DNA from: a virus
Reading direction: 5' to 3' (one strand)
DNA length: 64,000 nucleotides
Virus record (IMG/VR): IMGVR_UViG_3300028115_001726
Location: 8,671 to 72,670 of that record
Of this stretch, positions 1-64,000 are shown piece by piece (positions within the stretch are counted from its first letter, which is position 1; every line of letters begins with the position of its first letter). The notes beneath the pieces are model-generated. The model was not told the DNA's origin. It saw only the letters and a program-made list of their open reading frames with translations, and searched no databases. A program made the position numbers and the translations under genes.

Positions 1-1
1 A

Positions 2-3000
2 CAACCAGTAAAAAAATACGGTGTGTTAAATATTCCTAGACAGAGCATGTTTGTTAATCGCATTGAAGCTGTAAAACAATTTGTAGAAAGAGCTAATTCT
101 GTTTTAATTAAAAATTTAATCGTTGATAACTATGATTTGACTAAATTACAATCTAAAGATCCATTGCCTATACTAGCATCTCAAAAATTTGATGTAAGTA
201 TTGATGATGTAGAAAATCTTGAATTTGTTGGTACAGCAAAAGTCAAACCTGCTATTGTAACACCTGTTATTGAATTTGGTAAAATTACAAGTGTAATAAT
301 TAATGATAAAGGTAATGGTTACAAAACTGCTCCACTTATAGAAATAGAAACAACAACTGGTAAAGGTGCTAATCTTGAAACTGCTATTAACAGTAATGGA
401 CAACTTATTTCTGTAACAGTAAAAGATTCGGGCTTTGATTACGATAGTACTACATTATTAAAAGCAAGACCGTTCAGTGTTTTAGTCACTGCTGATTCTT
501 CAATTGGAGGAAGATGGGCAATATATGTTTACAATAAAACACAAGCAATTTGGGAAAGATCGGATAACCAAAGTTTTGATACTACTAAATATTGGAATTA
601 TGTAGATTATTACGCTGATGGTTATGGACCTAATACAATTGTAGATAATACAATTGAGGCAAGCTACGAATTATATGCTGTTAATAACAATATTGGCGAT
701 ATTGTAAAGATATCTAATGTTGGCACAGGCGGTTGGTTACTGTTAAAGAAAATTAACGAAATTGACACTGAAGATTACACTGTAAATTATGAAACAATAG
801 GAAGACAAAACGGAACAATAAAATTAAGTTCGTTAATTTATGATTATACTACTAAGACAACAGGATATGATGCCTCTGTTTATGATATTACATTTTACGA
901 CAGAGAACCAGTACAAGAGTTAAGAAATATTATAGATGCTATAGCGCAAGATATATTCATTGGAGATTTAGCAGTTGAATATAACAATCTATTCTTTGCC
1001 GGAATAAAATATGTGTTTAGTGAACAACCTAATGTTGATTGGGCTTTCAAAACAAGTTTTATTAGGGCTAAACATAATGTAGGCGAGTTAGCACAAAAAG
1101 TTGCTTACCAAAACGATAACTTAGAAAATTATCAAGATTATATTAACGAAGTAAAACCCTATAGTTCAAATGTTAGAGAATATATTAGTTCTTATGAAAA
1201 AATTGAACCTAGTCAAAGTGTTATTACAGATTTTGATTTGTCTCCTAGTTACATCGATGGTAATATCACTCCTAGTGCTGCTACTTTTGACGGCACCGAA
1301 GTTGTAAATCTTTGGAACAAATATTTTACATATCCTTACAAGAACTGGACCGATAACAACACCTATGAAGTAATCCGTATTGATGTTATAGACGGAGGAT
1401 CTGGCTTTACTGATACTCCTTATGTCACATTTGAAAATGATAGTACACCTTTATATTCTGGACTTACAGCAAAAGCATATATTTCTAAAGGCAAAGTAAC
1501 AAGTATTGAAATTGTAAACAAAGGAAGCAGATTATACAAAGCTCCTACAGTTACAGTAAGTGGTAACCAAGATATAGATGGCAAGCCTGTTTTAGCATCA
1601 TGTATATTAGGAAATAGTAATGTACGAAGCACACATGTTATAGTAAAATTTGATCGTGTGAGTGGCAAAAAGTATTTTGAAATTCTTGATAAAACAGAAA
1701 CATTTACAGGATCAGGCAACCAAAAGAAATTTATGGTTAAGTGGCCAATGAACATAAAGACAGATTCGTTTACAGTTAAAATAGATGGAGTTGTACAATT
1801 ACAAAATACTTATACTGTTGGTAATCAATTAGATAGAACAAAATTATATGACAGGTACTTTGGATATGTAGAATTTGTTGAGGATCCAGCTTTAAATTCA
1901 ACTGTTGAAATACAATACAAAAAAGATGTTAATCTATTACAAGCGGCAGATAGAATTTTAACAGAATACAAACCAACTTCGGGTATGCCAGGTGTAGAAA
2001 CAAGTCAATTAATGGACGGAGTTGAATACGAAGGTGCGTTGTATGACGGTTTAGATTTTGGCACAGAACAAGGATTTGGTGTTGGAGGATTTAGTGACCT
2101 GCCTTGGGATACATTTGATAACACTTATCAAGATGAAGTGTTAACATTAGATGGTAGTACATCAATTTTACAATTATCAACACCTTTAGAAGATGGAGTA
2201 TCTTATAACATCTATCTTAATGGAGTAAGACAAGATGATCCGCAGTATGACGGTAGCACTATTACTGCTAACAAAAATGCTGTAATGGCAACAGTAGTTG
2301 GCGATGGAGTTACAGATACTATAGATATCAATGGAGCATTTTTTACAACTGACGGTGATCAAGTTATTATTAGAAAAGAGTCCAGCGACGGTTCTTTTGC
2401 TCCAGTTTCAGCTGCTTATGATACAGCATTGTCTGGAGGAGCAATAGATAGATCAACTGCTTCTGGTATACCAGGCGGCGAAGTTATAGTTGACGGCGAT
2501 GGTTTTTACACTCAAAGTGCTTCAAGAGGTCCAGAAGAATTAGTACCTGGTCATGTTACAGACACATTAGACTTATCTGTGTACACTCGCACACCAGATG
2601 GTATAGGACTTATTTCTGTTGCCAATTATGTAACTGATGGTTCAACCGTTGTATTTGAAATGCCAAATACACCTTTTGGCACCGATAATGTAGTAGTAAA
2701 CTATGATGGAAAGTTGTTAGAGAAAAACAACTACACTGTTGATGTTGAATCAAATACTCTTACATTTGATAATGTTCAAGAAGTTTTTGAAGCTAATAAA
2801 TCTATTAGCATTATGACAATAGGAGCAAACGGGTCTAAGTTAATCGATACTCAAACAATAAAATTAACGCAGTTTGATATTGATATTTTAGATTCTTCAG
2901 GATTAGAAATTGAAACAGCAATTAAATATAATACAAATGTTACTGCTATAGTTATTATAAATGGCAAAATAGGTGTTGTTGGTACAGATTACACAACACA

Positions 3001-4858
3001 AAAATTAAACAATAGATTAGGTATTACTATCTTGCCACCAATAGATAGTCCAGACTACAATTTTGAAGTTGGCAATGTAATTCAATATGCTGTATATGAT
3101 AGTGCTATTCAAACTTTCAGTCAAATTTATCAAGATGAATCATGGGATCCTACACTTGTAAATTATTACAAATTTACAGATACAAATATTCCGTTTAATA
3201 ATAAACCGTTAGGACATAATTTACTTGTTATGTGGAGAGCAAATAAACAAGTATTAAGTCCAGGATATAGCATTAGTTATACAACCACAAGCAATAGAAT
3301 TTACTCAATCGATTCTTGGATGTTTGATCCTTTGTCAAATCTAACAAGTGTAGATTTTTTAATATATGTTGACAATGTAAGACTTGACCAACGTTACTGG
3401 GCATGGGATAATGTAAATGGAAGAATTACATTGCTTAACAATGTAATAGCACCAGCAGGTAGCAAATTAGACATCTATGTTTTAAAAGATGCTGAATATT
3501 ATTTTGTTGATACACAATTAACATTTTCTGAACTTGACGGCAGCACTGCAGCTAATTTAGAATTACTTGTACAAGAAGGAGATACTCTATCAATTACAAG
3601 TGCTGCTACAAGCACAACATTTGAAACAAAGGTTAGAAGTATTGTTGACAATGTAGTAACAGTTAGAAGTTACCAAAAAGGATTACGAGACGAATTTGTT
3701 GCCGATGAAAAATTCTATATTACAGCTTCTGGAGCAGATTCTACTGCTTTAGTAATAAGTGATTTACAGTTTATTGAAAGTGATAGTTTGACTATAGATC
3801 CAAGTCTTCCAAATTTACAAGCAAGCGATTTTAAGGTAAGTGTGATGCATTTTAGTAATCACGACATTAATAACTTTTCTAGATATACTTATAATGTTTT
3901 AAATAATTCAATTGTAAACGCAAATTCACCTGAAGCAACTAGACGTAATTTGTTAAGTAACGGAATTGTAGAACTTGAAAAACCAGTGTTGTCTGCTCAG
4001 TATGTTTGGGTAATTAAAAACGGAATAGTTTTACAACCTTCAATTGATTATGTAGTAATGGAAACATTAGATGCTATTAGACTTACTAATATTCCTAACG
4101 AAAATGATCGCATTGATGTATTACATTTCCAAAATAATACAGCATCTCCAAAATTTGGATATAGAATCTTTAGAGACATGTTAGGAAGAACACATTACAA
4201 ACGACTCAATGAAGATAATAGTTATAAATTAGCAGTAGCATTAAAACAATATGATACAAAAATTATATTAGACGATGCTACAGGTATAGTTCAACCAAAC
4301 ACTTTACAAAACATTCCAGGTGTATTATGGGTTGATGGTGAACGTATTGAATATTTTGTAGTAGAAGAAAACACTTTAAGTCAGCTTAGAAGAGGTACTT
4401 TAGGAACTGGAGCAAAAGTAAATTATCCAGTAAATACAAAAGTATACGGACAAGGTATTGACGAAACAATTGATTACAGAGATACATATCAAGTTTATAG
4501 ACAGTTAGCAGATGGTAGTAATACTGTTGTTGATATAGATTTTGAATTTAATAATATTAATGAAATTGAAGTGTTTGTAGGCGGTAGAAAGTTAAGTAAA
4601 GTGGCAGTAGATGTGTATAACAAAACAATAGCACAAGACAGTCCAGAAGCTGACCAAACACAAGATAAAGAGTTTGATGTTATAACAGTTGGCAGCGAAA
4701 AAGTAATCCAATTTGCTACTACTCCAGCTATTGATACAGAAATAAGAATTGTTAAGAAAACAGGTAAAACTTGGTATAATAACGGAACTTCTTTAAGAGA
4801 TAGTAATTCTTCAATTGCTAAATTCTTACGCGGAGCAACTATTGAGCTACCTAAATAA
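2..4858 (+). CDS. Large virion structural protein, probable baseplate wedge subunit (5'-truncated by window edge)
   Basis: Frame is open from position 2 (QPVKKYGVLNIPRQ...). It has two GxGY/F-x-x-x-P-x-V/I beta-rich modules of the kind seen in T4-like marine phage structural proteins, plus DGS(T/N) beta-sandwich repeats, and lies directly upstream of fibre genes. Confidence 0.7.
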   Translation, partial: QPVKKYGVLNIPRQSMFVNRIEAVKQFVERANSVLIKNLIVDNYDLTKLQSKDPLPILASQKFDVSIDDVENLEFVGTAKVKPAIVTPVIEFGKITSVIINDKGNGYKTAPLIEIETTTGKGANLETAINSNGQLISVTVKDSGFDYDSTTLLKARPFSVLVTADSSIGGRWAIYVYNKTQAIWERSDNQSFDTTKYWNYVDYYADGYGPNTIVDNTIEASYELYAVNNNIGDIVKISNVGTGGWLLLKKINEIDTEDYTVNYETIGRQNGTIKLSSLIYDYTTKTTGYDASVYDITFYDREPVQELRNIIDAIAQDIFIGDLAVEYNNLFFAGIKYVFSEQPNVDWAFKTSFIRAKHNVGELAQKVAYQNDNLENYQDYINEVKPYSSNVREYISSYEKIEPSQSVITDFDLSPSYIDGNITPSAATFDGTEVVNLWNKYFTYPYKNWTDNNTYEVIRIDVIDGGSGFTDTPYVTFENDSTPLYSGLTAKAYISKGKVTSIEIVNKGSRLYKAPTVTVSGNQDIDGKPVLASCILGNSNVRSTHVIVKFDRVSGKKYFEILDKTETFTGSGNQKKFMVKWPMNIKTDSFTVKIDGVVQLQNTYTVGNQLDRTKLYDRYFGYVEFVEDPALNSTVEIQYKKDVNLLQAADRILTEYKPTSGMPGVETSQLMDGVEYEGALYDGLDFGTEQGFGVGGFSDLPWDTFDNTYQDEVLTLDGSTSILQLSTPLEDGVSYNIYLNGVRQDDPQYDGSTITANKNAVMATVVGDGVTDTIDINGAFFTTDGDQVIIRKESSDGSFAPVSAAYDTALSGGAIDRSTASGIPGGEVIVDGDGFYTQSASRGPEELVPGHVTDTLDLSVYTRTPDGIGLISVANYVTDGSTVVFEMPNTPFGTDNVVVNYDGKLLEKNNYTVDVESNTLTFDNVQEVFEANKSISIMTIGANGSKLIDTQTIKLTQFDIDILDSSGLEIETAIKYNTNVTAIVIINGKIGVVGTDYTTQKLNNRLGITILPPIDSPDYNFEVGNVIQYAVYDSAIQTFSQIYQDESWDPTLVNYYKFTDTNIPFNNKPLGHNLLVMWRANKQVLSPGYSISYTTTSNRIYSIDSWMFDPLSNLTSVDFLIYVDNVRLDQRYWAWDNVNGRITLLNNVIAPAGSKLDIYVLKDAEYYFVDTQLTFSELDGSTAANLELLVQEGDTLSITSAATSTTFETKVRSIVDNVVTVRSYQKGLRDEFVADEKFYITASGADSTALVISDLQFIESDSLTIDPSLPNLQASDFKVSVMHFSNHDINNFSRYTYNVLNNSIVNANSPEATRRNLLSNGIVELEKPVLSAQYVWVIKNGIVLQPSIDYVVMETLDAIRLTNIPNENDRIDVLHFQNNTASPKFGYRIFRDMLGRTHYKRLNEDNSYKLAVALKQYDTKIILDDATGIVQPNTLQNIPGVLWVDGERIEYFVVEENTLSQLRRGTLGTGAKVNYPVNTKVYGQGIDETIDYRDTYQVYRQLADGSNTVVDIDFEFNNINEIEVFVGGRKLSKVAVDVYNKTIAQDSPEADQTQDKEFDVITVGSEKVIQFATTPAIDTEIRIVKKTGKTWYNNGTSLRDSNSSIAKFLRGATIELPK

Positions 4859-4862
4859 ATAC
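4852..4862 (+). promoter_or_regulatory. T4-like late promoter box (ATAAATAC)
   Basis: TAAATAAATAC overlaps the stop codon, followed by AAGGT and ATG at 4880; resembles the T4 gp55 TATAAATA box. Confidence 0.6.
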
Positions 4863-4879
4863 AGTATAAGGTAAAAAAG

Positions 4880-5488
4880 ATGACACAGTTTAAAGATTTA
4901 AATGGAATACATGTAGAAGGACACATTAAAATTTCTGACCCAACTAGTGGCGAAATTTATGTGAATAAACGCAATGCTATTCATTATGAAAACATGAGTC
5001 TTGCTTTAGCAGAAAGTTTAGCTAATCAAGGTTATGGTTTTGTATACGAAATGAGTTTTGGAAATGGCGGTACAAGCGTTGATCCAACAGGTATTGTTAC
5101 TTATTTAACACCTAACAGCACCGGAACAAATGCTAGTTTGTACAATCAAACATTTACAAAAGTAGTTGATGAAAGAGCTGTAGCAAATACAGATCCAACT
5201 AGAAATAAAACAGAAATTAGACACGTTAGTGGAACAAATTATACCGATGTGCTTGTAAGATGTTTGTTAGATTATGGAGAACCAGCAGGACAAGATGCTT
5301 TTGACACAGCAGGTAGTTCAGAAAATTTATATGTATTTGATGAATTAGGTTTACGTAGTTATTCAGAAAGTGGAACTGGTAGACTAATGACACATGTTAT
5401 TTTTCATCCAGTACAAAAAAGTTTAAACAGGTTAATACAAATTGATTATACAGTTCGTATTCAAAGTTTGAGCGGAATTGAGGGTTAA
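4880..5488 (+). CDS. Baseplate / tail-fibre attachment-type structural protein
   Basis: 202 aa. C-terminal FDELGL...THVIFHPVQKSLNRLIQIDYTVRI resembles fibre-proximal baseplate domains; lies between structural genes. Confidence 0.55.
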   Translation: MTQFKDLNGIHVEGHIKISDPTSGEIYVNKRNAIHYENMSLALAESLANQGYGFVYEMSFGNGGTSVDPTGIVTYLTPNSTGTNASLYNQTFTKVVDERAVANTDPTRNKTEIRHVSGTNYTDVLVRCLLDYGEPAGQDAFDTAGSSENLYVFDELGLRSYSESGTGRLMTHVIFHPVQKSLNRLIQIDYTVRIQSLSGIEG

Positions 5489-5491
5489 TAA

Positions 5492-7594
5492 ATGGCAGAC
5501 TATAGTATTAGATTTACGGATTTTGTAAACAACGGTTCGATTGAAATAGAAGAAAACAGTTTAAATAGTTCAGATACAAGTTTAAAATTACCCGGACAAA
5601 ATTTGTCTGGATATGGATCTTACATCAATACAAACTTTTTACAATTATTAGAAAATTTTGCTAATACTACTGCTCCTATCAACGCCGTTGAAGGTCAATT
5701 ATGGTATGACACAACTGTCGGAGTTGATCAACTCAAAGTTTATGATGGTGCTGCTTGGGTAGCATCAGGTGGTATCAAAAAAGCTCAATCACAGCCACAA
5801 GCAAGTGAAAGTATTATAGGTGATATTTGGATTGATACAGCAAACTTACAAGCATATCTTTATAGTGGTAGTGGCTGGATACTAATTGGACCTGATTATG
5901 CTGAAGGCGCTTCCACTGGTGTAAAAATTGAAAGTATTATAGGCACAAGTGCTGAGTTAGGAACAGACAGACAACATGTAATTTTATCTAGCTATGTAAA
6001 TGATAAAATTGTTTCTATACACAGCAGTTACGAATTTACTCCTAAATTAAAAATAGCTGGATTTCCGTCTGGTACTGTTTTAAAACCAGGTATTAATCTT
6101 CCTTCTGAAACAATTTTTAATGGCAAAGCAGCAAAGTATTATGGCACAGCTGAAAAAGCAGAAAAAATAATTGATTCAACAGGACTGTTATCAATTGAGT
6201 ATAATGATATTGCTAGACTTTCTGTAGCAAACAGATTTGAAAAAGAAATTAAGATTGCTACAAATACTGGTATAACAGTAGGCGAAAACGGTATCTTAAG
6301 TATGAGTATTACTGGATCAACAGCATTTCTTAGAAATAAAGCAACTGATGGTCCTATTGATTTTCAAGTTAATAATGCTGGAGCAAATACTACAGCTTTA
6401 AGAATTACTTCAGAAGGCAAACATGGTATTTTGACTACAGCACCAGACGAAGAATTAGATGTCGTAGGAAATATTCAAGCTAAACCTAATGCTGCTAACC
6501 AAGGCGGTAGAGTTATCGTAAAAAGCATAGCAGATAGTAGTGTATACACAGATTCAACAGCATCTTTAAGTACATTAGGCGGAGTAAGTATTGCCAAAGC
6601 TGTCAATGTTGGAGGAGAAGCGTATTTCAACCAAAATGATACAGACAATACATCTAGCATATATGCTGAAAATATTCAACCGTACACTCCTTCAGTAAAT
6701 AAAATTGGAACAGAAGCATTACCTTATCTTGAAGTACACTCTAACACTTTTTATGGAAATGTAATTGGTAATGTAAGTGGTAATGTCGGCGGCACTGCTA
6801 CAAGTGCAGGTAAATTAGCTCAACCAACAACGTTCCAATTTAGCAGCACAGGAGATGTAACAGCATCAGCACCAATTACATTTGATGGGCAAGTTGGCGG
6901 CACTACAAAAGAATGGACACTAAACGTTGATCCAGCATTTATAGACAATCAAACAGCAACAGGTGTAGTAAACACTCTTACTGACGAAGTATTAATTAAC
7001 CGTAGCGGCGCACTTACAAAAATGACACATCAAACATTTGTAAGCACAATTCCTACATTTGTTTTAGGAATGATTATGCCTTTTGCTGGCACTGTACCTC
7101 CTGATAAATGGGAGTTGTGTCATGGACAAGAGCTCACACGCGGTGGATCTTATGAACAATTATACGAAGTAATTGGCAACTTATACGGAACACCAAGTGA
7201 TCCAGCTACAAAATTTAAAGTACCAGATTTTAGAGGCAGATTTTTAATTGGACATTTAGGAGATGCTACAACAGGCAACCGTGTTCTTAACGATGCTTCT
7301 GCTAATACTGTAGGACTACCAGGCGGTAGTGAATCAGGAGTTATTCAACAAAATCAACTTCCTGATCACCAACATAGTTTACAAGGCGATAACGGAGAGC
7401 AGTATTATAGCACTACTGGTGTTGCTGGTGGTACAGATACAGGTGCTCAAGCACAATCTATTATGGGTACAACAGCAGGAACAGCTAACACTCAAACAGG
7501 TAATATGATAGATGTAGACAATGATCCGTTCTATCATACTCCACCGTTTGTAACAGTTGAATACATTATATATACAGGAGTTTCATTACTATGA
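5492..7594 (+). CDS. Tail fibre / baseplate protein with phage tail-collar domain
   Basis: C-terminal GMIMPFAGTVPPDKWELCHGQ...LYEVIGNLYG...FKVPDFRGRFLIG is the tail-collar signature; N-terminal GYG...NFLQLLENF...GQLWYD anchor. Confidence 0.85.
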   Translation: MADYSIRFTDFVNNGSIEIEENSLNSSDTSLKLPGQNLSGYGSYINTNFLQLLENFANTTAPINAVEGQLWYDTTVGVDQLKVYDGAAWVASGGIKKAQSQPQASESIIGDIWIDTANLQAYLYSGSGWILIGPDYAEGASTGVKIESIIGTSAELGTDRQHVILSSYVNDKIVSIHSSYEFTPKLKIAGFPSGTVLKPGINLPSETIFNGKAAKYYGTAEKAEKIIDSTGLLSIEYNDIARLSVANRFEKEIKIATNTGITVGENGILSMSITGSTAFLRNKATDGPIDFQVNNAGANTTALRITSEGKHGILTTAPDEELDVVGNIQAKPNAANQGGRVIVKSIADSSVYTDSTASLSTLGGVSIAKAVNVGGEAYFNQNDTDNTSSIYAENIQPYTPSVNKIGTEALPYLEVHSNTFYGNVIGNVSGNVGGTATSAGKLAQPTTFQFSSTGDVTASAPITFDGQVGGTTKEWTLNVDPAFIDNQTATGVVNTLTDEVLINRSGALTKMTHQTFVSTIPTFVLGMIMPFAGTVPPDKWELCHGQELTRGGSYEQLYEVIGNLYGTPSDPATKFKVPDFRGRFLIGHLGDATTGNRVLNDASANTVGLPGGSESGVIQQNQLPDHQHSLQGDNGEQYYSTTGVAGGTDTGAQAQSIMGTTAGTANTQTGNMIDVDNDPFYHTPPFVTVEYIIYTGVSLL

Positions 7595-9450
7595 GTTATA
7601 AAATAAACCAATCAGACGGTACACTCTTAGTAGATTTGATTGATGGAAAAATTGACGTTGCTACTACAGATGTAACTCTTGTTGGACGTAACTACACAGG
7701 ATACGGAGAAGCATTTAACGAAAACTTTGTTAAAATTTTAGAAAATTTTGCTTCAACAGTTCAGCCAACTAATCCACTTAGAGGACAAATATGGTATGAC
7801 ACTAGTGTAGGTAGACTAAAGGTATATGACGGCACAGAATTTAGAGGCACTGATACAACTACTTATGCCGCTTTACAACCTAGTATGGTTGCTGGAGATT
7901 TGTGGGTAAATGCTACAACCAAGCAATTGTATTTTTCAGATGGTAGTCAAATTTTTAGAGCAGGTCCAACTTATACTAGAACACAAGGACAAACAGAATG
8001 TGATGCTATAACGCTTACTGACAGCAATGGATTTGATAAAACTGTAGCACGTTGGACAGTAGGTGGTAATTTAGTAGCTATTGTATCAAGTGAAGATTTT
8101 ACTGCTCCTGTCATAGACTCAAATGTTGCTTTAATACCAGGATTTCCTACACAGATAAAAGCAGGGGTTAACATTAATCCAACATATAGTACTTTTGCTT
8201 GGAATGGCACAGCTACTAATGCTAATAACTTAATTGATACAGCAAATAATGTATACTCAGCATCAGATTTCTTACGTGTTTCTCCAAATTTAAATGTTGC
8301 CACATATCAAACTACAAACCAGCATTTACATATTAACAATGACAGAGGACTGCTAGTTGGTGATGTGTCTAGACTCAGTTTATCAACAGATACAACATCT
8401 CTTAATAGAGATATTGTTATTAGATCGTTTAGAGATAATGCTAATATTAAAATTCAAACTAGCACTAGTGGTTCACCTGACGATGCTATTACAATAGATA
8501 CAAGCAATAGACGGGTTGGAATATTTAATGCTGAACCAGCAGCAATGTTACACATTGGAACAAGCGATAGCGCAGCCGAGAATACAAGTATAATTATCGA
8601 AGGTAATTTAACTGTTAGAGGCGATAGTTCTAGCTTAGATGTGTCTACATTAAGAGTAGAAGATAAGCAAATTGAACTAGCAATTACAGATGGTAGTACA
8701 TTACTAACAAATGCCCAGGTAGACGACGGTGGCGTTGTTTTACGTGCTTCTGGAGAAGAGAAAAAATGGACATGGAGAGATTCTACCGATTCTTGGACAG
8801 CGAGTACAAATATAGATGTAGCAGACGGCAGAGTTTACAAAATTAATAATACAACAGTATTAAGTATTAATGAACTACATAACAGTGTTACCCAAGCAAC
8901 TGGACTTGTGCGTGTAGGTACTTTAGAAGAACTTACAGTTGATAACATATCGTTTAACGCTAGTACAATAACAACAACTACTGGACTTAATTTAAACGTT
9001 AACGGTGATATACAATTAGTAGCAACATCTAAAATTCGTAATATTGCTGAACCAGCAGCAGATAATGATGCTGCTACAAAACTATATGTTGACGATGCTA
9101 GTAAAAGCACAGACATATGGCTTTCAGTTGATTCAACAGGATTAACTGATGCCCAAATTGCTGCTTTAGTTAACGATTTAGTTCCTGCTAGTACAAAAAA
9201 TAATGGAGTAAGTGCTAGAGTTCATTGTACATCATATAGCGGAGAGTATACATATAATCCAACTGGATCAGTATCAAAAAGTTTTGTAGCAGTTGATAGT
9301 GCTGGTGTACAAAACCAATCGGTTATAGGAGACTTTAGTTTTACAAATACAACAGATACAGTAACACTTACTGTAACAAGAACATTAAAAAGATTTGAAG
9401 TTGTTGTAGGATCATGGACGTGGCAGGAAAACTTGTCTAGTAGCGTTTAA
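7591..9450 (+). CDS. Tail fibre paralog
   Basis: Same N-terminal LVGRNYTGYGEAFNENFVKILENF...GQIWYD anchor; contains fibre-type DAATKLYVD motif; ATGA overlap with upstream gene. Confidence 0.75.
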   Translation: MSYKINQSDGTLLVDLIDGKIDVATTDVTLVGRNYTGYGEAFNENFVKILENFASTVQPTNPLRGQIWYDTSVGRLKVYDGTEFRGTDTTTYAALQPSMVAGDLWVNATTKQLYFSDGSQIFRAGPTYTRTQGQTECDAITLTDSNGFDKTVARWTVGGNLVAIVSSEDFTAPVIDSNVALIPGFPTQIKAGVNINPTYSTFAWNGTATNANNLIDTANNVYSASDFLRVSPNLNVATYQTTNQHLHINNDRGLLVGDVSRLSLSTDTTSLNRDIVIRSFRDNANIKIQTSTSGSPDDAITIDTSNRRVGIFNAEPAAMLHIGTSDSAAENTSIIIEGNLTVRGDSSSLDVSTLRVEDKQIELAITDGSTLLTNAQVDDGGVVLRASGEEKKWTWRDSTDSWTASTNIDVADGRVYKINNTTVLSINELHNSVTQATGLVRVGTLEELTVDNISFNASTITTTTGLNLNVNGDIQLVATSKIRNIAEPAADNDAATKLYVDDASKSTDIWLSVDSTGLTDAQIAALVNDLVPASTKNNGVSARVHCTSYSGEYTYNPTGSVSKSFVAVDSAGVQNQSVIGDFSFTNTTDTVTLTVTRTLKRFEVVVGSWTWQENLSSSV

Positions 9451-9451
9451 G

Positions 9452-9459
9452 ATAAATAC
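9452..9459 (+). promoter_or_regulatory. T4-like late promoter box
   Basis: GATAAATAC in the intergenic gap, followed by AAGGTGA SD-like element and ATG at 9486. Confidence 0.6.
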
Positions 9460-9485
9460 TTAAAATTACACACAAGGTGAAGTAA

Positions 9486-10970
9486 ATGGCATACATAATT
9501 AATAGATATAGTGGGGCGCAGTTAACAACTGTCGAGGATGGCACAGTTGATGATACAACTGAAATTAAACTAATTGGTAAAAACTACGCAGGTTACGGCG
9601 AACAACAAAACGAAAATTTTTTGTTTTTATTAGAAAATTTTTCAGGAACTAACGCACCAACAAAAGCACTTACAGGTATGCTGTGGTATGACGCTACATC
9701 TGAACGTATTAGAGTGTATGACGGCACACAATACAAAACAGTAAGCGGAGCAGAAGTATCAGCAAATCAACCAACTGGATTATCCGAAGGCGATTTGTGG
9801 TGGAATACAACAACAAATCAATTGTATGCTAAAAATGCCAACGACGAATATAACCTAATTGGACCACAATCAACATCATCAGGTACAACAGAAATGCGTA
9901 CCTTAGATTTAATTGATTCAACACAAAACAAAAGAGAAGTGATTGTTTCCTACAATAATGATGAAATAATTGCTATAATTTCAAGAAACGAATTTACTCC
10001 ACAAGTTTCACAACCAGATGTTACAGGATGGTCATATACAGAATATCCTACAATAAAATCAGGTATTACATTACGAGCAGTTGATAATGATGGTGTATCA
10101 GGTGTTGATTCAACAGGTGAAACTAATCTGTATTGGGGATCGGCAAGTAATGCTCTTAGACTTGGTGGATATTTAGCAAGTGATTATTTAAGATCAAGTA
10201 GTTTACCAAATCCGTTCCCAGAAATAAATTTTGGTGATGCTGGATTTACTATTGGTAATGGTACAGACATAAGACACTTTATTGATGCTGATGGTCAGAC
10301 TCCAGTAATTAAATTAAACAACAATATACTAAACATTAGAGATAGTGGAGATTCTGATCAGTTTACTATTACTAATTCAGCTATATTTCCTGTTACCAGA
10401 TCAACTAATAATTTAGGCGGCCCAATAAACGAATTTGCTAATGTTTATGCTGACACATTTACTGGAACTGCTACACAAGCAAGTACTTTAAATGTAAATG
10501 GAGTATTTAGAGCAGCAGCAACTACTGCGGATCCTAACACTGTAGCAGCTAGAGACGGCAGCGGAAACTTGGTAGCAAACATATTTACTGGTACTGCTAC
10601 TCAAGCACGTTATGCTGATTTAGCTGAAAAATATACAACTGGTGAAACTGAACTAGAACCAGGCACAGCAGTAGCAGTAATAGCTGATGACTGTTGCGAA
10701 GTAGGTCCTGCTAAGTCTAGCGATATATGTATAGGTGTAGTATCAACAGATCCTGCTATTATGATGAATAGTGAAGCCGAAGGTCAATATATTGCCCTTA
10801 AAGGTCGTGTTCCAGTTAAAGTCGAAGGACCAGTCAAAAAAGGACAAGCAATATTTGCTTGGGATAACGGAATTTGTAAAACTGTTGCTACTAGTGCGCT
10901 AGTAGGTGTTGCTCTTGAATCTAACGACGACGAATCAATTAAACTTGTTGAGTGCGTTTTAAAAGTATAA
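9486..10970 (+). CDS. Tail fibre paralog with C-terminal putative autocleaving chaperone (peptidase G2-like) domain
   Basis: Shared N-terminal anchor; C-terminal YADLAEKY...IGVVSTDPAIMMN...IALKGRVPVKVEGPVKKG matches intramolecular-chaperone tails of phage fibres/spikes. Confidence 0.7.
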   Translation: MAYIINRYSGAQLTTVEDGTVDDTTEIKLIGKNYAGYGEQQNENFLFLLENFSGTNAPTKALTGMLWYDATSERIRVYDGTQYKTVSGAEVSANQPTGLSEGDLWWNTTTNQLYAKNANDEYNLIGPQSTSSGTTEMRTLDLIDSTQNKREVIVSYNNDEIIAIISRNEFTPQVSQPDVTGWSYTEYPTIKSGITLRAVDNDGVSGVDSTGETNLYWGSASNALRLGGYLASDYLRSSSLPNPFPEINFGDAGFTIGNGTDIRHFIDADGQTPVIKLNNNILNIRDSGDSDQFTITNSAIFPVTRSTNNLGGPINEFANVYADTFTGTATQASTLNVNGVFRAAATTADPNTVAARDGSGNLVANIFTGTATQARYADLAEKYTTGETELEPGTAVAVIADDCCEVGPAKSSDICIGVVSTDPAIMMNSEAEGQYIALKGRVPVKVEGPVKKGQAIFAWDNGICKTVATSALVGVALESNDDESIKLVECVLKV

Positions 10971-10973
10971 ATA
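10966..10973 (+). promoter_or_regulatory. T4-like late promoter TATAAATA
   Basis: Exact TATAAATA, then AGGAG SD and ATG at 11001. Confidence 0.7.
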
Positions 10974-11000
10974 CACAAGTATTATTAAATAGGAGTTAGC

Positions 11001-11924
11001 ATGGCAGTAGGTGATATAATCTCTGTTGCGAGATACAATATTATGCAAGACAGAGCTAATAAAGTTCTCGGAGTTGGAGGCGGTTCCTACGGAGAAACAT
11101 TTGGGTATGGACAAGCAGTAGCAAGCTCAAGTTTGCCAACAAATGTAGCAACCAATCCAACAGTGGTTAATTCTACACATATGCAGAATTTAAAAACAGA
11201 TATTGTAAAAGCATATGTCCACCAACAAAATACATTACCTACGTTAACTGATATTTCTACTTCTGATGATATAACGGACGCTGTATACGTTGAATATGAA
11301 ACAGCATCAACAAGAATTGAAACAGATCATTTGTTATATAATATTGCCCAAATGACTGTGCCGGAAGCAAAGTTAAGCGTAACAAGAACTACACAATGGG
11401 GAGCACCAGGACTACCGACTATTATACACGAATGGTCAGTAACATGGACAGATAGAGATCATCTAAGGGCATTTTTTAATTCAGGCGGAGAAGTAAGAAC
11501 TAGAGCGAGTATTACTGGCGGCTCTGGTACAAAAACTACTAATTGGAAAAACATGTTATCAACAGTTGGAACTGTAAAGTTTAGTTACACTGATACAGTA
11601 GCAACAGCAGGCACAGATTATAATATTGGCGCATATGACTTGACAGCAGGCGGCAGTTATGTTAATATATGGTATTACGAACCAGGAGCAGGTGCTTACG
11701 AAAACAATAACATTACATACAAAGCAAAATTAAATTCAGCAGGAAATATAATAACATTCCGTGTTGAATATACAGATGGCGATGCTATACCACCAGGAGA
11801 TGGCACACCAGGAGTAGACGAACCAGTAGAAGGTACGTTTAATAGCATTGTTGAGCAACAAAGAGCAACCGGTTCTTATGTAGAGGTACCAACTCCTAAT
11901 TATAGTAATATCTTGACAATCTAA
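11001..11924 (+). CDS. Virion structural protein (paralog 1)
   Basis: 307 aa, G/T-rich; shares RTTxWG, (F/L)NxGG, GxGAY(E/D)xNN and PVDE-like motifs with 11934..12983; under a late box. Confidence 0.6.
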   Translation: MAVGDIISVARYNIMQDRANKVLGVGGGSYGETFGYGQAVASSSLPTNVATNPTVVNSTHMQNLKTDIVKAYVHQQNTLPTLTDISTSDDITDAVYVEYETASTRIETDHLLYNIAQMTVPEAKLSVTRTTQWGAPGLPTIIHEWSVTWTDRDHLRAFFNSGGEVRTRASITGGSGTKTTNWKNMLSTVGTVKFSYTDTVATAGTDYNIGAYDLTAGGSYVNIWYYEPGAGAYENNNITYKAKLNSAGNIITFRVEYTDGDAIPPGDGTPGVDEPVEGTFNSIVEQQRATGSYVEVPTPNYSNILTI

Positions 11925-11933
11925 GGATAATTT

Positions 11934-12983
11934 ATGGCATTACCAGTATCAGTAGGCGCAACAATATTAGCAGCAGAATATAATGAACTACGTGATCCGG
12001 TAGATTCTATATACACAAGCCAATGGTACCAAACTGCTTTTTCTAGTGATGTTACAGCCGATGTTGATAGTGTAACAGAACAACAATTATTTAACTTATA
12101 TATCGATCTTCAATCTTTATATGTCCATATGTATGGATCTTTAAGTGCAGATTTTAGACCTCCAGCTGTTGGACAAAAAATTGGTGCTGACGAATCATTA
12201 GATTACAATCAGGCAACCGGAGCAGAAACTGCTGTATCGAATTCCGCACTTATGGGATTCAATGATTATAACACTGTAAAAATTGATATTGAAAATTTTG
12301 ATCTTACTGCTCATTTAAACTATCCTACAGGTAATTTTACTCCAGGAAGCACACTAACAAATCAACGAACTACAGCATGGGGCAATACAAGCACAACAGA
12401 CGATATCTATCATATTGTTGAAATTGAATTTGCTAATGGAGCAGATCAAGAAGCTGCTTGGCTAAATGCTGGAGGGTTTATAACTTTTAGAGCAGATTTA
12501 ACCGGCGGCACAGTTGGTACAGTGGGTACTAAAGATGACGATTGGCAGACATTGCTCAATGCTATGGGTGTTATATATGTTGATAAAAATGGATCTAGTT
12601 CTTCTAACTTTGCCGGCACTAATTACAATGTTGGAATAAGTGACTTAGGAAGTGGATATTCTTTAATTTATGAAAAAGCAGGATCCGGCGCATACGATGA
12701 CAACAACTATAGAATATACGGAACTAGAGTGTCTGCTGGTGTGTATAGATTTAGAATAAGGTTTTATGACGGAGATACAGGGACAGGCGATCTAGGCGGC
12801 GCCGGTACAGGAACACCTGTTGATGAGGCAGTTGGAGGCACTTTAACTAGCCGTATTCAACCACATACGCCTGACAGTGGATTTATTTGGGATAGCACAA
12901 CTTACACAGCATGTTCGGTTACTCAGGTAAATTATTCAACAGTTTATAGCCTAGCTAACAATCCAACTAGTGTTCCCACTTGA
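11934..12983 (+). CDS. Virion structural protein (paralog 2)
   Basis: 349 aa tandem paralog of 11001..11924. Confidence 0.6.
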   Translation: MALPVSVGATILAAEYNELRDPVDSIYTSQWYQTAFSSDVTADVDSVTEQQLFNLYIDLQSLYVHMYGSLSADFRPPAVGQKIGADESLDYNQATGAETAVSNSALMGFNDYNTVKIDIENFDLTAHLNYPTGNFTPGSTLTNQRTTAWGNTSTTDDIYHIVEIEFANGADQEAAWLNAGGFITFRADLTGGTVGTVGTKDDDWQTLLNAMGVIYVDKNGSSSSNFAGTNYNVGISDLGSGYSLIYEKAGSGAYDDNNYRIYGTRVSAGVYRFRIRFYDGDTGTGDLGGAGTGTPVDEAVGGTLTSRIQPHTPDSGFIWDSTTYTACSVTQVNYSTVYSLANNPTSVPT

Positions 12984-13008
12984 CAAATAGTTTATATTCG
13001 TGTATTAT
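12980..13008 (+). promoter_or_regulatory. Sigma70-type promoter
   Basis: TTGACA (12980-12985), 17 nt spacer, TATTAT (13003-13008); GGAG SD before ATG 13035. Confidence 0.7.
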
Positions 13009-13034
13009 TACAGTAGTAATATCGGAGTATACGA

Positions 13035-13379
13035 ATGGACGAAAGACTTGAAAAGGCTTTAGATTTTAGTAATTATATGATTACACTAGATAATCAAAAA
13101 AGGTTACTTAAAGAAAAATATCAAGAAGATTTAATGTATTATCACAATGGTGGTACATTTACAGCTACAAAGGAATTGATAACATTTTGTTCTTCCATGG
13201 AGTCATCTCAGCAAGAAGAAATAATTCTAACAGATGATAATAATATTCCAATAAAAGTTACAACACAAGAATTTTTAGATGGAATACGTGATACATATTT
13301 CCAAGCAAGTAACAAGTACTATGTTGAATTTGATAAATTAATATCAAACAGAACAGTAGAAGGTATTATAGATTTATGA
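13035..13379 (+). CDS. Hypothetical protein, possibly tail-fibre assembly chaperone-like
   Basis: 114 aa with SD; helical with an ILTDDNNIPIKV segment reminiscent of DUF4376-type fibre-associated proteins. Confidence 0.4.
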   Translation: MDERLEKALDFSNYMITLDNQKRLLKEKYQEDLMYYHNGGTFTATKELITFCSSMESSQQEEIILTDDNNIPIKVTTQEFLDGIRDTYFQASNKYYVEFDKLISNRTVEGIIDL

Positions 13380-14218
13380 GCAGAGGTGCTCTATTAATAG
13401 CAAGAAATAATTCTCAAGTTGATTACGTTAAACAAGCAATTTTTTGTGCTGAAAAAATACAACAGCATTTAAATATTCCTGTTACGTTATTGACAGATAA
13501 TGTTTCCTATATGGAAAAAACTTATAGCAATAAAATACAAGTGTTTGATAATGTTATTGCTTTACAAAACGAAAAAGCAAAAAGTTATAAAAAATACAGA
13601 GACGGTATTTTCCAAGAATATAAATTAGAATGGAAAAACACAAGTCGTAACGTTGCTTATGACGTAACTCCATATGACGAAACATTATTAATGGATACTG
13701 ATTACATCTTAGCAAATAATGTGTTAACAAATTGTTTTAAACAAAACAACGATTTAATGATGTATAACATGGCTACTGATCTAGCCGGATGGCGTGATTT
13801 TTCCGAGTTTAGCCATATTTCACCAAATGGAATAGACTTTTATTGGGCAACTATTGTATTTTTTAGAAAAACGAAAGTAAATAAAATATTTTTTGATCTT
13901 GTAGGACATATTAAAGATAATTGGTATCATTATAAAGTTGTTTATAAAATTATGAATCCAACGTTTAGGAATGATTTTGCTTTTAGTATAGCTGCTCATA
14001 TCATGAACGGATATATGAGGAACAATTTTGTAACGCCATTACCTGGTAAAAAATATGTAAGTCTTGATAATGATATTTGTATTGGTATAGATAATAATAA
14101 ATTTAATTTTTTAGTACAAAAAGAAGCCAGTGCTGATTATTTTCCTGTGTCTACTAAAGAACAAAATGTACATATAATGAATAAGTTTAGTTTAAACAGG
14201 ATAATCGATGAGTCTTAA
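13376..14218 (+). CDS. GT-A fold glycosyltransferase-like protein
   Basis: TPYDETLLMDTDY DxD motif; N-terminal YVKQAIFCA...VTLLTD as in GT8-like nucleotide-sugar transferases. Confidence 0.65.
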   Translation: MSRGALLIARNNSQVDYVKQAIFCAEKIQQHLNIPVTLLTDNVSYMEKTYSNKIQVFDNVIALQNEKAKSYKKYRDGIFQEYKLEWKNTSRNVAYDVTPYDETLLMDTDYILANNVLTNCFKQNNDLMMYNMATDLAGWRDFSEFSHISPNGIDFYWATIVFFRKTKVNKIFFDLVGHIKDNWYHYKVVYKIMNPTFRNDFAFSIAAHIMNGYMRNNFVTPLPGKKYVSLDNDICIGIDNNKFNFLVQKEASADYFPVSTKEQNVHIMNKFSLNRIIDES

Positions 14219-15050
14219 TTTTACAATATTTGCGCAAAATAGCACACACGATTATGTTCAGCAGGCATGTCTAGCAGCTATGAGTATAAAGTTGACCAAT
14301 CCAACCTCTAAGATTGCGTTAATTACCAATGATGATGTACCTAAAAAATATCAACATCTTTTTGAACATATTGTTCCTATTCCTTTTGACGATGCCAGTA
14401 GTAACAGCGAATGGAAAGTTGAAAATAGATGGAAGATATATCATGCTTGTCCGTTTGAAGAAAGTGCTGTAATTGACAGCGATGTTTTAATTTTAAGTAA
14501 TTTAGATCATTGGCAAAGTGTATTACAAAAACACGATTTATACTTTGTAAATCATGTAAAAACATATAGAGGCACAACAGCAGACAACATTTATTATAGA
14601 AAAGCATTTAGAAATCATAATTTGCCAAATTTGTATGCTGGGTTTCATTATTTTAAAAAATCAAAATTTGCGCATCAATTTTATAAATGGTTAGAACTAG
14701 TAATGAATAATTGGGAATTATTCTATGGACAATATGCTGGAGGAAAATATTTTCAAAAATGGCCTAGTATTGATGTGAGTGCGGCAATTGTAACAAAAAT
14801 TCTTAATTGCGAAAATAAAATTACAAATACTATTGACTATCCTACAATAACACACATGAAATTAAGGAATCAAGGTTGGAAAAAACTTCATGTTGAATCT
14901 TGGCAGGCACAAGTTGGAACATATTTTAATAATGATTGTAAATTAAAAATAGGTAATTATTCTCAAACAGGAATTTTTCATTACACTGAAAAAACTTTTT
15001 GTAATAAAGAAATTATTAAAACATATGAAAATAAATTAGGAATAAAATGA
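14208..15050 (+). CDS. GT-A fold glycosyltransferase-like protein (tandem paralog)
   Basis: CPFEESAVIDSDV DxD motif; YVQQACLAAMSIK...IALITND. Confidence 0.65.
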   Translation: MSLNFTIFAQNSTHDYVQQACLAAMSIKLTNPTSKIALITNDDVPKKYQHLFEHIVPIPFDDASSNSEWKVENRWKIYHACPFEESAVIDSDVLILSNLDHWQSVLQKHDLYFVNHVKTYRGTTADNIYYRKAFRNHNLPNLYAGFHYFKKSKFAHQFYKWLELVMNNWELFYGQYAGGKYFQKWPSIDVSAAIVTKILNCENKITNTIDYPTITHMKLRNQGWKKLHVESWQAQVGTYFNNDCKLKIGNYSQTGIFHYTEKTFCNKEIIKTYENKLGIK

Positions 15051-15613
15051 TAAACGGAGTTATTACAGAAAGATATATTTACTTTGACGAAATTGGAAAT
15101 ATACTTAAAATTTCAAATAATAACAATGACGAAGGACAATATTTAAAAACAAGTATAGAAGATGTTTGGGATATTATGTCTGGTATAAAAACTATGGATT
15201 CTTTTTTTGTTATTTTTGATTCAGTACAAAAAAAGCATATTATTAAAAGTAGATTTGTTGAAGATGAAATTAAATTTGACATAAACGATCAAATTTATAA
15301 AATTCCAAAAACAAAAATAGACAGACCTGATCTAACTATAAAACAAAATGTGATAAAAAAACAGTGGGATATAGAGTTAGATCCTATGTTAGATGAAAAC
15401 ATTAAGAATAGGAAGTTAATTTTTTCTGCTGCTTATAATTTTAGCGTATGTGGAAAGAACGATCCTCATAACCTGTATCAATATTTTCAAATTGATTTAA
15501 ATAACATAAAATCAATACCTTTTATTAGCGATTACGAACTTGACATAGATTCTGTAAGCGTATATACTACAAAGAGATTAGATACATATTACCACGAGGT
15601 TATCAATGACTAA
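15047..15613 (+). CDS. Hypothetical protein
   Basis: 188 aa ORF overlapping both neighbours (ATGA coupling upstream); no motif recognised. Confidence 0.6.
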   Translation: MINGVITERYIYFDEIGNILKISNNNNDEGQYLKTSIEDVWDIMSGIKTMDSFFVIFDSVQKKHIIKSRFVEDEIKFDINDQIYKIPKTKIDRPDLTIKQNVIKKQWDIELDPMLDENIKNRKLIFSAAYNFSVCGKNDPHNLYQYFQIDLNNIKSIPFISDYELDIDSVSVYTTKRLDTYYHEVIND

Positions 15614-16538
15614 ATTTAGAGTGTTAGACTATGACATTATTTACTTGAGCTATGACGAGCCTAATGCTGAAAAAAATTATGCTGATTTGTGTAGTAAAAT
15701 ACCTTGGGCTAAACGTGTACACGGAGTTGAAGGCAGTGACGCCGCACACAAAGCATGTGCTGAGTTAAGTGAAACTGATAGATTTATTACAATTGATGGT
15801 GATAACATTATTAATAAAGAGTTTCTTGCTAAAGAGTTTGATTTAGAATCACACGAAGATGCGCATTGGAATAAAGAAGCAAAGTTAGAAGATTGTGTAA
15901 TTAGCTGGAGTGCTAGAAATACTATTAACAATCTAATGTATGGCAACGGCGGCATTAAATGTTGGCCTAAGGAAAAAGTATTAAGTATGCGTACACACGA
16001 AAATGCTGATCCTAGTAATATTCATGCGCAAGTTGACTTTTGTTGGGATATTGAATATATTCAAATGAATAGTTGTTATAGCACAATTATGAATAACGCA
16101 ACTCCACATCAAGCATGGCGTGCTGGATTTAGAGAAGGTGTTAAAATGGCACTTGACAGAGGTATGCGTGTAAATAAAGAAGATTTTTTAAAAAATCATT
16201 GGAAAAATTTACATAGATTATATATTTGGCTTATGGTTGGCGCCGATGTTGAAAATGGAAGATGGGCAATTTATGGAGCAAGAGAAGGTTTGTACAAAAC
16301 TATGTGTACAGATTGGGACTTTGTAAATGTCCGTGATTTTAAATGGTTAAATGAATATTGGGACGCTAAAACTGATTTAGTAGAAGAAGATATAGAATAC
16401 TATTCACAAGAATTAGGGGATAAACTCATTAACGAATTAGAACTTCCAATAGCTGTTGATCCGTTAGATGCTACGCAAAGCAATTTTTTCAAGACTGTTT
16501 ATGTTAATCAGCCTAGAAATCCAAAAAAAGGAACATAA
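15606..16538 (+). CDS. GT-A (GT2-like) glycosyltransferase-like protein
   Basis: DIIYLSYDEPNAE...KRVHGVEG...FITIDGDN (DxD)...YGNGGIK...AWRAGFRE; homologous to the C-terminal domain of 46402..47724. Confidence 0.6.
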   Translation: MTKFRVLDYDIIYLSYDEPNAEKNYADLCSKIPWAKRVHGVEGSDAAHKACAELSETDRFITIDGDNIINKEFLAKEFDLESHEDAHWNKEAKLEDCVISWSARNTINNLMYGNGGIKCWPKEKVLSMRTHENADPSNIHAQVDFCWDIEYIQMNSCYSTIMNNATPHQAWRAGFREGVKMALDRGMRVNKEDFLKNHWKNLHRLYIWLMVGADVENGRWAIYGAREGLYKTMCTDWDFVNVRDFKWLNEYWDAKTDLVEEDIEYYSQELGDKLINELELPIAVDPLDATQSNFFKTVYVNQPRNPKKGT

Positions 16539-17924
16539 ATGTCTTTTGAAAAAGAAAAAACAAAATATGTAAATGATATAACAACACGACATTTTTCTCC
16601 TACATTTTGTTTTGCTAAATGGTATCACACAACAATATATTTACAAACGGGTGAAACACATAGTTGTTATCACCCTGCTCCTCATGCTATTGACGTTGAT
16701 GAGCTCTTTACTAATCCAAGTGCTTTACATAATACTAAACACAAAAAACAAGAACGTAAAGAGATGTTAGAAGGTAAGCAATGTGTTGGCTGTAACTATT
16801 GCTGGAACGTAGAAAACATGGGTCCTGATTTTGTTAGTGATAGACATATTCGCAGTGGCAGTATTTACAATGAAGAACGGTTAAATGAAGTAAAGTTAAA
16901 ACCTTGGGACTTTAATGTTAATCCTGAATACATTGAAATTTCATTTGGTAATGAGTGTAACTTTAGATGTGGGTATTGTCATCCTAAAGCAAGCAGCAGG
17001 TACTACAACGAAATACGGCAACACGGTCCGTATGACATGGTTAAAAATCATAGATGCGATGTAGATTGGTTTCGTGTATACGAAGAAGATAGCAATCCGT
17101 ATGTACGTGCGTGGTGGAAGTGGTGGCCTGAAGTTAGCAAGACACTAAACATTTTGCGTGTTACTGGCGGAGAGCCTACAATACAAAAAAGCACATATAG
17201 ACTGTTTGACGAACTTGAGAAAGATCCAAAGCCAAATCTTGAATTAAATGTAAACAGTAACTTAGGAGGTAAAGAACGTCAATTAGCAAAATTTACCGAC
17301 AGTGTAAATAGTTTACTTTCGCAAAACAAAATTAAACAGTTTAAATTGTTTACTAGTGTTGACACCTGGAATCAACGAGCTGAGTACATAAGAGATGGAT
17401 TAGATTTAGAAGTATTTGAAAGGAATCTTGATTATTTCCTTACTAACACTACAGCACCAGTAACTTTTATGATTACTTTTAATATTTTTAGTGTAACAAC
17501 ATTTCAAACATTGTTAGAAAAAATATTAGAATGGCGAGCAAAATATAATGATGTAAATAGCGGACGCTGGCAACGTATACATTTTGATACTCCATATTTA
17601 AAAGAACCTTTACAATACGATATTAATATTTTACCAAAAGAACAATATATGCCTTATATGGAAAGCCATTTACAGTTTATTCAAGATAATCTTAAAGAAG
17701 GCAGTAAAACACATTTTAGTACAATGGAATATGAAAAATTTAGACGTGTTGTAAGCTATATGAAAACTACAGAATACGATGTGAATAAAATACGTGAAGG
17801 ACGCCGAGATTTTTATAACTTTTTTAAAGAACAAGATCGAAGACGTAATGTAGATTTTGAATTAAGTTTTCCAGAAATGTCTGACTTCTTTACGTTATGT
17901 AAGGAAGTTAATGGAACCTTCTAA
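16539..17924 (+). CDS. Radical SAM enzyme, N-terminal Twitch/SPASM-like module (class A)
   Basis: CNFRCGYC, TGGEPT; N-terminal FCFAKW...HSC...CNYC. Confidence 0.9.
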   Translation: MSFEKEKTKYVNDITTRHFSPTFCFAKWYHTTIYLQTGETHSCYHPAPHAIDVDELFTNPSALHNTKHKKQERKEMLEGKQCVGCNYCWNVENMGPDFVSDRHIRSGSIYNEERLNEVKLKPWDFNVNPEYIEISFGNECNFRCGYCHPKASSRYYNEIRQHGPYDMVKNHRCDVDWFRVYEEDSNPYVRAWWKWWPEVSKTLNILRVTGGEPTIQKSTYRLFDELEKDPKPNLELNVNSNLGGKERQLAKFTDSVNSLLSQNKIKQFKLFTSVDTWNQRAEYIRDGLDLEVFERNLDYFLTNTTAPVTFMITFNIFSVTTFQTLLEKILEWRAKYNDVNSGRWQRIHFDTPYLKEPLQYDINILPKEQYMPYMESHLQFIQDNLKEGSKTHFSTMEYEKFRRVVSYMKTTEYDVNKIREGRRDFYNFFKEQDRRRNVDFELSFPEMSDFFTLCKEVNGTF

Positions 17925-19074
17925 GGACAATTCATACTGTTATTACCCTTTTAAACAAATTGCTATAAGTCATTGGAATAGCGATGGCATCCAGTGTGTC
18001 AATCCATGTTGTAATATGGCAAGTCCATTAGATCCTGATCCTTTACAAACTAACAAAGACATTCACAACGATGTTGAAAAATTATTTGATTTGCCTCAAC
18101 TACAAAATATTCGTACACAGATGCTAAATGGAGAATATCCTAGTGCTTGTAATACTTGCTATGAAGCAGAAAAATACGGAAGTAGTCCAAGACTAATGTT
18201 AGATACAACAGTAGACAATAAGTTAGAGTGGCTTGATATACATTTAGGTAACAAATGTAATCTTAGATGTAGAATGTGTCATCCTGCGTTAAGTAATCAA
18301 CTTAACAAAGATGCTGAATTATTCAAACAAGATGGTTATGAATATTGGTGGACTAGTGTGCCAGACATAGCACCACATGACATAAGTGTATTATATCCTG
18401 TACTAGAACAAATTACAAATATAAGAGTAAGTGGCGGAGAACCACTTTTGTCAAAAGAATATTTACAGTTATTAGATTACTGTATTGACAATGATTTATC
18501 AAAAAATATAAGTTTAGAACTACATACTAACGCAACTAAGTTTTCTAATACTAATGTACAAAGATTGAATAAATTTAAACATGTTAATGCTACATTTAGT
18601 ATAGACGGTATACACAAAGTTTACGAATATACAAGATATCCTTTTGCGTTTTCTATACTTGAAAACAATGTTAAAAACTTTTTTAAAAATGTAAAAAATT
18701 ATACTGTTCAAATAAACTATGTAGCAACAATATACAATATGTTTAATGTACGTGAAACAATATCTTGGGCTGAACAATTTCCCATAAGTGATTTTGTAGT
18801 TACAAATGTTTATCCGCAAGGACGCAATATCGATGTATGTTGGGCACCATATAATCTTCTTCTAATTGCTAAAGAAATGCTACTAGCAATGACAAAACCA
18901 TATCAAACAGAACCTTTTACTAATTATTTACAAGACTGTGTGATTAATAATAAGTACAGCATAGAAAAGATTAAAGAAATAAAACTAGAAACTTTACAGT
19001 TTGATAAAAATCGTAATCAACATTACAAAGATTATTTACATAACATGACAATAGGGTTATTAGATTCGGTATGA
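17911..19074 (+). CDS. Radical SAM enzyme, class A
   Basis: CNLRCRMC, SGGEPL; N-terminal YCYYPF...PCC...CNTC. Confidence 0.9.
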   Translation: MEPSKDNSYCYYPFKQIAISHWNSDGIQCVNPCCNMASPLDPDPLQTNKDIHNDVEKLFDLPQLQNIRTQMLNGEYPSACNTCYEAEKYGSSPRLMLDTTVDNKLEWLDIHLGNKCNLRCRMCHPALSNQLNKDAELFKQDGYEYWWTSVPDIAPHDISVLYPVLEQITNIRVSGGEPLLSKEYLQLLDYCIDNDLSKNISLELHTNATKFSNTNVQRLNKFKHVNATFSIDGIHKVYEYTRYPFAFSILENNVKNFFKNVKNYTVQINYVATIYNMFNVRETISWAEQFPISDFVVTNVYPQGRNIDVCWAPYNLLLIAKEMLLAMTKPYQTEPFTNYLQDCVINNKYSIEKIKEIKLETLQFDKNRNQHYKDYLHNMTIGLLDSV

Positions 19075-20276
19075 AAGACAGCAGCACATTTTGTATGTTT
19101 CCGTGGTTACATTTAAATGTTACACCTAAGGGAGACGTGTATCCTTGTTGTAGTAGTGATTATGTTGAGCCGTTTGCTAATGTAAAAAATATGTCACTTG
19201 AAAAAGCCTTCAACACTGATCGTATGAAACAATTGAGATTAGACATGTTAAATGGGCGAAAAAATGAAGCATGTACTTTTTGTTACAAACACGAAGAAAA
19301 TTCTCCGCATAGTTTTAGAAAATATAGTTTGGAACATTTTGGACATCTATATGATGATCTTATTCCGTTAACAAACGAAGACGGCAGCGTAGACGATTTT
19401 TCTATGCGTTATTTTGATGTAAGATTTAGTAATATATGTAATTTTAAATGTAGAACATGCGGCGGAGAATTTAGTAGTCAATGGGCGCAAGAAGAAAAAC
19501 AACACGACGACAAAGGTGAAAATTTTAGGATAATTCAACATGCTGACGAAAGTGGAAAATTACTAGATGAAATATTAGAACAAATTCCTAATATGGAACT
19601 TGCTTACTTTGCTGGCGGCGAACCATTAATTACTGATGAACATTATACAATACTAGAGGAAATGATCAACACTGGTGCTTGTAAAAATATTGTCTTACGA
19701 TATAATACAAACATGAGTAATTTTAAATATAAAAAGTATGACATACTTGATATGTGGAGTAACTTTAAAAATGTAGAAGTAAGTGCTAGTATTGATCATT
19801 TTGGAGAAAAAGCAGAATACATACGTAATGGTACAAAATGGTTTAATGTAAAAAACAATTTACGTAAAATTAGAGATGTAGATTTTATAAATTATCAATT
19901 TAATTGTGTATTAAGTAATTTAAATTATGTTACTCTAGGCGACTTTTTTACATACATGATTGACCAAGATTTGTTAAGAAAACACGATTATATAAGTATC
20001 TATCATTTGCTTAATCCTAGTTTTTACAGTGCGCAAAATTTGCCTAATTTACATAAAGAAAAGGGTACATTAAGTTTATTAAAGTTGCTAACACAAATTA
20101 GAGATGAATTCTGGTGTGCGCAACACATAGAAAACGCACTCAAATTTGCTACAAGTGCCAATACTTGGAATGAACACGGGCAAGAATTTATACATAATAC
20201 TATACGTAGAGATAAAATTCGAAACGAAAGTTTTACTAAAACTTTTCCTGAATTGGCAGATTTAATCGATGGATAA
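19071..20276 (+). CDS. Radical SAM enzyme, class A
   Basis: CNFKCRTC, AGGEPL; N-terminal FCMFPW...PCC...CTFC. Confidence 0.9.
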   Translation: MKDSSTFCMFPWLHLNVTPKGDVYPCCSSDYVEPFANVKNMSLEKAFNTDRMKQLRLDMLNGRKNEACTFCYKHEENSPHSFRKYSLEHFGHLYDDLIPLTNEDGSVDDFSMRYFDVRFSNICNFKCRTCGGEFSSQWAQEEKQHDDKGENFRIIQHADESGKLLDEILEQIPNMELAYFAGGEPLITDEHYTILEEMINTGACKNIVLRYNTNMSNFKYKKYDILDMWSNFKNVEVSASIDHFGEKAEYIRNGTKWFNVKNNLRKIRDVDFINYQFNCVLSNLNYVTLGDFFTYMIDQDLLRKHDYISIYHLLNPSFYSAQNLPNLHKEKGTLSLLKLLTQIRDEFWCAQHIENALKFATSANTWNEHGQEFIHNTIRRDKIRNESFTKTFPELADLIDG

Positions 20277-21540
20277 AGAAAAACTATTAAAAGAAGATAC
20301 AGCATTTTGTATCCTACCTTGGATTCATATGCACGCATGGCCTGATGGTCGTGCTATGCCATGCTGTATTGCTGACAGTGATCAGCCGTTTGGTGATTTA
20401 AAAACAAATACAATTGAAGAAGTTTGGAATAGTGAAAAATACAAAGAATTACGTAAAGCCATGTTACAAGGAAAACAATTAGACGCTTGTAAAAGGTGTT
20501 ACGAATTAGAAGCGAGTACATGGATTTGGACACTACGTAAAAACAGCAACGAATGGTTTGGAGACAAGCATTTTGACTTAGTTGAAAAAACTAACGAAGA
20601 CGGCAGTATAGACGAAATGCGTATGGCTTACATGGATGTAAGATTTAGCAATATTTGTAACATGAAATGTCGTAGTTGTGGACCTGAGCTTAGTAGTTTA
20701 CATGCGCAAGAACATGGAGAATTATACGGTAAACATGAAATAGCAAATATACTTAACAATAATGGTAGTACTGTTGTAAATATTGCCAAGAAAAATAATT
20801 ATTGGGAAAATTTACAAAAGTATTTGCCAGATGTCGAAGAAGTGTATTGGGCAGGCGGCGAACCACTTATTACAAATGAACACTATAAAATATTAGACAG
20901 ATGGATCGAGTCAGGTAAGACAGATGTGCGTTTACGCTACACAACAAACTTTAGCAACATGCGCTACAAAAGTAAAAGTATTTACAGTTATTGGGAACAG
21001 TTTGAAGATGTACAAGTAAGTGCTAGTTTAGATGCTAACGGAAACAGAGCAGAGTTTATGCGCCACGGCACTGACTGGCAACAGATTGAACAAAACCGTG
21101 TTGAAATGTTAGAGCGTGTTCCTCATGTACACTTTGAAATTACACCAACTATTAGCTTGTATAATGTGTGGAACTTTCCAGATTTTCATATAGACTGGGT
21201 AGAACGTGGACTAGTAGATATTGACAAGTGTAGACTAAATGTTTTAACTGGTCCTGACTTTATGCGTATTGATTATATACCAGAAGAATATAAACGTGAA
21301 TTACGTGCCAAATATATTGATTATAAAAAATGGGCCTATGAAAAATGCAATAGCGAAGATATGGTAAGAGAAGTACTAGGACACATAGATAGTGTTCTAC
21401 AATTTATGAATATGGGAAAATATAATCAAGAAAAATTAAATCAATTTTTCAAAAAGAATCATACATTAGATGTACATCGCAAAGAAGATTTTTGGGCTGT
21501 GTTTCCTGAGTTAGGATGGTTACGTGAGCACATTACTTAA
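20269..21540 (+). CDS. Radical SAM enzyme, class A (close tandem paralog of 19071..20276)
   Basis: CNMKCRSC, AGGEPL; N-terminal FCILPW...PCC...CKRC. Confidence 0.9.
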   Translation: MDKEKLLKEDTAFCILPWIHMHAWPDGRAMPCCIADSDQPFGDLKTNTIEEVWNSEKYKELRKAMLQGKQLDACKRCYELEASTWIWTLRKNSNEWFGDKHFDLVEKTNEDGSIDEMRMAYMDVRFSNICNMKCRSCGPELSSLHAQEHGELYGKHEIANILNNNGSTVVNIAKKNNYWENLQKYLPDVEEVYWAGGEPLITNEHYKILDRWIESGKTDVRLRYTTNFSNMRYKSKSIYSYWEQFEDVQVSASLDANGNRAEFMRHGTDWQQIEQNRVEMLERVPHVHFEITPTISLYNVWNFPDFHIDWVERGLVDIDKCRLNVLTGPDFMRIDYIPEEYKRELRAKYIDYKKWAYEKCNSEDMVREVLGHIDSVLQFMNMGKYNQEKLNQFFKKNHTLDVHRKEDFWAVFPELGWLREHIT

Positions 21541-22489
21541 AATTACACCTATGTCAGAACCCTATGCTTGTCTTACTTGGCAAGTAAATAATTTTTGTAA
21601 TTTTCAGTGTACCTATTGTAATCCTGGAAACTGGGCAGGTGATAATCGCAACAATGGCAATTTGGATTTGTATATAGATAATACAATGAAAATTTTTAAC
21701 ACTTACAAGCAGCGTGGATACAAACATTTTAAAGTATTTTTTAGTGGTGGAGAACCTACGCATTGGGAAAACTTTATACCTTTAGTTAAACATCTAAAAG
21801 AAAAAATTCCTAATATTACTGTTGCTGTAAACACTAATTTGTCACGTCCTTTAAAATATTGGAAAGAACACTATCATTTGTTTGACGATATTGTTGCTAG
21901 TTTTCATGTTGAGTTTTGTAAAAAAGATCGCTATATAGAAAACGCAAAATTTTTATGCGATAAAGTTGATTACCTTTGTACAAAAATGTTAATGCATGAT
22001 GATCGGTTTTGGGAAGTAGTTGAATTTGGCAAACGTGTCAGACAAGAAGTTCCGAATTATAATTTAGAATGGACACCGTTATTTGACGAAATGAGTGTAA
22101 ATGCTGGACCGTGGCAATACAAAGATCCAATAAAACAAAATTTTCTCGAAAACGCAGAATTTGAAACTGTACAACGTATAGATAAACCATATAGAGAAAA
22201 CTACGCTGTAAGCATGGCACATTACGATACTGGCATTGAACCTGTAAACAGTAATAAAATAATAGCTGCTAGACAAAACTTTTTTAAAGGATGGAAATGT
22301 CAAGTAGACGATGCGTTGTTTATTAATCCACGTGGAGACATAAGTGGAGCAAGTTGCGGAGTCGGACAAACACATGGTAATATTACTAATAAAAACTTGA
22401 CATTTGATCTAAAACCTGTTATATGTAACAAAGATCACTGCCATTGCGGCACAGATATTATTATACCTAAGGAGCCTATGCGTGTATAA
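21524..22489 (+). CDS. Radical SAM enzyme, C-terminal Cys-rich module (class B)
   Basis: CNFQCTYC, SGGEPT; C-terminal FKGWKC...ASC...CNKDHCHC. Confidence 0.9.
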   Translation: MSTLLKITPMSEPYACLTWQVNNFCNFQCTYCNPGNWAGDNRNNGNLDLYIDNTMKIFNTYKQRGYKHFKVFFSGGEPTHWENFIPLVKHLKEKIPNITVAVNTNLSRPLKYWKEHYHLFDDIVASFHVEFCKKDRYIENAKFLCDKVDYLCTKMLMHDDRFWEVVEFGKRVRQEVPNYNLEWTPLFDEMSVNAGPWQYKDPIKQNFLENAEFETVQRIDKPYRENYAVSMAHYDTGIEPVNSNKIIAARQNFFKGWKCQVDDALFINPRGDISGASCGVGQTHGNITNKNLTFDLKPVICNKDHCHCGTDIIIPKEPMRV

Positions 22490-23213
22490 ACATGTTTTTA
22501 TAAATGGTTGTAGTCATAGTGCTGGAAGCGAATTAGAAGGCAGCGGCATTGGCGAAGGTACCTATAATAGAGATAATTGTTTTGGCGCACAAATTGCTAG
22601 TAAATTAAATGCTACATGGACAAATTGCGCATATCCTGGAGCCAGCAATGATTACATTGCTAGGACAACTTTGTACTGGTTATTAGAAAACAAAGAACTT
22701 GCTAAAGATACATTGTTTTTAATACATTGGACAGGTACAGATAGAACAGAATATTTTTATGAAAAGAGCAAAACTACAGCATACGATTTTATAAAGTTTG
22801 CTCCAGATACAAATGTAACACATTTACATCCTCAGCATTATCCTGATTGGGCACCTAAGCAATGGAGGAAAAATCTTGATGTATTAGGCAACCATCTTTT
22901 TATAAATCCTGTTCAATGGAATATTAATAGGTATAATAACATTATTCAAACGCAAGAATTATTAAAAGCATATAATTTAAAATACATTTTTAGAAATGCT
23001 TTTCAATGTTGTGAAACCACACCGAGGTATACATATTATATAAACAAAATTGATAAAGATAATTTTTTAGATTTTGATAATGCTGAAGAAAGTTTTTGGG
23101 AACACTGCTTATCGCAAGGATTTGACACTGTAGGACAACAATATTGGCATCATAGATTACCAGCGCATACTTACTGGGCTAATAAAATTTGTTCGTCTAG
23201 TTTAGCATTATAA
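22482..23213 (+). CDS. SGNH/GDSL-like hydrolase or acyltransferase (GCS variant)
   Basis: VFINGCSHSAG block I, NCAYPGASN block II, C-terminal His (YWHH). Confidence 0.6.
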   Translation: MYKHVFINGCSHSAGSELEGSGIGEGTYNRDNCFGAQIASKLNATWTNCAYPGASNDYIARTTLYWLLENKELAKDTLFLIHWTGTDRTEYFYEKSKTTAYDFIKFAPDTNVTHLHPQHYPDWAPKQWRKNLDVLGNHLFINPVQWNINRYNNIIQTQELLKAYNLKYIFRNAFQCCETTPRYTYYINKIDKDNFLDFDNAEESFWEHCLSQGFDTVGQQYWHHRLPAHTYWANKICSSSLAL

Positions 23214-24514
23214 TCGGTAAACCATTCTGATACAGTTTGTACTCTATTATAATTGTGTTCTAAAATAGGAATCATTGACCTGTACATTTTTCTAAGTTCG
23301 TCAATACTAAAATTGTTAATATAATTAATTGTATCACATACTGCTACTAATCTGTCACTTGTACACAAAATACTATCATACTCTTCAGGCCAATAATCGC
23401 CAAAAGTTTTAAATCCTAATTCTTGTAAGTAGGATAATGTACCTGGTGCGCCTACCATTACAATTGGGCGAAATGCTTTTAGAGCATTTAATGTTTTTTC
23501 ACTTATATTTGACCATGGTTGTGTAACTCTTGTTTCATTAACTATTGCGCAAAAAGATTTTGTGTATATTCTTTCAGGATCCTGTGTACGCCTTCGATTG
23601 ACCATACCCGATGTATTGTAATCTGGATCTGGTTGTGTTATATTACATGCTTTAGGATGTCTAACTTCAAAATGTAGTGGCACTTGCTCTTGTAACTTTG
23701 TATTGCCATCTAAAAGCATTTTCGACATATTTGGATGTTTTTCTTTAAAAGTATTCCAATCAAACCACATATTGTTTACCATATCCTCGTTAGATAATTT
23801 ATGGTAGAAACTTACATTGTTAGTTTTTGTAATATCGTTTGCTGCTAAAAAAGCAGTCATGAAATGTCTTGTTGGGTCGTATCTCCAAGCGCCACTGAAA
23901 AACTTTTGAGAAATTTTCTTAGGATTTATAACAGGATATATATCGCCAGGTTCCATACCAGCTCTATTATAATCTTCTTGCATTAAAAATCTACTACTAA
24001 ACCAGCTTACAAATAAATCTGTACTTTTAAATTTAATATTTTTATAAATTTTACTGTAGTGTTTCCAACTTAAATGATCAGTACAATGTACATGTAAGTC
24101 AATATTATGTTTTTTTGCCCAGCTATCAAGTGAGTCAAGTTCGTAACATCTAATAGTTTCTGTTAGCTCGACTTGATTATCATATCGTAGAATATGCGGT
24201 TCAAGTCTTCCATGATTATTTGGTATGTAATGTGTTAGCACTTCAAAAAAGTAAAAATTTATTTTTTGTGTTTTTAAAATTTCGTTATGAATAGGACTTA
24301 AAAACAATCTATCTAAATTTGGAATAGTATGTGTGCCATTGTAAATAATTGTTGGTTCTGGATGTTTTTTTAAAAAACTTTCATTTACTAAGTCCATTAA
24401 TCCTTCAATCTCTTTTATTTGAGATAGAGGTGTTTTAGAACCATCTTTTCTGATAAGCTCTGGCAGTAAGTTGTTTCGAGGCATAAAATATAAGCAATTA
24501 AACCAGTTATACAA
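23171..24514 (-). CDS. Glycosyltransferase-like protein (GT10/fucosyltransferase-like C-terminus)
   Basis: IVNET...ISEKTLNALKAFRPIVMVG...LQELGFKTF..YD; TTG start with GGAG SD. Confidence 0.5.
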   Translation of the reverse strand: MYNWFNCLYFMPRNNLLPELIRKDGSKTPLSQIKEIEGLMDLVNESFLKKHPEPTIIYNGTHTIPNLDRLFLSPIHNEILKTQKINFYFFEVLTHYIPNNHGRLEPHILRYDNQVELTETIRCYELDSLDSWAKKHNIDLHVHCTDHLSWKHYSKIYKNIKFKSTDLFVSWFSSRFLMQEDYNRAGMEPGDIYPVINPKKISQKFFSGAWRYDPTRHFMTAFLAANDITKTNNVSFYHKLSNEDMVNNMWFDWNTFKEKHPNMSKMLLDGNTKLQEQVPLHFEVRHPKACNITQPDPDYNTSGMVNRRRTQDPERIYTKSFCAIVNETRVTQPWSNISEKTLNALKAFRPIVMVGAPGTLSYLQELGFKTFGDYWPEEYDSILCTSDRLVAVCDTINYINNFSIDELRKMYRSMIPILEHNYNRVQTVSEWFTDYNAKLDEQILLAQ

Positions 24515-24534
24515 TTTGGTACTCCATGGATGGT

Positions 24535-24556
24535 TAAATATATACGCATATATTTA
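24535..24556. promoter_or_regulatory. Perfect inverted repeat carrying two opposed TAAATA late boxes
   Basis: TAAATATAT-ACGC-ATATATTTA between divergent genes 24514(-) and 24569(+). Confidence 0.65.
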
Positions 24557-24568
24557 TTGTAAAACAAA

Positions 24569-25360
24569 ATGGATCAACTTACTTTTAATACAAATTTTCC
24601 TCTTCTAATCGATCTAGAGCATGTCAACGGTGATTATGAATGGTATAGTACCGATGACGAAAATGCTTATAGATTTAACAGGAAAAAGATGGGGCATACA
24701 TGGAGATATGCTACTGAAAAAATTAATTATAAATTTAATTCTTTAGGTTATAGAACAAAAGAAATATCAGACTTAGATAAAAATTTTATGTTAGCATTTG
24801 GATGTAGTTTTACTGAAGGAGTTGGAATATCAGAGGATGATATCTGGACTAGGCATGTAGCAGAGTATTGCGGTTTAGATCTATTTAATGCTAGTAAACA
24901 GGCAAGTTCGTCTCTTGTGCCTTTTCAAAATTCTATAATGTGGAAAGCAAATAAATTACCAATACCAAAATTAGTTGTATGTCAATGGCCTCAAAAAACA
25001 AGACGTTTATTTGGCGATACACACAATCAATTTTTTATTACGTTAAATGATAGAAGCGAAACAAAAACACTTGATGGTAAATGGTGGGGCAGAAGGTACT
25101 TAGATGATGTTGGAGACATGAATCTAACAGTACAAGGACATTACGAAGGATTAAACGCTGTGTGGCAAGCACTTGGTGTGCCTGTGCTAAATTTTTGTTG
25201 GGAACAAAATTGGTTAGAAGTACCTTTATATACAAAGATGCATCATATACATTCAGCAGTAGGTAGTTTTGGTGCTAGAGATTGTGGCCACGATGGTCCT
25301 GAATTCCATTTATCAACAGCAGAACAACTTAACGATATTTTATCCTCTTACGAGATCTAA
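24569..25360 (+). CDS. SGNH-like protein (GCS variant)
   Basis: MLAFGCSFTEGVG; C-terminal ARDCGHDGP (DxxH). Confidence 0.6.
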   Translation: MDQLTFNTNFPLLIDLEHVNGDYEWYSTDDENAYRFNRKKMGHTWRYATEKINYKFNSLGYRTKEISDLDKNFMLAFGCSFTEGVGISEDDIWTRHVAEYCGLDLFNASKQASSSLVPFQNSIMWKANKLPIPKLVVCQWPQKTRRLFGDTHNQFFITLNDRSETKTLDGKWWGRRYLDDVGDMNLTVQGHYEGLNAVWQALGVPVLNFCWEQNWLEVPLYTKMHHIHSAVGSFGARDCGHDGPEFHLSTAEQLNDILSSYEI

Positions 25361-26341
25361 TGTACAGCAATGAAAACAGCCGCCTAGCGTTCTAGCATGG
25401 CGAAGTGGTAGCATAGCACATTCAATACCGTGTGCTTCTAGTGCCTTACGTGTTGGCTCTTGATGTTCTTCTAATACAACTAAGTTTGGATTTACACTGA
25501 ACAAGTTTACGTTCCAAGTCCAAATACTACTGTTACACAATCCTGGATAGTGTCCAGCGTCTACAGCATCAGGTGCCCAAATTACATCCCATTTGTTAAA
25601 AGGATCAGGTAGAACGTCCATACTTTTTATTCTGCTAGGATTAGCAAGTAATAATCCTTCACGCAAAAACGCAATAGTGCTATCGATATGCATATAGCTG
25701 TATACATCTTCAAGACGATGAACACGTATATTACCTGGTTCAGAAAAACTGTTTTCAGGTTTGTTTATCCAAGTTTGTAAATAAGCAGCACCTGCTTTGT
25801 TACCACTATTGCTTACCAAATACAAAATATCGTCGTTAGCTCTAATAGCATTAGCAGCGTCAAAACAAGGTGCTACTTCAGTGAGGGCAAGGCGATCTGG
25901 ATCTCCAACGCATGATTCGTCATACAATCCTGTTCTGTCGATGCCGTGTCCTATTTCAATAGGACTAACACCAGGCAGTAGATGTCGCCATTCTGTTTCT
26001 CTTGCTGCGAGGGCCATTGGAGCAGCAAAAGCTCTGTTGCCATGAACAAATACAGTATCACGTGGGCAATAGTTGTAGTATTCAACTTCTTCTGTACGCT
26101 TAGGTCTTACTACTTCAACACTCTCGCCTTCTAAAAACTTTACAAAAGTTTCAAGATCTTCGTTTGATTCTTCTACAACTTGATCAGGATATAAGCCAGC
26201 CTTTACATCACTTACATCCTGTCTGTCTGCGTAATTGATTACACGCAAACTTTCGTCCATCTCGGGAATGCGGCAATAGTCAGCAACTCCGACACAAACC
26301 TTTTTCAACGTATCCCATTCGTTTGTACTATAAATATTCAT
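25340..26341 (-). CDS. Amidinotransferase (AGAT / StrB1-like superfamily)
   Basis: NEWDTLKKVCVG, YCPRD, FDAAN (Asp), MHIDST (His), GGCFHCCTLD (Cys): complete Cys-His-Asp triad. Confidence 0.9.
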   Translation of the reverse strand: MNIYSTNEWDTLKKVCVGVADYCRIPEMDESLRVINYADRQDVSDVKAGLYPDQVVEESNEDLETFVKFLEGESVEVVRPKRTEEVEYYNYCPRDTVFVHGNRAFAAPMALAARETEWRHLLPGVSPIEIGHGIDRTGLYDESCVGDPDRLALTEVAPCFDAANAIRANDDILYLVSNSGNKAGAAYLQTWINKPENSFSEPGNIRVHRLEDVYSYMHIDSTIAFLREGLLLANPSRIKSMDVLPDPFNKWDVIWAPDAVDAGHYPGLCNSSIWTWNVNLFSVNPNLVVLEEHQEPTRKALEAHGIECAMLPLRHARTLGGCFHCCTLDLVRG

Positions 26342-26379
26342 AACGTATTTACAAAATTAAATGCGTACTTAATTATAAT
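26342..26379. promoter_or_regulatory. Divergent leaderless late promoters with central palindrome
   Basis: Minus strand TAAATA-N4-ATG(26341); plus strand TAATTA-N4-ATG(26380); TTA-AA-TGCGTA-CT-TAA at 26357-26372. Confidence 0.6.
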
Positions 26380-27468
26380 ATGGATAAATTTATATTTGAC
26401 AAAGTATTTGATGGCGTGTACTATTGGTTTGTTTGGGCACAGATAGACGGTAAACATCTTAGAAGAAAAATAGCCGAACCAGAAGTTAAAAAATTAATGA
26501 TAATGGGCTTTGAAGAATATGAAGTAATGTCTGTGTATGGAAATAGACAAGACTGGGACGATTTTTTAAAATATGCTGCCGAATGTAATGTAGAAGTATT
26601 TTTAATTAGACCTGCTTATTTAGACACCGAATTAAATTACAGGCATTACATTACCGAAGGCAAAAATTTAATACAATATATGCATTATTTTGGAGCAGCA
26701 GCATTACATACTTACATTAATAGCAAATATACAGTAATACAACCCAAAGTTTTTAAGAAAACATTTACAAGTCTAAATAATAAAGGTCATATACATAGGT
26801 GTATTTTCTTTGATGAAATGTATAAACAAAATCAACGACACAAAGGTTTTGTTTCATGGGGTGCTAACGATATCAATTGGGACTATAAATGGAAATACTT
26901 TGATACACCTAACATTCCACAAAAACTTGATTGGGAGTCAGTTGATGATCCAAGAAATGACATATTATTTCCTCCAAAACAATTTGGTAGTAGTTTATGG
27001 AGTGTAGTATGTGAAAGCAATACAGAATGTATATTTACAACAGAAAAAACATACATTCCAATTTTACATAAGCGTCCTTTTGTAACCTATGCTGTTCCAA
27101 ATTTTAACAAAGCACTTGAAAATTTAGGATTTAAACTGTTTGACGAATATATTGATTATAGTTTTGATAGCATAGACAACGATAGAAAACGTGCTGAAGA
27201 ATTTTGGAAACAGATAAACAAATTACATGATTTAGATCATGCTAAAGTAAAAGAAGAATTACAAGAAAAAATTGATTACAATTTTAATTGGCTTTGTACT
27301 ATGTGTTTAAATCCTCAAAACCATTTGCCAAAAGAATTTTTAGACATGGTCGAAAATGTTGAGCATTTACATATGCAAGAAGTATATAACCCTCGTATAT
27401 TCATAGACAGAACAAAATTTAATGAATGGTGTGTAAGACACAATTTTAATTTTAAGGAAATAAAATGA
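26380..27468 (+). CDS. Glycosyltransferase-like protein (GT10-like C-terminus)
   Basis: VVCES...FTTEKTYIPILHKRPFV...LENLGFKLF...YSFD; paralog of 23171..24514 and 29806..30792. Confidence 0.5.
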   Translation: MDKFIFDKVFDGVYYWFVWAQIDGKHLRRKIAEPEVKKLMIMGFEEYEVMSVYGNRQDWDDFLKYAAECNVEVFLIRPAYLDTELNYRHYITEGKNLIQYMHYFGAAALHTYINSKYTVIQPKVFKKTFTSLNNKGHIHRCIFFDEMYKQNQRHKGFVSWGANDINWDYKWKYFDTPNIPQKLDWESVDDPRNDILFPPKQFGSSLWSVVCESNTECIFTTEKTYIPILHKRPFVTYAVPNFNKALENLGFKLFDEYIDYSFDSIDNDRKRAEEFWKQINKLHDLDHAKVKEELQEKIDYNFNWLCTMCLNPQNHLPKEFLDMVENVEHLHMQEVYNPRIFIDRTKFNEWCVRHNFNFKEIK

Positions 27469-28280
27469 GATTATTTGCGTTTGGTTGTAGTTTTACAAAT
27501 TATGCTTGGCCTACATGGGCTACTATTATGGCGTATGATTTACAAATACCTATATACAATTTTGCTATAGCAGGCTTAGGCAATAGAGGTATTATGAATC
27601 GTATAGTTGAAGCTGATGCTAAATTTAACATTCAACCTGAAGATAAAATTGTAATACTTTGGTCAAGTTTTGAACGTTGGGATCATATACACGATGGAGA
27701 ATATCAAGCGGTTGGTAGTATTTTTGCTCACGGTAGAGAAATGAAATGGCTTCAAGATAGATGGAATTATCCAGAAGATTTAGTTTTCAATTATAGTGAA
27801 ATTATTACAGTTAACCGTGCTTGGAAAGACAATATTTTTTGGCAAGGTATGGCATTTGATCCACACATAGGCGACGGCGGAGCATATATTAAATCTTTAG
27901 ATTTATTAGCTGGTAAAAAGTTTGAAGAATTATACAAAGATAAATTACCCAAGTTGCCTATTTGTATTGAGTTTGATGAAAAAGGTAATGCTTGGAATGG
28001 GTTGTTAGACGATTTACATCCTGATGTAATAGGACACATGAATCTTTTAGAAAAATACATGTACAGCGATTTAGATTTACAATTACGTCCAGAAACAAAA
28101 GTTATTTTTCAAGAACTACATGTTGATTTAGAAAAAGAATACCGTAAACCAGAAAATGTAAATAATCTTGTTGGCGATACTGTAGGAAATGCCACTCTTA
28201 GATGTCTAAGAGCAAAATATAAAGCAAACATTTACCCATATGTAGGTAGCTGGTCTCTATCAGATAACATTGTGTATTAG
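27465..28280 (+). CDS. SGNH-like protein (GCS variant)
   Basis: RLFAFGCSFT, NFAIAGLGN, DDLHP. Confidence 0.65.
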   Translation: MRLFAFGCSFTNYAWPTWATIMAYDLQIPIYNFAIAGLGNRGIMNRIVEADAKFNIQPEDKIVILWSSFERWDHIHDGEYQAVGSIFAHGREMKWLQDRWNYPEDLVFNYSEIITVNRAWKDNIFWQGMAFDPHIGDGGAYIKSLDLLAGKKFEELYKDKLPKLPICIEFDEKGNAWNGLLDDLHPDVIGHMNLLEKYMYSDLDLQLRPETKVIFQELHVDLEKEYRKPENVNNLVGDTVGNATLRCLRAKYKANIYPYVGSWSLSDNIVY

Positions 28281-28847
28281 ATTATAAATGTTTGGATAAT
28301 CTTTGTATGTCCAAAGTTTTGGTTTTGATTTGATAGCATCAGGCAATTTGTCTAATCCTAGTTGTGCTGTTTCTGGAGTCATGTAATAATGATATCCGGC
28401 ACTGTGAATATCTTGTTCTGCCCATGGAGCATTACGATGTCTGCCATCGTATCCCAATTTTATTAAATCATCTCTTTCTTGCTTGCTACTTAAAAGTATA
28501 GCACCACCCCTACCTAAACTCAAATGTTTTTTAAATTGAAAACTTAAACACATATAACTGTTGACAATATAACTGTTTCGTCTCCATAACACAGCAGCAT
28601 CGTATATGTTTTGACTTAGATAATAATATTCTTCCCATCGAGTGTTTGCCCATGATACAGTAGCACCTACTTTTTTTGCTGTCATAGGTACACTTAGATA
28701 TGTTTGCTTTGGCACAGATACATTTTTTACTTCCTTGTATCTTAGAATTAATTCGATAGCATGAGTACAGCAGTCAGTGCTTACAGCATATGGAGCACCA
28801 AAAAATTCTGCTATTTCTTTTTCAAACTTATCTACCGTATCAAACAT
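28260..28847 (-). CDS. Short DegT/DnrJ/EryC1/StrS-family PLP aminotransferase
   Basis: FGAPYAVSTDCCTHA, YDAAV, CLSFQFKKHLSLGRGGAI. Start reassigned to ATG 28847 (TAAATA-N4-ATG), giving 195 aa. Confidence 0.8.
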   Translation of the reverse strand: MFDTVDKFEKEIAEFFGAPYAVSTDCCTHAIELILRYKEVKNVSVPKQTYLSVPMTAKKVGATVSWANTRWEEYYYLSQNIYDAAVLWRRNSYIVNSYMCLSFQFKKHLSLGRGGAILLSSKQERDDLIKLGYDGRHRNAPWAEQDIHSAGYHYYMTPETAQLGLDKLPDAIKSKPKLWTYKDYPNIYNLIHNVI

Positions 28848-28915
28848 AATGTATTTAACCACCAGATCTAATAAGTACATGGTTAATGGATCGTAAATAC
28901 TGTAAGGAGTTCTAC
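28848..28915. promoter_or_regulatory. Divergent late promoter region
   Basis: Minus strand TAAATA (28852-28857) lies N4 from ATG; plus strand TAAATA (28894-28899) is followed by AAGGAG SD; TTAACCA...TGGTTAA inverted repeat at 28855-28886. Confidence 0.6.
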
Positions 28916-29827
28916 ATGAAAATATTATTAACTGGATCAAGCGGATTTATTGGACAGCATTTGTTACCTAGATTACAAGCAATTGGAGAAGTTCACGAAT
29001 TAAAAACAGACTTGACACATCACACTGGTATTCAACAAGAAGTAAAAGAAGTAAATCCTGATATTGTAGTTCATTTAGCAGCAAGGACAGAAGTTCAAAA
29101 AAGTTTTTACGAACAAGTAAGTTTTAGTGAAGTAAATTATGTAGGAACAGTAAATCTTATCGAAGCATGTAGACAACTAAGTACATTACCTTATTTTGTA
29201 TTCGCAAGTACAATGGAAGTTTATGGCTGGCAACCCATTTCAGATGAAGTAGAACAAACCGGAACTTATAAAGAAAGCGTTGCTTTTGATGAATATACGC
29301 AGCCTAATCCAAATGCTCCTTATGCTGTTGCCAAGTATGGTTGTGAAAAATATTTAGAATATGCTGGTAGAGCATACGGTTTGCCTTGGGCTAGTTTTAG
29401 ACAGACTAATAGTTACGGACGCAAAGACAATGACTTTTTCGTTACTGAACAAATTATTTCTCAAATGATAAAAGGTGATACTTGTAATTTAGGTTATGCT
29501 GAACCTTATAGAAACTTTATTTACATTAGTGACTTGCTAGATGCGTGGATGGCTGTAATTGAAAATAGAGATGCGTGTAAAGGCAACTTCTATACTATTG
29601 GACCAGATGATCCACGTAAGATTAAAGATTGTGCTCATTATATCCAACAGCAATTAGGGTGGAATGGAACTATAAACTGGGATACAAAAGATCCACGACA
29701 CGGAGAAATTTGGTGGCTTAATAGTAATCATAATCTTCTTACAAGTAAAACTGGGTGGAAACCCAAAGTATCTTACGAAGAAGGTGTTGAAAGGACTATA
29801 CACCATTGGAAATCAATTCTAACATAA
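28916..29827 (+). CDS. NAD-dependent NDP-sugar epimerase/dehydratase (extended SDR)
   Basis: ILLTGSSGFIG, VHLAA, ASTMEVYG, PYAVAK (YxxxK); start at ATG 28916 after AAGGAG. Confidence 0.9.
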   Translation: MKILLTGSSGFIGQHLLPRLQAIGEVHELKTDLTHHTGIQQEVKEVNPDIVVHLAARTEVQKSFYEQVSFSEVNYVGTVNLIEACRQLSTLPYFVFASTMEVYGWQPISDEVEQTGTYKESVAFDEYTQPNPNAPYAVAKYGCEKYLEYAGRAYGLPWASFRQTNSYGRKDNDFFVTEQIISQMIKGDTCNLGYAEPYRNFIYISDLLDAWMAVIENRDACKGNFYTIGPDDPRKIKDCAHYIQQQLGWNGTINWDTKDPRHGEIWWLNSNHNLLTSKTGWKPKVSYEEGVERTIHHWKSILT

Positions 29828-30792
29828 ACTATAGTAATAAGGCTCATAATAGATATACAGATCCATTTGGATTACCTTACAAGTCTTTTCAACACTGGCA
29901 GGAAAATCCTGTTGGAAAATATTTTTTTATAAAATATTTTAGAGATCGCGATGACGAAGAGATTATAAAAAATGTAAAAGAAAATGAAAATGTTTTTTAT
30001 ATTTTACATGATAACTTAGAAGGTTATGCCAAACGCAGATTTAAAAAAATAGATGCGTTTGTTAATGAAAATAATTTACACAACAAAGTTTATTTTTCTA
30101 CTAGTTTAAAAAGCACAGCAGAAGAATATGAAGATTGGCTACAACAATATAAGTTGCCAAAAGTTTTTACTGCTTTTTATTATCCCGAGTGGTATCATAG
30201 AGTATACGATAATCTTATAGACTATAGATTAAAAAAGTTTTCATATCGAAAAGATATGTATTTTTGTTGTTTGAATAACAGACATCATGAACATAGAGTT
30301 TTACTAATACAAGATTTACAAAATAATGAAATATTAGATAAAGGACTTGTAAGTAGCGACTTTCATAAAATATCTATTGACGGAATAGGTTCAAGGCCAA
30401 ATGATTATAATCCTTTAATATATGCTAAGTCTTTAATAAATGTTGTAACTGAAACATATTATAGACAAGAATGGAATAATACTGGCAATTTGTTTTTTAG
30501 CGAAAAAATATGGAAGCCTATAGTTTGTAAACAAGCATTTATCATTGTAGGACCTAAGCATTCTTTAAAATATTTGAAAGAACTTGGATTTAGAACTTTT
30601 GATAAAATTTGGGACGAAAGTTATGACAATGAAGACTATAAAAAAAGACTTTACATGGCAGCCAATTCGTTGTATAATACAATTAATAATTATTCTATAG
30701 AAGAACTTAATCAAGCCACGTTAGAAATTAGAAAACATAATTTTCAACACTTTAAAAAAATTAGACAAGAAATGATTAAAACATGTTGGTAG
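29806..30792 (+). CDS. Glycosyltransferase-like protein (GT10-like C-terminus)
   Basis: INVVTET...FSEKIWKPIVCKQAFIIVG...LKELGFRTF...DESYD. Confidence 0.5.
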   Translation: MEINSNINYSNKAHNRYTDPFGLPYKSFQHWQENPVGKYFFIKYFRDRDDEEIIKNVKENENVFYILHDNLEGYAKRRFKKIDAFVNENNLHNKVYFSTSLKSTAEEYEDWLQQYKLPKVFTAFYYPEWYHRVYDNLIDYRLKKFSYRKDMYFCCLNNRHHEHRVLLIQDLQNNEILDKGLVSSDFHKISIDGIGSRPNDYNPLIYAKSLINVVTETYYRQEWNNTGNLFFSEKIWKPIVCKQAFIIVGPKHSLKYLKELGFRTFDKIWDESYDNEDYKKRLYMAANSLYNTINNYSIEELNQATLEIRKHNFQHFKKIRQEMIKTCW

Positions 30793-31385
30793 ACTTAGAC
30801 GATGTAGCATTTTGGATGGATGCTGTGCGAAACAACGAAAATCATTTCGGTGTGTTAGAAAGTTTTTGGAAAGGACAACTTAAAAGCAAAGTGTGGCTTG
30901 TAGAGCATCTACATAATTCTCATTGGCGTCAAGAGAACATTGTAATCTTTGGCGGTTGGAACGGTGTATTATCTAGTTTGTTGTTTAACAGTAAATTAGA
31001 CATAAATGACATACGTAGTGTTGATATAGATCCGAGTTGTGAAGAAGTTGCTAACATGATTTGTAAGAGGCAAGAAATTGAAGGCAAATTTAATGCTATT
31101 ACTTGCGATATGTGTACATACGAATATGAATTTACTCCTGATCTTGTAATAAACACTAGTACAGAACATATAACACAAGAACAATATGAAACATGGTTAG
31201 AACGTGTTCCAAAAACAAGTGCTATTGCTATACAAAATAACAATTATAAAAGTATTGCTGATCATATTCGTTGTTATGATTCATTAGAAGAATTCAAAAT
31301 GTCCAGTGGTTTACAAAAGATATATACAGAGGATACTCTTAAATTACCATTGTATGATAGATATCTTTTGATTGGGCGCAAATGA
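30783..31385 (+). CDS. Class I SAM-dependent methyltransferase-like protein
   Basis: IVIFGGWNG motif I, SVDID acidic motif II, DLVINTSTEH; paralog of 47711..48610. Confidence 0.65.
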   Translation: MLVDLDDVAFWMDAVRNNENHFGVLESFWKGQLKSKVWLVEHLHNSHWRQENIVIFGGWNGVLSSLLFNSKLDINDIRSVDIDPSCEEVANMICKRQEIEGKFNAITCDMCTYEYEFTPDLVINTSTEHITQEQYETWLERVPKTSAIAIQNNNYKSIADHIRCYDSLEEFKMSSGLQKIYTEDTLKLPLYDRYLLIGRK

Positions 31386-32761
31386 CAGACTTTTTAGAAT
31401 TATTTAATAACAGACTAAAAGCAGAAGCAACAGAAACTTTTTGTGCGTTGCCTTGGATACACATGGCCACACGTCCAAATGGAGATATGCGGTTGTGCTG
31501 TAGTGCTAACGCCAGCGGAGCAGGCACAGATCATACAGTGGGTATTGTAAAAGACGATAGCGGACAGCATATAAACTTTGCGTCAACATCTCCTATGGAA
31601 GCATGGAACAGCGAATACATGCGTGGTGTAAGACGTACCATGATGGATGGTAAAATACCTGCTAGTTGTACAAAGTGTTTTGCTGAAGAATCAAAGGGTG
31701 TAGTAAGCAAACGTGTGTGGGAAACAGGAACCTGGATGGAACGTGGTCTTGATATACAAGATTTATTAAACGAAACACACAAAGATGGATACTACAAAGA
31801 AGAACTACAATATTTAGACCTGCGTCTTGGGCATACTTGTAATATCAAGTGTGTAATGTGTTCGCCACATGACAGCAGCAAGTGGGTAAAGGACTGGAAA
31901 GTATTAGAGCCACAGCTAAAAGATCTAGAAGTCAAGAGACAGATGCAATGGGATAAATCTGCTTTCAACAACAAGTGGCACGAACAAGAAATATTCTGGG
32001 ACGATCTATACAAACAAATACCTAATCTACGTGAAGTATACTTTGCTGGCGGTGAGCCATTGATGATAAAAGAACACAAAAAGTTTATCGAAGAAATTGT
32101 TAGACAAGGCTATCATAAACGTATACGTTTACGCTATAATACAAATGGCATATTAGTTGATAAAGATTTAATTAATTTATGGAAACACTTTGAAATAGTA
32201 AAAGTAGGTGTTAGTATGGACGCTGCTGGACCACGTAACAACTACATACGGTTTCCAACAGACTGGGATACTGTAGAACGTAACTTACACATGTTGGATA
32301 ATACACCTGACAACATACGGCCAAGTATTGCCACTGCTATACAAATTTTTAACATTAAACATTTGCCAGACTTTATTCACTGGAAAATATCACAAGATTT
32401 TAAAAAAGTAAACACAGAAGAAATTCGTGGAGTAAAAGTCGGCGGCGGTCTAATCAATATGCACTTATTGTATATTCCAACATTTATGAGTATACAAATA
32501 TTACCAAAAGAGGACAAAGCAGAAATACGTGAACTGTTTGGAAAATTCAAAGAATTTTTATATGACAGTTGGACACAGGATCCTAACTTTTGGGAATTAA
32601 ATCCGTATGGTTGGAGACGTTGGGAAGCAATACTAAATCATATGGACGCCGAAGACAAGAGTCATCTGCTTCCGGGATTCAAAGAGTATGTAAACAAACT
32701 TGATGCTATTAGAGGAGTAAATGCTAAAGATGTATTTCCTGAATTAGCTCACTTGTTATGA
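31382..32761 (+). CDS. Radical SAM enzyme, class A
   Basis: CNIKCVMC, AGGEPL; N-terminal FCALPW...LCC...CTKC. Confidence 0.9.
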   Translation: MTDFLELFNNRLKAEATETFCALPWIHMATRPNGDMRLCCSANASGAGTDHTVGIVKDDSGQHINFASTSPMEAWNSEYMRGVRRTMMDGKIPASCTKCFAEESKGVVSKRVWETGTWMERGLDIQDLLNETHKDGYYKEELQYLDLRLGHTCNIKCVMCSPHDSSKWVKDWKVLEPQLKDLEVKRQMQWDKSAFNNKWHEQEIFWDDLYKQIPNLREVYFAGGEPLMIKEHKKFIEEIVRQGYHKRIRLRYNTNGILVDKDLINLWKHFEIVKVGVSMDAAGPRNNYIRFPTDWDTVERNLHMLDNTPDNIRPSIATAIQIFNIKHLPDFIHWKISQDFKKVNTEEIRGVKVGGGLINMHLLYIPTFMSIQILPKEDKAEIRELFGKFKEFLYDSWTQDPNFWELNPYGWRRWEAILNHMDAEDKSHLLPGFKEYVNKLDAIRGVNAKDVFPELAHLL

Positions 32762-33666
32762 TATCTATAAAAAATTACGATACAGATTTTGTCATTGAAT
32801 TAGACTTGGGCAACACTTGTAATTACAAGTGTAATTATTGTTTTCCAGGTGCTAACGAAGGCACAGTGCGTTGGCCTAATGTAGATAGATTAGAAACAGC
32901 ACTGCTGAAATATATCAAACAACACGACAGACCTACTAGACTGTATTTGATAGGCGGTGAGCCTACACTGTGGAAACACTTGCCAAGGCTGTGTAATACA
33001 CTTAAAATGGCACACAACATCAAAATATGTTTAAGTACTAATGCTAGTCAAAGCCTAAATTGGTGGAAAAGGCATTGGCATTGTTTTGATGTGGTCCATA
33101 TTAGTTTACATCACGAGGCAGGAGATGCTGCTCATTGTTTAGGTGTTGCCGAACTATTATACGATTATAAAGTTGAAACAAACATTGATGTGTTAATGGA
33201 TCCTGACCACTTTGGGCGCTGTAAGACGCTTGTAGACGCTGTAACAGGCGGTTGGAAGCCGTTTCCTGTGCTTGCTAAGACTGTTTTGTATAACGGCGAA
33301 CACCGCTATAACGAAGAACAACTTGAGTATGTGCGTGATCCAATCAAACAATATCCTGATATGGATTGGTATACGGAAGTTCAACGCAAGCCAAGAACTG
33401 AATTCAGTATAGACGGCGAAGCACACACAGACGACAACTACTTTGTGGTAAACAACCTCAATCACTTTGAGGGTTGGCAGTGTAATTTAGGTGTTGATAT
33501 TGTTAAAATAGATAGACAGGGCAACGTTGGCGGCAATTGCGGAACTGACCTTGGTTACAATATATATGATTTACCCGATATTGATATAGCACCTGTAAAA
33601 TGTAGTAAATACACTTGTCCATGTAGCGGCGAAACAATAACCACCAAGTGGAGAGCACATGCCTGA
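32758..33666 (+). CDS. Radical SAM enzyme, class B
   Basis: CNYKCNYC, IGGEPT; FEGWQC...GNC...CSKYTCPC. Confidence 0.9.
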   Translation: MISIKNYDTDFVIELDLGNTCNYKCNYCFPGANEGTVRWPNVDRLETALLKYIKQHDRPTRLYLIGGEPTLWKHLPRLCNTLKMAHNIKICLSTNASQSLNWWKRHWHCFDVVHISLHHEAGDAAHCLGVAELLYDYKVETNIDVLMDPDHFGRCKTLVDAVTGGWKPFPVLAKTVLYNGEHRYNEEQLEYVRDPIKQYPDMDWYTEVQRKPRTEFSIDGEAHTDDNYFVVNNLNHFEGWQCNLGVDIVKIDRQGNVGGNCGTDLGYNIYDLPDIDIAPVKCSKYTCPCSGETITTKWRAHA

Positions 33667-34714
33667 GTTTGATACACTAATACCACAAGAAGATAGAATA
33701 TTCCAAATTGCTTGGGAAAGCACATTGAAATGTAATCTCGATTGTGCGTATTGTGGAGACGGGCATGACAACAAAACAGAACATCCTAGTTTAGGCGAGT
33801 GTAATGAAACTGTAGATTTTATATTTCGCTATGTTGATCTCAAGATGTCCGAGCGTCCTGAATCGGCTAGACAAGCCAATTTAAATATACAAGGTGGCGA
33901 AAGTTTATTCCATCCTCACATAGTTGATATACTGAAATGGATAAACTTCAAAAGACAAAAATACGATTGGTATATGGGCATAGCATTTATAACAAATGCT
34001 GTGGTTGGTGCTAGACAGTGGACTCGTATAACTGAGTATGTTGACTACTATACTATTAGCTATCATGCCAGTGCGACACAAAAACAAAAAAATATTGTAA
34101 GGAAAAACATACAATATTGTGTAAAAAAACAAAAAAACTTTACTGTAAATATTATGATGGATCCAAGACATTGGAACGATTGTGTTGAAATGATTGAATG
34201 GTGTAAAAAACACAATATACCTCATCACGCAAGACAATTGGACCATCATTGGTTAGATATGCGGTGGAACTATTCTGCTAAACAAGCTGAATATCTTTTA
34301 GGCAAAAAAATTACATTAAAAGATAAATTATCTCACGCTTTTGTAAAAGGATTAAATTTAAGCGCAGAAGGTAGAGCTTGTTGTGGCAACAAAACACTGT
34401 GCGCCAGCGGTTGTTATACAAAATATGTTGATAATAAATTTAAAAACTGGCATTGTAGTGTAGCAGATCATTTCTTATATATTAGACAAACTACAGGTGA
34501 AGTTTTTACTAATAAAGATTGTAAAATGAATTACCAAAATTCAATCGGTCCAATTGGGTATTTGTCAGACACTAACAAAATTATAAAAGAAGCACACAAT
34601 CGTGGTATAGTGTGTAAAAAGTCTAGTTGTTGGTGTGGTATATGTGCGCCTAAGGCACGAACTAAAGTAAAGTTTGATGCCATGATGGCAGATTTAAACA
34701 GTCAAAATCAGTAA
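33659..34714 (+). CDS. Radical SAM enzyme, class B (extra CCG insert)
   Basis: CNLDCAYC, QGGES; ACCG...FKNWHC...CKKSSCWCGIC. Confidence 0.9.
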   Translation: MPEFDTLIPQEDRIFQIAWESTLKCNLDCAYCGDGHDNKTEHPSLGECNETVDFIFRYVDLKMSERPESARQANLNIQGGESLFHPHIVDILKWINFKRQKYDWYMGIAFITNAVVGARQWTRITEYVDYYTISYHASATQKQKNIVRKNIQYCVKKQKNFTVNIMMDPRHWNDCVEMIEWCKKHNIPHHARQLDHHWLDMRWNYSAKQAEYLLGKKITLKDKLSHAFVKGLNLSAEGRACCGNKTLCASGCYTKYVDNKFKNWHCSVADHFLYIRQTTGEVFTNKDCKMNYQNSIGPIGYLSDTNKIIKEAHNRGIVCKKSSCWCGICAPKARTKVKFDAMMADLNSQNQ

Positions 34715-35819
34715 GAACTAAATCCTTAACCAATCCTGTTTCGGCACACCAAGGTTGTATACCCTCTGCTGCTCTTTGATCAAATATTACAGTCGCATCA
34801 CCCAATTCTTGTTGTAAAGCAAGTATCAATTTATTTTCTTGCGCAACTCTATAACGCATACTGTACATAGCAGCAGTACCTTCATAACAAAACACATTGC
34901 TCATGTCAATTACTGTGCCTTGCGGATTGTCTTTAGGTATATGCGCTACAAACTGTTCAGGTGTGTTTATAGGATCAACATGTATGCCGCCACCTGCTGC
35001 TTCTAGTGCTGCGAGATTGTAATCATAGTAAATGTGTTCAGCAGCAGGGCCACGTTGTTCTGCGGCAAGTGGATTAGCAGGTGCTACAAGACGCATAATA
35101 GGTGTATCATATACTCTTGGATAGTCAGGCTTTCCTGTTGCTTGTGTATGTACGTGTGTAGTTAAACAGTAATTGTATTTTTGATAGATATAACTGCTGG
35201 TTTCTCCGCCTCTGTATTGATAAAACTTGCCGCCACGTTGATCTTCAGAATATGCTTCAATAGTATAATGATTGTCTAGCAGGGTTTTGATTAAATTCCA
35301 ACCTGCCTGTTTGTGTTTGTACGTTACTTCTATTTTACCTGCGCCAATCCATGTAGGCAAATAGTCATCGTGTATGCTACCGTGACTTCGCATTGGTTCA
35401 AGTGCCTGGTAATCCGTAAAGAACTGTGGTTTTCCAAACTCTGGACAGTCTAGATCTATATATGTTTGTAAGTCAATGCTGAAACACTGCGGGTGTATTC
35501 CATAATAGGCATCACCTCCGTCCAGTATGTGACACAGCAAATCATATTCTTCAGGATGTGTCTCAAAAAACTGTGTGCCGTTAATGAATTCTGTGCCAGC
35601 ACTTATTACCACAGCATGGTCGTATTTAGCACAGGCTGATTGTAGTAGTTTGTCTACACTAGCGTCTTCGAACACAGTGTAACCCATGCCAGTTAAGTTA
35701 CTAATTGTGTAGTCAGCACGATTTACTACTAGTTGCTTGTCTACAGTGTATTCAGCAACATCGTTTACAATACATACACAAGTATCTTTATCAGTAAATT
35801 TGCTTTGATATACGTTCAT
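34662..35819 (-). CDS. Hypothetical protein
   Basis: 385 aa ORF overlapping the upstream oxygenase gene; LCHILD...YYGIHPQC segment, function not recognised. Confidence 0.6.
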   Translation of the reverse strand: MNVYQSKFTDKDTCVCIVNDVAEYTVDKQLVVNRADYTISNLTGMGYTVFEDASVDKLLQSACAKYDHAVVISAGTEFINGTQFFETHPEEYDLLCHILDGGDAYYGIHPQCFSIDLQTYIDLDCPEFGKPQFFTDYQALEPMRSHGSIHDDYLPTWIGAGKIEVTYKHKQAGWNLIKTLLDNHYTIEAYSEDQRGGKFYQYRGGETSSYIYQKYNYCLTTHVHTQATGKPDYPRVYDTPIMRLVAPANPLAAEQRGPAAEHIYYDYNLAALEAAGGGIHVDPINTPEQFVAHIPKDNPQGTVIDMSNVFCYEGTAAMYSMRYRVAQENKLILALQQELGDATVIFDQRAAEGIQPWCAETGLVKDLVLTDFDCLNLPSWHQTLL

Positions 35820-36540
35820 GTTGTTTACGATAACTATCTACAATTAGTTCACAGTATTCTTTTTTTCTATTGCCTAAATAGCAATGAGCTATTAAATGTA
35901 TTCTATCTTTTTCACTATTGTTTACTACACTATGGTCGTTAAAAATATTACACATTATCATCTTTCCAGACTTAAAGGGTACTACTCCAGAATCTTTGAT
36001 TGTCATGTGACATTCGTCAGGATGATCAATTGCTATGTTTACAGGAATAGGCCAATCAAATAAATTTTCACTTGTAACAAACGGTGAGTAATCATTATGA
36101 GGAGATATATATCCACCTGCTTCCAATTTCATAAACCTAATTCGGGCATAAGTTTCAGCTGGAAAAACAGACTTAAAAAATAATTTAATTTTTTTTGTTT
36201 TATTACCTAAAGATGTCCAGTTATAATTAGGTTCTTTTTCGTATCCGTAAGTTTGCCAAACATTTGTCTTATCTACATCAATACCATGTAGTACACAACT
36301 ACTCCAGCCTCGATGTGTTCCTTCGCCTGTAGATTCATCTCTGTGTGCTACATAATAAGGCTCAGCAAGTTTGCTATCCGATAACCAACCTTTAGTATTA
36401 AATAAACAATCTAATTCTAAGTATTGATATCCATGTCCACTAATAATCCATTTTGTTTGATCTTCTAAACTGTAATCTGGAAGTGGTTTTGGTTCTAATA
36501 CAGCATTGCGATGCTGATTATAAAATTTTATATGATCCAT
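35791..36540 (-). CDS. Asp/Asn beta-hydroxylase-like Fe(II)/2OG oxygenase
   Basis: RIRFMKLEAGGYISPHND (HxD)...HSVVNNSEKDRIHLI (distal His, Arg). Confidence 0.75.
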   Translation of the reverse strand: MDHIKFYNQHRNAVLEPKPLPDYSLEDQTKWIISGHGYQYLELDCLFNTKGWLSDSKLAEPYYVAHRDESTGEGTHRGWSSCVLHGIDVDKTNVWQTYGYEKEPNYNWTSLGNKTKKIKLFFKSVFPAETYARIRFMKLEAGGYISPHNDYSPFVTSENLFDWPIPVNIAIDHPDECHMTIKDSGVVPFKSGKMIMCNIFNDHSVVNNSEKDRIHLIAHCYLGNRKKEYCELIVDSYRKQHERISKQIY

Positions 36541-36578
36541 ATGGTATTTATATCATTAACTACGCATATAAATAAAAA
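36541..36578. promoter_or_regulatory. Back-to-back TATAAATA late promoters, both leaderless, with central palindrome
   Basis: Minus strand TATAAATA-N4-ATG(36540); plus strand TATAAATA(36567-36574)-N4-GTG(36579); TTA-AC-TACGCA-TA-TAA at 36556-36571. Confidence 0.7.
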
Positions 36579-37625
36579 GTGTTTAGTTTTACAGATCTCA
36601 AAAGCGTCCACATAGAAATATCAAATCGTTGTCAGGCACAGTGTCCTATGTGTAGCCGTAACCACCATGGCGGAATAGGAAATCCTTTACTTACAGAAAG
36701 CGATTGGACTATTGAAGACTTTATACATATATTTACAGAAGAAGTAAAACAACAAATAGAAAAAATAACATTTTGTGGTAATTTTGGCGATCCGTTGCTT
36801 AATTTTCATTTAGTAAAAATGCTTGATTATGTTAAAAACGACGATATTTATATTGATATACATACTAATGGTAGTTTACGTAATCACACATTTTGGAAAG
36901 AATTACCAAACCATTTGCCAGCAGCACACAAAGTTGTATTTGCGTTAGACGGTTTAGCTGATACACACAGCAGATATCGAATAAACACAGATTTCAATAA
37001 AATAATTGACAACGCTCGTTCGTTTATAGCAGCAGGCGGTACTGCCGAATGGAGTATGATAAGGTTTAAACACAATGCGCATCAAGTATCGGCAGCAAAA
37101 GAAGTTTCTAAGTATTATGGATTTAAATATTTTACAGTTAAAGATAGCAGCCGTTTTGCTTTTGATGATAAATTTGCGGTATTAAATAAATTTGGTAAAA
37201 CTGTGGATACATTAGAACCATACCAAGAAGTAAGTCCTATTTCTCCTGAACTTATACCTACTTTAGTAGATCAAACAATTATTGATTGTTGGGCTAAAAA
37301 GCAGTGCGAAGTTTACATTGATGCGCATCTTGATTTAATGCCTTGCTGTTTCTTAGCCAGTATTCCTTATAATTGGCATAATAAAAAAGATCCATTATAC
37401 GAAGCTAAAGAGATAACAAAAGCTCAATATGAAAACCTTATATTTGATATGGGTAATACAAATTTAAAAAATACTTCGATAAAAAATATTATAAGTAAGC
37501 CTGGTTACACAAGTGTATGGAAACGTTACTGGACTACGCAAAAATTATATACTTGTGCTAGGACTTGCGGAAATTTAGTTGCTACACCTAGCGAACAATT
37601 TGTTGAAAAACTTCAAGTGACTTAG
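36579..37625 (+). CDS. Radical SAM enzyme, GNxGDP variant with C-terminal Twitch (class C)
   Basis: CQAQCPMC, CGNFGDP; C-terminal C...PCC...CARTC. Confidence 0.85.
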   Translation: MFSFTDLKSVHIEISNRCQAQCPMCSRNHHGGIGNPLLTESDWTIEDFIHIFTEEVKQQIEKITFCGNFGDPLLNFHLVKMLDYVKNDDIYIDIHTNGSLRNHTFWKELPNHLPAAHKVVFALDGLADTHSRYRINTDFNKIIDNARSFIAAGGTAEWSMIRFKHNAHQVSAAKEVSKYYGFKYFTVKDSSRFAFDDKFAVLNKFGKTVDTLEPYQEVSPISPELIPTLVDQTIIDCWAKKQCEVYIDAHLDLMPCCFLASIPYNWHNKKDPLYEAKEITKAQYENLIFDMGNTNLKNTSIKNIISKPGYTSVWKRYWTTQKLYTCARTCGNLVATPSEQFVEKLQVT

Positions 37626-38640
37626 CTTTAGGTACACACATACCGCAACCGCATCTATTGTGTGGACATTTTATTATTCTATCGCGATTTTCATAGGCAT
37701 AATTTAATATTCCATCAGGATTACTTAAACGTCCTATTGGGCCTTTTCGTCCACTAAAACTTGTTTGACAAGTTTGGTGATGATAAACTTTTCCTGTATG
37801 TTGATCAATATGTAAAAAATACTTGTTTACAGCACAATACCAATCTTTAAAATTAGTGTTCACAGCTTCTACTTTATTCCAGCATCCGTTACAGCTTCCT
37901 TGTATACTTCTAGCACCACAACAGCCTCTAGGCAATTCATATCCTTCTTTTACACGTTCAACTAAATCAATTGACAAACCTTTTTCTTTAAGATACCATT
38001 GTTGCTGTTCTATTGTATAAGGATGACTGGTCCTGCGTTTGACACCTTCAGTATCCTCAAACCAATCTGTAATTCCTACTATCCCGTCGCCTATTATCGT
38101 TGGTTTGCTATCAATACCGTGCGCCTTTAATTTTTCATGTACTTCTACACATTCATTCCAGTGATCAGCGTGCATCATTACATTTACTGTATTCCAAATA
38201 CCTGCGTCATGTACTAATATAGCGTTATTTACTGTGCGTTCTTTACTAAAAAGTGCTGCTTCGGCATGATAACTTAGTGTTATGCCTACAAAGTTTTGCT
38301 TAATAAAATCAATATGCTTTTCTGGCCATGTGCCGTTGCTGGTCATGCCAACTTGAAACTCAGTTTCATTGTTTATTTTTTCTACAAAGTCCCAAAACTT
38401 TGGATTAACTGTTGGTTCCCCTCCGGTAAATCCTATATTAGCATTTGGTTGTTTATATAATGATGTGTATTGTTTAACAAATGACAATGTGTCACATAAT
38501 TCATTCCAACTTGTAGGCGGGCTATAAGTGTTATGCCTAGTGCTTTCGCAGTAAGTACAATCAAAATTACAACGTCTACCAATATCCCATGTAACCATCA
38601 TAGGTTCAGGATTGGTTAATTTTATAGCATCTACTTCCAT
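37588..38640 (-). CDS. Radical SAM enzyme, class B (extra CCG insert)
   Basis: CNFDCTYC, TGGEPT; GCCG...FKDWYC...CPHNRCGCGMC. Confidence 0.9.
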   Translation of the reverse strand: MEVDAIKLTNPEPMMVTWDIGRRCNFDCTYCESTRHNTYSPPTSWNELCDTLSFVKQYTSLYKQPNANIGFTGGEPTVNPKFWDFVEKINNETEFQVGMTSNGTWPEKHIDFIKQNFVGITLSYHAEAALFSKERTVNNAILVHDAGIWNTVNVMMHADHWNECVEVHEKLKAHGIDSKPTIIGDGIVGITDWFEDTEGVKRRTSHPYTIEQQQWYLKEKGLSIDLVERVKEGYELPRGCCGARSIQGSCNGCWNKVEAVNTNFKDWYCAVNKYFLHIDQHTGKVYHHQTCQTSFSGRKGPIGRLSNPDGILNYAYENRDRIIKCPHNRCGCGMCVPKAKSLEVFQQIVR

Positions 38641-39527
38641 TTAGTTATATTCACATCAGCAGCACATGTACACCAATCTCTAGTACAAATTATAGGAACA
38701 TCGGGACGTTCAAAACTTCCATTATATATGTTTCCTAAACTTCCACCAACTCTACATGTAGCTCTATGTACTTCTCCATCCCAATTTATCATTAAACTTT
38801 CTATACCAGCTCTACATTGCCATCCCTTAAACATATTTAATTTTTCTTTAAGTAAATCGTTTGTGTGCATCAAATCTTTACTGTCAACAAGAGTGTTAGG
38901 TTTAGCTGTTGTTTCTGTGCTTTTTATCCATTCTAAATCTTTAAGTTCATACCGCATATCGTCAAACCAGTCATGACGTTCGGTCCATCGTATGCGTCTA
39001 ATACTAAAAGCAATATTATGTTCAGTAAGTAATCTAGTTGCTAGTTTTACTTCTTTCATTAACTCGTGATGTGCCATTATCATTACATGAAAGTCTTTAG
39101 AATGTTTTATACCACCTACTGTGCCAGCAAAATATAAAATAGTGTCAAGTCTTTTACGCCAGTCTTTATCTTCAATATGTAAGCTGAACACTATGTAATT
39201 GACTGGCAGTTGTAAGTAGTATTCTGCTTTTCTAGTAGCGTTAGTTGTAACACTTAACCAATTAATTTTAGGACGAGCATACTCAATCAAATATTCAAAC
39301 TGAGGATGAACGCACGGTTCACCACCTGTAAAACTAATACGTACATTTTTGATTTGAGAAAGTGTATCTACTGTTTCAAACAGTTTACCTATGTTTGTAT
39401 GAGGACTATGTTGATCATGTATTTCAGGAGGACAGTATGAACAGTCTAGGTTACAACGTTTACCTAAATTCCACTCAACTTTAACACTATCTCTATAGTG
39501 CGGCCACCTATTTTCTACACTAAACAT
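38631..39527 (-). CDS. Radical SAM enzyme, class B
   Basis: CNLDCSYC, TGGEPC; FKGWQC...ATC...CTRDWCTC. Confidence 0.9.
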   Translation of the reverse strand: MFSVENRWPHYRDSVKVEWNLGKRCNLDCSYCPPEIHDQHSPHTNIGKLFETVDTLSQIKNVRISFTGGEPCVHPQFEYLIEYARPKINWLSVTTNATRKAEYYLQLPVNYIVFSLHIEDKDWRKRLDTILYFAGTVGGIKHSKDFHVMIMAHHELMKEVKLATRLLTEHNIAFSIRRIRWTERHDWFDDMRYELKDLEWIKSTETTAKPNTLVDSKDLMHTNDLLKEKLNMFKGWQCRAGIESLMINWDGEVHRATCRVGGSLGNIYNGSFERPDVPIICTRDWCTCAADVNITKWK

Positions 39528-40459
39528 TTAGTAATATTAGTCTCCGGCATACAATTACATTCGCATTGAGTACAAACAACAGGTTGTAACGTAGGATTAA
39601 ATTTTTTATAAAATGTTTTTTGTCTAAAATTATAATTTTTATCTTTGCCAAATAAATGTTGTCCACATGTTCCACTTAATTCACCGTTTGGACTAATGTG
39701 TATCCAGTCTAGTCCTAAATTACATTTCCATCCTTTGAACTTATTAAGTTTATTTACTAAAATATAATTGTCTGGCACACGTTTTTTGTCTACATATATT
39801 TTAGTTGATTTATATTTGTTATTAATAAAAAACCATAAAGGATTAGCACTACGAGCTTTATGTTTCTTTAAAATAATCTTTTGTTTTTCTGTATATTCTT
39901 TATTGCTTAAAATTTCTGAATATCTAATAGTCCAGCGGTACTTGCTTTTCTTCATTTTTTCAATAGCTAAAATACATTTGTCCCAATCCAAAGGATCCAT
40001 CATTACACTAGCACTTACAATAACTTTGTTCTTATACAATAAATCAGCAACATTAATAAACGATTGTAAATTTGCTTGTCTATAATGATAGCTTAGGTGT
40101 ATTTTGTCAAAATATTTGGCAAATTTATTCCATAAGTCTAATTTTTTACTGCCATTGCTAGTCATGCTGATTAAACAGTTGTAATTGTCCTTAAGATATT
40201 TAATATAATCAAGAAGTTTTGGCCAGTGTGTTGGTTCACCTCCTACAAAATGAATGTCAAATTTAGTTTTACCTTGATTTTTATACCAATTAAGCAGTCT
40301 ATCTGTATTTTTAATTAATATATCGTAATTAAACCATTTGTGATTACCTTCGTGTGCGCCCTTAAAGCAATACCAGCATTGATAATTACAAATATTACCA
40401 ATACTCATATCTATCATTAACGTATCGTTATTGATATTATTTGTAACTTGCGTAATCAT
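39515..40459 (-). CDS. Radical SAM enzyme, class B
   Basis: CNYQCWYC, VGGEPT; FKGWKC...GTC...CTQCECNC. Confidence 0.9.
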   Translation of the reverse strand: MITQVTNNINNDTLMIDMSIGNICNYQCWYCFKGAHEGNHKWFNYDILIKNTDRLLNWYKNQGKTKFDIHFVGGEPTHWPKLLDYIKYLKDNYNCLISMTSNGSKKLDLWNKFAKYFDKIHLSYHYRQANLQSFINVADLLYKNKVIVSASVMMDPLDWDKCILAIEKMKKSKYRWTIRYSEILSNKEYTEKQKIILKKHKARSANPLWFFINNKYKSTKIYVDKKRVPDNYILVNKLNKFKGWKCNLGLDWIHISPNGELSGTCGQHLFGKDKNYNFRQKTFYKKFNPTLQPVVCTQCECNCMPETNITKCLV

Positions 40460-41702
40460 CTATCAAACTTTCAAAACTTCTTTGTCCGCGACTCACATCA
40501 AGTCTGCGATTGAACTCTAAAGTTTGCGGCCACTTGTCGCTTAAATCTCTAGCAGTCAAAAAGTTAATATTGTCCTGTATCTGTTGTAGTGTAATAGGCA
40601 GTAATCTTTTGTCTACGCTCATAATAGGGTAGTCAACTACTTGTGCTTTAAGCATCTCTAGTTGCCGTATAATTCTTGTCTTATATTTGTTTGGTAAGCA
40701 TTGCGCACTTAATACGTTTGGATAGTTTACTCTATGCGAGTAAAACACAATGCCCATTTTGTTTAAAAAGTAATCAATTATATCAGATAATTGTAAAGCA
40801 TTTCCTGCTTGTACTGTACATGCTCCTACAACATAATCAACATTAGGAAAACTTTGGAATATTTTTACTGTTTCTTCTACTTGTGTAAAGTCACCGTTGC
40901 CTCTTATATGATCGTATACATCGTGTATACCGTCTATGCTTACATTAACACTTACTTTCCTAAACTTAGGCCAATAGTCGTGTATTGTCCTTCCGCCTTT
41001 TATACCAGTCACTGTGCCGTTTGTAGCATATTTTATCTCTATGTTTTTTCCATACGGTGCTAACATATCCAATATACGATAATGTGTAGGGTCCATTAAT
41101 GGCTCTCCGCCAGCAAACTCTACTCTACGGAAATAAGGTAATAGTTTTTCAATGTTATTCCAAAAATCTACTTTGTCATTAAATAAATCAATATAAGGAG
41201 CTTCAGTAAGTCCTAGTTTTCTTACTGTATCGTATAGATAATTTCCTTCATCCTTATAAAAGTTTTCAACTTCTTTCCAGTCTTTCCATTGTGTGCTATC
41301 TAAAGGATTACACATGCGGCATTTTAAATTACATAAGTTATTAATTTTTATTTCTATTGTAGGAAATTCAAATGGCATACTCCAATCTGTACGTAACGAT
41401 TCAAGCGCATCAGGATATAAGTTTATTCGTGCTTCGGGAAAGCTATCACGTATGTGCCTTTGTCTTAAACTCTCGACACCTTGATCCTCTAAGTTAAAAC
41501 ACGGGGCACAAACGTCTGGTCTCTCATTTGAAAGCACTTGTTTACGTACTTCACGCATTGTACCATTATTCCAAACTTCTTCCAAAGTACTATCTTGTAT
41601 CCATCCAATAGGTAAACTACGACAACATACTTTGATAGCACCATCTTCTCTAGTAGCAAGTCCTGTAAACGGATGTAAGCAAAAAGTTTTACTTGGATGC
41701 AT
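40437..41702 (-). CDS. Radical SAM enzyme, class A
   Basis: CNLKCRMC, AGGEPL; N-terminal FCLHPF...VCC...CAPC. Start reassigned to ATG 41702 (MHPSKTFC) by analogy with paralogs. Confidence 0.9.
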   Translation of the reverse strand: MHPSKTFCLHPFTGLATREDGAIKVCCRSLPIGWIQDSTLEEVWNNGTMREVRKQVLSNERPDVCAPCFNLEDQGVESLRQRHIRDSFPEARINLYPDALESLRTDWSMPFEFPTIEIKINNLCNLKCRMCNPLDSTQWKDWKEVENFYKDEGNYLYDTVRKLGLTEAPYIDLFNDKVDFWNNIEKLLPYFRRVEFAGGEPLMDPTHYRILDMLAPYGKNIEIKYATNGTVTGIKGGRTIHDYWPKFRKVSVNVSIDGIHDVYDHIRGNGDFTQVEETVKIFQSFPNVDYVVGACTVQAGNALQLSDIIDYFLNKMGIVFYSHRVNYPNVLSAQCLPNKYKTRIIRQLEMLKAQVVDYPIMSVDKRLLPITLQQIQDNINFLTARDLSDKWPQTLEFNRRLDVSRGQRSFESLIDDYASYK

Positions 41703-42384
41703 TGATAATACCCCATTCACGTTCTTTACACCAAAAACATTCATTACAGTATGGAACTCTTTGATAGGGTTTGTATGTTGTATAGTCTAGCCCTTCAAAT
41801 TCGCCTTCACAACTACGTGTTATTTCCAATAGTTCGCCAATTTCATTATCAACATATTGCTTGATTATCCAATTTTTGCGTACTACACTAAATGGATGAC
41901 AAACTGTTACACCCATATGTTCTGTTTCAATAGGTAGTCTAGCATATTCTCTATCCTCAGGAGCACCTTCAAACTTTTCATCTGGATTTAGGGTAACAGC
42001 AGCATACCATGCGTCAAGTTTGTGTAAATGTGCTATGTATTCATTGTGAGCTCGTAGTATAATTCTGTTTCCGGGCTTGTTTTGCCCATACTCGTCTGTA
42101 ATATGTGTTGTGTGTGGCTCTTCCATCTCTGGCGGTATAAAGCCTTCTATGTGTTCGATACGATTGTTAAACTTTTCACGGAACCAACTTACCACATCTC
42201 TAGCAATCCAACGTTGCCAAGGGCGTGTTTTCCACATACGCACCTGTGTGGTAAAGTAGATATCAGCATTTGTGTTACTCAACACAAAGTAAGCCAGCAA
42301 AGCACTGTCAGCACCGCCACTTAGACTAATGCCAATACGTTTCCATTCTTTTTGTAGTGGTATTGTTACGCCATCGATTACCAT
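41689..42384 (-). CDS. QueC-like PP-loop ATP pyrophosphatase
   Basis: ISLSGGADS PP-loop; C-terminal TRSC...CNECFWCKER Zn-site pattern; 231 aa. Confidence 0.7.
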   Translation of the reverse strand: MVIDGVTIPLQKEWKRIGISLSGGADSALLAYFVLSNTNADIYFTTQVRMWKTRPWQRWIARDVVSWFREKFNNRIEHIEGFIPPEMEEPHTTHITDEYGQNKPGNRIILRAHNEYIAHLHKLDAWYAAVTLNPDEKFEGAPEDREYARLPIETEHMGVTVCHPFSVVRKNWIIKQYVDNEIGELLEITRSCEGEFEGLDYTTYKPYQRVPYCNECFWCKEREWGIINASK

Positions 42385-42389
42385 AATAT

Positions 42390-42417
42390 ATTATAACACA
42401 GTTTAGTAATGTGTCAA
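42390..42417 (-). promoter_or_regulatory. Sigma70-type promoter with extended -10, leaderless
   Basis: Minus strand TTGACA, 16 nt spacer ending TGT, TATAAT, 5 nt, ATG(42384). Confidence 0.7.
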
Positions 42418-43209
42418 GTGTCCTATTCCTATGCGTTCTTTGAATTCTTGTGTGAATTTACAATCAATACGCAATCCATATTCTTGTTCCATACTATGCT
42501 CACCGCCATGCCAGTCTTGGTCGTTGAAAAAACAAGCATGAGAATTTACATAATGCTTGCGTTTGTGCTCTGGATCCCAAATATAAAAGCCACGCTTGGT
42601 GTTTGGACGTATATGAATAAACTCAATATTGTGATCAGTATAGTCTTTTACTTCTGGATCTAAATCTCTATGCTCAAAGGGCCTACTACTTGCTTCACTT
42701 ACAAAAAACATGACTCTACCTACGTGTTCTACAATTGATTGTTCCTTTAGTTGTGCTATCCAATCCATAACGCCTGGAAAGTAGGCACTTTCGTCTGTTG
42801 CGGCTCTTTGTTCCAAACCTCTGTCTTTCATATTGGTGCCTTCTTCTTGTAAAACATAGTAAGTGTATGGATCGTGTGCGCCCATAGCACTTTTTAAATA
42901 TCTTACAAATTGATTACGTTCTATATAGTTGGTAAAATCTTTAGGAAATATTTTATCACCTTCAATACGTATCGGATTATTTGGTTCTAATGCTTGATAT
43001 TCTTCATAGGCTTTGTATACTGGCTTCCAGTTGCCTATATAGCTCATGTCTTTTAAATCAAATCCTGCTGGCATCCATGTGCCTTCTTTGGCAAATAGTC
43101 GTGCTTGAGCCATACCTCTACATATTTCCGCATTTAATTTTTTAAAACCGTCTATATCTAAAAAAGGATCTAGGTCAATGTAAGGTAAGTTTTCGAAACC
43201 TCGTATCAT
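42403..43209 (-). CDS. Cupin / Fe(II)-2OG oxygenase-like protein
   Basis: GRVMFF...FEHRD (HxD)...DWHGG...LRID. Confidence 0.55.
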   Translation of the reverse strand: MIRGFENLPYIDLDPFLDIDGFKKLNAEICRGMAQARLFAKEGTWMPAGFDLKDMSYIGNWKPVYKAYEEYQALEPNNPIRIEGDKIFPKDFTNYIERNQFVRYLKSAMGAHDPYTYYVLQEEGTNMKDRGLEQRAATDESAYFPGVMDWIAQLKEQSIVEHVGRVMFFVSEASSRPFEHRDLDPEVKDYTDHNIEFIHIRPNTKRGFYIWDPEHKRKHYVNSHACFFNDQDWHGGEHSMEQEYGLRIDCKFTQEFKERIGIGHLTHY

Positions 43210-43235
43210 ACAACTACTTATATATTAAATACAGT
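43210..43235. promoter_or_regulatory. Divergent leaderless late promoters
   Basis: Minus strand TAAGTA-N5-ATG(43209); plus strand TAAATA(43226-43231)-N4-ATG(43236). Confidence 0.6.
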
Positions 43236-43892
43236 ATGATTAGTAACACTGAATACAAAATTAGTCTTGAAGAAGTACAACAAGCATTTGAGTTGTGTAA
43301 AACAATGGAAGGTAAAACAGTTTTAAATAAACCTACTGGAGATTTCTTTTATGATTCTTGGGAAATACTGCCTGAGTATAAAGATACTATATTTGAAAAA
43401 CTATTATTACCTTTAAAAAATACCGGTGAAGCAAGAATTGTTAAACAAGAGTCTGGTACGTGCTATTTTGCCCATAGTGATATTGATAATAGATATCATT
43501 TAAACATATCAGGCGACAATGCAGCTCTTATTGATTTACACAATAATCATATGTATCCATTAGAAGCAGATGGCAAATACTATTTAATGGATGCTGGTCG
43601 CAATCATAGTGCTGCTAATTTTGGACAATACCCAAGATATCAATTAGTTGTACGTTGTTTGTTAAAACGTAGCGATTGGGTAACAGATCCAGTTGAAATT
43701 GTAGCCGGAGGAGAAAATCCACGTTTTGTTTTTGACAAATACATTTCACCATTGTTAAATGAAATTAATTTACGCCAAGCAATGAATAATTTTGAAATTA
43801 CTTCAACAGGTGTCAAATTTTTAACAAATTCTTTTTGGATTAATCATTTAGTTGATGTTATGCCAGATAAATTTTCTTTGCTTTATCAATAA
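43236..43892 (+). CDS. Asp/Asn beta-hydroxylase-like Fe(II)/2OG oxygenase
   Basis: ARIVKQESGTCYFAHSD (HxD)...RYHLNI...HSAANFGQYPRYQLVV. Confidence 0.65.
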   Translation: MISNTEYKISLEEVQQAFELCKTMEGKTVLNKPTGDFFYDSWEILPEYKDTIFEKLLLPLKNTGEARIVKQESGTCYFAHSDIDNRYHLNISGDNAALIDLHNNHMYPLEADGKYYLMDAGRNHSAANFGQYPRYQLVVRCLLKRSDWVTDPVEIVAGGENPRFVFDKYISPLLNEINLRQAMNNFEITSTGVKFLTNSFWINHLVDVMPDKFSLLYQ

Positions 43893-44526
43893 AATCACTA
43901 GGATAATCTCCGCTAAAATTATCTAAAACTACGCCTCCATAAAACTTAAACGAAAATGTTTTACTTGGATCTATTCCGTTAGAATTTAAATATTCAAAAA
44001 GTTTTGCTTGTCTATCTTTGCTAATATGATCAAGTACACTTTCTATACTAACTTCTTGTTCTTCATCGCTGTAGCAGAAAAAATGATTAACAGTTCTTAA
44101 CTGTCCGTCTATAATAAAAAAACTACTCGGATGTAAACTGTATTTCCAAATGCCTTTATTTCTATAGTCTTGTAATATAGTAAGCATTTGTTCTTGCCAG
44201 TCTGGCAATACTTTGGCAAAGTTACGGTAGTCGCAATCCGCAAGTTGCCAAAAATCATCATCTTCTATATTAAAAATAATTCTACGTTTTACACTATCTA
44301 GTTCTTTAACATCAAGTGTATGTGGTGCTTCTAATGTATACTTGAATTCTCTACGCCATTTTTCGTTTAGAACACTTTGAGGCAAACATTCGTTTTTGTG
44401 ATAGGTTTGGTCTACTGTGTAATGAACACTAAACAGATTATTTTGTCTGTCTATCTTGCTTGTATATACAAGATTATTTCTACACAGGCCTTTGCCTGGC
44501 ACTGTGTTGTAATAATATTCAAACAT
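43858..44526 (-). CDS. Protein-kinase-like fold protein with degenerate catalytic motifs (possible pseudokinase)
   Basis: WRREFKY; GIWKYSLHPSSFFIIDGQLRTVNHF aligns by eye to GxxHxDLHPxN...DG...IDF; TAATG-coupled to the upstream fibre gene. Confidence 0.45.
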   Translation of the reverse strand: MFEYYYNTVPGKGLCRNNLVYTSKIDRQNNLFSVHYTVDQTYHKNECLPQSVLNEKWRREFKYTLEAPHTLDVKELDSVKRRIIFNIEDDDFWQLADCDYRNFAKVLPDWQEQMLTILQDYRNKGIWKYSLHPSSFFIIDGQLRTVNHFFCYSDEEQEVSIESVLDHISKDRQAKLFEYLNSNGIDPSKTFSFKFYGGVVLDNFSGDYPSDFIDKAKKIYLA

Positions 44527-46328
44527 TAGCTGTAAAGCGGGATAAATTTAGTTTCGCCGTTAACAGTTGCTTGTAACCAACTATCAGGCGTACTAGTGTT
44601 GCTTGGTGTTACCCCTGTTTCTCCATGAACTTTAAATTCTTTTAATTCGGTTGAAAGCTGACCGTTTGCGTCAAACTTCATATAATTTGTTCCATATGTC
44701 GGCGATTGGGTAACAAACCAAAGTTCTCCCGGGCATCCTCTATGCTCTCCGGCATTTAAATCAAATTCAGCATCATCTGGAATGTATCCATACATACCAG
44801 CAACAGCAACCATTTTTTCTTCATCGTCAGGATCTTCTGTGCTATCTTCAAAATTTTCATTAATTTTAATAGCACCTACCCATGCTACTGCTGGTAGTTT
44901 TGTTCCTGCTGAAATTGGGTTTGGATCCAGCCATGATCCGCCAATTGCTTCTAATCTGATACCTTGTTGAAACCAATCAGGAATATTGTTTGGTTGTTGT
45001 TCTCTAAAAAATCTTCCTGTAAATGCTGGATTACTATACGCAGATTGGACATTTACTAATACACCATCTTGGTCTACAACTACAGCATCTAAGTCAATAG
45101 CAGTTGCTACTACGTTATCACTATACAAAGTTTTTGTTGAAATAACATTTTGTAAAGGATCAAAAACTTCTAAGTTGTTATTATCATAGATATAGCCATT
45201 AAAAGATGTATTAGATATGTGTCCTAATGTACTATCGTACATCATTAATCCATCAGAATCGTAAATATTACCTCTAAGCGATCCAGCAAGATTACCGCTA
45301 ATATTGTTTGTTACAATACTCTCCATAGTTAATGTTCTTGTGTTAATATTTAAAACTATATCATCGTCTACATCTATAATATTACCTTTGAGTGTGGCAG
45401 TGATAGGAAAGCTGAATACTCCTGTTGAGGAATTAAATATATCACTTCCGTCTGTATTTTGAATATGTCCAACTAAATTTCCATGTAGATTAGTTGAATG
45501 CAAAATATTATCATATTTGTTGTATATAGAAACACCGTCAGCGTTTTCTATATTACCAACTAATGTACCATAAAACTTTCTTTCTGAGTTAGATAAAATA
45601 ACTTCACCGTCGTTACTAACAATATTGCCAACAAGTTTTCCAGTGAGAGTTTGTGTTTCATGATCTAACACAACTTGTCCTGCTGGATTAGTAATATCTC
45701 CATTTAGTTTTCCAAAGAACATTTTTTCTGAATGTTCAATTAGAGTTGATCCGTCACTTGCTAAAATATTTCCTTTAAAGTATCCTTGAAATAATCCGCT
45801 ATCTCTTGAATAACGGGTATTACCATCGTTATCTAACAAATCGGCAAGCACAGTTCTATCATCTGTATCAACTATTGTTAAGCCACCAGTGCTGTTCAAG
45901 TTACCAGTTGATTCAAAAGTTACTGCTCCGTTTCCAGTGCTATCAAAAACTACTTCATTGTTTTCGTTGCGTAATGTACCAACAAATCTTCCTGTAAATG
46001 TATTAGTGGATTTATCATAGGCTTTTACAGTATCATTATAATATAAATCTGAATGAAGAGGAATGTAAACTCCTGATGTATCAATTAATCTGTTATCGTA
46101 TTGGTCTACAAATTCGCCTTGTAAATTACCTGAAACTTTGCCAGTCAAGTTACCTGTGACATCTCCTGTAACATTGCCAACCAAAGTTCTTGTTTCACTA
46201 TCTAGTAAAACAGTGTTGTCAGAACCGATAACGTTTGCTCTCAAGACTCCTTGCTGACTATCTATAATAATAGAACTGTCGGATCCTACAATATCAATTC
46301 TGTATTGACCGCCTTCGTATAATTCCAT
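44526..46328 (-). CDS. Repeat-rich fibre-like virion protein
   Basis: About 13 imperfect ~24-aa repeats (xLxGNIxxxDGxxxxxxxxxxFxG); C-terminal WLQATVNGETKFIPLYS; upstream ATAAATA box and AGGAG SD. Confidence 0.6.
   Translation of the reverse strand: MELYEGGQYRIDIVGSDSSIIIDSQQGVLRANVIGSDNTVLLDSETRTLVGNVTGDVTGNLTGKVSGNLQGEFVDQYDNRLIDTSGVYIPLHSDLYYNDTVKAYDKSTNTFTGRFVGTLRNENNEVVFDSTGNGAVTFESTGNLNSTGGLTIVDTDDRTVLADLLDNDGNTRYSRDSGLFQGYFKGNILASDGSTLIEHSEKMFFGKLNGDITNPAGQVVLDHETQTLTGKLVGNIVSNDGEVILSNSERKFYGTLVGNIENADGVSIYNKYDNILHSTNLHGNLVGHIQNTDGSDIFNSSTGVFSFPITATLKGNIIDVDDDIVLNINTRTLTMESIVTNNISGNLAGSLRGNIYDSDGLMMYDSTLGHISNTSFNGYIYDNNNLEVFDPLQNVISTKTLYSDNVVATAIDLDAVVVDQDGVLVNVQSAYSNPAFTGRFFREQQPNNIPDWFQQGIRLEAIGGSWLDPNPISAGTKLPAVAWVGAIKINENFEDSTEDPDDEEKMVAVAGMYGYIPDDAEFDLNAGEHRGCPGELWFVTQSPTYGTNYMKFDANGQLSTELKEFKVHGETGVTPSNTSTPDSWLQATVNGETKFIPLYS
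45170..46250 (-). repeat. Protein-level tandem repeat region (~24-aa unit), boundaries approximate
   Basis: e.g. YFKGNILASDGSTLIEHSEKMFFG / KLNGDITNPAGQVVLDHETQTLTG / KLVGNIVSNDGEVILSNSERKFYG. Confidence 0.75.
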
Positions 46329-46345
46329 ACTAATCTCCTATACTA

Positions 46346-46352
46346 TATTTAT
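46346..46352 (-). promoter_or_regulatory. T4-like late promoter box for the fibre-like gene
   Basis: Minus strand GATAAATA-tagtat-AGGAG-attagt-ATG(46328). Confidence 0.6.
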
Positions 46353-46366
46353 CGGTCAGATAGCGA

Positions 46367-46395
46367 TTGACAGATATTTTTTGATGCTATATAAT
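46367..46395 (+). promoter_or_regulatory. Perfect sigma70 consensus promoter, leaderless
   Basis: TTGACA (46367-46372), 17 nt spacer, TATAAT (46390-46395), 6 nt, ATG (46402). Confidence 0.8.
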
Positions 46396-46401
46396 AGTAA
46401 C

Positions 46402-47724
46402 ATGTACGATATCATTTTTGTTGGCGACAATATTGAGCAATACAACAAACTTAAAAACAAGTTTTTAATCGTAAAAAAAGCAAAAGACGTAAACGAAGCA
46501 AAAAAAATTGCGTTTACAAAATTCTTTTGGGTAGTTCATGATGACTTAGACATAAGTGACAATTTTAATTTTGATTATGTTCCTGATGAATGGAGTCAAG
46601 ACATTGTACATGTATTTCTAAATAGTACTTATTATGATGGTATTGCCTTAATACCAAAATCTATAAATGTAAATCCAAAAGAATTATCTCATAGGTTTTT
46701 TGTTGCTCATAAAAAAGTTGAAGTAGTAGCCAGTACACCATTGCCGTATAAAAAATATAATGTCAAAACATACGATGATTATATATTTGCTTTAGAAAAC
46801 ACTAATACAGATATGTTCTGGATAATACCTGATTATGTAAATCCAACTGATAGATTTAAGTTTGATACCTATTTTAGTCATCATAATGCTTATGATAGAA
46901 ATATTAATCATGTGTATTTAAATGGCAAATATCACGATGGTATTGTGTTGTGTAGTAAACATTCTCGTTTTAGTAAAAAAGAATTTGAATATAAATTTAT
47001 ATCCCATAAAAAAGAAGTCGATATACCTATTAGTACACCCAAACCTTATGATATAGTTTTTATTAGTTATAAAGAACCAAACGCAGACAAAAATTATCAA
47101 CGTTTACTCAAAAGATTTCCAAACGCAAAACGTGTACATGGTGTTAAAGGAATACACCAAGCACATATTGAAGGTGCTAAACAATGTTCTTCTGAAATGT
47201 TTTGGATTGTTGATGGTGACGCTATTGTACTTGATGATTTTAAGTTTAACTATCAATGTGCGCAATGGGATAAAGATGTTGTACACGTATGGCGAAGTAT
47301 GAATCCTATAAACGATTTGATCTATGGATACGGTGGTGTAAAACTATTTCCAACTCAAAAAACAATTGATATGGATTTAAGCAAGCCTGATATGACAACT
47401 AGTATAAGTAGTAAATTTAAAGCTGTAGGTGAATTAAGTGTTATCACAGGATTTAATACAGGAGAATTTGAAACATGGAAAAGTGCTTTTAGAGAATGTT
47501 GTAAACTTAGTAGTAAAATAATTGACAGACAAAGAGACGACGAAACACAAGAACGTCTAAATATATGGACTACTGTTGGCGCAGAACGTAAATACGGCAA
47601 CTATTCTATTATAGGAGCTAAAGCTGGTAAAGAATATGGCGAAAAACATGCTGGAGATATTGAAGCACTTAGAAAAATCAATGACTTTGATTGGTTAGAG
47701 GAGAAATTTAATGAAACCACCTAG
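46402..47724 (+). CDS. Triplicated GT-A-like glycosyltransferase protein
   Basis: Three units (FFWVVHDD / MFWIIPDY / MFWIVDGD, each followed by FxFD/N...HV); the third is homologous to 15606..16538. Start reassigned to ATG 46402. Confidence 0.6.
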   Translation: MYDIIFVGDNIEQYNKLKNKFLIVKKAKDVNEAKKIAFTKFFWVVHDDLDISDNFNFDYVPDEWSQDIVHVFLNSTYYDGIALIPKSINVNPKELSHRFFVAHKKVEVVASTPLPYKKYNVKTYDDYIFALENTNTDMFWIIPDYVNPTDRFKFDTYFSHHNAYDRNINHVYLNGKYHDGIVLCSKHSRFSKKEFEYKFISHKKEVDIPISTPKPYDIVFISYKEPNADKNYQRLLKRFPNAKRVHGVKGIHQAHIEGAKQCSSEMFWIVDGDAIVLDDFKFNYQCAQWDKDVVHVWRSMNPINDLIYGYGGVKLFPTQKTIDMDLSKPDMTTSISSKFKAVGELSVITGFNTGEFETWKSAFRECCKLSSKIIDRQRDDETQERLNIWTTVGAERKYGNYSIIGAKAGKEYGEKHAGDIEALRKINDFDWLEEKFNETT

Positions 47725-48610
47725 TTGGTTATACGGTTTACAAGATTATTTTGATTTTGAAGACGACTTTGTAGCAAAATTATTTGTAGATCAACTTATT
47801 AGTGTATATTTTAGTGATAACAAAGCTAATAGTGTAAAAAACCTTTGTTTAGCAGATTCTGGCGATCCTAATGAAAAATTACCTAGGTTTAATTTTTATT
47901 TCAAATTGTTGGATGAAAACCCAATTGACTTTGTAGAAACTGTTAGTATCATGCGCAAAAGACTTACAGATGTTCCACTGCTCGATTACTTTCATAAATA
48001 TGGACGCAGAGGTTATAACCAAAAGTTTTTAGAAGATGCCTTTAGCAGAGGACAAGTTAGCAGTAAAATTTGGTTAGCAAAAGAACTGAAGAAAATATCT
48101 AACAAATACGATAATATTTTGCTTTGTGCTGGATGGATGGGGCAAGCTACTTTGTATTTTGATGCTTGTGGCATTGAATATGATAACATTAGAAATATAG
48201 ATCTTGACGTAGATGCTTGTGATATTAGCGATCATATTTTTAACATGGATAAGATTGAAGGGTGGCGTATGGTCGCAAGCAACAGTGATATTAATGATCT
48301 AGTACACTACAATGATCATTGTGTTGTGCCTTTGGTTACAGGCGACGGTAGAAATATTGACACAAGATTTGAGCCTGACTTAATTGTAAACACTAGTTCA
48401 GAACACATGGACGAAAGTTGGTTTTACAATATCAAGATAGATGCTATAGTTGCTATTCAAAGCAATAACTTATTAGATGTTAAAGAACATGTTAACTGTG
48501 TCACAAGTATAGATGCCATGAAAAAGAAATTTAAATTATCTGAAATTTTATACGAAGGCGAAATACAACTACCAGGATATAAAAGATTTATGTTGATTGG
48601 ACGCAAGTAA
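47711..48610 (+). CDS. Class I SAM methyltransferase-like protein with N-terminal extension
   Basis: AFSRGQVSSKIWL, LLCAGWMG, NIDLD, LIVNTSSEH, YKRFMLIGRK; paralog of 30783..31385. Confidence 0.65.
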   Translation: MKPPSWLYGLQDYFDFEDDFVAKLFVDQLISVYFSDNKANSVKNLCLADSGDPNEKLPRFNFYFKLLDENPIDFVETVSIMRKRLTDVPLLDYFHKYGRRGYNQKFLEDAFSRGQVSSKIWLAKELKKISNKYDNILLCAGWMGQATLYFDACGIEYDNIRNIDLDVDACDISDHIFNMDKIEGWRMVASNSDINDLVHYNDHCVVPLVTGDGRNIDTRFEPDLIVNTSSEHMDESWFYNIKIDAIVAIQSNNLLDVKEHVNCVTSIDAMKKKFKLSEILYEGEIQLPGYKRFMLIGRK

Positions 48611-48834
48611 TGGATTTGTCAACTTTAAGTACTAGAGAATTACAACTAGAAAGTGCTAGAGCATTAAGCACGATAGAAGCAACTAATAATAATATTTGGC
48701 AGTTTAATAAAGCAGCACATCATAATAGTTGGAACTGGTATTGTGCTGTAATACATTGGTATATCGATCAATATGGTGATTTGCCTAGTAAAGCAGGCCC
48801 CGGTAAGGATGTAAAGTTAGTATACGATGTATAA
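48610..48834 (+). CDS. Small hypothetical protein (74 aa, aromatic-rich)
   Basis: TAATG coupling upstream and 8-nt overlap downstream; fills the gap exactly. Confidence 0.7.
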   Translation: MDLSTLSTRELQLESARALSTIEATNNNIWQFNKAAHHNSWNWYCAVIHWYIDQYGDLPSKAGPGKDVKLVYDV

Positions 48835-49906
48835 GTATGAAGATGTACGTGTTATTCATTTAGAAAACACACAGAACTGTCAAGCAAGTTGTCCTATGTG
48901 TGATAGGAACCAAAACGGTGGAGATATAAATCCGCATATTGATTTAAGTGAACTAACCTTAGAAGATTGTAAGCGCATCTTTGAGCCAGAGTTTATTGCT
49001 CAACTAAAAACAATGTACATGTGCGGCAATTTAGGAGATCCTATTGTTGCTAAAGATACGCTAGAAATTTTTAAATATTTTAGAGAACACAACAAAGATA
49101 TGTGGCTCAGCATGAATACAAACGCAGGAGCAAGAGATGAAGCATGGTGGGCTGAATTGGCCAAAATCTACGGCAGGATGGGTACTGTTATTTTTAGCGT
49201 GGATGGTCTTAGGGATACTAATCACTTATACAGGCAGGGTGTTGTTTGGGACAACGTAGAAAGAGCTATGAAAAGTTTTATTGCTGCTGGAGGTAGAGCA
49301 AGATGGGACTTTCTAATATTTGAACACAATCAACATCAAGTTGAAGAAGCAGAAGAAATAAGCAAACTAATGGGCTTTGAAAGATTTCAAGCAAAAAAGA
49401 CTGGAAGATTTGTAACAGCAAAAAGCGAAAATAAAGAATCACACCAAGCAGTCAATCGCAAAGGCGAAAAAACAACAGAACTTAAAAAGCCAGAAAAAAA
49501 GTATCAAAATAAAGCATTAAGCAAACAAGATGTGCTTATACAAAAATACGGATCGATGGATGCTTACTATGATGTAGTTCCAGTCAATTGTAAAGTAAAA
49601 GAGGAAGGTAGTTTGTTTATTACAGCAGAAGGGCTTGCTATGCCATGTTGTTGGACTGCTGGACGTATGTACAAATGGTGGCATAAAAATCCTATGGTAG
49701 AACAAGTATGGGATTTTATTGAACGTTCTGGCGGCAAAGACGCAATTAGTGCTAAAAAACATGGACTCAAAGCAGTTTTTGATACAGGACTATTTGACGA
49801 AATTGAAGATAGTTGGAATCAACCTAGCTGTGGAAACGGAAAACTAAAAGTTTGTTCAATGAAATGCGGCAAAGAATTTGATCCTTTTGGAGAACAATTT
49901 AAGTGA
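48827..49906 (+). CDS. Radical SAM enzyme, class C
   Basis: CQASCPMC, CGNLGDP; C-terminal C...PCC...CSMKC. Confidence 0.85.
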   Translation: MYKYEDVRVIHLENTQNCQASCPMCDRNQNGGDINPHIDLSELTLEDCKRIFEPEFIAQLKTMYMCGNLGDPIVAKDTLEIFKYFREHNKDMWLSMNTNAGARDEAWWAELAKIYGRMGTVIFSVDGLRDTNHLYRQGVVWDNVERAMKSFIAAGGRARWDFLIFEHNQHQVEEAEEISKLMGFERFQAKKTGRFVTAKSENKESHQAVNRKGEKTTELKKPEKKYQNKALSKQDVLIQKYGSMDAYYDVVPVNCKVKEEGSLFITAEGLAMPCCWTAGRMYKWWHKNPMVEQVWDFIERSGGKDAISAKKHGLKAVFDTGLFDEIEDSWNQPSCGNGKLKVCSMKCGKEFDPFGEQFK

Positions 49907-50925
49907 ATCTTTATCAGTTTGATACAATTAAAAAAATAGAAATAGATTGTACAAGTTATTGTAATGCTTATTGCGGAGCATGTGATAGAAACATCGACGG
50001 CGGCGAAAATCATCCTAATCTAAAACTAAATCATATCAGTGTTGAAGATTGGCGTAGTTTTATCACCAAAGACAATTTACAAAATGTTCAAGAAATTATT
50101 TTCAATGGTAATTTTGGTGACTTCAGTATGAATCCAAATTTTATTGAAATGATAGAAATATTAGCTGAAGTCAAAACAGATGTATATTTGAATTTGAATA
50201 CCAACGGCGGCGCACGTAATACAAAATTTTGGCATGACCTTGCTGTGGTATTACAACGGTTTGCTAAACATGATATAAAATGGGGTATTGACGGACTTAA
50301 ACATAATCATGATGTGTATAGGCGTGGCATTGACTGGAAAAAACGCATAGACAACCTACGTGCGTTTAACAATGCTGGCGGCAACAGTATATGGAAGTGT
50401 ATTGTATTTGATTACAACAAAAATGACATAGATGCTATTAGCAATTTTGCCGAATCTGTAGGTTGTATGGCCTTTCAAACCAATCGCAATCGATCAGAGG
50501 TTGACATGAAAGCCTACAAAGATTTTCCACAGCAAAAGTTATCTGGCCCTGATACAAAAACATTCAGTGAAAAATATGCTAGACGTGATACATTCCGTTC
50601 TCATGTAGCAACACCTCCGACTAATGCTGTACAACCTGTAGGAAGTTTTGCTTGTCCTTATGCTGAGGAAGGCATGCTACAAATCGATCCTTGGGGCAAT
50701 ATTTGGCCATGCTGTTATATCAGTGGTAGACAACTTGATCTAAGAACAAACTTTAATTATTCAAAGTATAAAAACAATCATATAAGAAATGCCAACTTGC
50801 GTACATTAACACAAGAATTTGCCAATGATTTACATTTAGCATGGCAGCGTGAAAGCATAGATATATGTAATCGTTGCGGCGGCAAAGAAAAACCTGCTCC
50901 AATATATAACACGGTGATATCATGA
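49903..50925 (+). CDS. Radical SAM enzyme, class C
   Basis: CNAYCGAC, NGNFGDF; C-terminal C...PCC...CNRC. Confidence 0.85.
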   Translation: MNLYQFDTIKKIEIDCTSYCNAYCGACDRNIDGGENHPNLKLNHISVEDWRSFITKDNLQNVQEIIFNGNFGDFSMNPNFIEMIEILAEVKTDVYLNLNTNGGARNTKFWHDLAVVLQRFAKHDIKWGIDGLKHNHDVYRRGIDWKKRIDNLRAFNNAGGNSIWKCIVFDYNKNDIDAISNFAESVGCMAFQTNRNRSEVDMKAYKDFPQQKLSGPDTKTFSEKYARRDTFRSHVATPPTNAVQPVGSFACPYAEEGMLQIDPWGNIWPCCYISGRQLDLRTNFNYSKYKNNHIRNANLRTLTQEFANDLHLAWQRESIDICNRCGGKEKPAPIYNTVIS

Positions 50926-51944
50926 AAATTGCTGTAGTGTTAAGAGGTCAAGCTAGATGTGCTAAACTAGGATCAGACTTATTTCAACGCTTTGTTGTTG
51001 ACGAAAATCCGCAACACCAATTTGATGTTTTTATTCATACCACAAACACAGAAACGATATGCGATGCTACAGATGCAAAGAACAGGCCACAAAATCTATA
51101 TGATGTTGAAATTCAAGATTTAAATTACATACATGAAAATTATTTAAAATATTGGAAGCCAAAAAAATATATTATTGAGGGAACTAGTAAATTTTTGAAT
51201 ACTGTTAATAATATAATAAAAGAAAATGCCAAAGACAAAACTTTTAAAAATATTTTAAATATTGATACACATGCTCCTAATCTTCTATATGGCGGATCTT
51301 CAAAAAAATTTGATTATAAACGTAGATTACATGCATTACATTTTATGTCACAGCACTGGGGAGCAGCAAGAGGTTATAGTTTAATAGACAGCGAATATGA
51401 TTTAATTTTACAAACAAGACCAGATTGTTTATTTTATTTTCAGTCTGGTGATTTACAAAGATGTTTAGATATTATAAATTATAGTGCTAACGATTTAGAA
51501 AATATTAGTACACAAGTTATGTCTCATATATTAAGTGTAAGATTTAGTAAGCCGTTGATAGCAGATTATCTGTATGTTCATAAACAAAATATTATATCAC
51601 AATGGTTTCCTGATGTTGAAAAAACTTTTTTTGATTTGTTTACAAAAGATAAACTTGCTTTATACGACTTAATAGGCGACAATCAAATTAAATTTCAAAA
51701 TTTATTGTTTTTAAAGTTTGGAAAAAAGTTGGAATTTATAAACAATCACAATTGTTGGAACGCAGAAATTATAAGACCAAGTGTTGAAATTAATAAAACA
51801 GACGATATTGGTACAGTGTTTGATAAATGTAGAGTAAAACAACAAAACTTTCGAAAAGATAGAACCTCAATAGAAGTAGATCTTGAGCCAATATATCAAA
51901 AACTACTGAATAACGATTTGTGGCTAGAGGGCAGTTATGAATAA
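50922..51944 (+). CDS. Putative glycosyltransferase-like protein (KIAxxLxGQxR family)
   Basis: MKIAVVLRGQAR, FDVFIHT, YDLILQTRPD pattern of a viral GT-A-like family. Confidence 0.45.
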   Translation: MKIAVVLRGQARCAKLGSDLFQRFVVDENPQHQFDVFIHTTNTETICDATDAKNRPQNLYDVEIQDLNYIHENYLKYWKPKKYIIEGTSKFLNTVNNIIKENAKDKTFKNILNIDTHAPNLLYGGSSKKFDYKRRLHALHFMSQHWGAARGYSLIDSEYDLILQTRPDCLFYFQSGDLQRCLDIINYSANDLENISTQVMSHILSVRFSKPLIADYLYVHKQNIISQWFPDVEKTFFDLFTKDKLALYDLIGDNQIKFQNLLFLKFGKKLEFINNHNCWNAEIIRPSVEINKTDDIGTVFDKCRVKQQNFRKDRTSIEVDLEPIYQKLLNNDLWLEGSYE

Positions 51945-53064
51945 ATTTTGTACACTGACCAACAACGGCTTTAATATAGACACCACAGGCAGAGTAGGAC
52001 ATTGCTGTATACAAAAGCGTGACATAAGGGTAGACTGGAACACAGTTGACGATATGAATGCTTGGTACAAATCAAATTCATGGCTGAACACTGTACGCAA
52101 AGATTTAGAATCAAGCATAGAAAACACAGCATGTGAAAGTTGCTGGCACAACGAACGCAACGGCAGAGAAAGCAAACGCCACAGAGTTAATCAACAGTAC
52201 GGCAGCACTGATCAAAGCATAAGACACTTGGATCTAAGACTCAGCAACAAGTGTAATTTACAGTGTAAAATGTGTAGCGGAGGTTTCAGTGACCAAATAG
52301 CAAACCTAGCACTGGAACTAAAAGCCAATGGTGTGGACAATGACTTACTTCGTAGCATACCCAGCACCGTGGACACAGATGTAGGACGCTTGCTGGATTT
52401 AGTGCTGGATTTACCAGACTTACAAACGCTGAGATTTGCTGGCGGTGAGCCTTTTATCATGCCGGAAGTAGAAGAATTTTTGTACAAGTTGGTAGAGCGA
52501 GGCAAAACTGATCTTGAAATAGAATTCATAACCAACTGTACCAGTGCCAAAACTCGCATATTACAAACATTAGAAAAGTTTCGGCATGTAGAGCTAATGT
52601 GTAGTATTGACGCTGTAGGAGCAGCATTGGAGTATCAGCGGTACCCTGCTCGTTGGCAAACCATTGAACGCAATTTTGTTAGAATGTACAACAGCCGTTG
52701 TATGGTAGGACTTACACCTGCTGTGAGTATGCTTACATATCACAACATGCCAGAGTTTTTTGCTTGGGCTAATCAGTTTCCCCAAGCAAGAGTAAGTTAT
52801 AATGAAGTTGACTATCCTAGTTTCTTGGACTTTAGATTGATTCCGCTAGATGCTAGAACAGAATTTTACAAACAATTTGCTGCTGTAGAATTTATTGATG
52901 TGAATACTAATTGGAGAACATTCCAGACTAAAACCATGTACGAACACAGACAAATAAGTACAACTGAACGCAGTCTACTACAACATTACAGCAAGGACAT
53001 TTGGGACTATAGATGTAATGTAGAGTTTTTAGCAGCATATCCATGGGCAGAAGAATTATTATGA
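51937..53064 (+). CDS. Radical SAM enzyme, class A
   Basis: CNLQCKMC, AGGEPF; N-terminal FC...HCC...CESC. Confidence 0.9.
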   Translation: MNKFCTLTNNGFNIDTTGRVGHCCIQKRDIRVDWNTVDDMNAWYKSNSWLNTVRKDLESSIENTACESCWHNERNGRESKRHRVNQQYGSTDQSIRHLDLRLSNKCNLQCKMCSGGFSDQIANLALELKANGVDNDLLRSIPSTVDTDVGRLLDLVLDLPDLQTLRFAGGEPFIMPEVEEFLYKLVERGKTDLEIEFITNCTSAKTRILQTLEKFRHVELMCSIDAVGAALEYQRYPARWQTIERNFVRMYNSRCMVGLTPAVSMLTYHNMPEFFAWANQFPQARVSYNEVDYPSFLDFRLIPLDARTEFYKQFAAVEFIDVNTNWRTFQTKTMYEHRQISTTERSLLQHYSKDIWDYRCNVEFLAAYPWAEELL

Positions 53065-53744
53065 ACACACTTGCTATACTACCTATAAAAGGAAACAGCG
53101 AAAGAGTGCCACGCAAGAATCTGCGTCCAGTGGGAAAGTATCTTTATGGAATTACCGAAATAAAAATAGAACAATTACAAAAAAGTCAACACATCTCAGA
53201 AATATTTGTTAGTAGTGAAAGTAACGAAGTTTTAGATATAGTTTCAAAACTTCCTGGAGATAAAAAAGTACATTTACACAAAAGAGATACACAGTATGCC
53301 GGTACTTGTCCGGGAGATGTGTGGGTAAAACATCTGTCTCAACAAGTAACAAACATACCAGCAGATAACATAGCAATGGTTTTTGCTACAGCACCGTTCT
53401 TTACTGAACATGACATTGACGACTTGTTAGAATTTTACGCTGACTCTGAATACGATAGTGTAGCGACAGCAAATGAAATTAAAAATTTTTTATGGAAAGA
53501 TGGAGAGCCATTGAATTACGATCCTAATGCTGTAGGATATTGGCCGTTGACACAAACACTAGAATCTGTGTACGAAATAAATTCAGCAGTGTTTGTAAGT
53601 CGGCACAAAGATTTTGTACAAACTGGAAATAGACTACCGGGTAAAATAGGATTCTACAAATCATCATGGATGGCAAGTTTGGACATTGATTATCCTGACG
53701 ATTGGAAAAGATTTGAATTATTATGGCAAACTTATACAAAATAA
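53061..53744 (+). CDS. Acylneuraminate / nonulosonate cytidylyltransferase (NeuA/KdsB-like)
   Basis: LAILPIKGNSERVPRKN, YEINSAVF, SLDIDYPDD; start at ATG 53061 (ATGA overlap). Confidence 0.85.
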   Translation: MNTLAILPIKGNSERVPRKNLRPVGKYLYGITEIKIEQLQKSQHISEIFVSSESNEVLDIVSKLPGDKKVHLHKRDTQYAGTCPGDVWVKHLSQQVTNIPADNIAMVFATAPFFTEHDIDDLLEFYADSEYDSVATANEIKNFLWKDGEPLNYDPNAVGYWPLTQTLESVYEINSAVFVSRHKDFVQTGNRLPGKIGFYKSSWMASLDIDYPDDWKRFELLWQTYTK

Positions 53745-54670
53745 AAACAAGAAACAACATACTGGTAGTAGACTGGATACTCAGCAATGTGTGTAATTTC
53801 AAATGTACATACTGTACACCGGACAGCAATGGTGGCGATTTGTATTGGCCTGATATTGAACAGTGTGAAACTGTAGTACGGCGTATCACAGAACAAAGCA
53901 CACATGATCATAGAATATATACTATACTAGGCGGCGAGCCTACAGTGTGGAAGAACTTTACAAAGCTCAGTGAAATCATTAAGTCAGTTGATCCTGATAG
54001 TGTAGTAAACATTCTAACCAACGGCAGTAGAACAATCAAATGGTGGAACAGAACCAAGCCATACTTGGATAAAGTAAGCATTAGCTATCACCATCAAGAA
54101 GCTGATGTAGATCACACCATTGAAGTTGTGAATACAATACAACAGGATTGTCAAACCAACATTCAAATGCTAATGGATATCAATGCGTGGGACAAGTGTG
54201 TTGGTATATACGAAAAACTGCGAGACAACACTGTGGTGCCCATACAGATAAAAAAGCTACAAATTGAATTTGGACAGCGAGACTGGATGCCCTACACTGA
54301 TGAGCAAAGACAGTGGATGGCTGAAGCACATCGCAGCACTGCTAATAGGCCCAGCACAAAACGCAACAAAACCAGTTTAGGCATCAACTGTTATTATGAC
54401 GACGGTTCTATTACACAAGAAAACAATCATGATTTAATACAAGCAGGTAAAAACCGTTTCGAAGGATGGGCATGTAATATTGGCAGAGATTTAGTAGTTA
54501 TAAAAGCAAACGGTGATGTTGTTCCTGCTAATGCTTGTAACAATAAGGTAAGTATGGGCAATATAAAAACATCACCAGAAAAAGTAAATCTTTTAAATGA
54601 ACCAATTATTTGTGCTTACAAAGAATGTACTTGTGGAAGTGATATTGAGATTGACAAATGCACTATTTAG
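53723..54670 (+). CDS. Radical SAM enzyme, class B
   Basis: CNFKCTYC, LGGEPT; FEGWAC...NAC...CAYKECTC. Confidence 0.9.
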   Translation: MANLYKIKTRNNILVVDWILSNVCNFKCTYCTPDSNGGDLYWPDIEQCETVVRRITEQSTHDHRIYTILGGEPTVWKNFTKLSEIIKSVDPDSVVNILTNGSRTIKWWNRTKPYLDKVSISYHHQEADVDHTIEVVNTIQQDCQTNIQMLMDINAWDKCVGIYEKLRDNTVVPIQIKKLQIEFGQRDWMPYTDEQRQWMAEAHRSTANRPSTKRNKTSLGINCYYDDGSITQENNHDLIQAGKNRFEGWACNIGRDLVVIKANGDVVPANACNNKVSMGNIKTSPEKVNLLNEPIICAYKECTCGSDIEIDKCTI

Positions 54671-55755
54671 ATAAACCAAAAGTATTACAATTTGAAATTA
54701 GTAGTAATTGTAATGCCAATTGTATTGGGTGTAGTCGTGCTGATCCACTTGATGAACTAAAACTAAATCCTGTTATTAAAAAAAACATTTTTTTACACAT
54801 TGATATTTTCAAAAAAATTGTTGATGCTGATTTTTTCAAAGATATAGAAGAAATACAGTTTTGTGGTAGTATTGACGATCCGCCTATGCATCCTGACTTT
54901 CTTGACATGCTACGTCACATAGTGTATAATACTGATAAGAGTATAGTTATACACACAAACGGTAGTTTGCGTAAACCAGAGTACTGGGCCGAAATGGCAA
55001 CAATACTACAAGGCAGTAGGTATACATTGAACTTCAGTGTTGATGGTTTAAAGGACACTAACCCAATATATCGTAGAGGAACAGACTTTGACAAGATTAT
55101 GGAAAACGCAAAAGCGTTTGTCAAAGCCGGAGGCCGTCCACAATGGCAGTGGGTTGTTTTTCCTTGGAATGAGCATCAAATTGAAGAAGCCAAAGATCTT
55201 GCTAAACAAATTGGATTCACAAGATTCAAAGAACGCCCTGATACCTGCTTGGACAATAGAGAGCTAGATAAGTTATATGAAAGAACAGAATTAGAAAAGA
55301 AACGGTCACAATGGAATTGGGATAGATATGTCCACAGTATGAGCGATGAAAAATATCACAATGGAGACATCTATTGTAAAACCTCAAATGACGAAAAAGC
55401 ATATTTTGTAGCCCACACAGGAGAAATTTTTCCTTGCTGTTTCTTATACAATGTACGCTATCAAGTTGTACATTTTCCAGAGCATACAGCTAGGTATGAA
55501 AATGCTTATGGTAAAAATTGGAATAACGCATATTATAATGAAATAAATGATATTGTAAATGGAAAATTTTTCTCTAATGATTTGACATCAAGCTGGACAA
55601 ATAGAAACCATGGAGGCAACTTGCCCACAGACTGTAATCCTATTTGTACAAATACATGTATAAAAAGTAGACGTCAGCGTTGGGAAAACAAACACATATC
55701 TACAAACTTAAATACTAACACAGTAAAGATGACAAAAAATAGGTATGTAGAATGA
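54658..55755 (+). CDS. Radical SAM enzyme, class C
   Basis: CNANCIGC, CGSIDDP; C-terminal C...PCC...CTNTC. Confidence 0.85.
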   Translation: MHYLDKPKVLQFEISSNCNANCIGCSRADPLDELKLNPVIKKNIFLHIDIFKKIVDADFFKDIEEIQFCGSIDDPPMHPDFLDMLRHIVYNTDKSIVIHTNGSLRKPEYWAEMATILQGSRYTLNFSVDGLKDTNPIYRRGTDFDKIMENAKAFVKAGGRPQWQWVVFPWNEHQIEEAKDLAKQIGFTRFKERPDTCLDNRELDKLYERTELEKKRSQWNWDRYVHSMSDEKYHNGDIYCKTSNDEKAYFVAHTGEIFPCCFLYNVRYQVVHFPEHTARYENAYGKNWNNAYYNEINDIVNGKFFSNDLTSSWTNRNHGGNLPTDCNPICTNTCIKSRRQRWENKHISTNLNTNTVKMTKNRYVE

Positions 55756-56876
55756 TAAAAAAAACGTATACAATTCCTCCGGTATCTCAAGGGTGTCCAG
55801 TACTAGATTATGAAGTCAACGTAGAAGTAGATGGTACTTTTTATGGTTGTTGTTGGACAACTGATTATAGATTTAAAAGTATAAAAAAATTGAGACGTTG
55901 GCAAGCAGAGCAAAAAAAAATTTTTACCCAAAATCTTTGGCCTGAAGCTTGTAAAATTTGTATGACAAAAGAAAGAAATACAAATTTTAGTTTACGTGTA
56001 GAACAGATAAAGGAGAACTATCCTGGCTATAATCCTTTAATATCTCAACCTAACATATTACAAAGCCAAGTAAGTTTAAAAAATTTGTGTAATCTTGCTT
56101 GTATTATTTGTACACCTACAAGTAGTTCAGGCATTTATGATTTATCTAAAAATTTTAATTTTCTTCCTACGAATTGGACATCAAAAGATCCAAAGTGGAT
56201 AGACTCAAAAGAAACAATGGCAAAGTTTACTCGTCAAGCAAAATCATTGCAAAGATTAACTTTATTAGGAGGCGAGCCATTTATGATTAAAGAATATATA
56301 CCATTTCTTAAGGAGCTTCCTGATACTGTAAAAATATTAATAGTAACAAATGCTAGTTTATACAAACAAGAATTTGTAAATGAATTAAAAAGATTTAAAA
56401 CGGTTAATTGGTGTTATAGTGTAGACGGGTTTGGAGAAATTAATGATGCTGTAAGGCTTAATAGTAATTGGACAAATATAGAAAAAAATATTAAACAACT
56501 AAAAAAAGACTTTCCAGATTCTTTTCATAACCTTACTCCTACGTGGAGTAATTTTACTTTGCCGCATTGGAAAAAATTATACAAATTTGCTAAGGATAAT
56601 AACATGTGGTATGGACCAGAAGCATTTTTCCAACAAGTTATTCAGCATCCGGAACATTTACGTCCAACATATTTAAGTGATAACACAAAAGAACAAATAT
56701 TAAATTCACTGAAAAAATTTAGATGGCACATTTATATTCAAAGATATCTATCAGAGCCAAAAATTATGGATAAACACAGTATAGAAAAACAACATCAAAC
56801 CTTAAAGGACATTGCGATGTTCAAAGGTATTAATTACGAAAAACTATTTCCACACATTTATCAGGATTGTACATGA
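55752..56876 (+). CDS. Radical SAM enzyme, class A
   Basis: CNLACIIC, LGGEPF; N-terminal GC...GCC...CKIC. Confidence 0.9.
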   Translation: MIKKTYTIPPVSQGCPVLDYEVNVEVDGTFYGCCWTTDYRFKSIKKLRRWQAEQKKIFTQNLWPEACKICMTKERNTNFSLRVEQIKENYPGYNPLISQPNILQSQVSLKNLCNLACIICTPTSSSGIYDLSKNFNFLPTNWTSKDPKWIDSKETMAKFTRQAKSLQRLTLLGGEPFMIKEYIPFLKELPDTVKILIVTNASLYKQEFVNELKRFKTVNWCYSVDGFGEINDAVRLNSNWTNIEKNIKQLKKDFPDSFHNLTPTWSNFTLPHWKKLYKFAKDNNMWYGPEAFFQQVIQHPEHLRPTYLSDNTKEQILNSLKKFRWHIYIQRYLSEPKIMDKHSIEKQHQTLKDIAMFKGINYEKLFPHIYQDCT

Positions 56877-58285
56877 CAGACAACACAAAATTTCCTTCAG
56901 ATACATTTTGCCTATTACCTTGGGTACATTTAAGCACAAGACCAGACGGTAGTATGCGAGTATGCTGTACAGCAAACGCAAGTAGTGTAGGACCTACAAA
57001 CGAAAAAGAACACGGTGGACAAGTTGGTATTCTCAAAACAGACGACGGCAAGCCTAATAATCTTAATGTAAGTGATTTTGAAACTGCTTGGAATAGTAAT
57101 TATATGAAGAATGTTCGTAAGCAAATGCTTAACGGCGAGCAACCTCCTAGTTGTCTAAAGTGCTACAAAGAAGAAGCAGCAGGACATAGAAGCAAGCGTA
57201 TGTGGGAAACCAATTATTGGAGTAAACGTGTTGATCTCGAAAAAATATTAGAAGAAACTAATGAGGATGGTAGTGTGCCTCCTAACTTAGCATACATTGA
57301 TTTAAGATTTGGCACTAAATGTCAACTTGCCTGTGTAATGTGTTCTCCACATGATAGTTCAGGATGGATCAAAGATTATAAAAAGATTTTTCCTGCTGTA
57401 AAAAATGAAAGTCTTAAAGAAATCATGCAATGGGACAACAAAGGCAGCACCAACGGTAGTAGTTATAATTGGCATAAACAAAATCCTATATTTTGGAAAC
57501 AGTTTTACGAACAAATGCCAACAATGCAGCAAATTTACTTTGCTGGAGGCGAAAGTCTTATCATTGAAGAACACTACGAAATTCTCGAAGAAGCAATACG
57601 ACAAGGACTTGCTCCACAGTTAGAATTGAGATATAACTCCAACGGTGTAGAATGGCGTGAAGATTTGTTTGAGCTGTGGAGTCATTTCAAACTTGTGAGG
57701 TTCCATTACAGCATTGACAGCATCAAAGAAATGAATGACTACATTCGTTATCCTAGCAAATGGAAAAGACAAGAAGAAGTGTTCCATATTCTTGATACAC
57801 AAACCACAGACAATGTTGAAGTTACTATAGCAGCAGCAATACAAGCACTTAATGTGTATTACCTGCCAGACTTTATTCAATGGAAACTAGAACAGGGCTT
57901 TCGCAAAATCAACATGTGGCCATTTGGCGCAGGCGGTATCAGTCAGCACTTTGTATACTGGCCAGCGCACTTGAATGTAAAAGTGTTGCCCAAAGAATTC
58001 AAGGAAAAATGTAGAGCTAAATACGAAGCATGGTACCCTTGGTGGGAAGAAAATTGGGAATTGGGTATACCTAGTTGGCACAAAGGCAAAGTTGATTATG
58101 AACAATGGCGCAGTGCTGAATATGGTATTAAAAGATTAGATGGTATTCTCAGTTTTATGGAAAGCGAAGATTGGAGCCAGCGTTTGCCGGAAATGAAAGA
58201 GTTTTTGAGTTTGTGTGATCAACAACGAGGAATAACTTTTGCTGAAACATTTCCAGAAATGAAAGAAATATTTGATAATGCTTGA
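56873..58285 (+). CDS. Radical SAM enzyme, class A (close paralog of 31382..32761)
   Basis: CQLACVMC, AGGES; N-terminal FCLLPW...VCC...CLKC; start at ATG 56873 (ATGA overlap). Confidence 0.9.
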   Translation: MTDNTKFPSDTFCLLPWVHLSTRPDGSMRVCCTANASSVGPTNEKEHGGQVGILKTDDGKPNNLNVSDFETAWNSNYMKNVRKQMLNGEQPPSCLKCYKEEAAGHRSKRMWETNYWSKRVDLEKILEETNEDGSVPPNLAYIDLRFGTKCQLACVMCSPHDSSGWIKDYKKIFPAVKNESLKEIMQWDNKGSTNGSSYNWHKQNPIFWKQFYEQMPTMQQIYFAGGESLIIEEHYEILEEAIRQGLAPQLELRYNSNGVEWREDLFELWSHFKLVRFHYSIDSIKEMNDYIRYPSKWKRQEEVFHILDTQTTDNVEVTIAAAIQALNVYYLPDFIQWKLEQGFRKINMWPFGAGGISQHFVYWPAHLNVKVLPKEFKEKCRAKYEAWYPWWEENWELGIPSWHKGKVDYEQWRSAEYGIKRLDGILSFMESEDWSQRLPEMKEFLSLCDQQRGITFAETFPEMKEIFDNA

Positions 58286-59729
58286 CATGCTGCTTTGTAT
58301 TATACCTAAGATTAATCCAGATGCTCCTACGGTTGGACCAGCTGTGTTAAAAGCCACATTGGAAAAGTCAGGGTATAGTTGTAAAGTATTAGATCTCAAC
58401 ATTAGATTGTTTAGAGAATTTGAAAAGCATGGAGATAAACAATATTTCTTTGAAAATGATCGTGTGTTCAAAAAAGACATTGACGACAACGATTTTTTTA
58501 GAGACGAAATACTAACCAAGTATGAATATGTAATTGACCAATGGATGGAGGAGTTCAAACTGCTTAACCCTAAGTTTATTGGTATGAGCATGTTGAGCAG
58601 TTATAGTAGAGCTATAGCTACAATACTTAGTTATAGACTTAGGCACGAAATGCCTGACACGAAAATCGTTTGGGGCGGCGCCGAGGTTACTCACAGAACT
58701 AAACAATATCTTGACAATGGTATGATTGATTTCTATGTTTGGGGTGATGGTGAACAAGCAATACTGGATCTCATGGCAGGCAACTACGATGCTCCTGGTA
58801 TCAACAAAGATGCTACACAACTTGAAGATTTAAACACAGTGGAAATACCAAATTATGACGACATTGATTGGAGTCAGTATCACGAATTAAAGTTCAAAAA
58901 GCCTGTGTATGTGACTGGCAGCAGAGGCTGTGTAAAACGCTGTACATTCTGTAATGTTTACGAAATATGGCCCAAGTACACGTTCCGTTCAGGCGAAAGC
59001 ATTGCTAAAGAAATTATAACTGTTAGAGAAAAATATGACAGAGAAACATTTAGGTTTACTGACAGTTTGATTAATGGCAGTATGAAAGCATTTAAAACAC
59101 TGCTAGAAGGACTCAGTGAATATCGTAAAACATACAACGATGATTTTACTTGGGTAAGCCAATGGATTATACGCAGCAAAAGACAGTTTCCAGAAGAATG
59201 GTATCGAATGATGAAAGAAGCTGGCTGCGAAGAAGTTGAAATTGGCATGGAAAGTTTTGTACAAAAAATACGCTATGACATGAAGAAAAAATTCACAGAC
59301 GAAGACATGTGGTTCTGTCTAGAGATGTTACAAAAGTACAAGATACCTAGTACACTTATGATGATTGTAGGATGGCCTACTGAAACTGAAGAAGATCATC
59401 AGCAAACTCTAGACACTGTAAGAAAAATTTATGATCTTGGTTGGGCAACCAGTAAAGCAGATGACGGTAAAACACCTCTTATATGGTTTAGCTTTGCTAA
59501 TACATTAATGTTAGATGAAACACAACCGTTATGGCAAGAAATCAAAGATGACTTGGATTATTACAATGACGAAGTTGATTGGAGTTATAAAGGCAACGAT
59601 CTAGAAACTCGTAACAGAAGATTTAAAGAAGTAAACGACTTGATTAAAGAACTAACAGGACAGAAAAAGTCTTGGATGTTTATGAAAAAAGAAGCCGAAA
59701 TACAAAATAAACTTACGGAAGTAGCATGA
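58278..59729 (+). CDS. Cobalamin (B12)-binding radical SAM enzyme, putative methyltransferase
   Basis: N-terminal B12-domain motifs FIGMSM, VWGGAEVT, VWGDGE; then GSRGCVKRCTFC, IGMES, IVGWPTET. Confidence 0.85.
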   Translation: MLDMLLCIIPKINPDAPTVGPAVLKATLEKSGYSCKVLDLNIRLFREFEKHGDKQYFFENDRVFKKDIDDNDFFRDEILTKYEYVIDQWMEEFKLLNPKFIGMSMLSSYSRAIATILSYRLRHEMPDTKIVWGGAEVTHRTKQYLDNGMIDFYVWGDGEQAILDLMAGNYDAPGINKDATQLEDLNTVEIPNYDDIDWSQYHELKFKKPVYVTGSRGCVKRCTFCNVYEIWPKYTFRSGESIAKEIITVREKYDRETFRFTDSLINGSMKAFKTLLEGLSEYRKTYNDDFTWVSQWIIRSKRQFPEEWYRMMKEAGCEEVEIGMESFVQKIRYDMKKKFTDEDMWFCLEMLQKYKIPSTLMMIVGWPTETEEDHQQTLDTVRKIYDLGWATSKADDGKTPLIWFSFANTLMLDETQPLWQEIKDDLDYYNDEVDWSYKGNDLETRNRRFKEVNDLIKELTGQKKSWMFMKKEAEIQNKLTEVA

Positions 59730-60361
59730 AAATAGCAACTTTTGGCTGTAGCTGGTCACAAGGAATTGGCCCAGTAGATAATGCTTATTGTTGGCCTAAA
59801 GCACTAGCAGATGCTAATCCAAGCTGGCAGGTTGATAATTGGGCATTAGCAGGAAGTAGTTTAAGTTTTCAAGCATACCTAATGGACGATGTGTGTAGAC
59901 ATGATTCATATGATAAAATAATTTTTCAAATTACATCACCTCATAGATTAACATACTTTAATGACCAATTAAATTATGGAAAATATCTAAAGCAATATGT
60001 TAATTATAGAGAATTAGATCGTAGTGGAGACATATATAGAAATTTTATTTGTATCACTCCTGGACATCTAAATCTTTCTAAAAAAGACAGTTTCTGGAAG
60101 TATCCAGATAAGCACGATTTTGCCAGTTTGTACTATAAGTACATTAATAAAAATATTCACAGAACTGAGTATAAAGCAGTTGTTGAATATGTAAAAAACA
60201 AAACTGACTTTGTATACTTCCATAACGAAGACGTATGTAAAATTGGCGGTGTGCCTGTACTAATGGATATAGTTGGTGATAAGTTTGTTGCTGATGAAGG
60301 CCAGCACTTTAACAAACAAGGCAGTCAGTGGACAGCAGATTGGATATTGGATAATATATGA
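59726..60361 (+). CDS. SGNH-like protein (GCS variant)
   Basis: KIATFGCSWSQG, NWALAGSS, DEGQHF. Confidence 0.65.
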   Translation: MKIATFGCSWSQGIGPVDNAYCWPKALADANPSWQVDNWALAGSSLSFQAYLMDDVCRHDSYDKIIFQITSPHRLTYFNDQLNYGKYLKQYVNYRELDRSGDIYRNFICITPGHLNLSKKDSFWKYPDKHDFASLYYKYINKNIHRTEYKAVVEYVKNKTDFVYFHNEDVCKIGGVPVLMDIVGDKFVADEGQHFNKQGSQWTADWILDNI

Positions 60362-60987
60362 AACTAGCAATTTTTGGATGTAGTTGGACACACGGTGTTG
60401 GACAAATTGATAATTATTTAAGTTGGCCGCAATTGTTAGACACTGACTACAGAGTTGAAAATTATGCTGTAGCAGGAAGCAGTTTACTATTCCAAATACA
60501 TTTATTAAACTGGGTAAAACAAAATAATCCAGCTGACAAATATGTATTTCAAATTACAAGGCCTGAAAGAATAACATATTGGAACGATAATGTTGATTGG
60601 ACAACCCATCTAAAACAAAAAAATAATATTAAACAATTTGATCATAGTGTGTACAATGATGTACAAATAGCAACTATTCAAAGTGTTTCGCAGTCTGCTG
60701 ATTTAACAACCAAGCAAGAAACAATTGACCTAGCTAAAGCATATTATAAAGTTATGAACGACGAAGCATTTCAACTTGAATATAAACTTAGTTATGAATA
60801 CATAAAAAATAATACTGATTTTTGTTATCTTCAAACAGAGGGCAAAGAACGTAAGTTAGACTTGCCATGTTTAGAAGATATACTAGGAAAAGAACAGTGT
60901 AAAAAATGGTGGCAAGCTGGCACTCATTTTGGAAAAGAGGGGTTAGAATGGACAGCTAACTGGGTAAAAGAAAATGCCAGTTTGTAA
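60358..60987 (+). CDS. SGNH-like protein (tandem paralog)
   Basis: KLAIFGCSWTHG, NYAVAGSS, AGTHF. Confidence 0.65.
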   Translation: MKLAIFGCSWTHGVGQIDNYLSWPQLLDTDYRVENYAVAGSSLLFQIHLLNWVKQNNPADKYVFQITRPERITYWNDNVDWTTHLKQKNNIKQFDHSVYNDVQIATIQSVSQSADLTTKQETIDLAKAYYKVMNDEAFQLEYKLSYEYIKNNTDFCYLQTEGKERKLDLPCLEDILGKEQCKKWWQAGTHFGKEGLEWTANWVKENASL

Positions 60988-62050
60988 TGCTTTAAACAAC
61001 CATATGTGTATAACTGTCGCAGGCAGTTGGCGTCCTTGTTGTAGGTTTAACAACTTTCCTCACGTAGATATTACACAAACCAGTTTTACTGATTACAAAC
61101 AAAGTGATTTTTATCAAGGTGTTATATATGATATGACTGACGGATGGGCAGACGGTTGTAAAAAATGTATGAAAGAAGAACAGCGTGGACACAACAGTTT
61201 ACGTGAACAAATGAACGAAAACTTTTCAGGCACAACTGATCTTGAATACATTGAAATCAGTTTAAGCAATAAATGTAATCTAGCATGTAAAATGTGTGCG
61301 CCAACTTACAGCACATTGTGGAATAAATTAGTAGAGCAAAATTCTCAACTGAAAAAATATCATCATACTGTTGTACAGCCTGAGATAAGTGTGCCAAGTA
61401 TTTTTGCTGATGTAGATCTTAGCAAACTTAAAAAAATCAAGTATTTGGGTGGTGAACCTTTTATTACACCAGAAACAAAACAATTATTTGAATACTTAGC
61501 AGACAAAAACGTAATTGGTAATATTGAACTTGAACTCAACACTAACTGTACATTTTTTCCAAACAAATGGCTAAAGTATTTGGACCAGTTCAAAGCTGTC
61601 ACAATTGAACTAAGCATTGACGGTGTAGAGCTTGTAAACGACTACGTGCGGCATGGTAAAACATGGAACACAGTAGATGCTGTGACCAAACAATGGGCAG
61701 AGTACAGTGCTAATACCAGTGTTGATATGGCGGTTTACAGCACAGTACAGGCTTATAATTTACATGATATGAAACGTGTAAAACAATATGCTACGGATTT
61801 AGGTTTTAAACATTACAGCAGTCTTCTTGTTGTTCCAGAATTTTTAAGCGTACATGTTTTACCGCAAGAATACTTAAATGTTATTAAAGACGATTACAAC
61901 ATAAAGTATTACAAAAGTATTGAGCAAAACAATTTATTTGACAAATTTATTGATTTCACTTATAATATAGACAAAGTGACTGGTTTACAATTAAAAGATG
62001 TAAATATGGAACTATACAAATATATGGAGGAACATTATGAGTACACCTGA
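60974..62050 (+). CDS. Radical SAM enzyme, class A
   Basis: CNLACKMC, LGGEPF; N-terminal VC...PCC...CKKC. Confidence 0.9.
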   Translation: MPVCNALNNHMCITVAGSWRPCCRFNNFPHVDITQTSFTDYKQSDFYQGVIYDMTDGWADGCKKCMKEEQRGHNSLREQMNENFSGTTDLEYIEISLSNKCNLACKMCAPTYSTLWNKLVEQNSQLKKYHHTVVQPEISVPSIFADVDLSKLKKIKYLGGEPFITPETKQLFEYLADKNVIGNIELELNTNCTFFPNKWLKYLDQFKAVTIELSIDGVELVNDYVRHGKTWNTVDAVTKQWAEYSANTSVDMAVYSTVQAYNLHDMKRVKQYATDLGFKHYSSLLVVPEFLSVHVLPQEYLNVIKDDYNIKYYKSIEQNNLFDKFIDFTYNIDKVTGLQLKDVNMELYKYMEEHYEYT

Positions 62051-62930
62051 CGAACCGGGATTTTATATGTTGCCAATGGACCATCCAATAGCCATTGAAA
62101 ATGTACGTAGACATAGTAGTAAAGCAGATTGTGTAGATGATTTGTTTGACAAAGACGAATTAGATTGGCTATGGAAAAATGCCTTTACAGCAGATTATAA
62201 CAAACCAAGATTAAATCGCAACGGCACTGTTATTATTGATGTTGATATGGAAGTTATTTACAAACGATATAAAGAAAAATTTGATAGTGTACTAGGACCG
62301 GTGGCAGAAAAATCTCCTACAATTGGTGGTAATTATTTTATTACTCCACAACAGTATGGACTACACCAAGATGCTATGCGTGAAAAAGGCTACAAAGGCA
62401 TGTGCGAAAATGTGCCATTGAATCATCCACAACGCAAATACACAACTTGGAAGAATATAATTACACCACTGTGGATTGGCACCCATCTTGACGAAGAAGA
62501 TGGCGGTCAAATTGTGTTTTTTGAACAGCGTGATATTGGTTGGGCAAAAGTATACAACGGTGGAGCCGAAGTAAAAAATATTGCCAGCATTTATGAAATT
62601 GTAACCGATTACAGTCATTTACAATTTTATGATCGCAACGGAGATCCAATGCCACAGAGCAATGAACCGTTTGACAAAGAGTTTCATAAAAAATATATGA
62701 ATACTCCTTATAAACGATTAGCAGGACTTAACGCAGAAAGTGTATTTGATTGGAAAACTGGCTCACCTTGTATTTTTGACGCTGTACAATTACATGCTAC
62801 AAATGAAGGATCATTAAATACAGAACCTCGAAAAAAGTGGAACAGCAAAATGGGATTGTTGATGACATTTATGATTGAGCTAGATGATGATTTGTTAGAG
62901 AGATGGCGTGAAGAACAAGCACAGATGTAG
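62037..62930 (+). CDS. Fe(II)/2OG oxygenase-like protein
   Basis: YGLHQD (HxD), DGGQIVFF, FDAVQLHAT (distal His), followed by a basic residue segment. Confidence 0.55.
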   Translation: MSTPDEPGFYMLPMDHPIAIENVRRHSSKADCVDDLFDKDELDWLWKNAFTADYNKPRLNRNGTVIIDVDMEVIYKRYKEKFDSVLGPVAEKSPTIGGNYFITPQQYGLHQDAMREKGYKGMCENVPLNHPQRKYTTWKNIITPLWIGTHLDEEDGGQIVFFEQRDIGWAKVYNGGAEVKNIASIYEIVTDYSHLQFYDRNGDPMPQSNEPFDKEFHKKYMNTPYKRLAGLNAESVFDWKTGSPCIFDAVQLHATNEGSLNTEPRKKWNSKMGLLMTFMIELDDDLLERWREEQAQM

Positions 62931-64000
62931 TGAACCATACAAACAAATACATTTTGACAGCAGAGGCAATTTAGGTCCTTGCTGTCAATATGTTGGCAAA
63001 CGTCCAGAAGTTGAAAGTTTTGAAGAATATTTAAAAAGTGACTGGCTTGAAGAATTCAAAAGTAAATTAGATTCAGGAGAGCGAGTAAGTGGCTGCGATT
63101 TCTGCTGGCGTCAAGAAGACAGTGGCGCAAAAAGTATGCGTCAAAAACGCAACGCTTATTACGAAGGCAAAGCTGATAAAGGCATTGAACATATTATGAT
63201 TACCTTTGGTAATCAGTGTAATACAGCCTGTAGAATTTGTAATGCTAGTCGCAGTAGTCTTATTGAAAAACAATATAAGGCTATGAAAGATACAGTGGAA
63301 GACGCTGACCTACACAAGTTAATAACAAAAAAACATGATTGGTCAAAAAGTAAAACTTGGTATAGAAATATCATCAATGATATTGTAGACAGAGCAGATA
63401 ACATTAGAAAATTAGAAATCACAGGCGGCGAACCATTCATCAATGTACATTTTGATAGAATGATCGATGCTTTGCTTAACAGCGGCAAGTCTTTGCCAGG
63501 CTTAAACATTACCACAAACGGTAGCTTTACAGAAGAACAAATACAAAAACTAGAAGCGTTTGATCATCTACACATTAATTATAGCATTGACGGCAGCGGA
63601 AAAAACTTTTACGAATATCTGCGTTGGCCGTTGAAATGGGACGAAGTACTTGAAAAAATTGACATACTTAAAAAATATTCGTGGTTAACTTGTGAGTTTG
63701 CTATTGTTCCTCATAACTTGAATATTTTAAATTTAGCTGACAGCATTAAATTTTTTAAAGAGTATACCAATTATCAAGACAGATTCAAAGTTGGTTTTAG
63801 TTGGCTCAACGGAGCACCTTGGTATAATCTTGATAATACACCTATCGAAATTAGAAATCAAGCAAGTATCGAAATAAAAAATATTGACCTATCAAAGTAT
63901 ACACAAGAAGAATCAGAACAGATTGTAGAATTGTACAACATTATCGAAAAGGCCAACACTCCCAGCCATATAAATATGTTAAAGTCGCATGTATCAATGA
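62908..64000 (+). CDS. Radical SAM enzyme, class A (3'-truncated by window edge; absent from the ORF track)
   Basis: Hand translation from GTG 62908: MKNKHRCSEPY...GPCC...GCDFCW...GNQCNTACRIC...ITGGEPF, open to the window end. Confidence 0.85.
   Translation, partial: MKNKHRCSEPYKQIHFDSRGNLGPCCQYVGKRPEVESFEEYLKSDWLEEFKSKLDSGERVSGCDFCWRQEDSGAKSMRQKRNAYYEGKADKGIEHIMITFGNQCNTACRICNASRSSLIEKQYKAMKDTVEDADLHKLITKKHDWSKSKTWYRNIINDIVDRADNIRKLEITGGEPFINVHFDRMIDALLNSGKSLPGLNITTNGSFTEEQIQKLEAFDHLHINYSIDGSGKNFYEYLRWPLKWDEVLEKIDILKKYSWLTCEFAIVPHNLNILNLADSIKFFKEYTNYQDRFKVGFSWLNGAPWYNLDNTPIEIRNQASIEIKNIDLSKYTQEESEQIVELYNIIEKANTPSHINMLKSHVSM

What the first reader, a model, noticed from the sequence alone, without database searches (positions are those of the whole stretch)
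26342..43235. Late promoter boxes sit 4-5 nt before start codons: systematic leaderless transcripts in divergent pairs
Seen: TAA(A/T/G)TA-N4/5-start with no SD at seven genes: 26341(-), 26380(+), 28847(-), 36540(-), 36579(+), 43209(-) and 43236(+). Three divergent gaps are only 26-38 bp. Structural genes (4880, 9486, 11001, 46328) use the same box with an SD-bearing leader. Known: T4 gp55 recognises TATAAATA and initiates a few nt downstream. Inference: the enzyme genes are late and leaderless. Late timing fits modification of virions better than modification of replicating DNA.
Basis: partly seen in the sequence, partly recalled or inferred. Interest (0 to 1): 0.7.

Follow-up and report, generated by a model that had tools for sequence, protein, structure and literature searches.

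The report
Phage promoters abutting start codons
In this uncultured marine giant T4-like phage, short promoter boxes sit so close to several start codons, often back-to-back in gaps of 26-38 bases, that the messages probably begin on the start codon itself with no ribosome-binding leader, which T4 does not do and which RNA mapping has still to prove.

Summary
All seven sites exist as described. TAAATA lies exactly 4 nt before the start of five genes (26341-, 28847-, 36540-, 36579+ GTG, 43236+), TAAGTA 5 nt before 43209-, and TAATTA 4 nt before 26380+ (weak, not conserved). The raw motif count is not above chance (5 vs 4.95). The location is: 5 of 5 hits are gene starts, against 0.047 expected.

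In six related contigs the box-to-start spacing is bimodal: 29 at 4-5 nt, 3 at 6-15, 75 at 16-40. Orthologues keep box and spacing while the spacer letters drift. Near-consensus sigma-70 promoters show the same split, 15 at 5-6 nt and none at 7-16.

Relatives encode a gp55-like late sigma. T4 and three cultured relatives lack the arrangement.

The likeliest reading is leaderless mRNAs from both promoter classes. No RNA 5' end has been mapped, and one RNA-library contig bridges one gap.

This scan noted the same design in at least 8 other uncultured T4-like phages. I found no paper on it.

The parts
26339..26351 (-). TAAATA box (26346-26351), 4-nt spacer CGTT, ATG 26341 of the amidinotransferase gene 25340..26341; predicted leaderless late-type start
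   Evidence: The gene product matches StrB1 (1bwd) at E 1.2e-51. The box is kept in 10 of 10 distinct orthologue upstream sequences at 70% identity or more, N4 in 8 and N5 in 2. An in-frame stop lies 18 nt upstream.
28845..28857 (-). TAAATA box (28852-28857), spacer CATT, ATG 28847 of the half-size DegT-like gene 28260..28847
   Evidence: Pfam DegT match at E 1.1e-16. TAAATACATTATG is present in all five relatives searched.
28894..28918 (+). TAAATA box (28894-28899), AAGGAG (28904-28909) and the true ATG 28916 of the epimerase operon (six genes to 34714); late-type with a short SD-bearing leader
   Evidence: The alignment with relatives shows a conserved MKILLTGSSG N-terminus and SD. The Pfam Epimerase match starts at residue 13 of the longer ORF. 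Coordinates checked.
36538..36550 (-). TAAATA box (36545-36550), spacer CCAT, ATG 36540 of the Asp/Arg-hydroxylase-like gene
   Evidence: Box and spacing are invariant in six contigs while the spacer varies CAT/TAT. An in-frame stop lies 15 nt upstream.
36567..36581 (+). TATAAATA box (36567-36574), spacer AAAA, GTG 36579 of a radical-SAM gene; back-to-back with the previous promoter in a 38-bp gap
   Evidence: An in-frame TAA lies 6 nt upstream, and the CxxxCxxC motif at residues 18-25 leaves no other start. GTG and spacing are kept in all relatives.
43207..43220 (-). TAAGTA box variant (43215-43220), 5-nt spacer GTTGT, ATG 43209 of a 268-aa gene
   Evidence: TAAGTA-N5-ATG is kept in 9 of 9 distinct sequences at 78% identity or more. 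L135 (62% identity) has the same box at N23 with an AGGAG site.
43226..43238 (+). TAAATA box (43226-43231), spacer CAGT, ATG 43236 of a 218-aa hydroxylase-like gene; shares a 26-bp gap with the previous promoter
   Evidence: Conserved with spacer variants AGT, TGT and TTT.
26370..26382 (+). A conserved TATAAATAT at 26329-26337, inside the neighbour's first codons, is an alternative promoter 42 nt upstream.
   Evidence: Relatives carry an extra SGNH-like gene here and use the conserved inner box with an AAGGA site. The G000 junction is lineage-specific.
42382..42417 (-). Perfect sigma-70-type promoter TTGACA (42412-42417)-N16-TATAAT (42390-42395), 5-nt spacer, ATG 42384 of a five-gene operon (PP-loop protein plus four radical-SAM genes); predicted leaderless host-type start
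   Evidence: 12 of 12 matches, with TG before the -10. The SGGADS motif at residues 22-27 and an in-frame stop 9 nt upstream fix the start. Conserved in relatives.
46367..46404 (+). Perfect sigma-70-type promoter TTGACA-N17-TATAAT (46390-46395), 6-nt spacer, ATG 46402 (the true start, not TTG 46381) of an operon of at least 18 genes; predicted leaderless host-type start
   Evidence: The conserved N-terminus M(Y/F)DI(I/V)FVG begins at this ATG.
12980..13037 (+). Sigma-70-like TTGACA-N17-TATTAT, 26 nt before ATG 13035 with a GGAG site: heads an 11-gene operon with five radical-SAM or SPASM genes
   Evidence: The relative has TTGACA-N17-TATAAT at the same place.
4856..4882 (+). Late box TAAATA (4856-4861) with an SD-bearing leader before ATG 4880. 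Boxes of the same kind lie at 9453-9458 (ATG 9486), 10968-10973 (ATG 11001) and 46346-46351(-) (ATG 46328).
   Evidence: The box is conserved before the 11001 orthologue in nine loci.
24535..24556 (.). Crossed divergent late boxes TAAATA 24535-24540(+) and 24551-24556(-), with 28- and 36-nt leaders to ATG 24569 and TTG 24514

Best explanation
The window is part of an uncultured marine jumbo phage with a T4-like core. It has two promoter types.

1. A -10-only box, (A/T)TAAATA(C), most likely read by host core RNA polymerase carrying a phage gp55-like late sigma.
2. Ordinary host-type TTGACA-N16-18-TATAAT promoters.

Each type comes in two layouts. In one layout the box lies 16-40 nt from the start codon, with a Shine-Dalgarno site in between. 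In the other it lies 4-5 nt (late box) or 5-6 nt (-10 hexamer) before the ATG or GTG. In the close layout the polymerase should initiate at, or within about one base of, the A of the start codon. The message then begins with its start codon and is translated without a leader.

A -10-only promoter needs no upstream element. Two such units therefore fit back-to-back in 26-38 bp and drive divergent genes.

Shown here: the boxes, their exact spacing, their conservation, the absence of SD, the gp55 homologue in relatives, and the absence of the layout in T4.

Inferred: the position of the transcription start, leaderless translation, and late timing.
For: 1. Position. 5 of 5 TAAATA-N4-RTG hits in the window are gene starts, against 0.047 expected.

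2. Forbidden zone. Over 470 ORFs in six related contigs, TAAATA lies at spacing 4-5 in 29 cases, 6-15 in 3 and 16-40 in 75. AT-matched hexamers are flat.

3. Among distinct upstream sequences, an SD-like core is present in 42 of 52 with the box at 14-40 nt, in 1 of 21 with the box at 4-5 nt, and in 154 of 316 of the rest.

4. Independent geometry. Near-consensus sigma-70 promoters (at most 1 mismatch in 12) end 5-6 nt before an ATG in 15 cases, 0-4 or 7-16 nt in none, and 17-39 nt in 18. This places the A of the ATG at the usual +1 (the sigma-70 spacing rule is recalled).

5. Footprints.
- Amidinotransferase orthologues at 70% identity or more keep the box in 10 of 10 distinct sequences, N4 in 8 and N5 in 2, with six different spacers. 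None of 9 distinct sequences at 60% identity or less has it.
- The 43209 orthologues keep TAAGTA-N5 in 9 of 9 distinct sequences. A 62%-identical relative has the same box at N23 with AGGAG.
- In the 36541-36578 gap both boxes are invariant while 6 of the 16 inter-box positions vary.

6. The base before the start codon is a pyrimidine in 32 of 36 predicted leaderless starts against 146 of 350 others (Fisher P 2.7e-8; the sequences are related, so this overstates independence).

7. The starts are fixed by in-frame stops 6-18 nt upstream and by N-terminal motifs.

8. A gp55 homologue is present in syntenic relatives G002 and G003: phrog_12791 E 2.8e-77; PDB 7d7c_F E 1.2e-5. N13, R57, F86, Y97 and T99 are identical.

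9. The same close layout precedes a gp25-like baseplate wedge gene in G002, G003 and G004.
Against: - No 5' end was mapped.
- RNA-library contigs bridge one of the gaps. X16 36347-36639 spans both starts of the 36541-36578 gap. X15 36111-36585 runs 45 nt upstream of ATG 36540. Two contigs bridge ATG 42384. These may be DNA carry-over or read-through, but they may also be leadered transcripts.
- In T4 P23 the start is the 6th base after TATAAATA (my derivation from the adenines at -12, -9 and -8 and the oligo printed in PMC7892883). Here the A of the ATG is the 5th base after the box in the dominant class. Strict T4 spacing would start on the U.
- One start is GTG. E. coli translates leaderless GUG messages poorly (recalled).
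- The raw motif count is at or below chance.
- The window's own contig is a fragment (about 20% complete by CheckV's estimate) and holds no gp55 gene.
- gp33 and gp45 homologues were not looked for specifically.
- Gene starts come from my own longest-ORF heuristic, not from a gene finder.
- The six contigs represent about three lineages.
Confidence: 0.65

Rival explanations
1. The genes are transcribed from promoters further upstream, inside the divergent neighbour's coding sequence. They are translated from leaders that lack a Shine-Dalgarno site. The box next to the ATG then acts on the RNA as an A/U-rich initiation context, or is a promoter for something else.
For: - The phage does place late boxes inside neighbouring coding sequence. 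TATAAATA(C/T) sits in the first codons of the amidinotransferase gene and serves the opposite gene in relatives.
- Gene 24569 has a 28-nt leader without SD.
- RNA-library contigs bridge the 36541-36578 gap and ATG 42384.
Against: - It does not explain why the same box works at variable distance with SD elsewhere.
- It does not explain why spacings 6-15 are empty.
- It does not explain why perfect sigma-70 promoters obey the same 5-6 nt rule.
- It does not explain why -1 is a pyrimidine.
Confidence: 0.12
2. The close layout does give leaderless messages, but the TAAATA box is not a late, gp55-type promoter. It is read by host sigma-70 as a weak -10-only element or by another phage factor, so these genes are not late.
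For: - TATAAATA contains TATAAA, which matches 5 of the 6 positions of the host -10 hexamer.
- No timing data exist.
- The gp55 gene is not on the window's contig.
- The upstream TA of T4's TATAAATA is not conserved here.
Against: - gp55 homologues with conserved DNA-pocket residues are present in two syntenic relatives.
- The box precedes tail, baseplate and virion genes, whereas polymerase, clamp-loader and nucleotide-metabolism genes in G002 carry TTGACA/TATAAT promoters.
- The gp55-like gene itself sits behind a TTGACA-N17-TATAAT promoter.
Confidence: 0.15
3. Chance: AT-rich hexamers fall next to start codons in an AT-rich genome with tiny intergenic gaps.
For: The raw count of TAAATA-N4-RTG equals the shuffle expectation (5 vs 4.95). 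The relaxed motif is rarer than in shuffles (13 vs 25.9).
Against: - All 5 strict hits are gene starts (P about 2e-9; 7e-6 under an intergenic null).
- The AT-matched hexamer control is flat.
- Box and spacing are conserved across orthologues while the spacers drift.
Confidence: 0.02

Closest known systems
Phage T4 late promoters (TATAAATA read by gp55, with gp33 and the gp45 clamp)
   Same: - A -10-like A/T box with no -35 element (passages of PMC2988020 and PMC7892883).
- The core TAAATA(C) is identical to the P23 sequence printed in PMC7892883.
- It precedes virion genes.
- A gp55 homologue with 5 of 7 pocket residues identical is present in relatives.
   Different: - T4 has no TAAATA-N4-ATG at all (0 hits against 7 for the control).
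- No T4 ORF start has the box at 4-8 nt. Its mode is about 28 nt (265 ORFs by my heuristic).
- Here about a quarter of the boxes in front of genes abut the start codon.
- The upstream TA of the 8-mer is not conserved.
- The A of the ATG is one base closer to the box than +1 is in T4 P23.
- The sigma is 287 aa, against 185 aa for gp55.
Leaderless mRNAs of bacteria and temperate phages (lambda cI from PRM; mycobacterial leaderless transcripts)
   Same: A promoter -10 element a few bases before the start codon, no Shine-Dalgarno site, and AUG or GUG at the 5' end. The lambda case is recalled. For mycobacteria I saw only the search listing and abstract of PMC4633059, and for GeneMarkS-2 only the abstract of PMC6028130.
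   Different: Here the layout is used by a lytic T4-like jumbo phage, for both its host-type and its own late promoters, and in back-to-back pairs within 26-38 bp. It makes up about 8 of 17 predicted promoter-headed transcription units in the window (my count).
Cultured jumbo relatives (PA5oct, Vibrio phage 2.275.O, Asteriusvirus Ecwhy_1, Atu_ph07)
   Same: The nearest cultured portal proteins, at 46-51% identity. The PA5oct paper reports TATAATA and TTGAC promoter motifs (passages of PMC7318152).
   Different: - 0 of the 5 TAAATAC-N3-ATG sites in three of these genomes fall on an annotated start. The other 5 N4 hits, which lack the C, were not checked.
- The PA5oct paper does not contain the word leaderless. 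Its promoter table S3 was not opened.
- phiKZ mapping found no leaderless transcript among 65 start sites (passage of PMC8244752).
Poxvirus late promoters (TAAATG initiator overlapping the start codon)
   Same: A TAAAT-type late element directly joined to the ATG. This resemblance is recalled from memory and was not tested here.
   Different: A different polymerase and host domain. Poxvirus messages carry poly(A) heads. No homology is implied.
Earlier notes of this scan on other uncultured T4-like phages
   Same: Eight notes describe TAAATA 5-9 nt before about 20-50 start codons. Two of them also describe host-type promoters in the same layout. These are AI notes, not independent evidence.
   Different: Those are other genomes, several described as freshwater. 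Here the dominant spacing is 4 nt by my count, and the cases sit in divergent 26-38 bp gaps among sugar and radical-SAM enzyme genes.

Membership tests
T4-type (gp55-dependent) late promoter | -10-like TATAAATA box | tested here: met
   The core TAAATA is invariant, usually followed by C and preceded by A or T. The full TATAAATA is present at 36567-36574 and 10966-10973. The first TA of the 8-mer is not conserved overall.
T4-type (gp55-dependent) late promoter | No conserved -35 or other upstream element | tested here: met
   Base frequencies from -20 to -2 are flat in both spacing classes. Two boxes fit in a 26-bp gap.
T4-type (gp55-dependent) late promoter | A gp55-family sigma encoded by the phage | tested here: inconclusive
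   Found in the syntenic relatives G002 and G003. Not found on the window's own 72.7-kb contig, which is a fragment.
T4-type (gp55-dependent) late promoter | Placed in front of virion and other late genes | tested here: met
   Tail-fibre-like genes at 4880-10970 in the window. Baseplate, hub and virion-protein genes in G002.
T4-type (gp55-dependent) late promoter | Activation by gp33 and the gp45 clamp, coupled to replication; late timing | not testable with these tools
   No time course is available. No gp33 or gp45 match appeared in the PHROG scan of 116 G002 proteins, but G002 is about 48% complete.
T4-type (gp55-dependent) late promoter | Start site about 6 nt after the box | not testable with these tools
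   Only assembled RNA contigs were available. By geometry the A of the ATG is the 5th nt after the box (N4 class) or the 6th (N5 class).
Leaderless mRNA | Transcript 5' end on (or within a few nt of) the start codon | tested here: inconclusive
   Contigs cannot show starts. One RNA-library contig bridges the 36541-36578 gap.
Leaderless mRNA | No Shine-Dalgarno sequence before the start codon | tested here: met
   for the window. 1 of 21 distinct N4-5 upstream sequences has an SD-like core, against 42 of 52 for N14-40.
Leaderless mRNA | Promoter -10 element at the distance that puts +1 on the start codon | tested here: met
   TATAAT-N5/6-ATG in 15 cases, with perfect or near-perfect -35 and -10 hexamers. 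In the window: 42417(-) and 46367(+).
Leaderless mRNA | The start codon is the true N-terminus | tested here: met
   In-frame stops lie 6-18 nt upstream of five of the starts. The CxxxCxxC and SGGxDS motifs follow at once. N-termini are conserved in orthologues. No proteomic check was made.

The most novel reading that the evidence does not exclude
A whole clade of marine jumbo T4-like phages runs about half of its transcription units as leaderless messages, from both host-type and gp55-type promoters. It uses 26-38 bp back-to-back promoter pairs as minimal bidirectional expression modules. The scale of this would imply that the phage or its host favours direct 70S initiation on 5'-AUG/GUG messages during infection. 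That would be a translational regime not known for T4-type phages.
Probability: 0.15. Interest if true: 0.85.

Novelty: new variant of a known kind. Interest (0 to 1): 0.6.

Why it matters
T4 late transcription is a textbook system, and its messages carry ordinary leaders.

If this clade really starts many early-type and late-type messages on the start codon, three things follow.
- It would show how a -10-only promoter allows extreme genome compaction. The window has 414 non-coding bases in 64 kb, and two promoters fit in 26 bp.
- Gene finders would need a leaderless model for these phages. Three ORF starts in this window needed correction.
- It would raise the question of how leaderless translation is supported in the unknown host.

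It also tells which of the many sugar and radical-SAM enzyme genes are likely co-expressed with virion proteins and which are not.

Tried and rejected
**Metatranscriptome contigs.** Four RNA runs were laid on 24400-44399. Only assembled contigs were available, and 32 of 105 pieces were listed.
- Some listed pieces stop near predicted starts: 42399-43210 ends 1 nt upstream of ATG 43209, 43249-43614 begins 13 nt inside gene 43236, 25817-26321 ends 20 nt inside gene 26341, and 28910-29259 begins 6 nt after the predicted start of the epimerase message.
- No listed piece crosses 26342-26379, 28848-28885 or 43210-43235.
- Contigs over 25333-26321 had word depths of 24-72, against 2-7 for the other listed pieces. 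Contig depth cannot rank genes.

**Raw motif counting as a test.** Counts are at or below chance in the window and in the cultured relatives. Only location relative to gene starts is informative.

**Loose sigma-70 and terminator scans.** Neither is above shuffles: 99 vs 93 and 9 vs 10.

**DNA similarity to known phages.** Only a 130-nt patch matches, at 72-74% identity.

**Literature.** Five searches found no paper on leaderless late transcripts of T4-like or jumbo phages. The hits for 'leaderless' in PMC12801897 and PMC12695635 were reference-list entries only.

**ORF-calling artefact from the TAA inside the box.** Rejected, because TAA is out of frame with an ATG at N4 or N5, and N3 (in frame) is empty.

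**Scan notes.** A look-up of notes on this genome found none.

Full report
**What the window is**

The 64-kb window is part of a 72.7-kb viral contig with 33% G+C.
- It opens with the end of a giant ORF of more than 4508 aa.
- Tail-fibre-like genes follow.
- After them come about 50 tightly packed enzyme genes: at least 27 radical-SAM or SPASM proteins, an epimerase, a half-size DegT-like protein, hydroxylase-like proteins and a cytidylyltransferase.
- By my ORF set only 414 bases are non-coding.

Five viral contigs (G001-G005) are syntenic with the window at 38-97% protein identity. The 170-kb contig G002 carries T4-type core genes: DNA polymerase, clamp loader, portal, prohead protease, major head protein and SbcCD-like nuclease. 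The nearest cultured portal proteins, at 46-51% identity, belong to Atu_ph07, Phosso, PA5oct, a Vibrio jumbo phage and Asteriusvirus.

**Check of the observation**

| Box and spacing | Start codon(s) |
|---|---|
| TAAATA, 4 nt | ATG 26341(-), 28847(-), 36540(-), 43236(+) |
| TATAAATA, 4 nt | GTG 36579(+) |
| TAAGTA, 5 nt | ATG 43209(-) |
| TAATTA, 4 nt | ATG 26380(+) |

The three divergent gaps are 38, 38 and 26 bp. Genes 4880, 9486, 11001 and 46328(-) have the same box 17-27 nt upstream, with AAGG or AGGAG in between.

The number of motif hits is not above chance.
- TAAATA-N4-RTG occurs 5 times, against 4.95 in dinucleotide shuffles.

The signal lies in where the hits fall.
- 5 of 5 strict hits and 7 of 13 relaxed hits are starts of long ORFs.
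- Chance would put the box on 0.047 and 0.21 of the 61 starts. Under a null that uses the box density of intergenic DNA, the figure is 0.25.
- TAAATAC-N3-ATG occurs 4 times, against 0.51 expected.

**Spacing across the clade**

I called ORFs with a simple longest-ORF heuristic in the six contigs, giving 470 ORFs that are not open at a contig end. The six contigs represent about three lineages. TAAATA lies at these distances from starts:

| Spacing, box to start | Cases |
|---|---|
| 4 nt | 25 |
| 5 nt | 4 |
| 6-15 nt | 3 |
| 16-40 nt | 75 |

The other 14 hexamers of the same composition are flat. The exceptions are shifted readings of the same box and ATAATA at 4 nt, which is TATAAT-N5. An artefact from the TAA inside the box is excluded, because it would peak at the in-frame spacing 3, which is empty.

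Among distinct upstream sequences, the share with an SD-like core depends on the spacing:
- box at 14-40 nt: 42 of 52
- box at 4-5 nt: 1 of 21
- all others: 154 of 316

**A second, independent promoter class shows the same rule**

Near-consensus TTGACA-N16-18-TATAAT promoters (at most one mismatch in 12) end at these distances from a start:
- 5 nt: 10 cases
- 6 nt: 5 cases
- 0-4 or 7-16 nt: none
- 17-39 nt: 18 cases

Two perfect ones are in the window.
- 42417(-) lies 5 nt before ATG 42384.
- 46367(+) lies 6 nt before ATG 46402. This, and not TTG 46381, is the conserved start.

For sigma-70 promoters the start lies about 7 nt after the hexamer (recalled rule). These messages should therefore begin on the A of the ATG. 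The leaderless layout is thus not special to the late box.

**Conservation**

- In the 36541-36578 gap, both boxes and both spacings are identical in all six contigs, while 6 of the 16 inter-box positions differ.
- For the amidinotransferase gene (StrB1-like, E 1.2e-51), 38 loci were fetched. The 9 distinct upstream sequences at 70% identity or more all keep TAAATA, at N4 in 7 and N5 in 2. With the window's own sequence that makes 8 and 2 of 10, with six different spacers and T at -1 throughout. None of the 9 distinct sequences at 60% identity or less has the box, and several of those are SD-led.
- For gene 43209, 22 loci were fetched. All 8 distinct sequences at 78% identity or more keep TAAGTA-N5-ATG within a 26-bp gap. 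None of the 6 at 62% or less does. One of those, L135, has TAAGTA at N23 followed by AGGAG.

The base before the start codon is a pyrimidine in 32 of 36 predicted leaderless starts, against 146 of 350 others. The four exceptions are the GTG orthologues. These sequences are related, so the P value overstates independence.

**The starts are real**

In-frame stops lie 6-18 nt upstream of 36579, 42384, 36540, 26341 and 43209. The radical-SAM CxxxCxxC motif (residues 18-25 of the 36579 ORF) and the SGGADS motif (residues 22-27 of the 42384 ORF) leave no room for a later start.

**Who reads the box**

G002 encodes a 287-aa protein that matches the PHROG late-sigma families: phrog_12791 at E 2.8e-77 and phrog_234 at E 9.7e-22. 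It also matches T4 gp55 in PDB 7d7c at E 1.2e-5. Five of the seven pocket residues named in PMC7892883 are identical (N13, R57, F86, Y97, T99), with L54 to Y and H95 to F. G003 has an 82%-identical copy. The window's own fragment has none.

In G002 the box precedes baseplate, hub and virion-protein genes. Polymerase and nucleotide-metabolism genes, and the sigma gene itself, carry TTGACA/TATAAT promoters. A gp25-like baseplate wedge gene has the close N4 layout in G002, G003 and G004. This supports 'late' by analogy. No timing data exist.

**Geometry caveat**

PMC7892883 (passages) states that gp55 flips the adenines at -12, -9 and -8 of P23. With the printed oligo, I derive that TATAAATA spans -13 to -6 and that +1 is the 6th base after the box. 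Here the A of the ATG is the 5th base in the dominant class and the 6th in the minor class. Either this sigma initiates one base closer, helped by the T(-1)A(+1) step, or the start is not on the A.

**Comparison with known phages**

- T4 has no TAAATA-N4-ATG at all, against 7 hits for the control pattern.
- No T4 ORF start has the box at 4-8 nt. The T4 mode is near 28 nt.
- PA5oct, Vibrio phage 2.275.O and Ecwhy_1 have 5, 3 and 2 N4 hits, against control counts of 18, 2 and 10.
- The 5 of these hits that carry TAAATAC do not fall on annotated starts. The other 5 were not checked.

**RNA data**

Four metatranscriptome runs hold the phage, but only as assembled contigs. Such contigs cannot show starts.
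- Against a strict reading, X16 36347-36639 bridges both starts of the 36541-36578 gap.
- X15 36111-36585 reaches 45 nt upstream of ATG 36540.
- Two contigs bridge ATG 42384, as expected if the upstream gene reads through.
- DNA carry-over cannot be excluded.

I assigned each gene to the first promoter upstream of it. This is an inference and assumes no internal promoters. Of the 53 genes from 13035 onward:
- 34 lie behind sigma-70-type promoters: operons from 13035, from 42384 and from 46402. These hold most of the radical-SAM genes.
- 17 lie behind late boxes: the amidinotransferase, the DegT-like gene, the six-gene epimerase operon, the hydroxylase-like genes, the 36579 radical-SAM gene and others.
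- 2 are ambiguous (26380, 27465).

So only part of the enzyme set is predicted to be late. The idea that late timing points to virion rather than DNA modification remains untested.

**Literature and earlier notes**

Five full-text searches listed no paper describing leaderless late messages in T4-like or jumbo phages.
- The AR9 paper reports leaders of 26-491 nt (passage).
- The phiKZ paper found no leaderless transcript among 65 start sites (passage).
- The PA5oct paper gives promoter motifs but does not contain the word leaderless. Its Table S3 was not opened.

This scan has noted the same design in at least eight other uncultured T4-like phage genomes, none with mapped 5' ends. Those are unchecked AI notes and do not count as support.

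**Verdict**

The leaderless reading is well supported by sequence logic but unproven at the RNA level. The 'late enzyme genes' reading is only partly right.

Noticed in passing
window 16539-63999: At least 27 ORFs match Radical_SAM and/or SPASM in Pfam. Several have the SPASM or twitch-like domain N-terminal to the radical-SAM core, and one has a B12-binding domain (58272-59729). This is an unusual density for any genome. Earlier scan notes on relatives call such regions sugar-tailoring islands.
   Followed up: no
window 1-4858 (contig 2-13528): A single ORF of more than 4508 aa runs off the 5' end of the contig. Part of it matches a virion structural protein PHROG. The G002 orthologue is 58% identical.
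   Followed up: partly
window 24543, 26362, 36561: A CG-containing core, T(A/G)CGC(A/G) or its complement, lies between or beside the boxes in 3 of the divergent gaps: 3 hits in 422 intergenic bases against 0.26 expected. It is kept with purine/pyrimidine swaps in relatives. It could be a regulator site or an upstream promoter element.
   Followed up: partly
window 28858-28880: The stretch AACCACCAGATCTAATAA between the DegT-like and epimerase promoters is identical in G000 and the G002 lineage, although the flanking spacers vary.
   Followed up: no
window 26342-26379: Relatives carry an extra 242-aa gene (N-terminus MRRLFTFGCSFTHY, SGNH/GDSL-like by eye) between the amidinotransferase and the 362-aa gene. 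The window's lineage lacks it. This created the non-conserved junction before ATG 26380.
   Followed up: partly
window 54902-54930 and 61938-61966: Two further perfect TTGACA-N17-TATAAT matches lie inside coding sequence on the + strand. The second is 70 nt before ATG 62037. They may be internal promoters of the long operon.
   Followed up: no
window, both strands: TAAATA-N4-RTG is absent from coding DNA: all 5 hits are gene starts, though shuffles give about 5 hits anywhere. T4 has 0 hits against 7 for the control. This may reflect selection against spurious internal promoter-start pairs.
   Followed up: partly
window 25333-26321: In four RNA-library runs, contigs over the amidinotransferase gene had word depths of 24-72, while the other listed pieces had 2-7. 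The tool warns that contig depth cannot rank genes.
   Followed up: no
G003:C1:72507-73355: The match to the gp55-like sigma in G003 is reported with one TAA inside it. I did not check whether this is the gene's end or a break.
   Followed up: no
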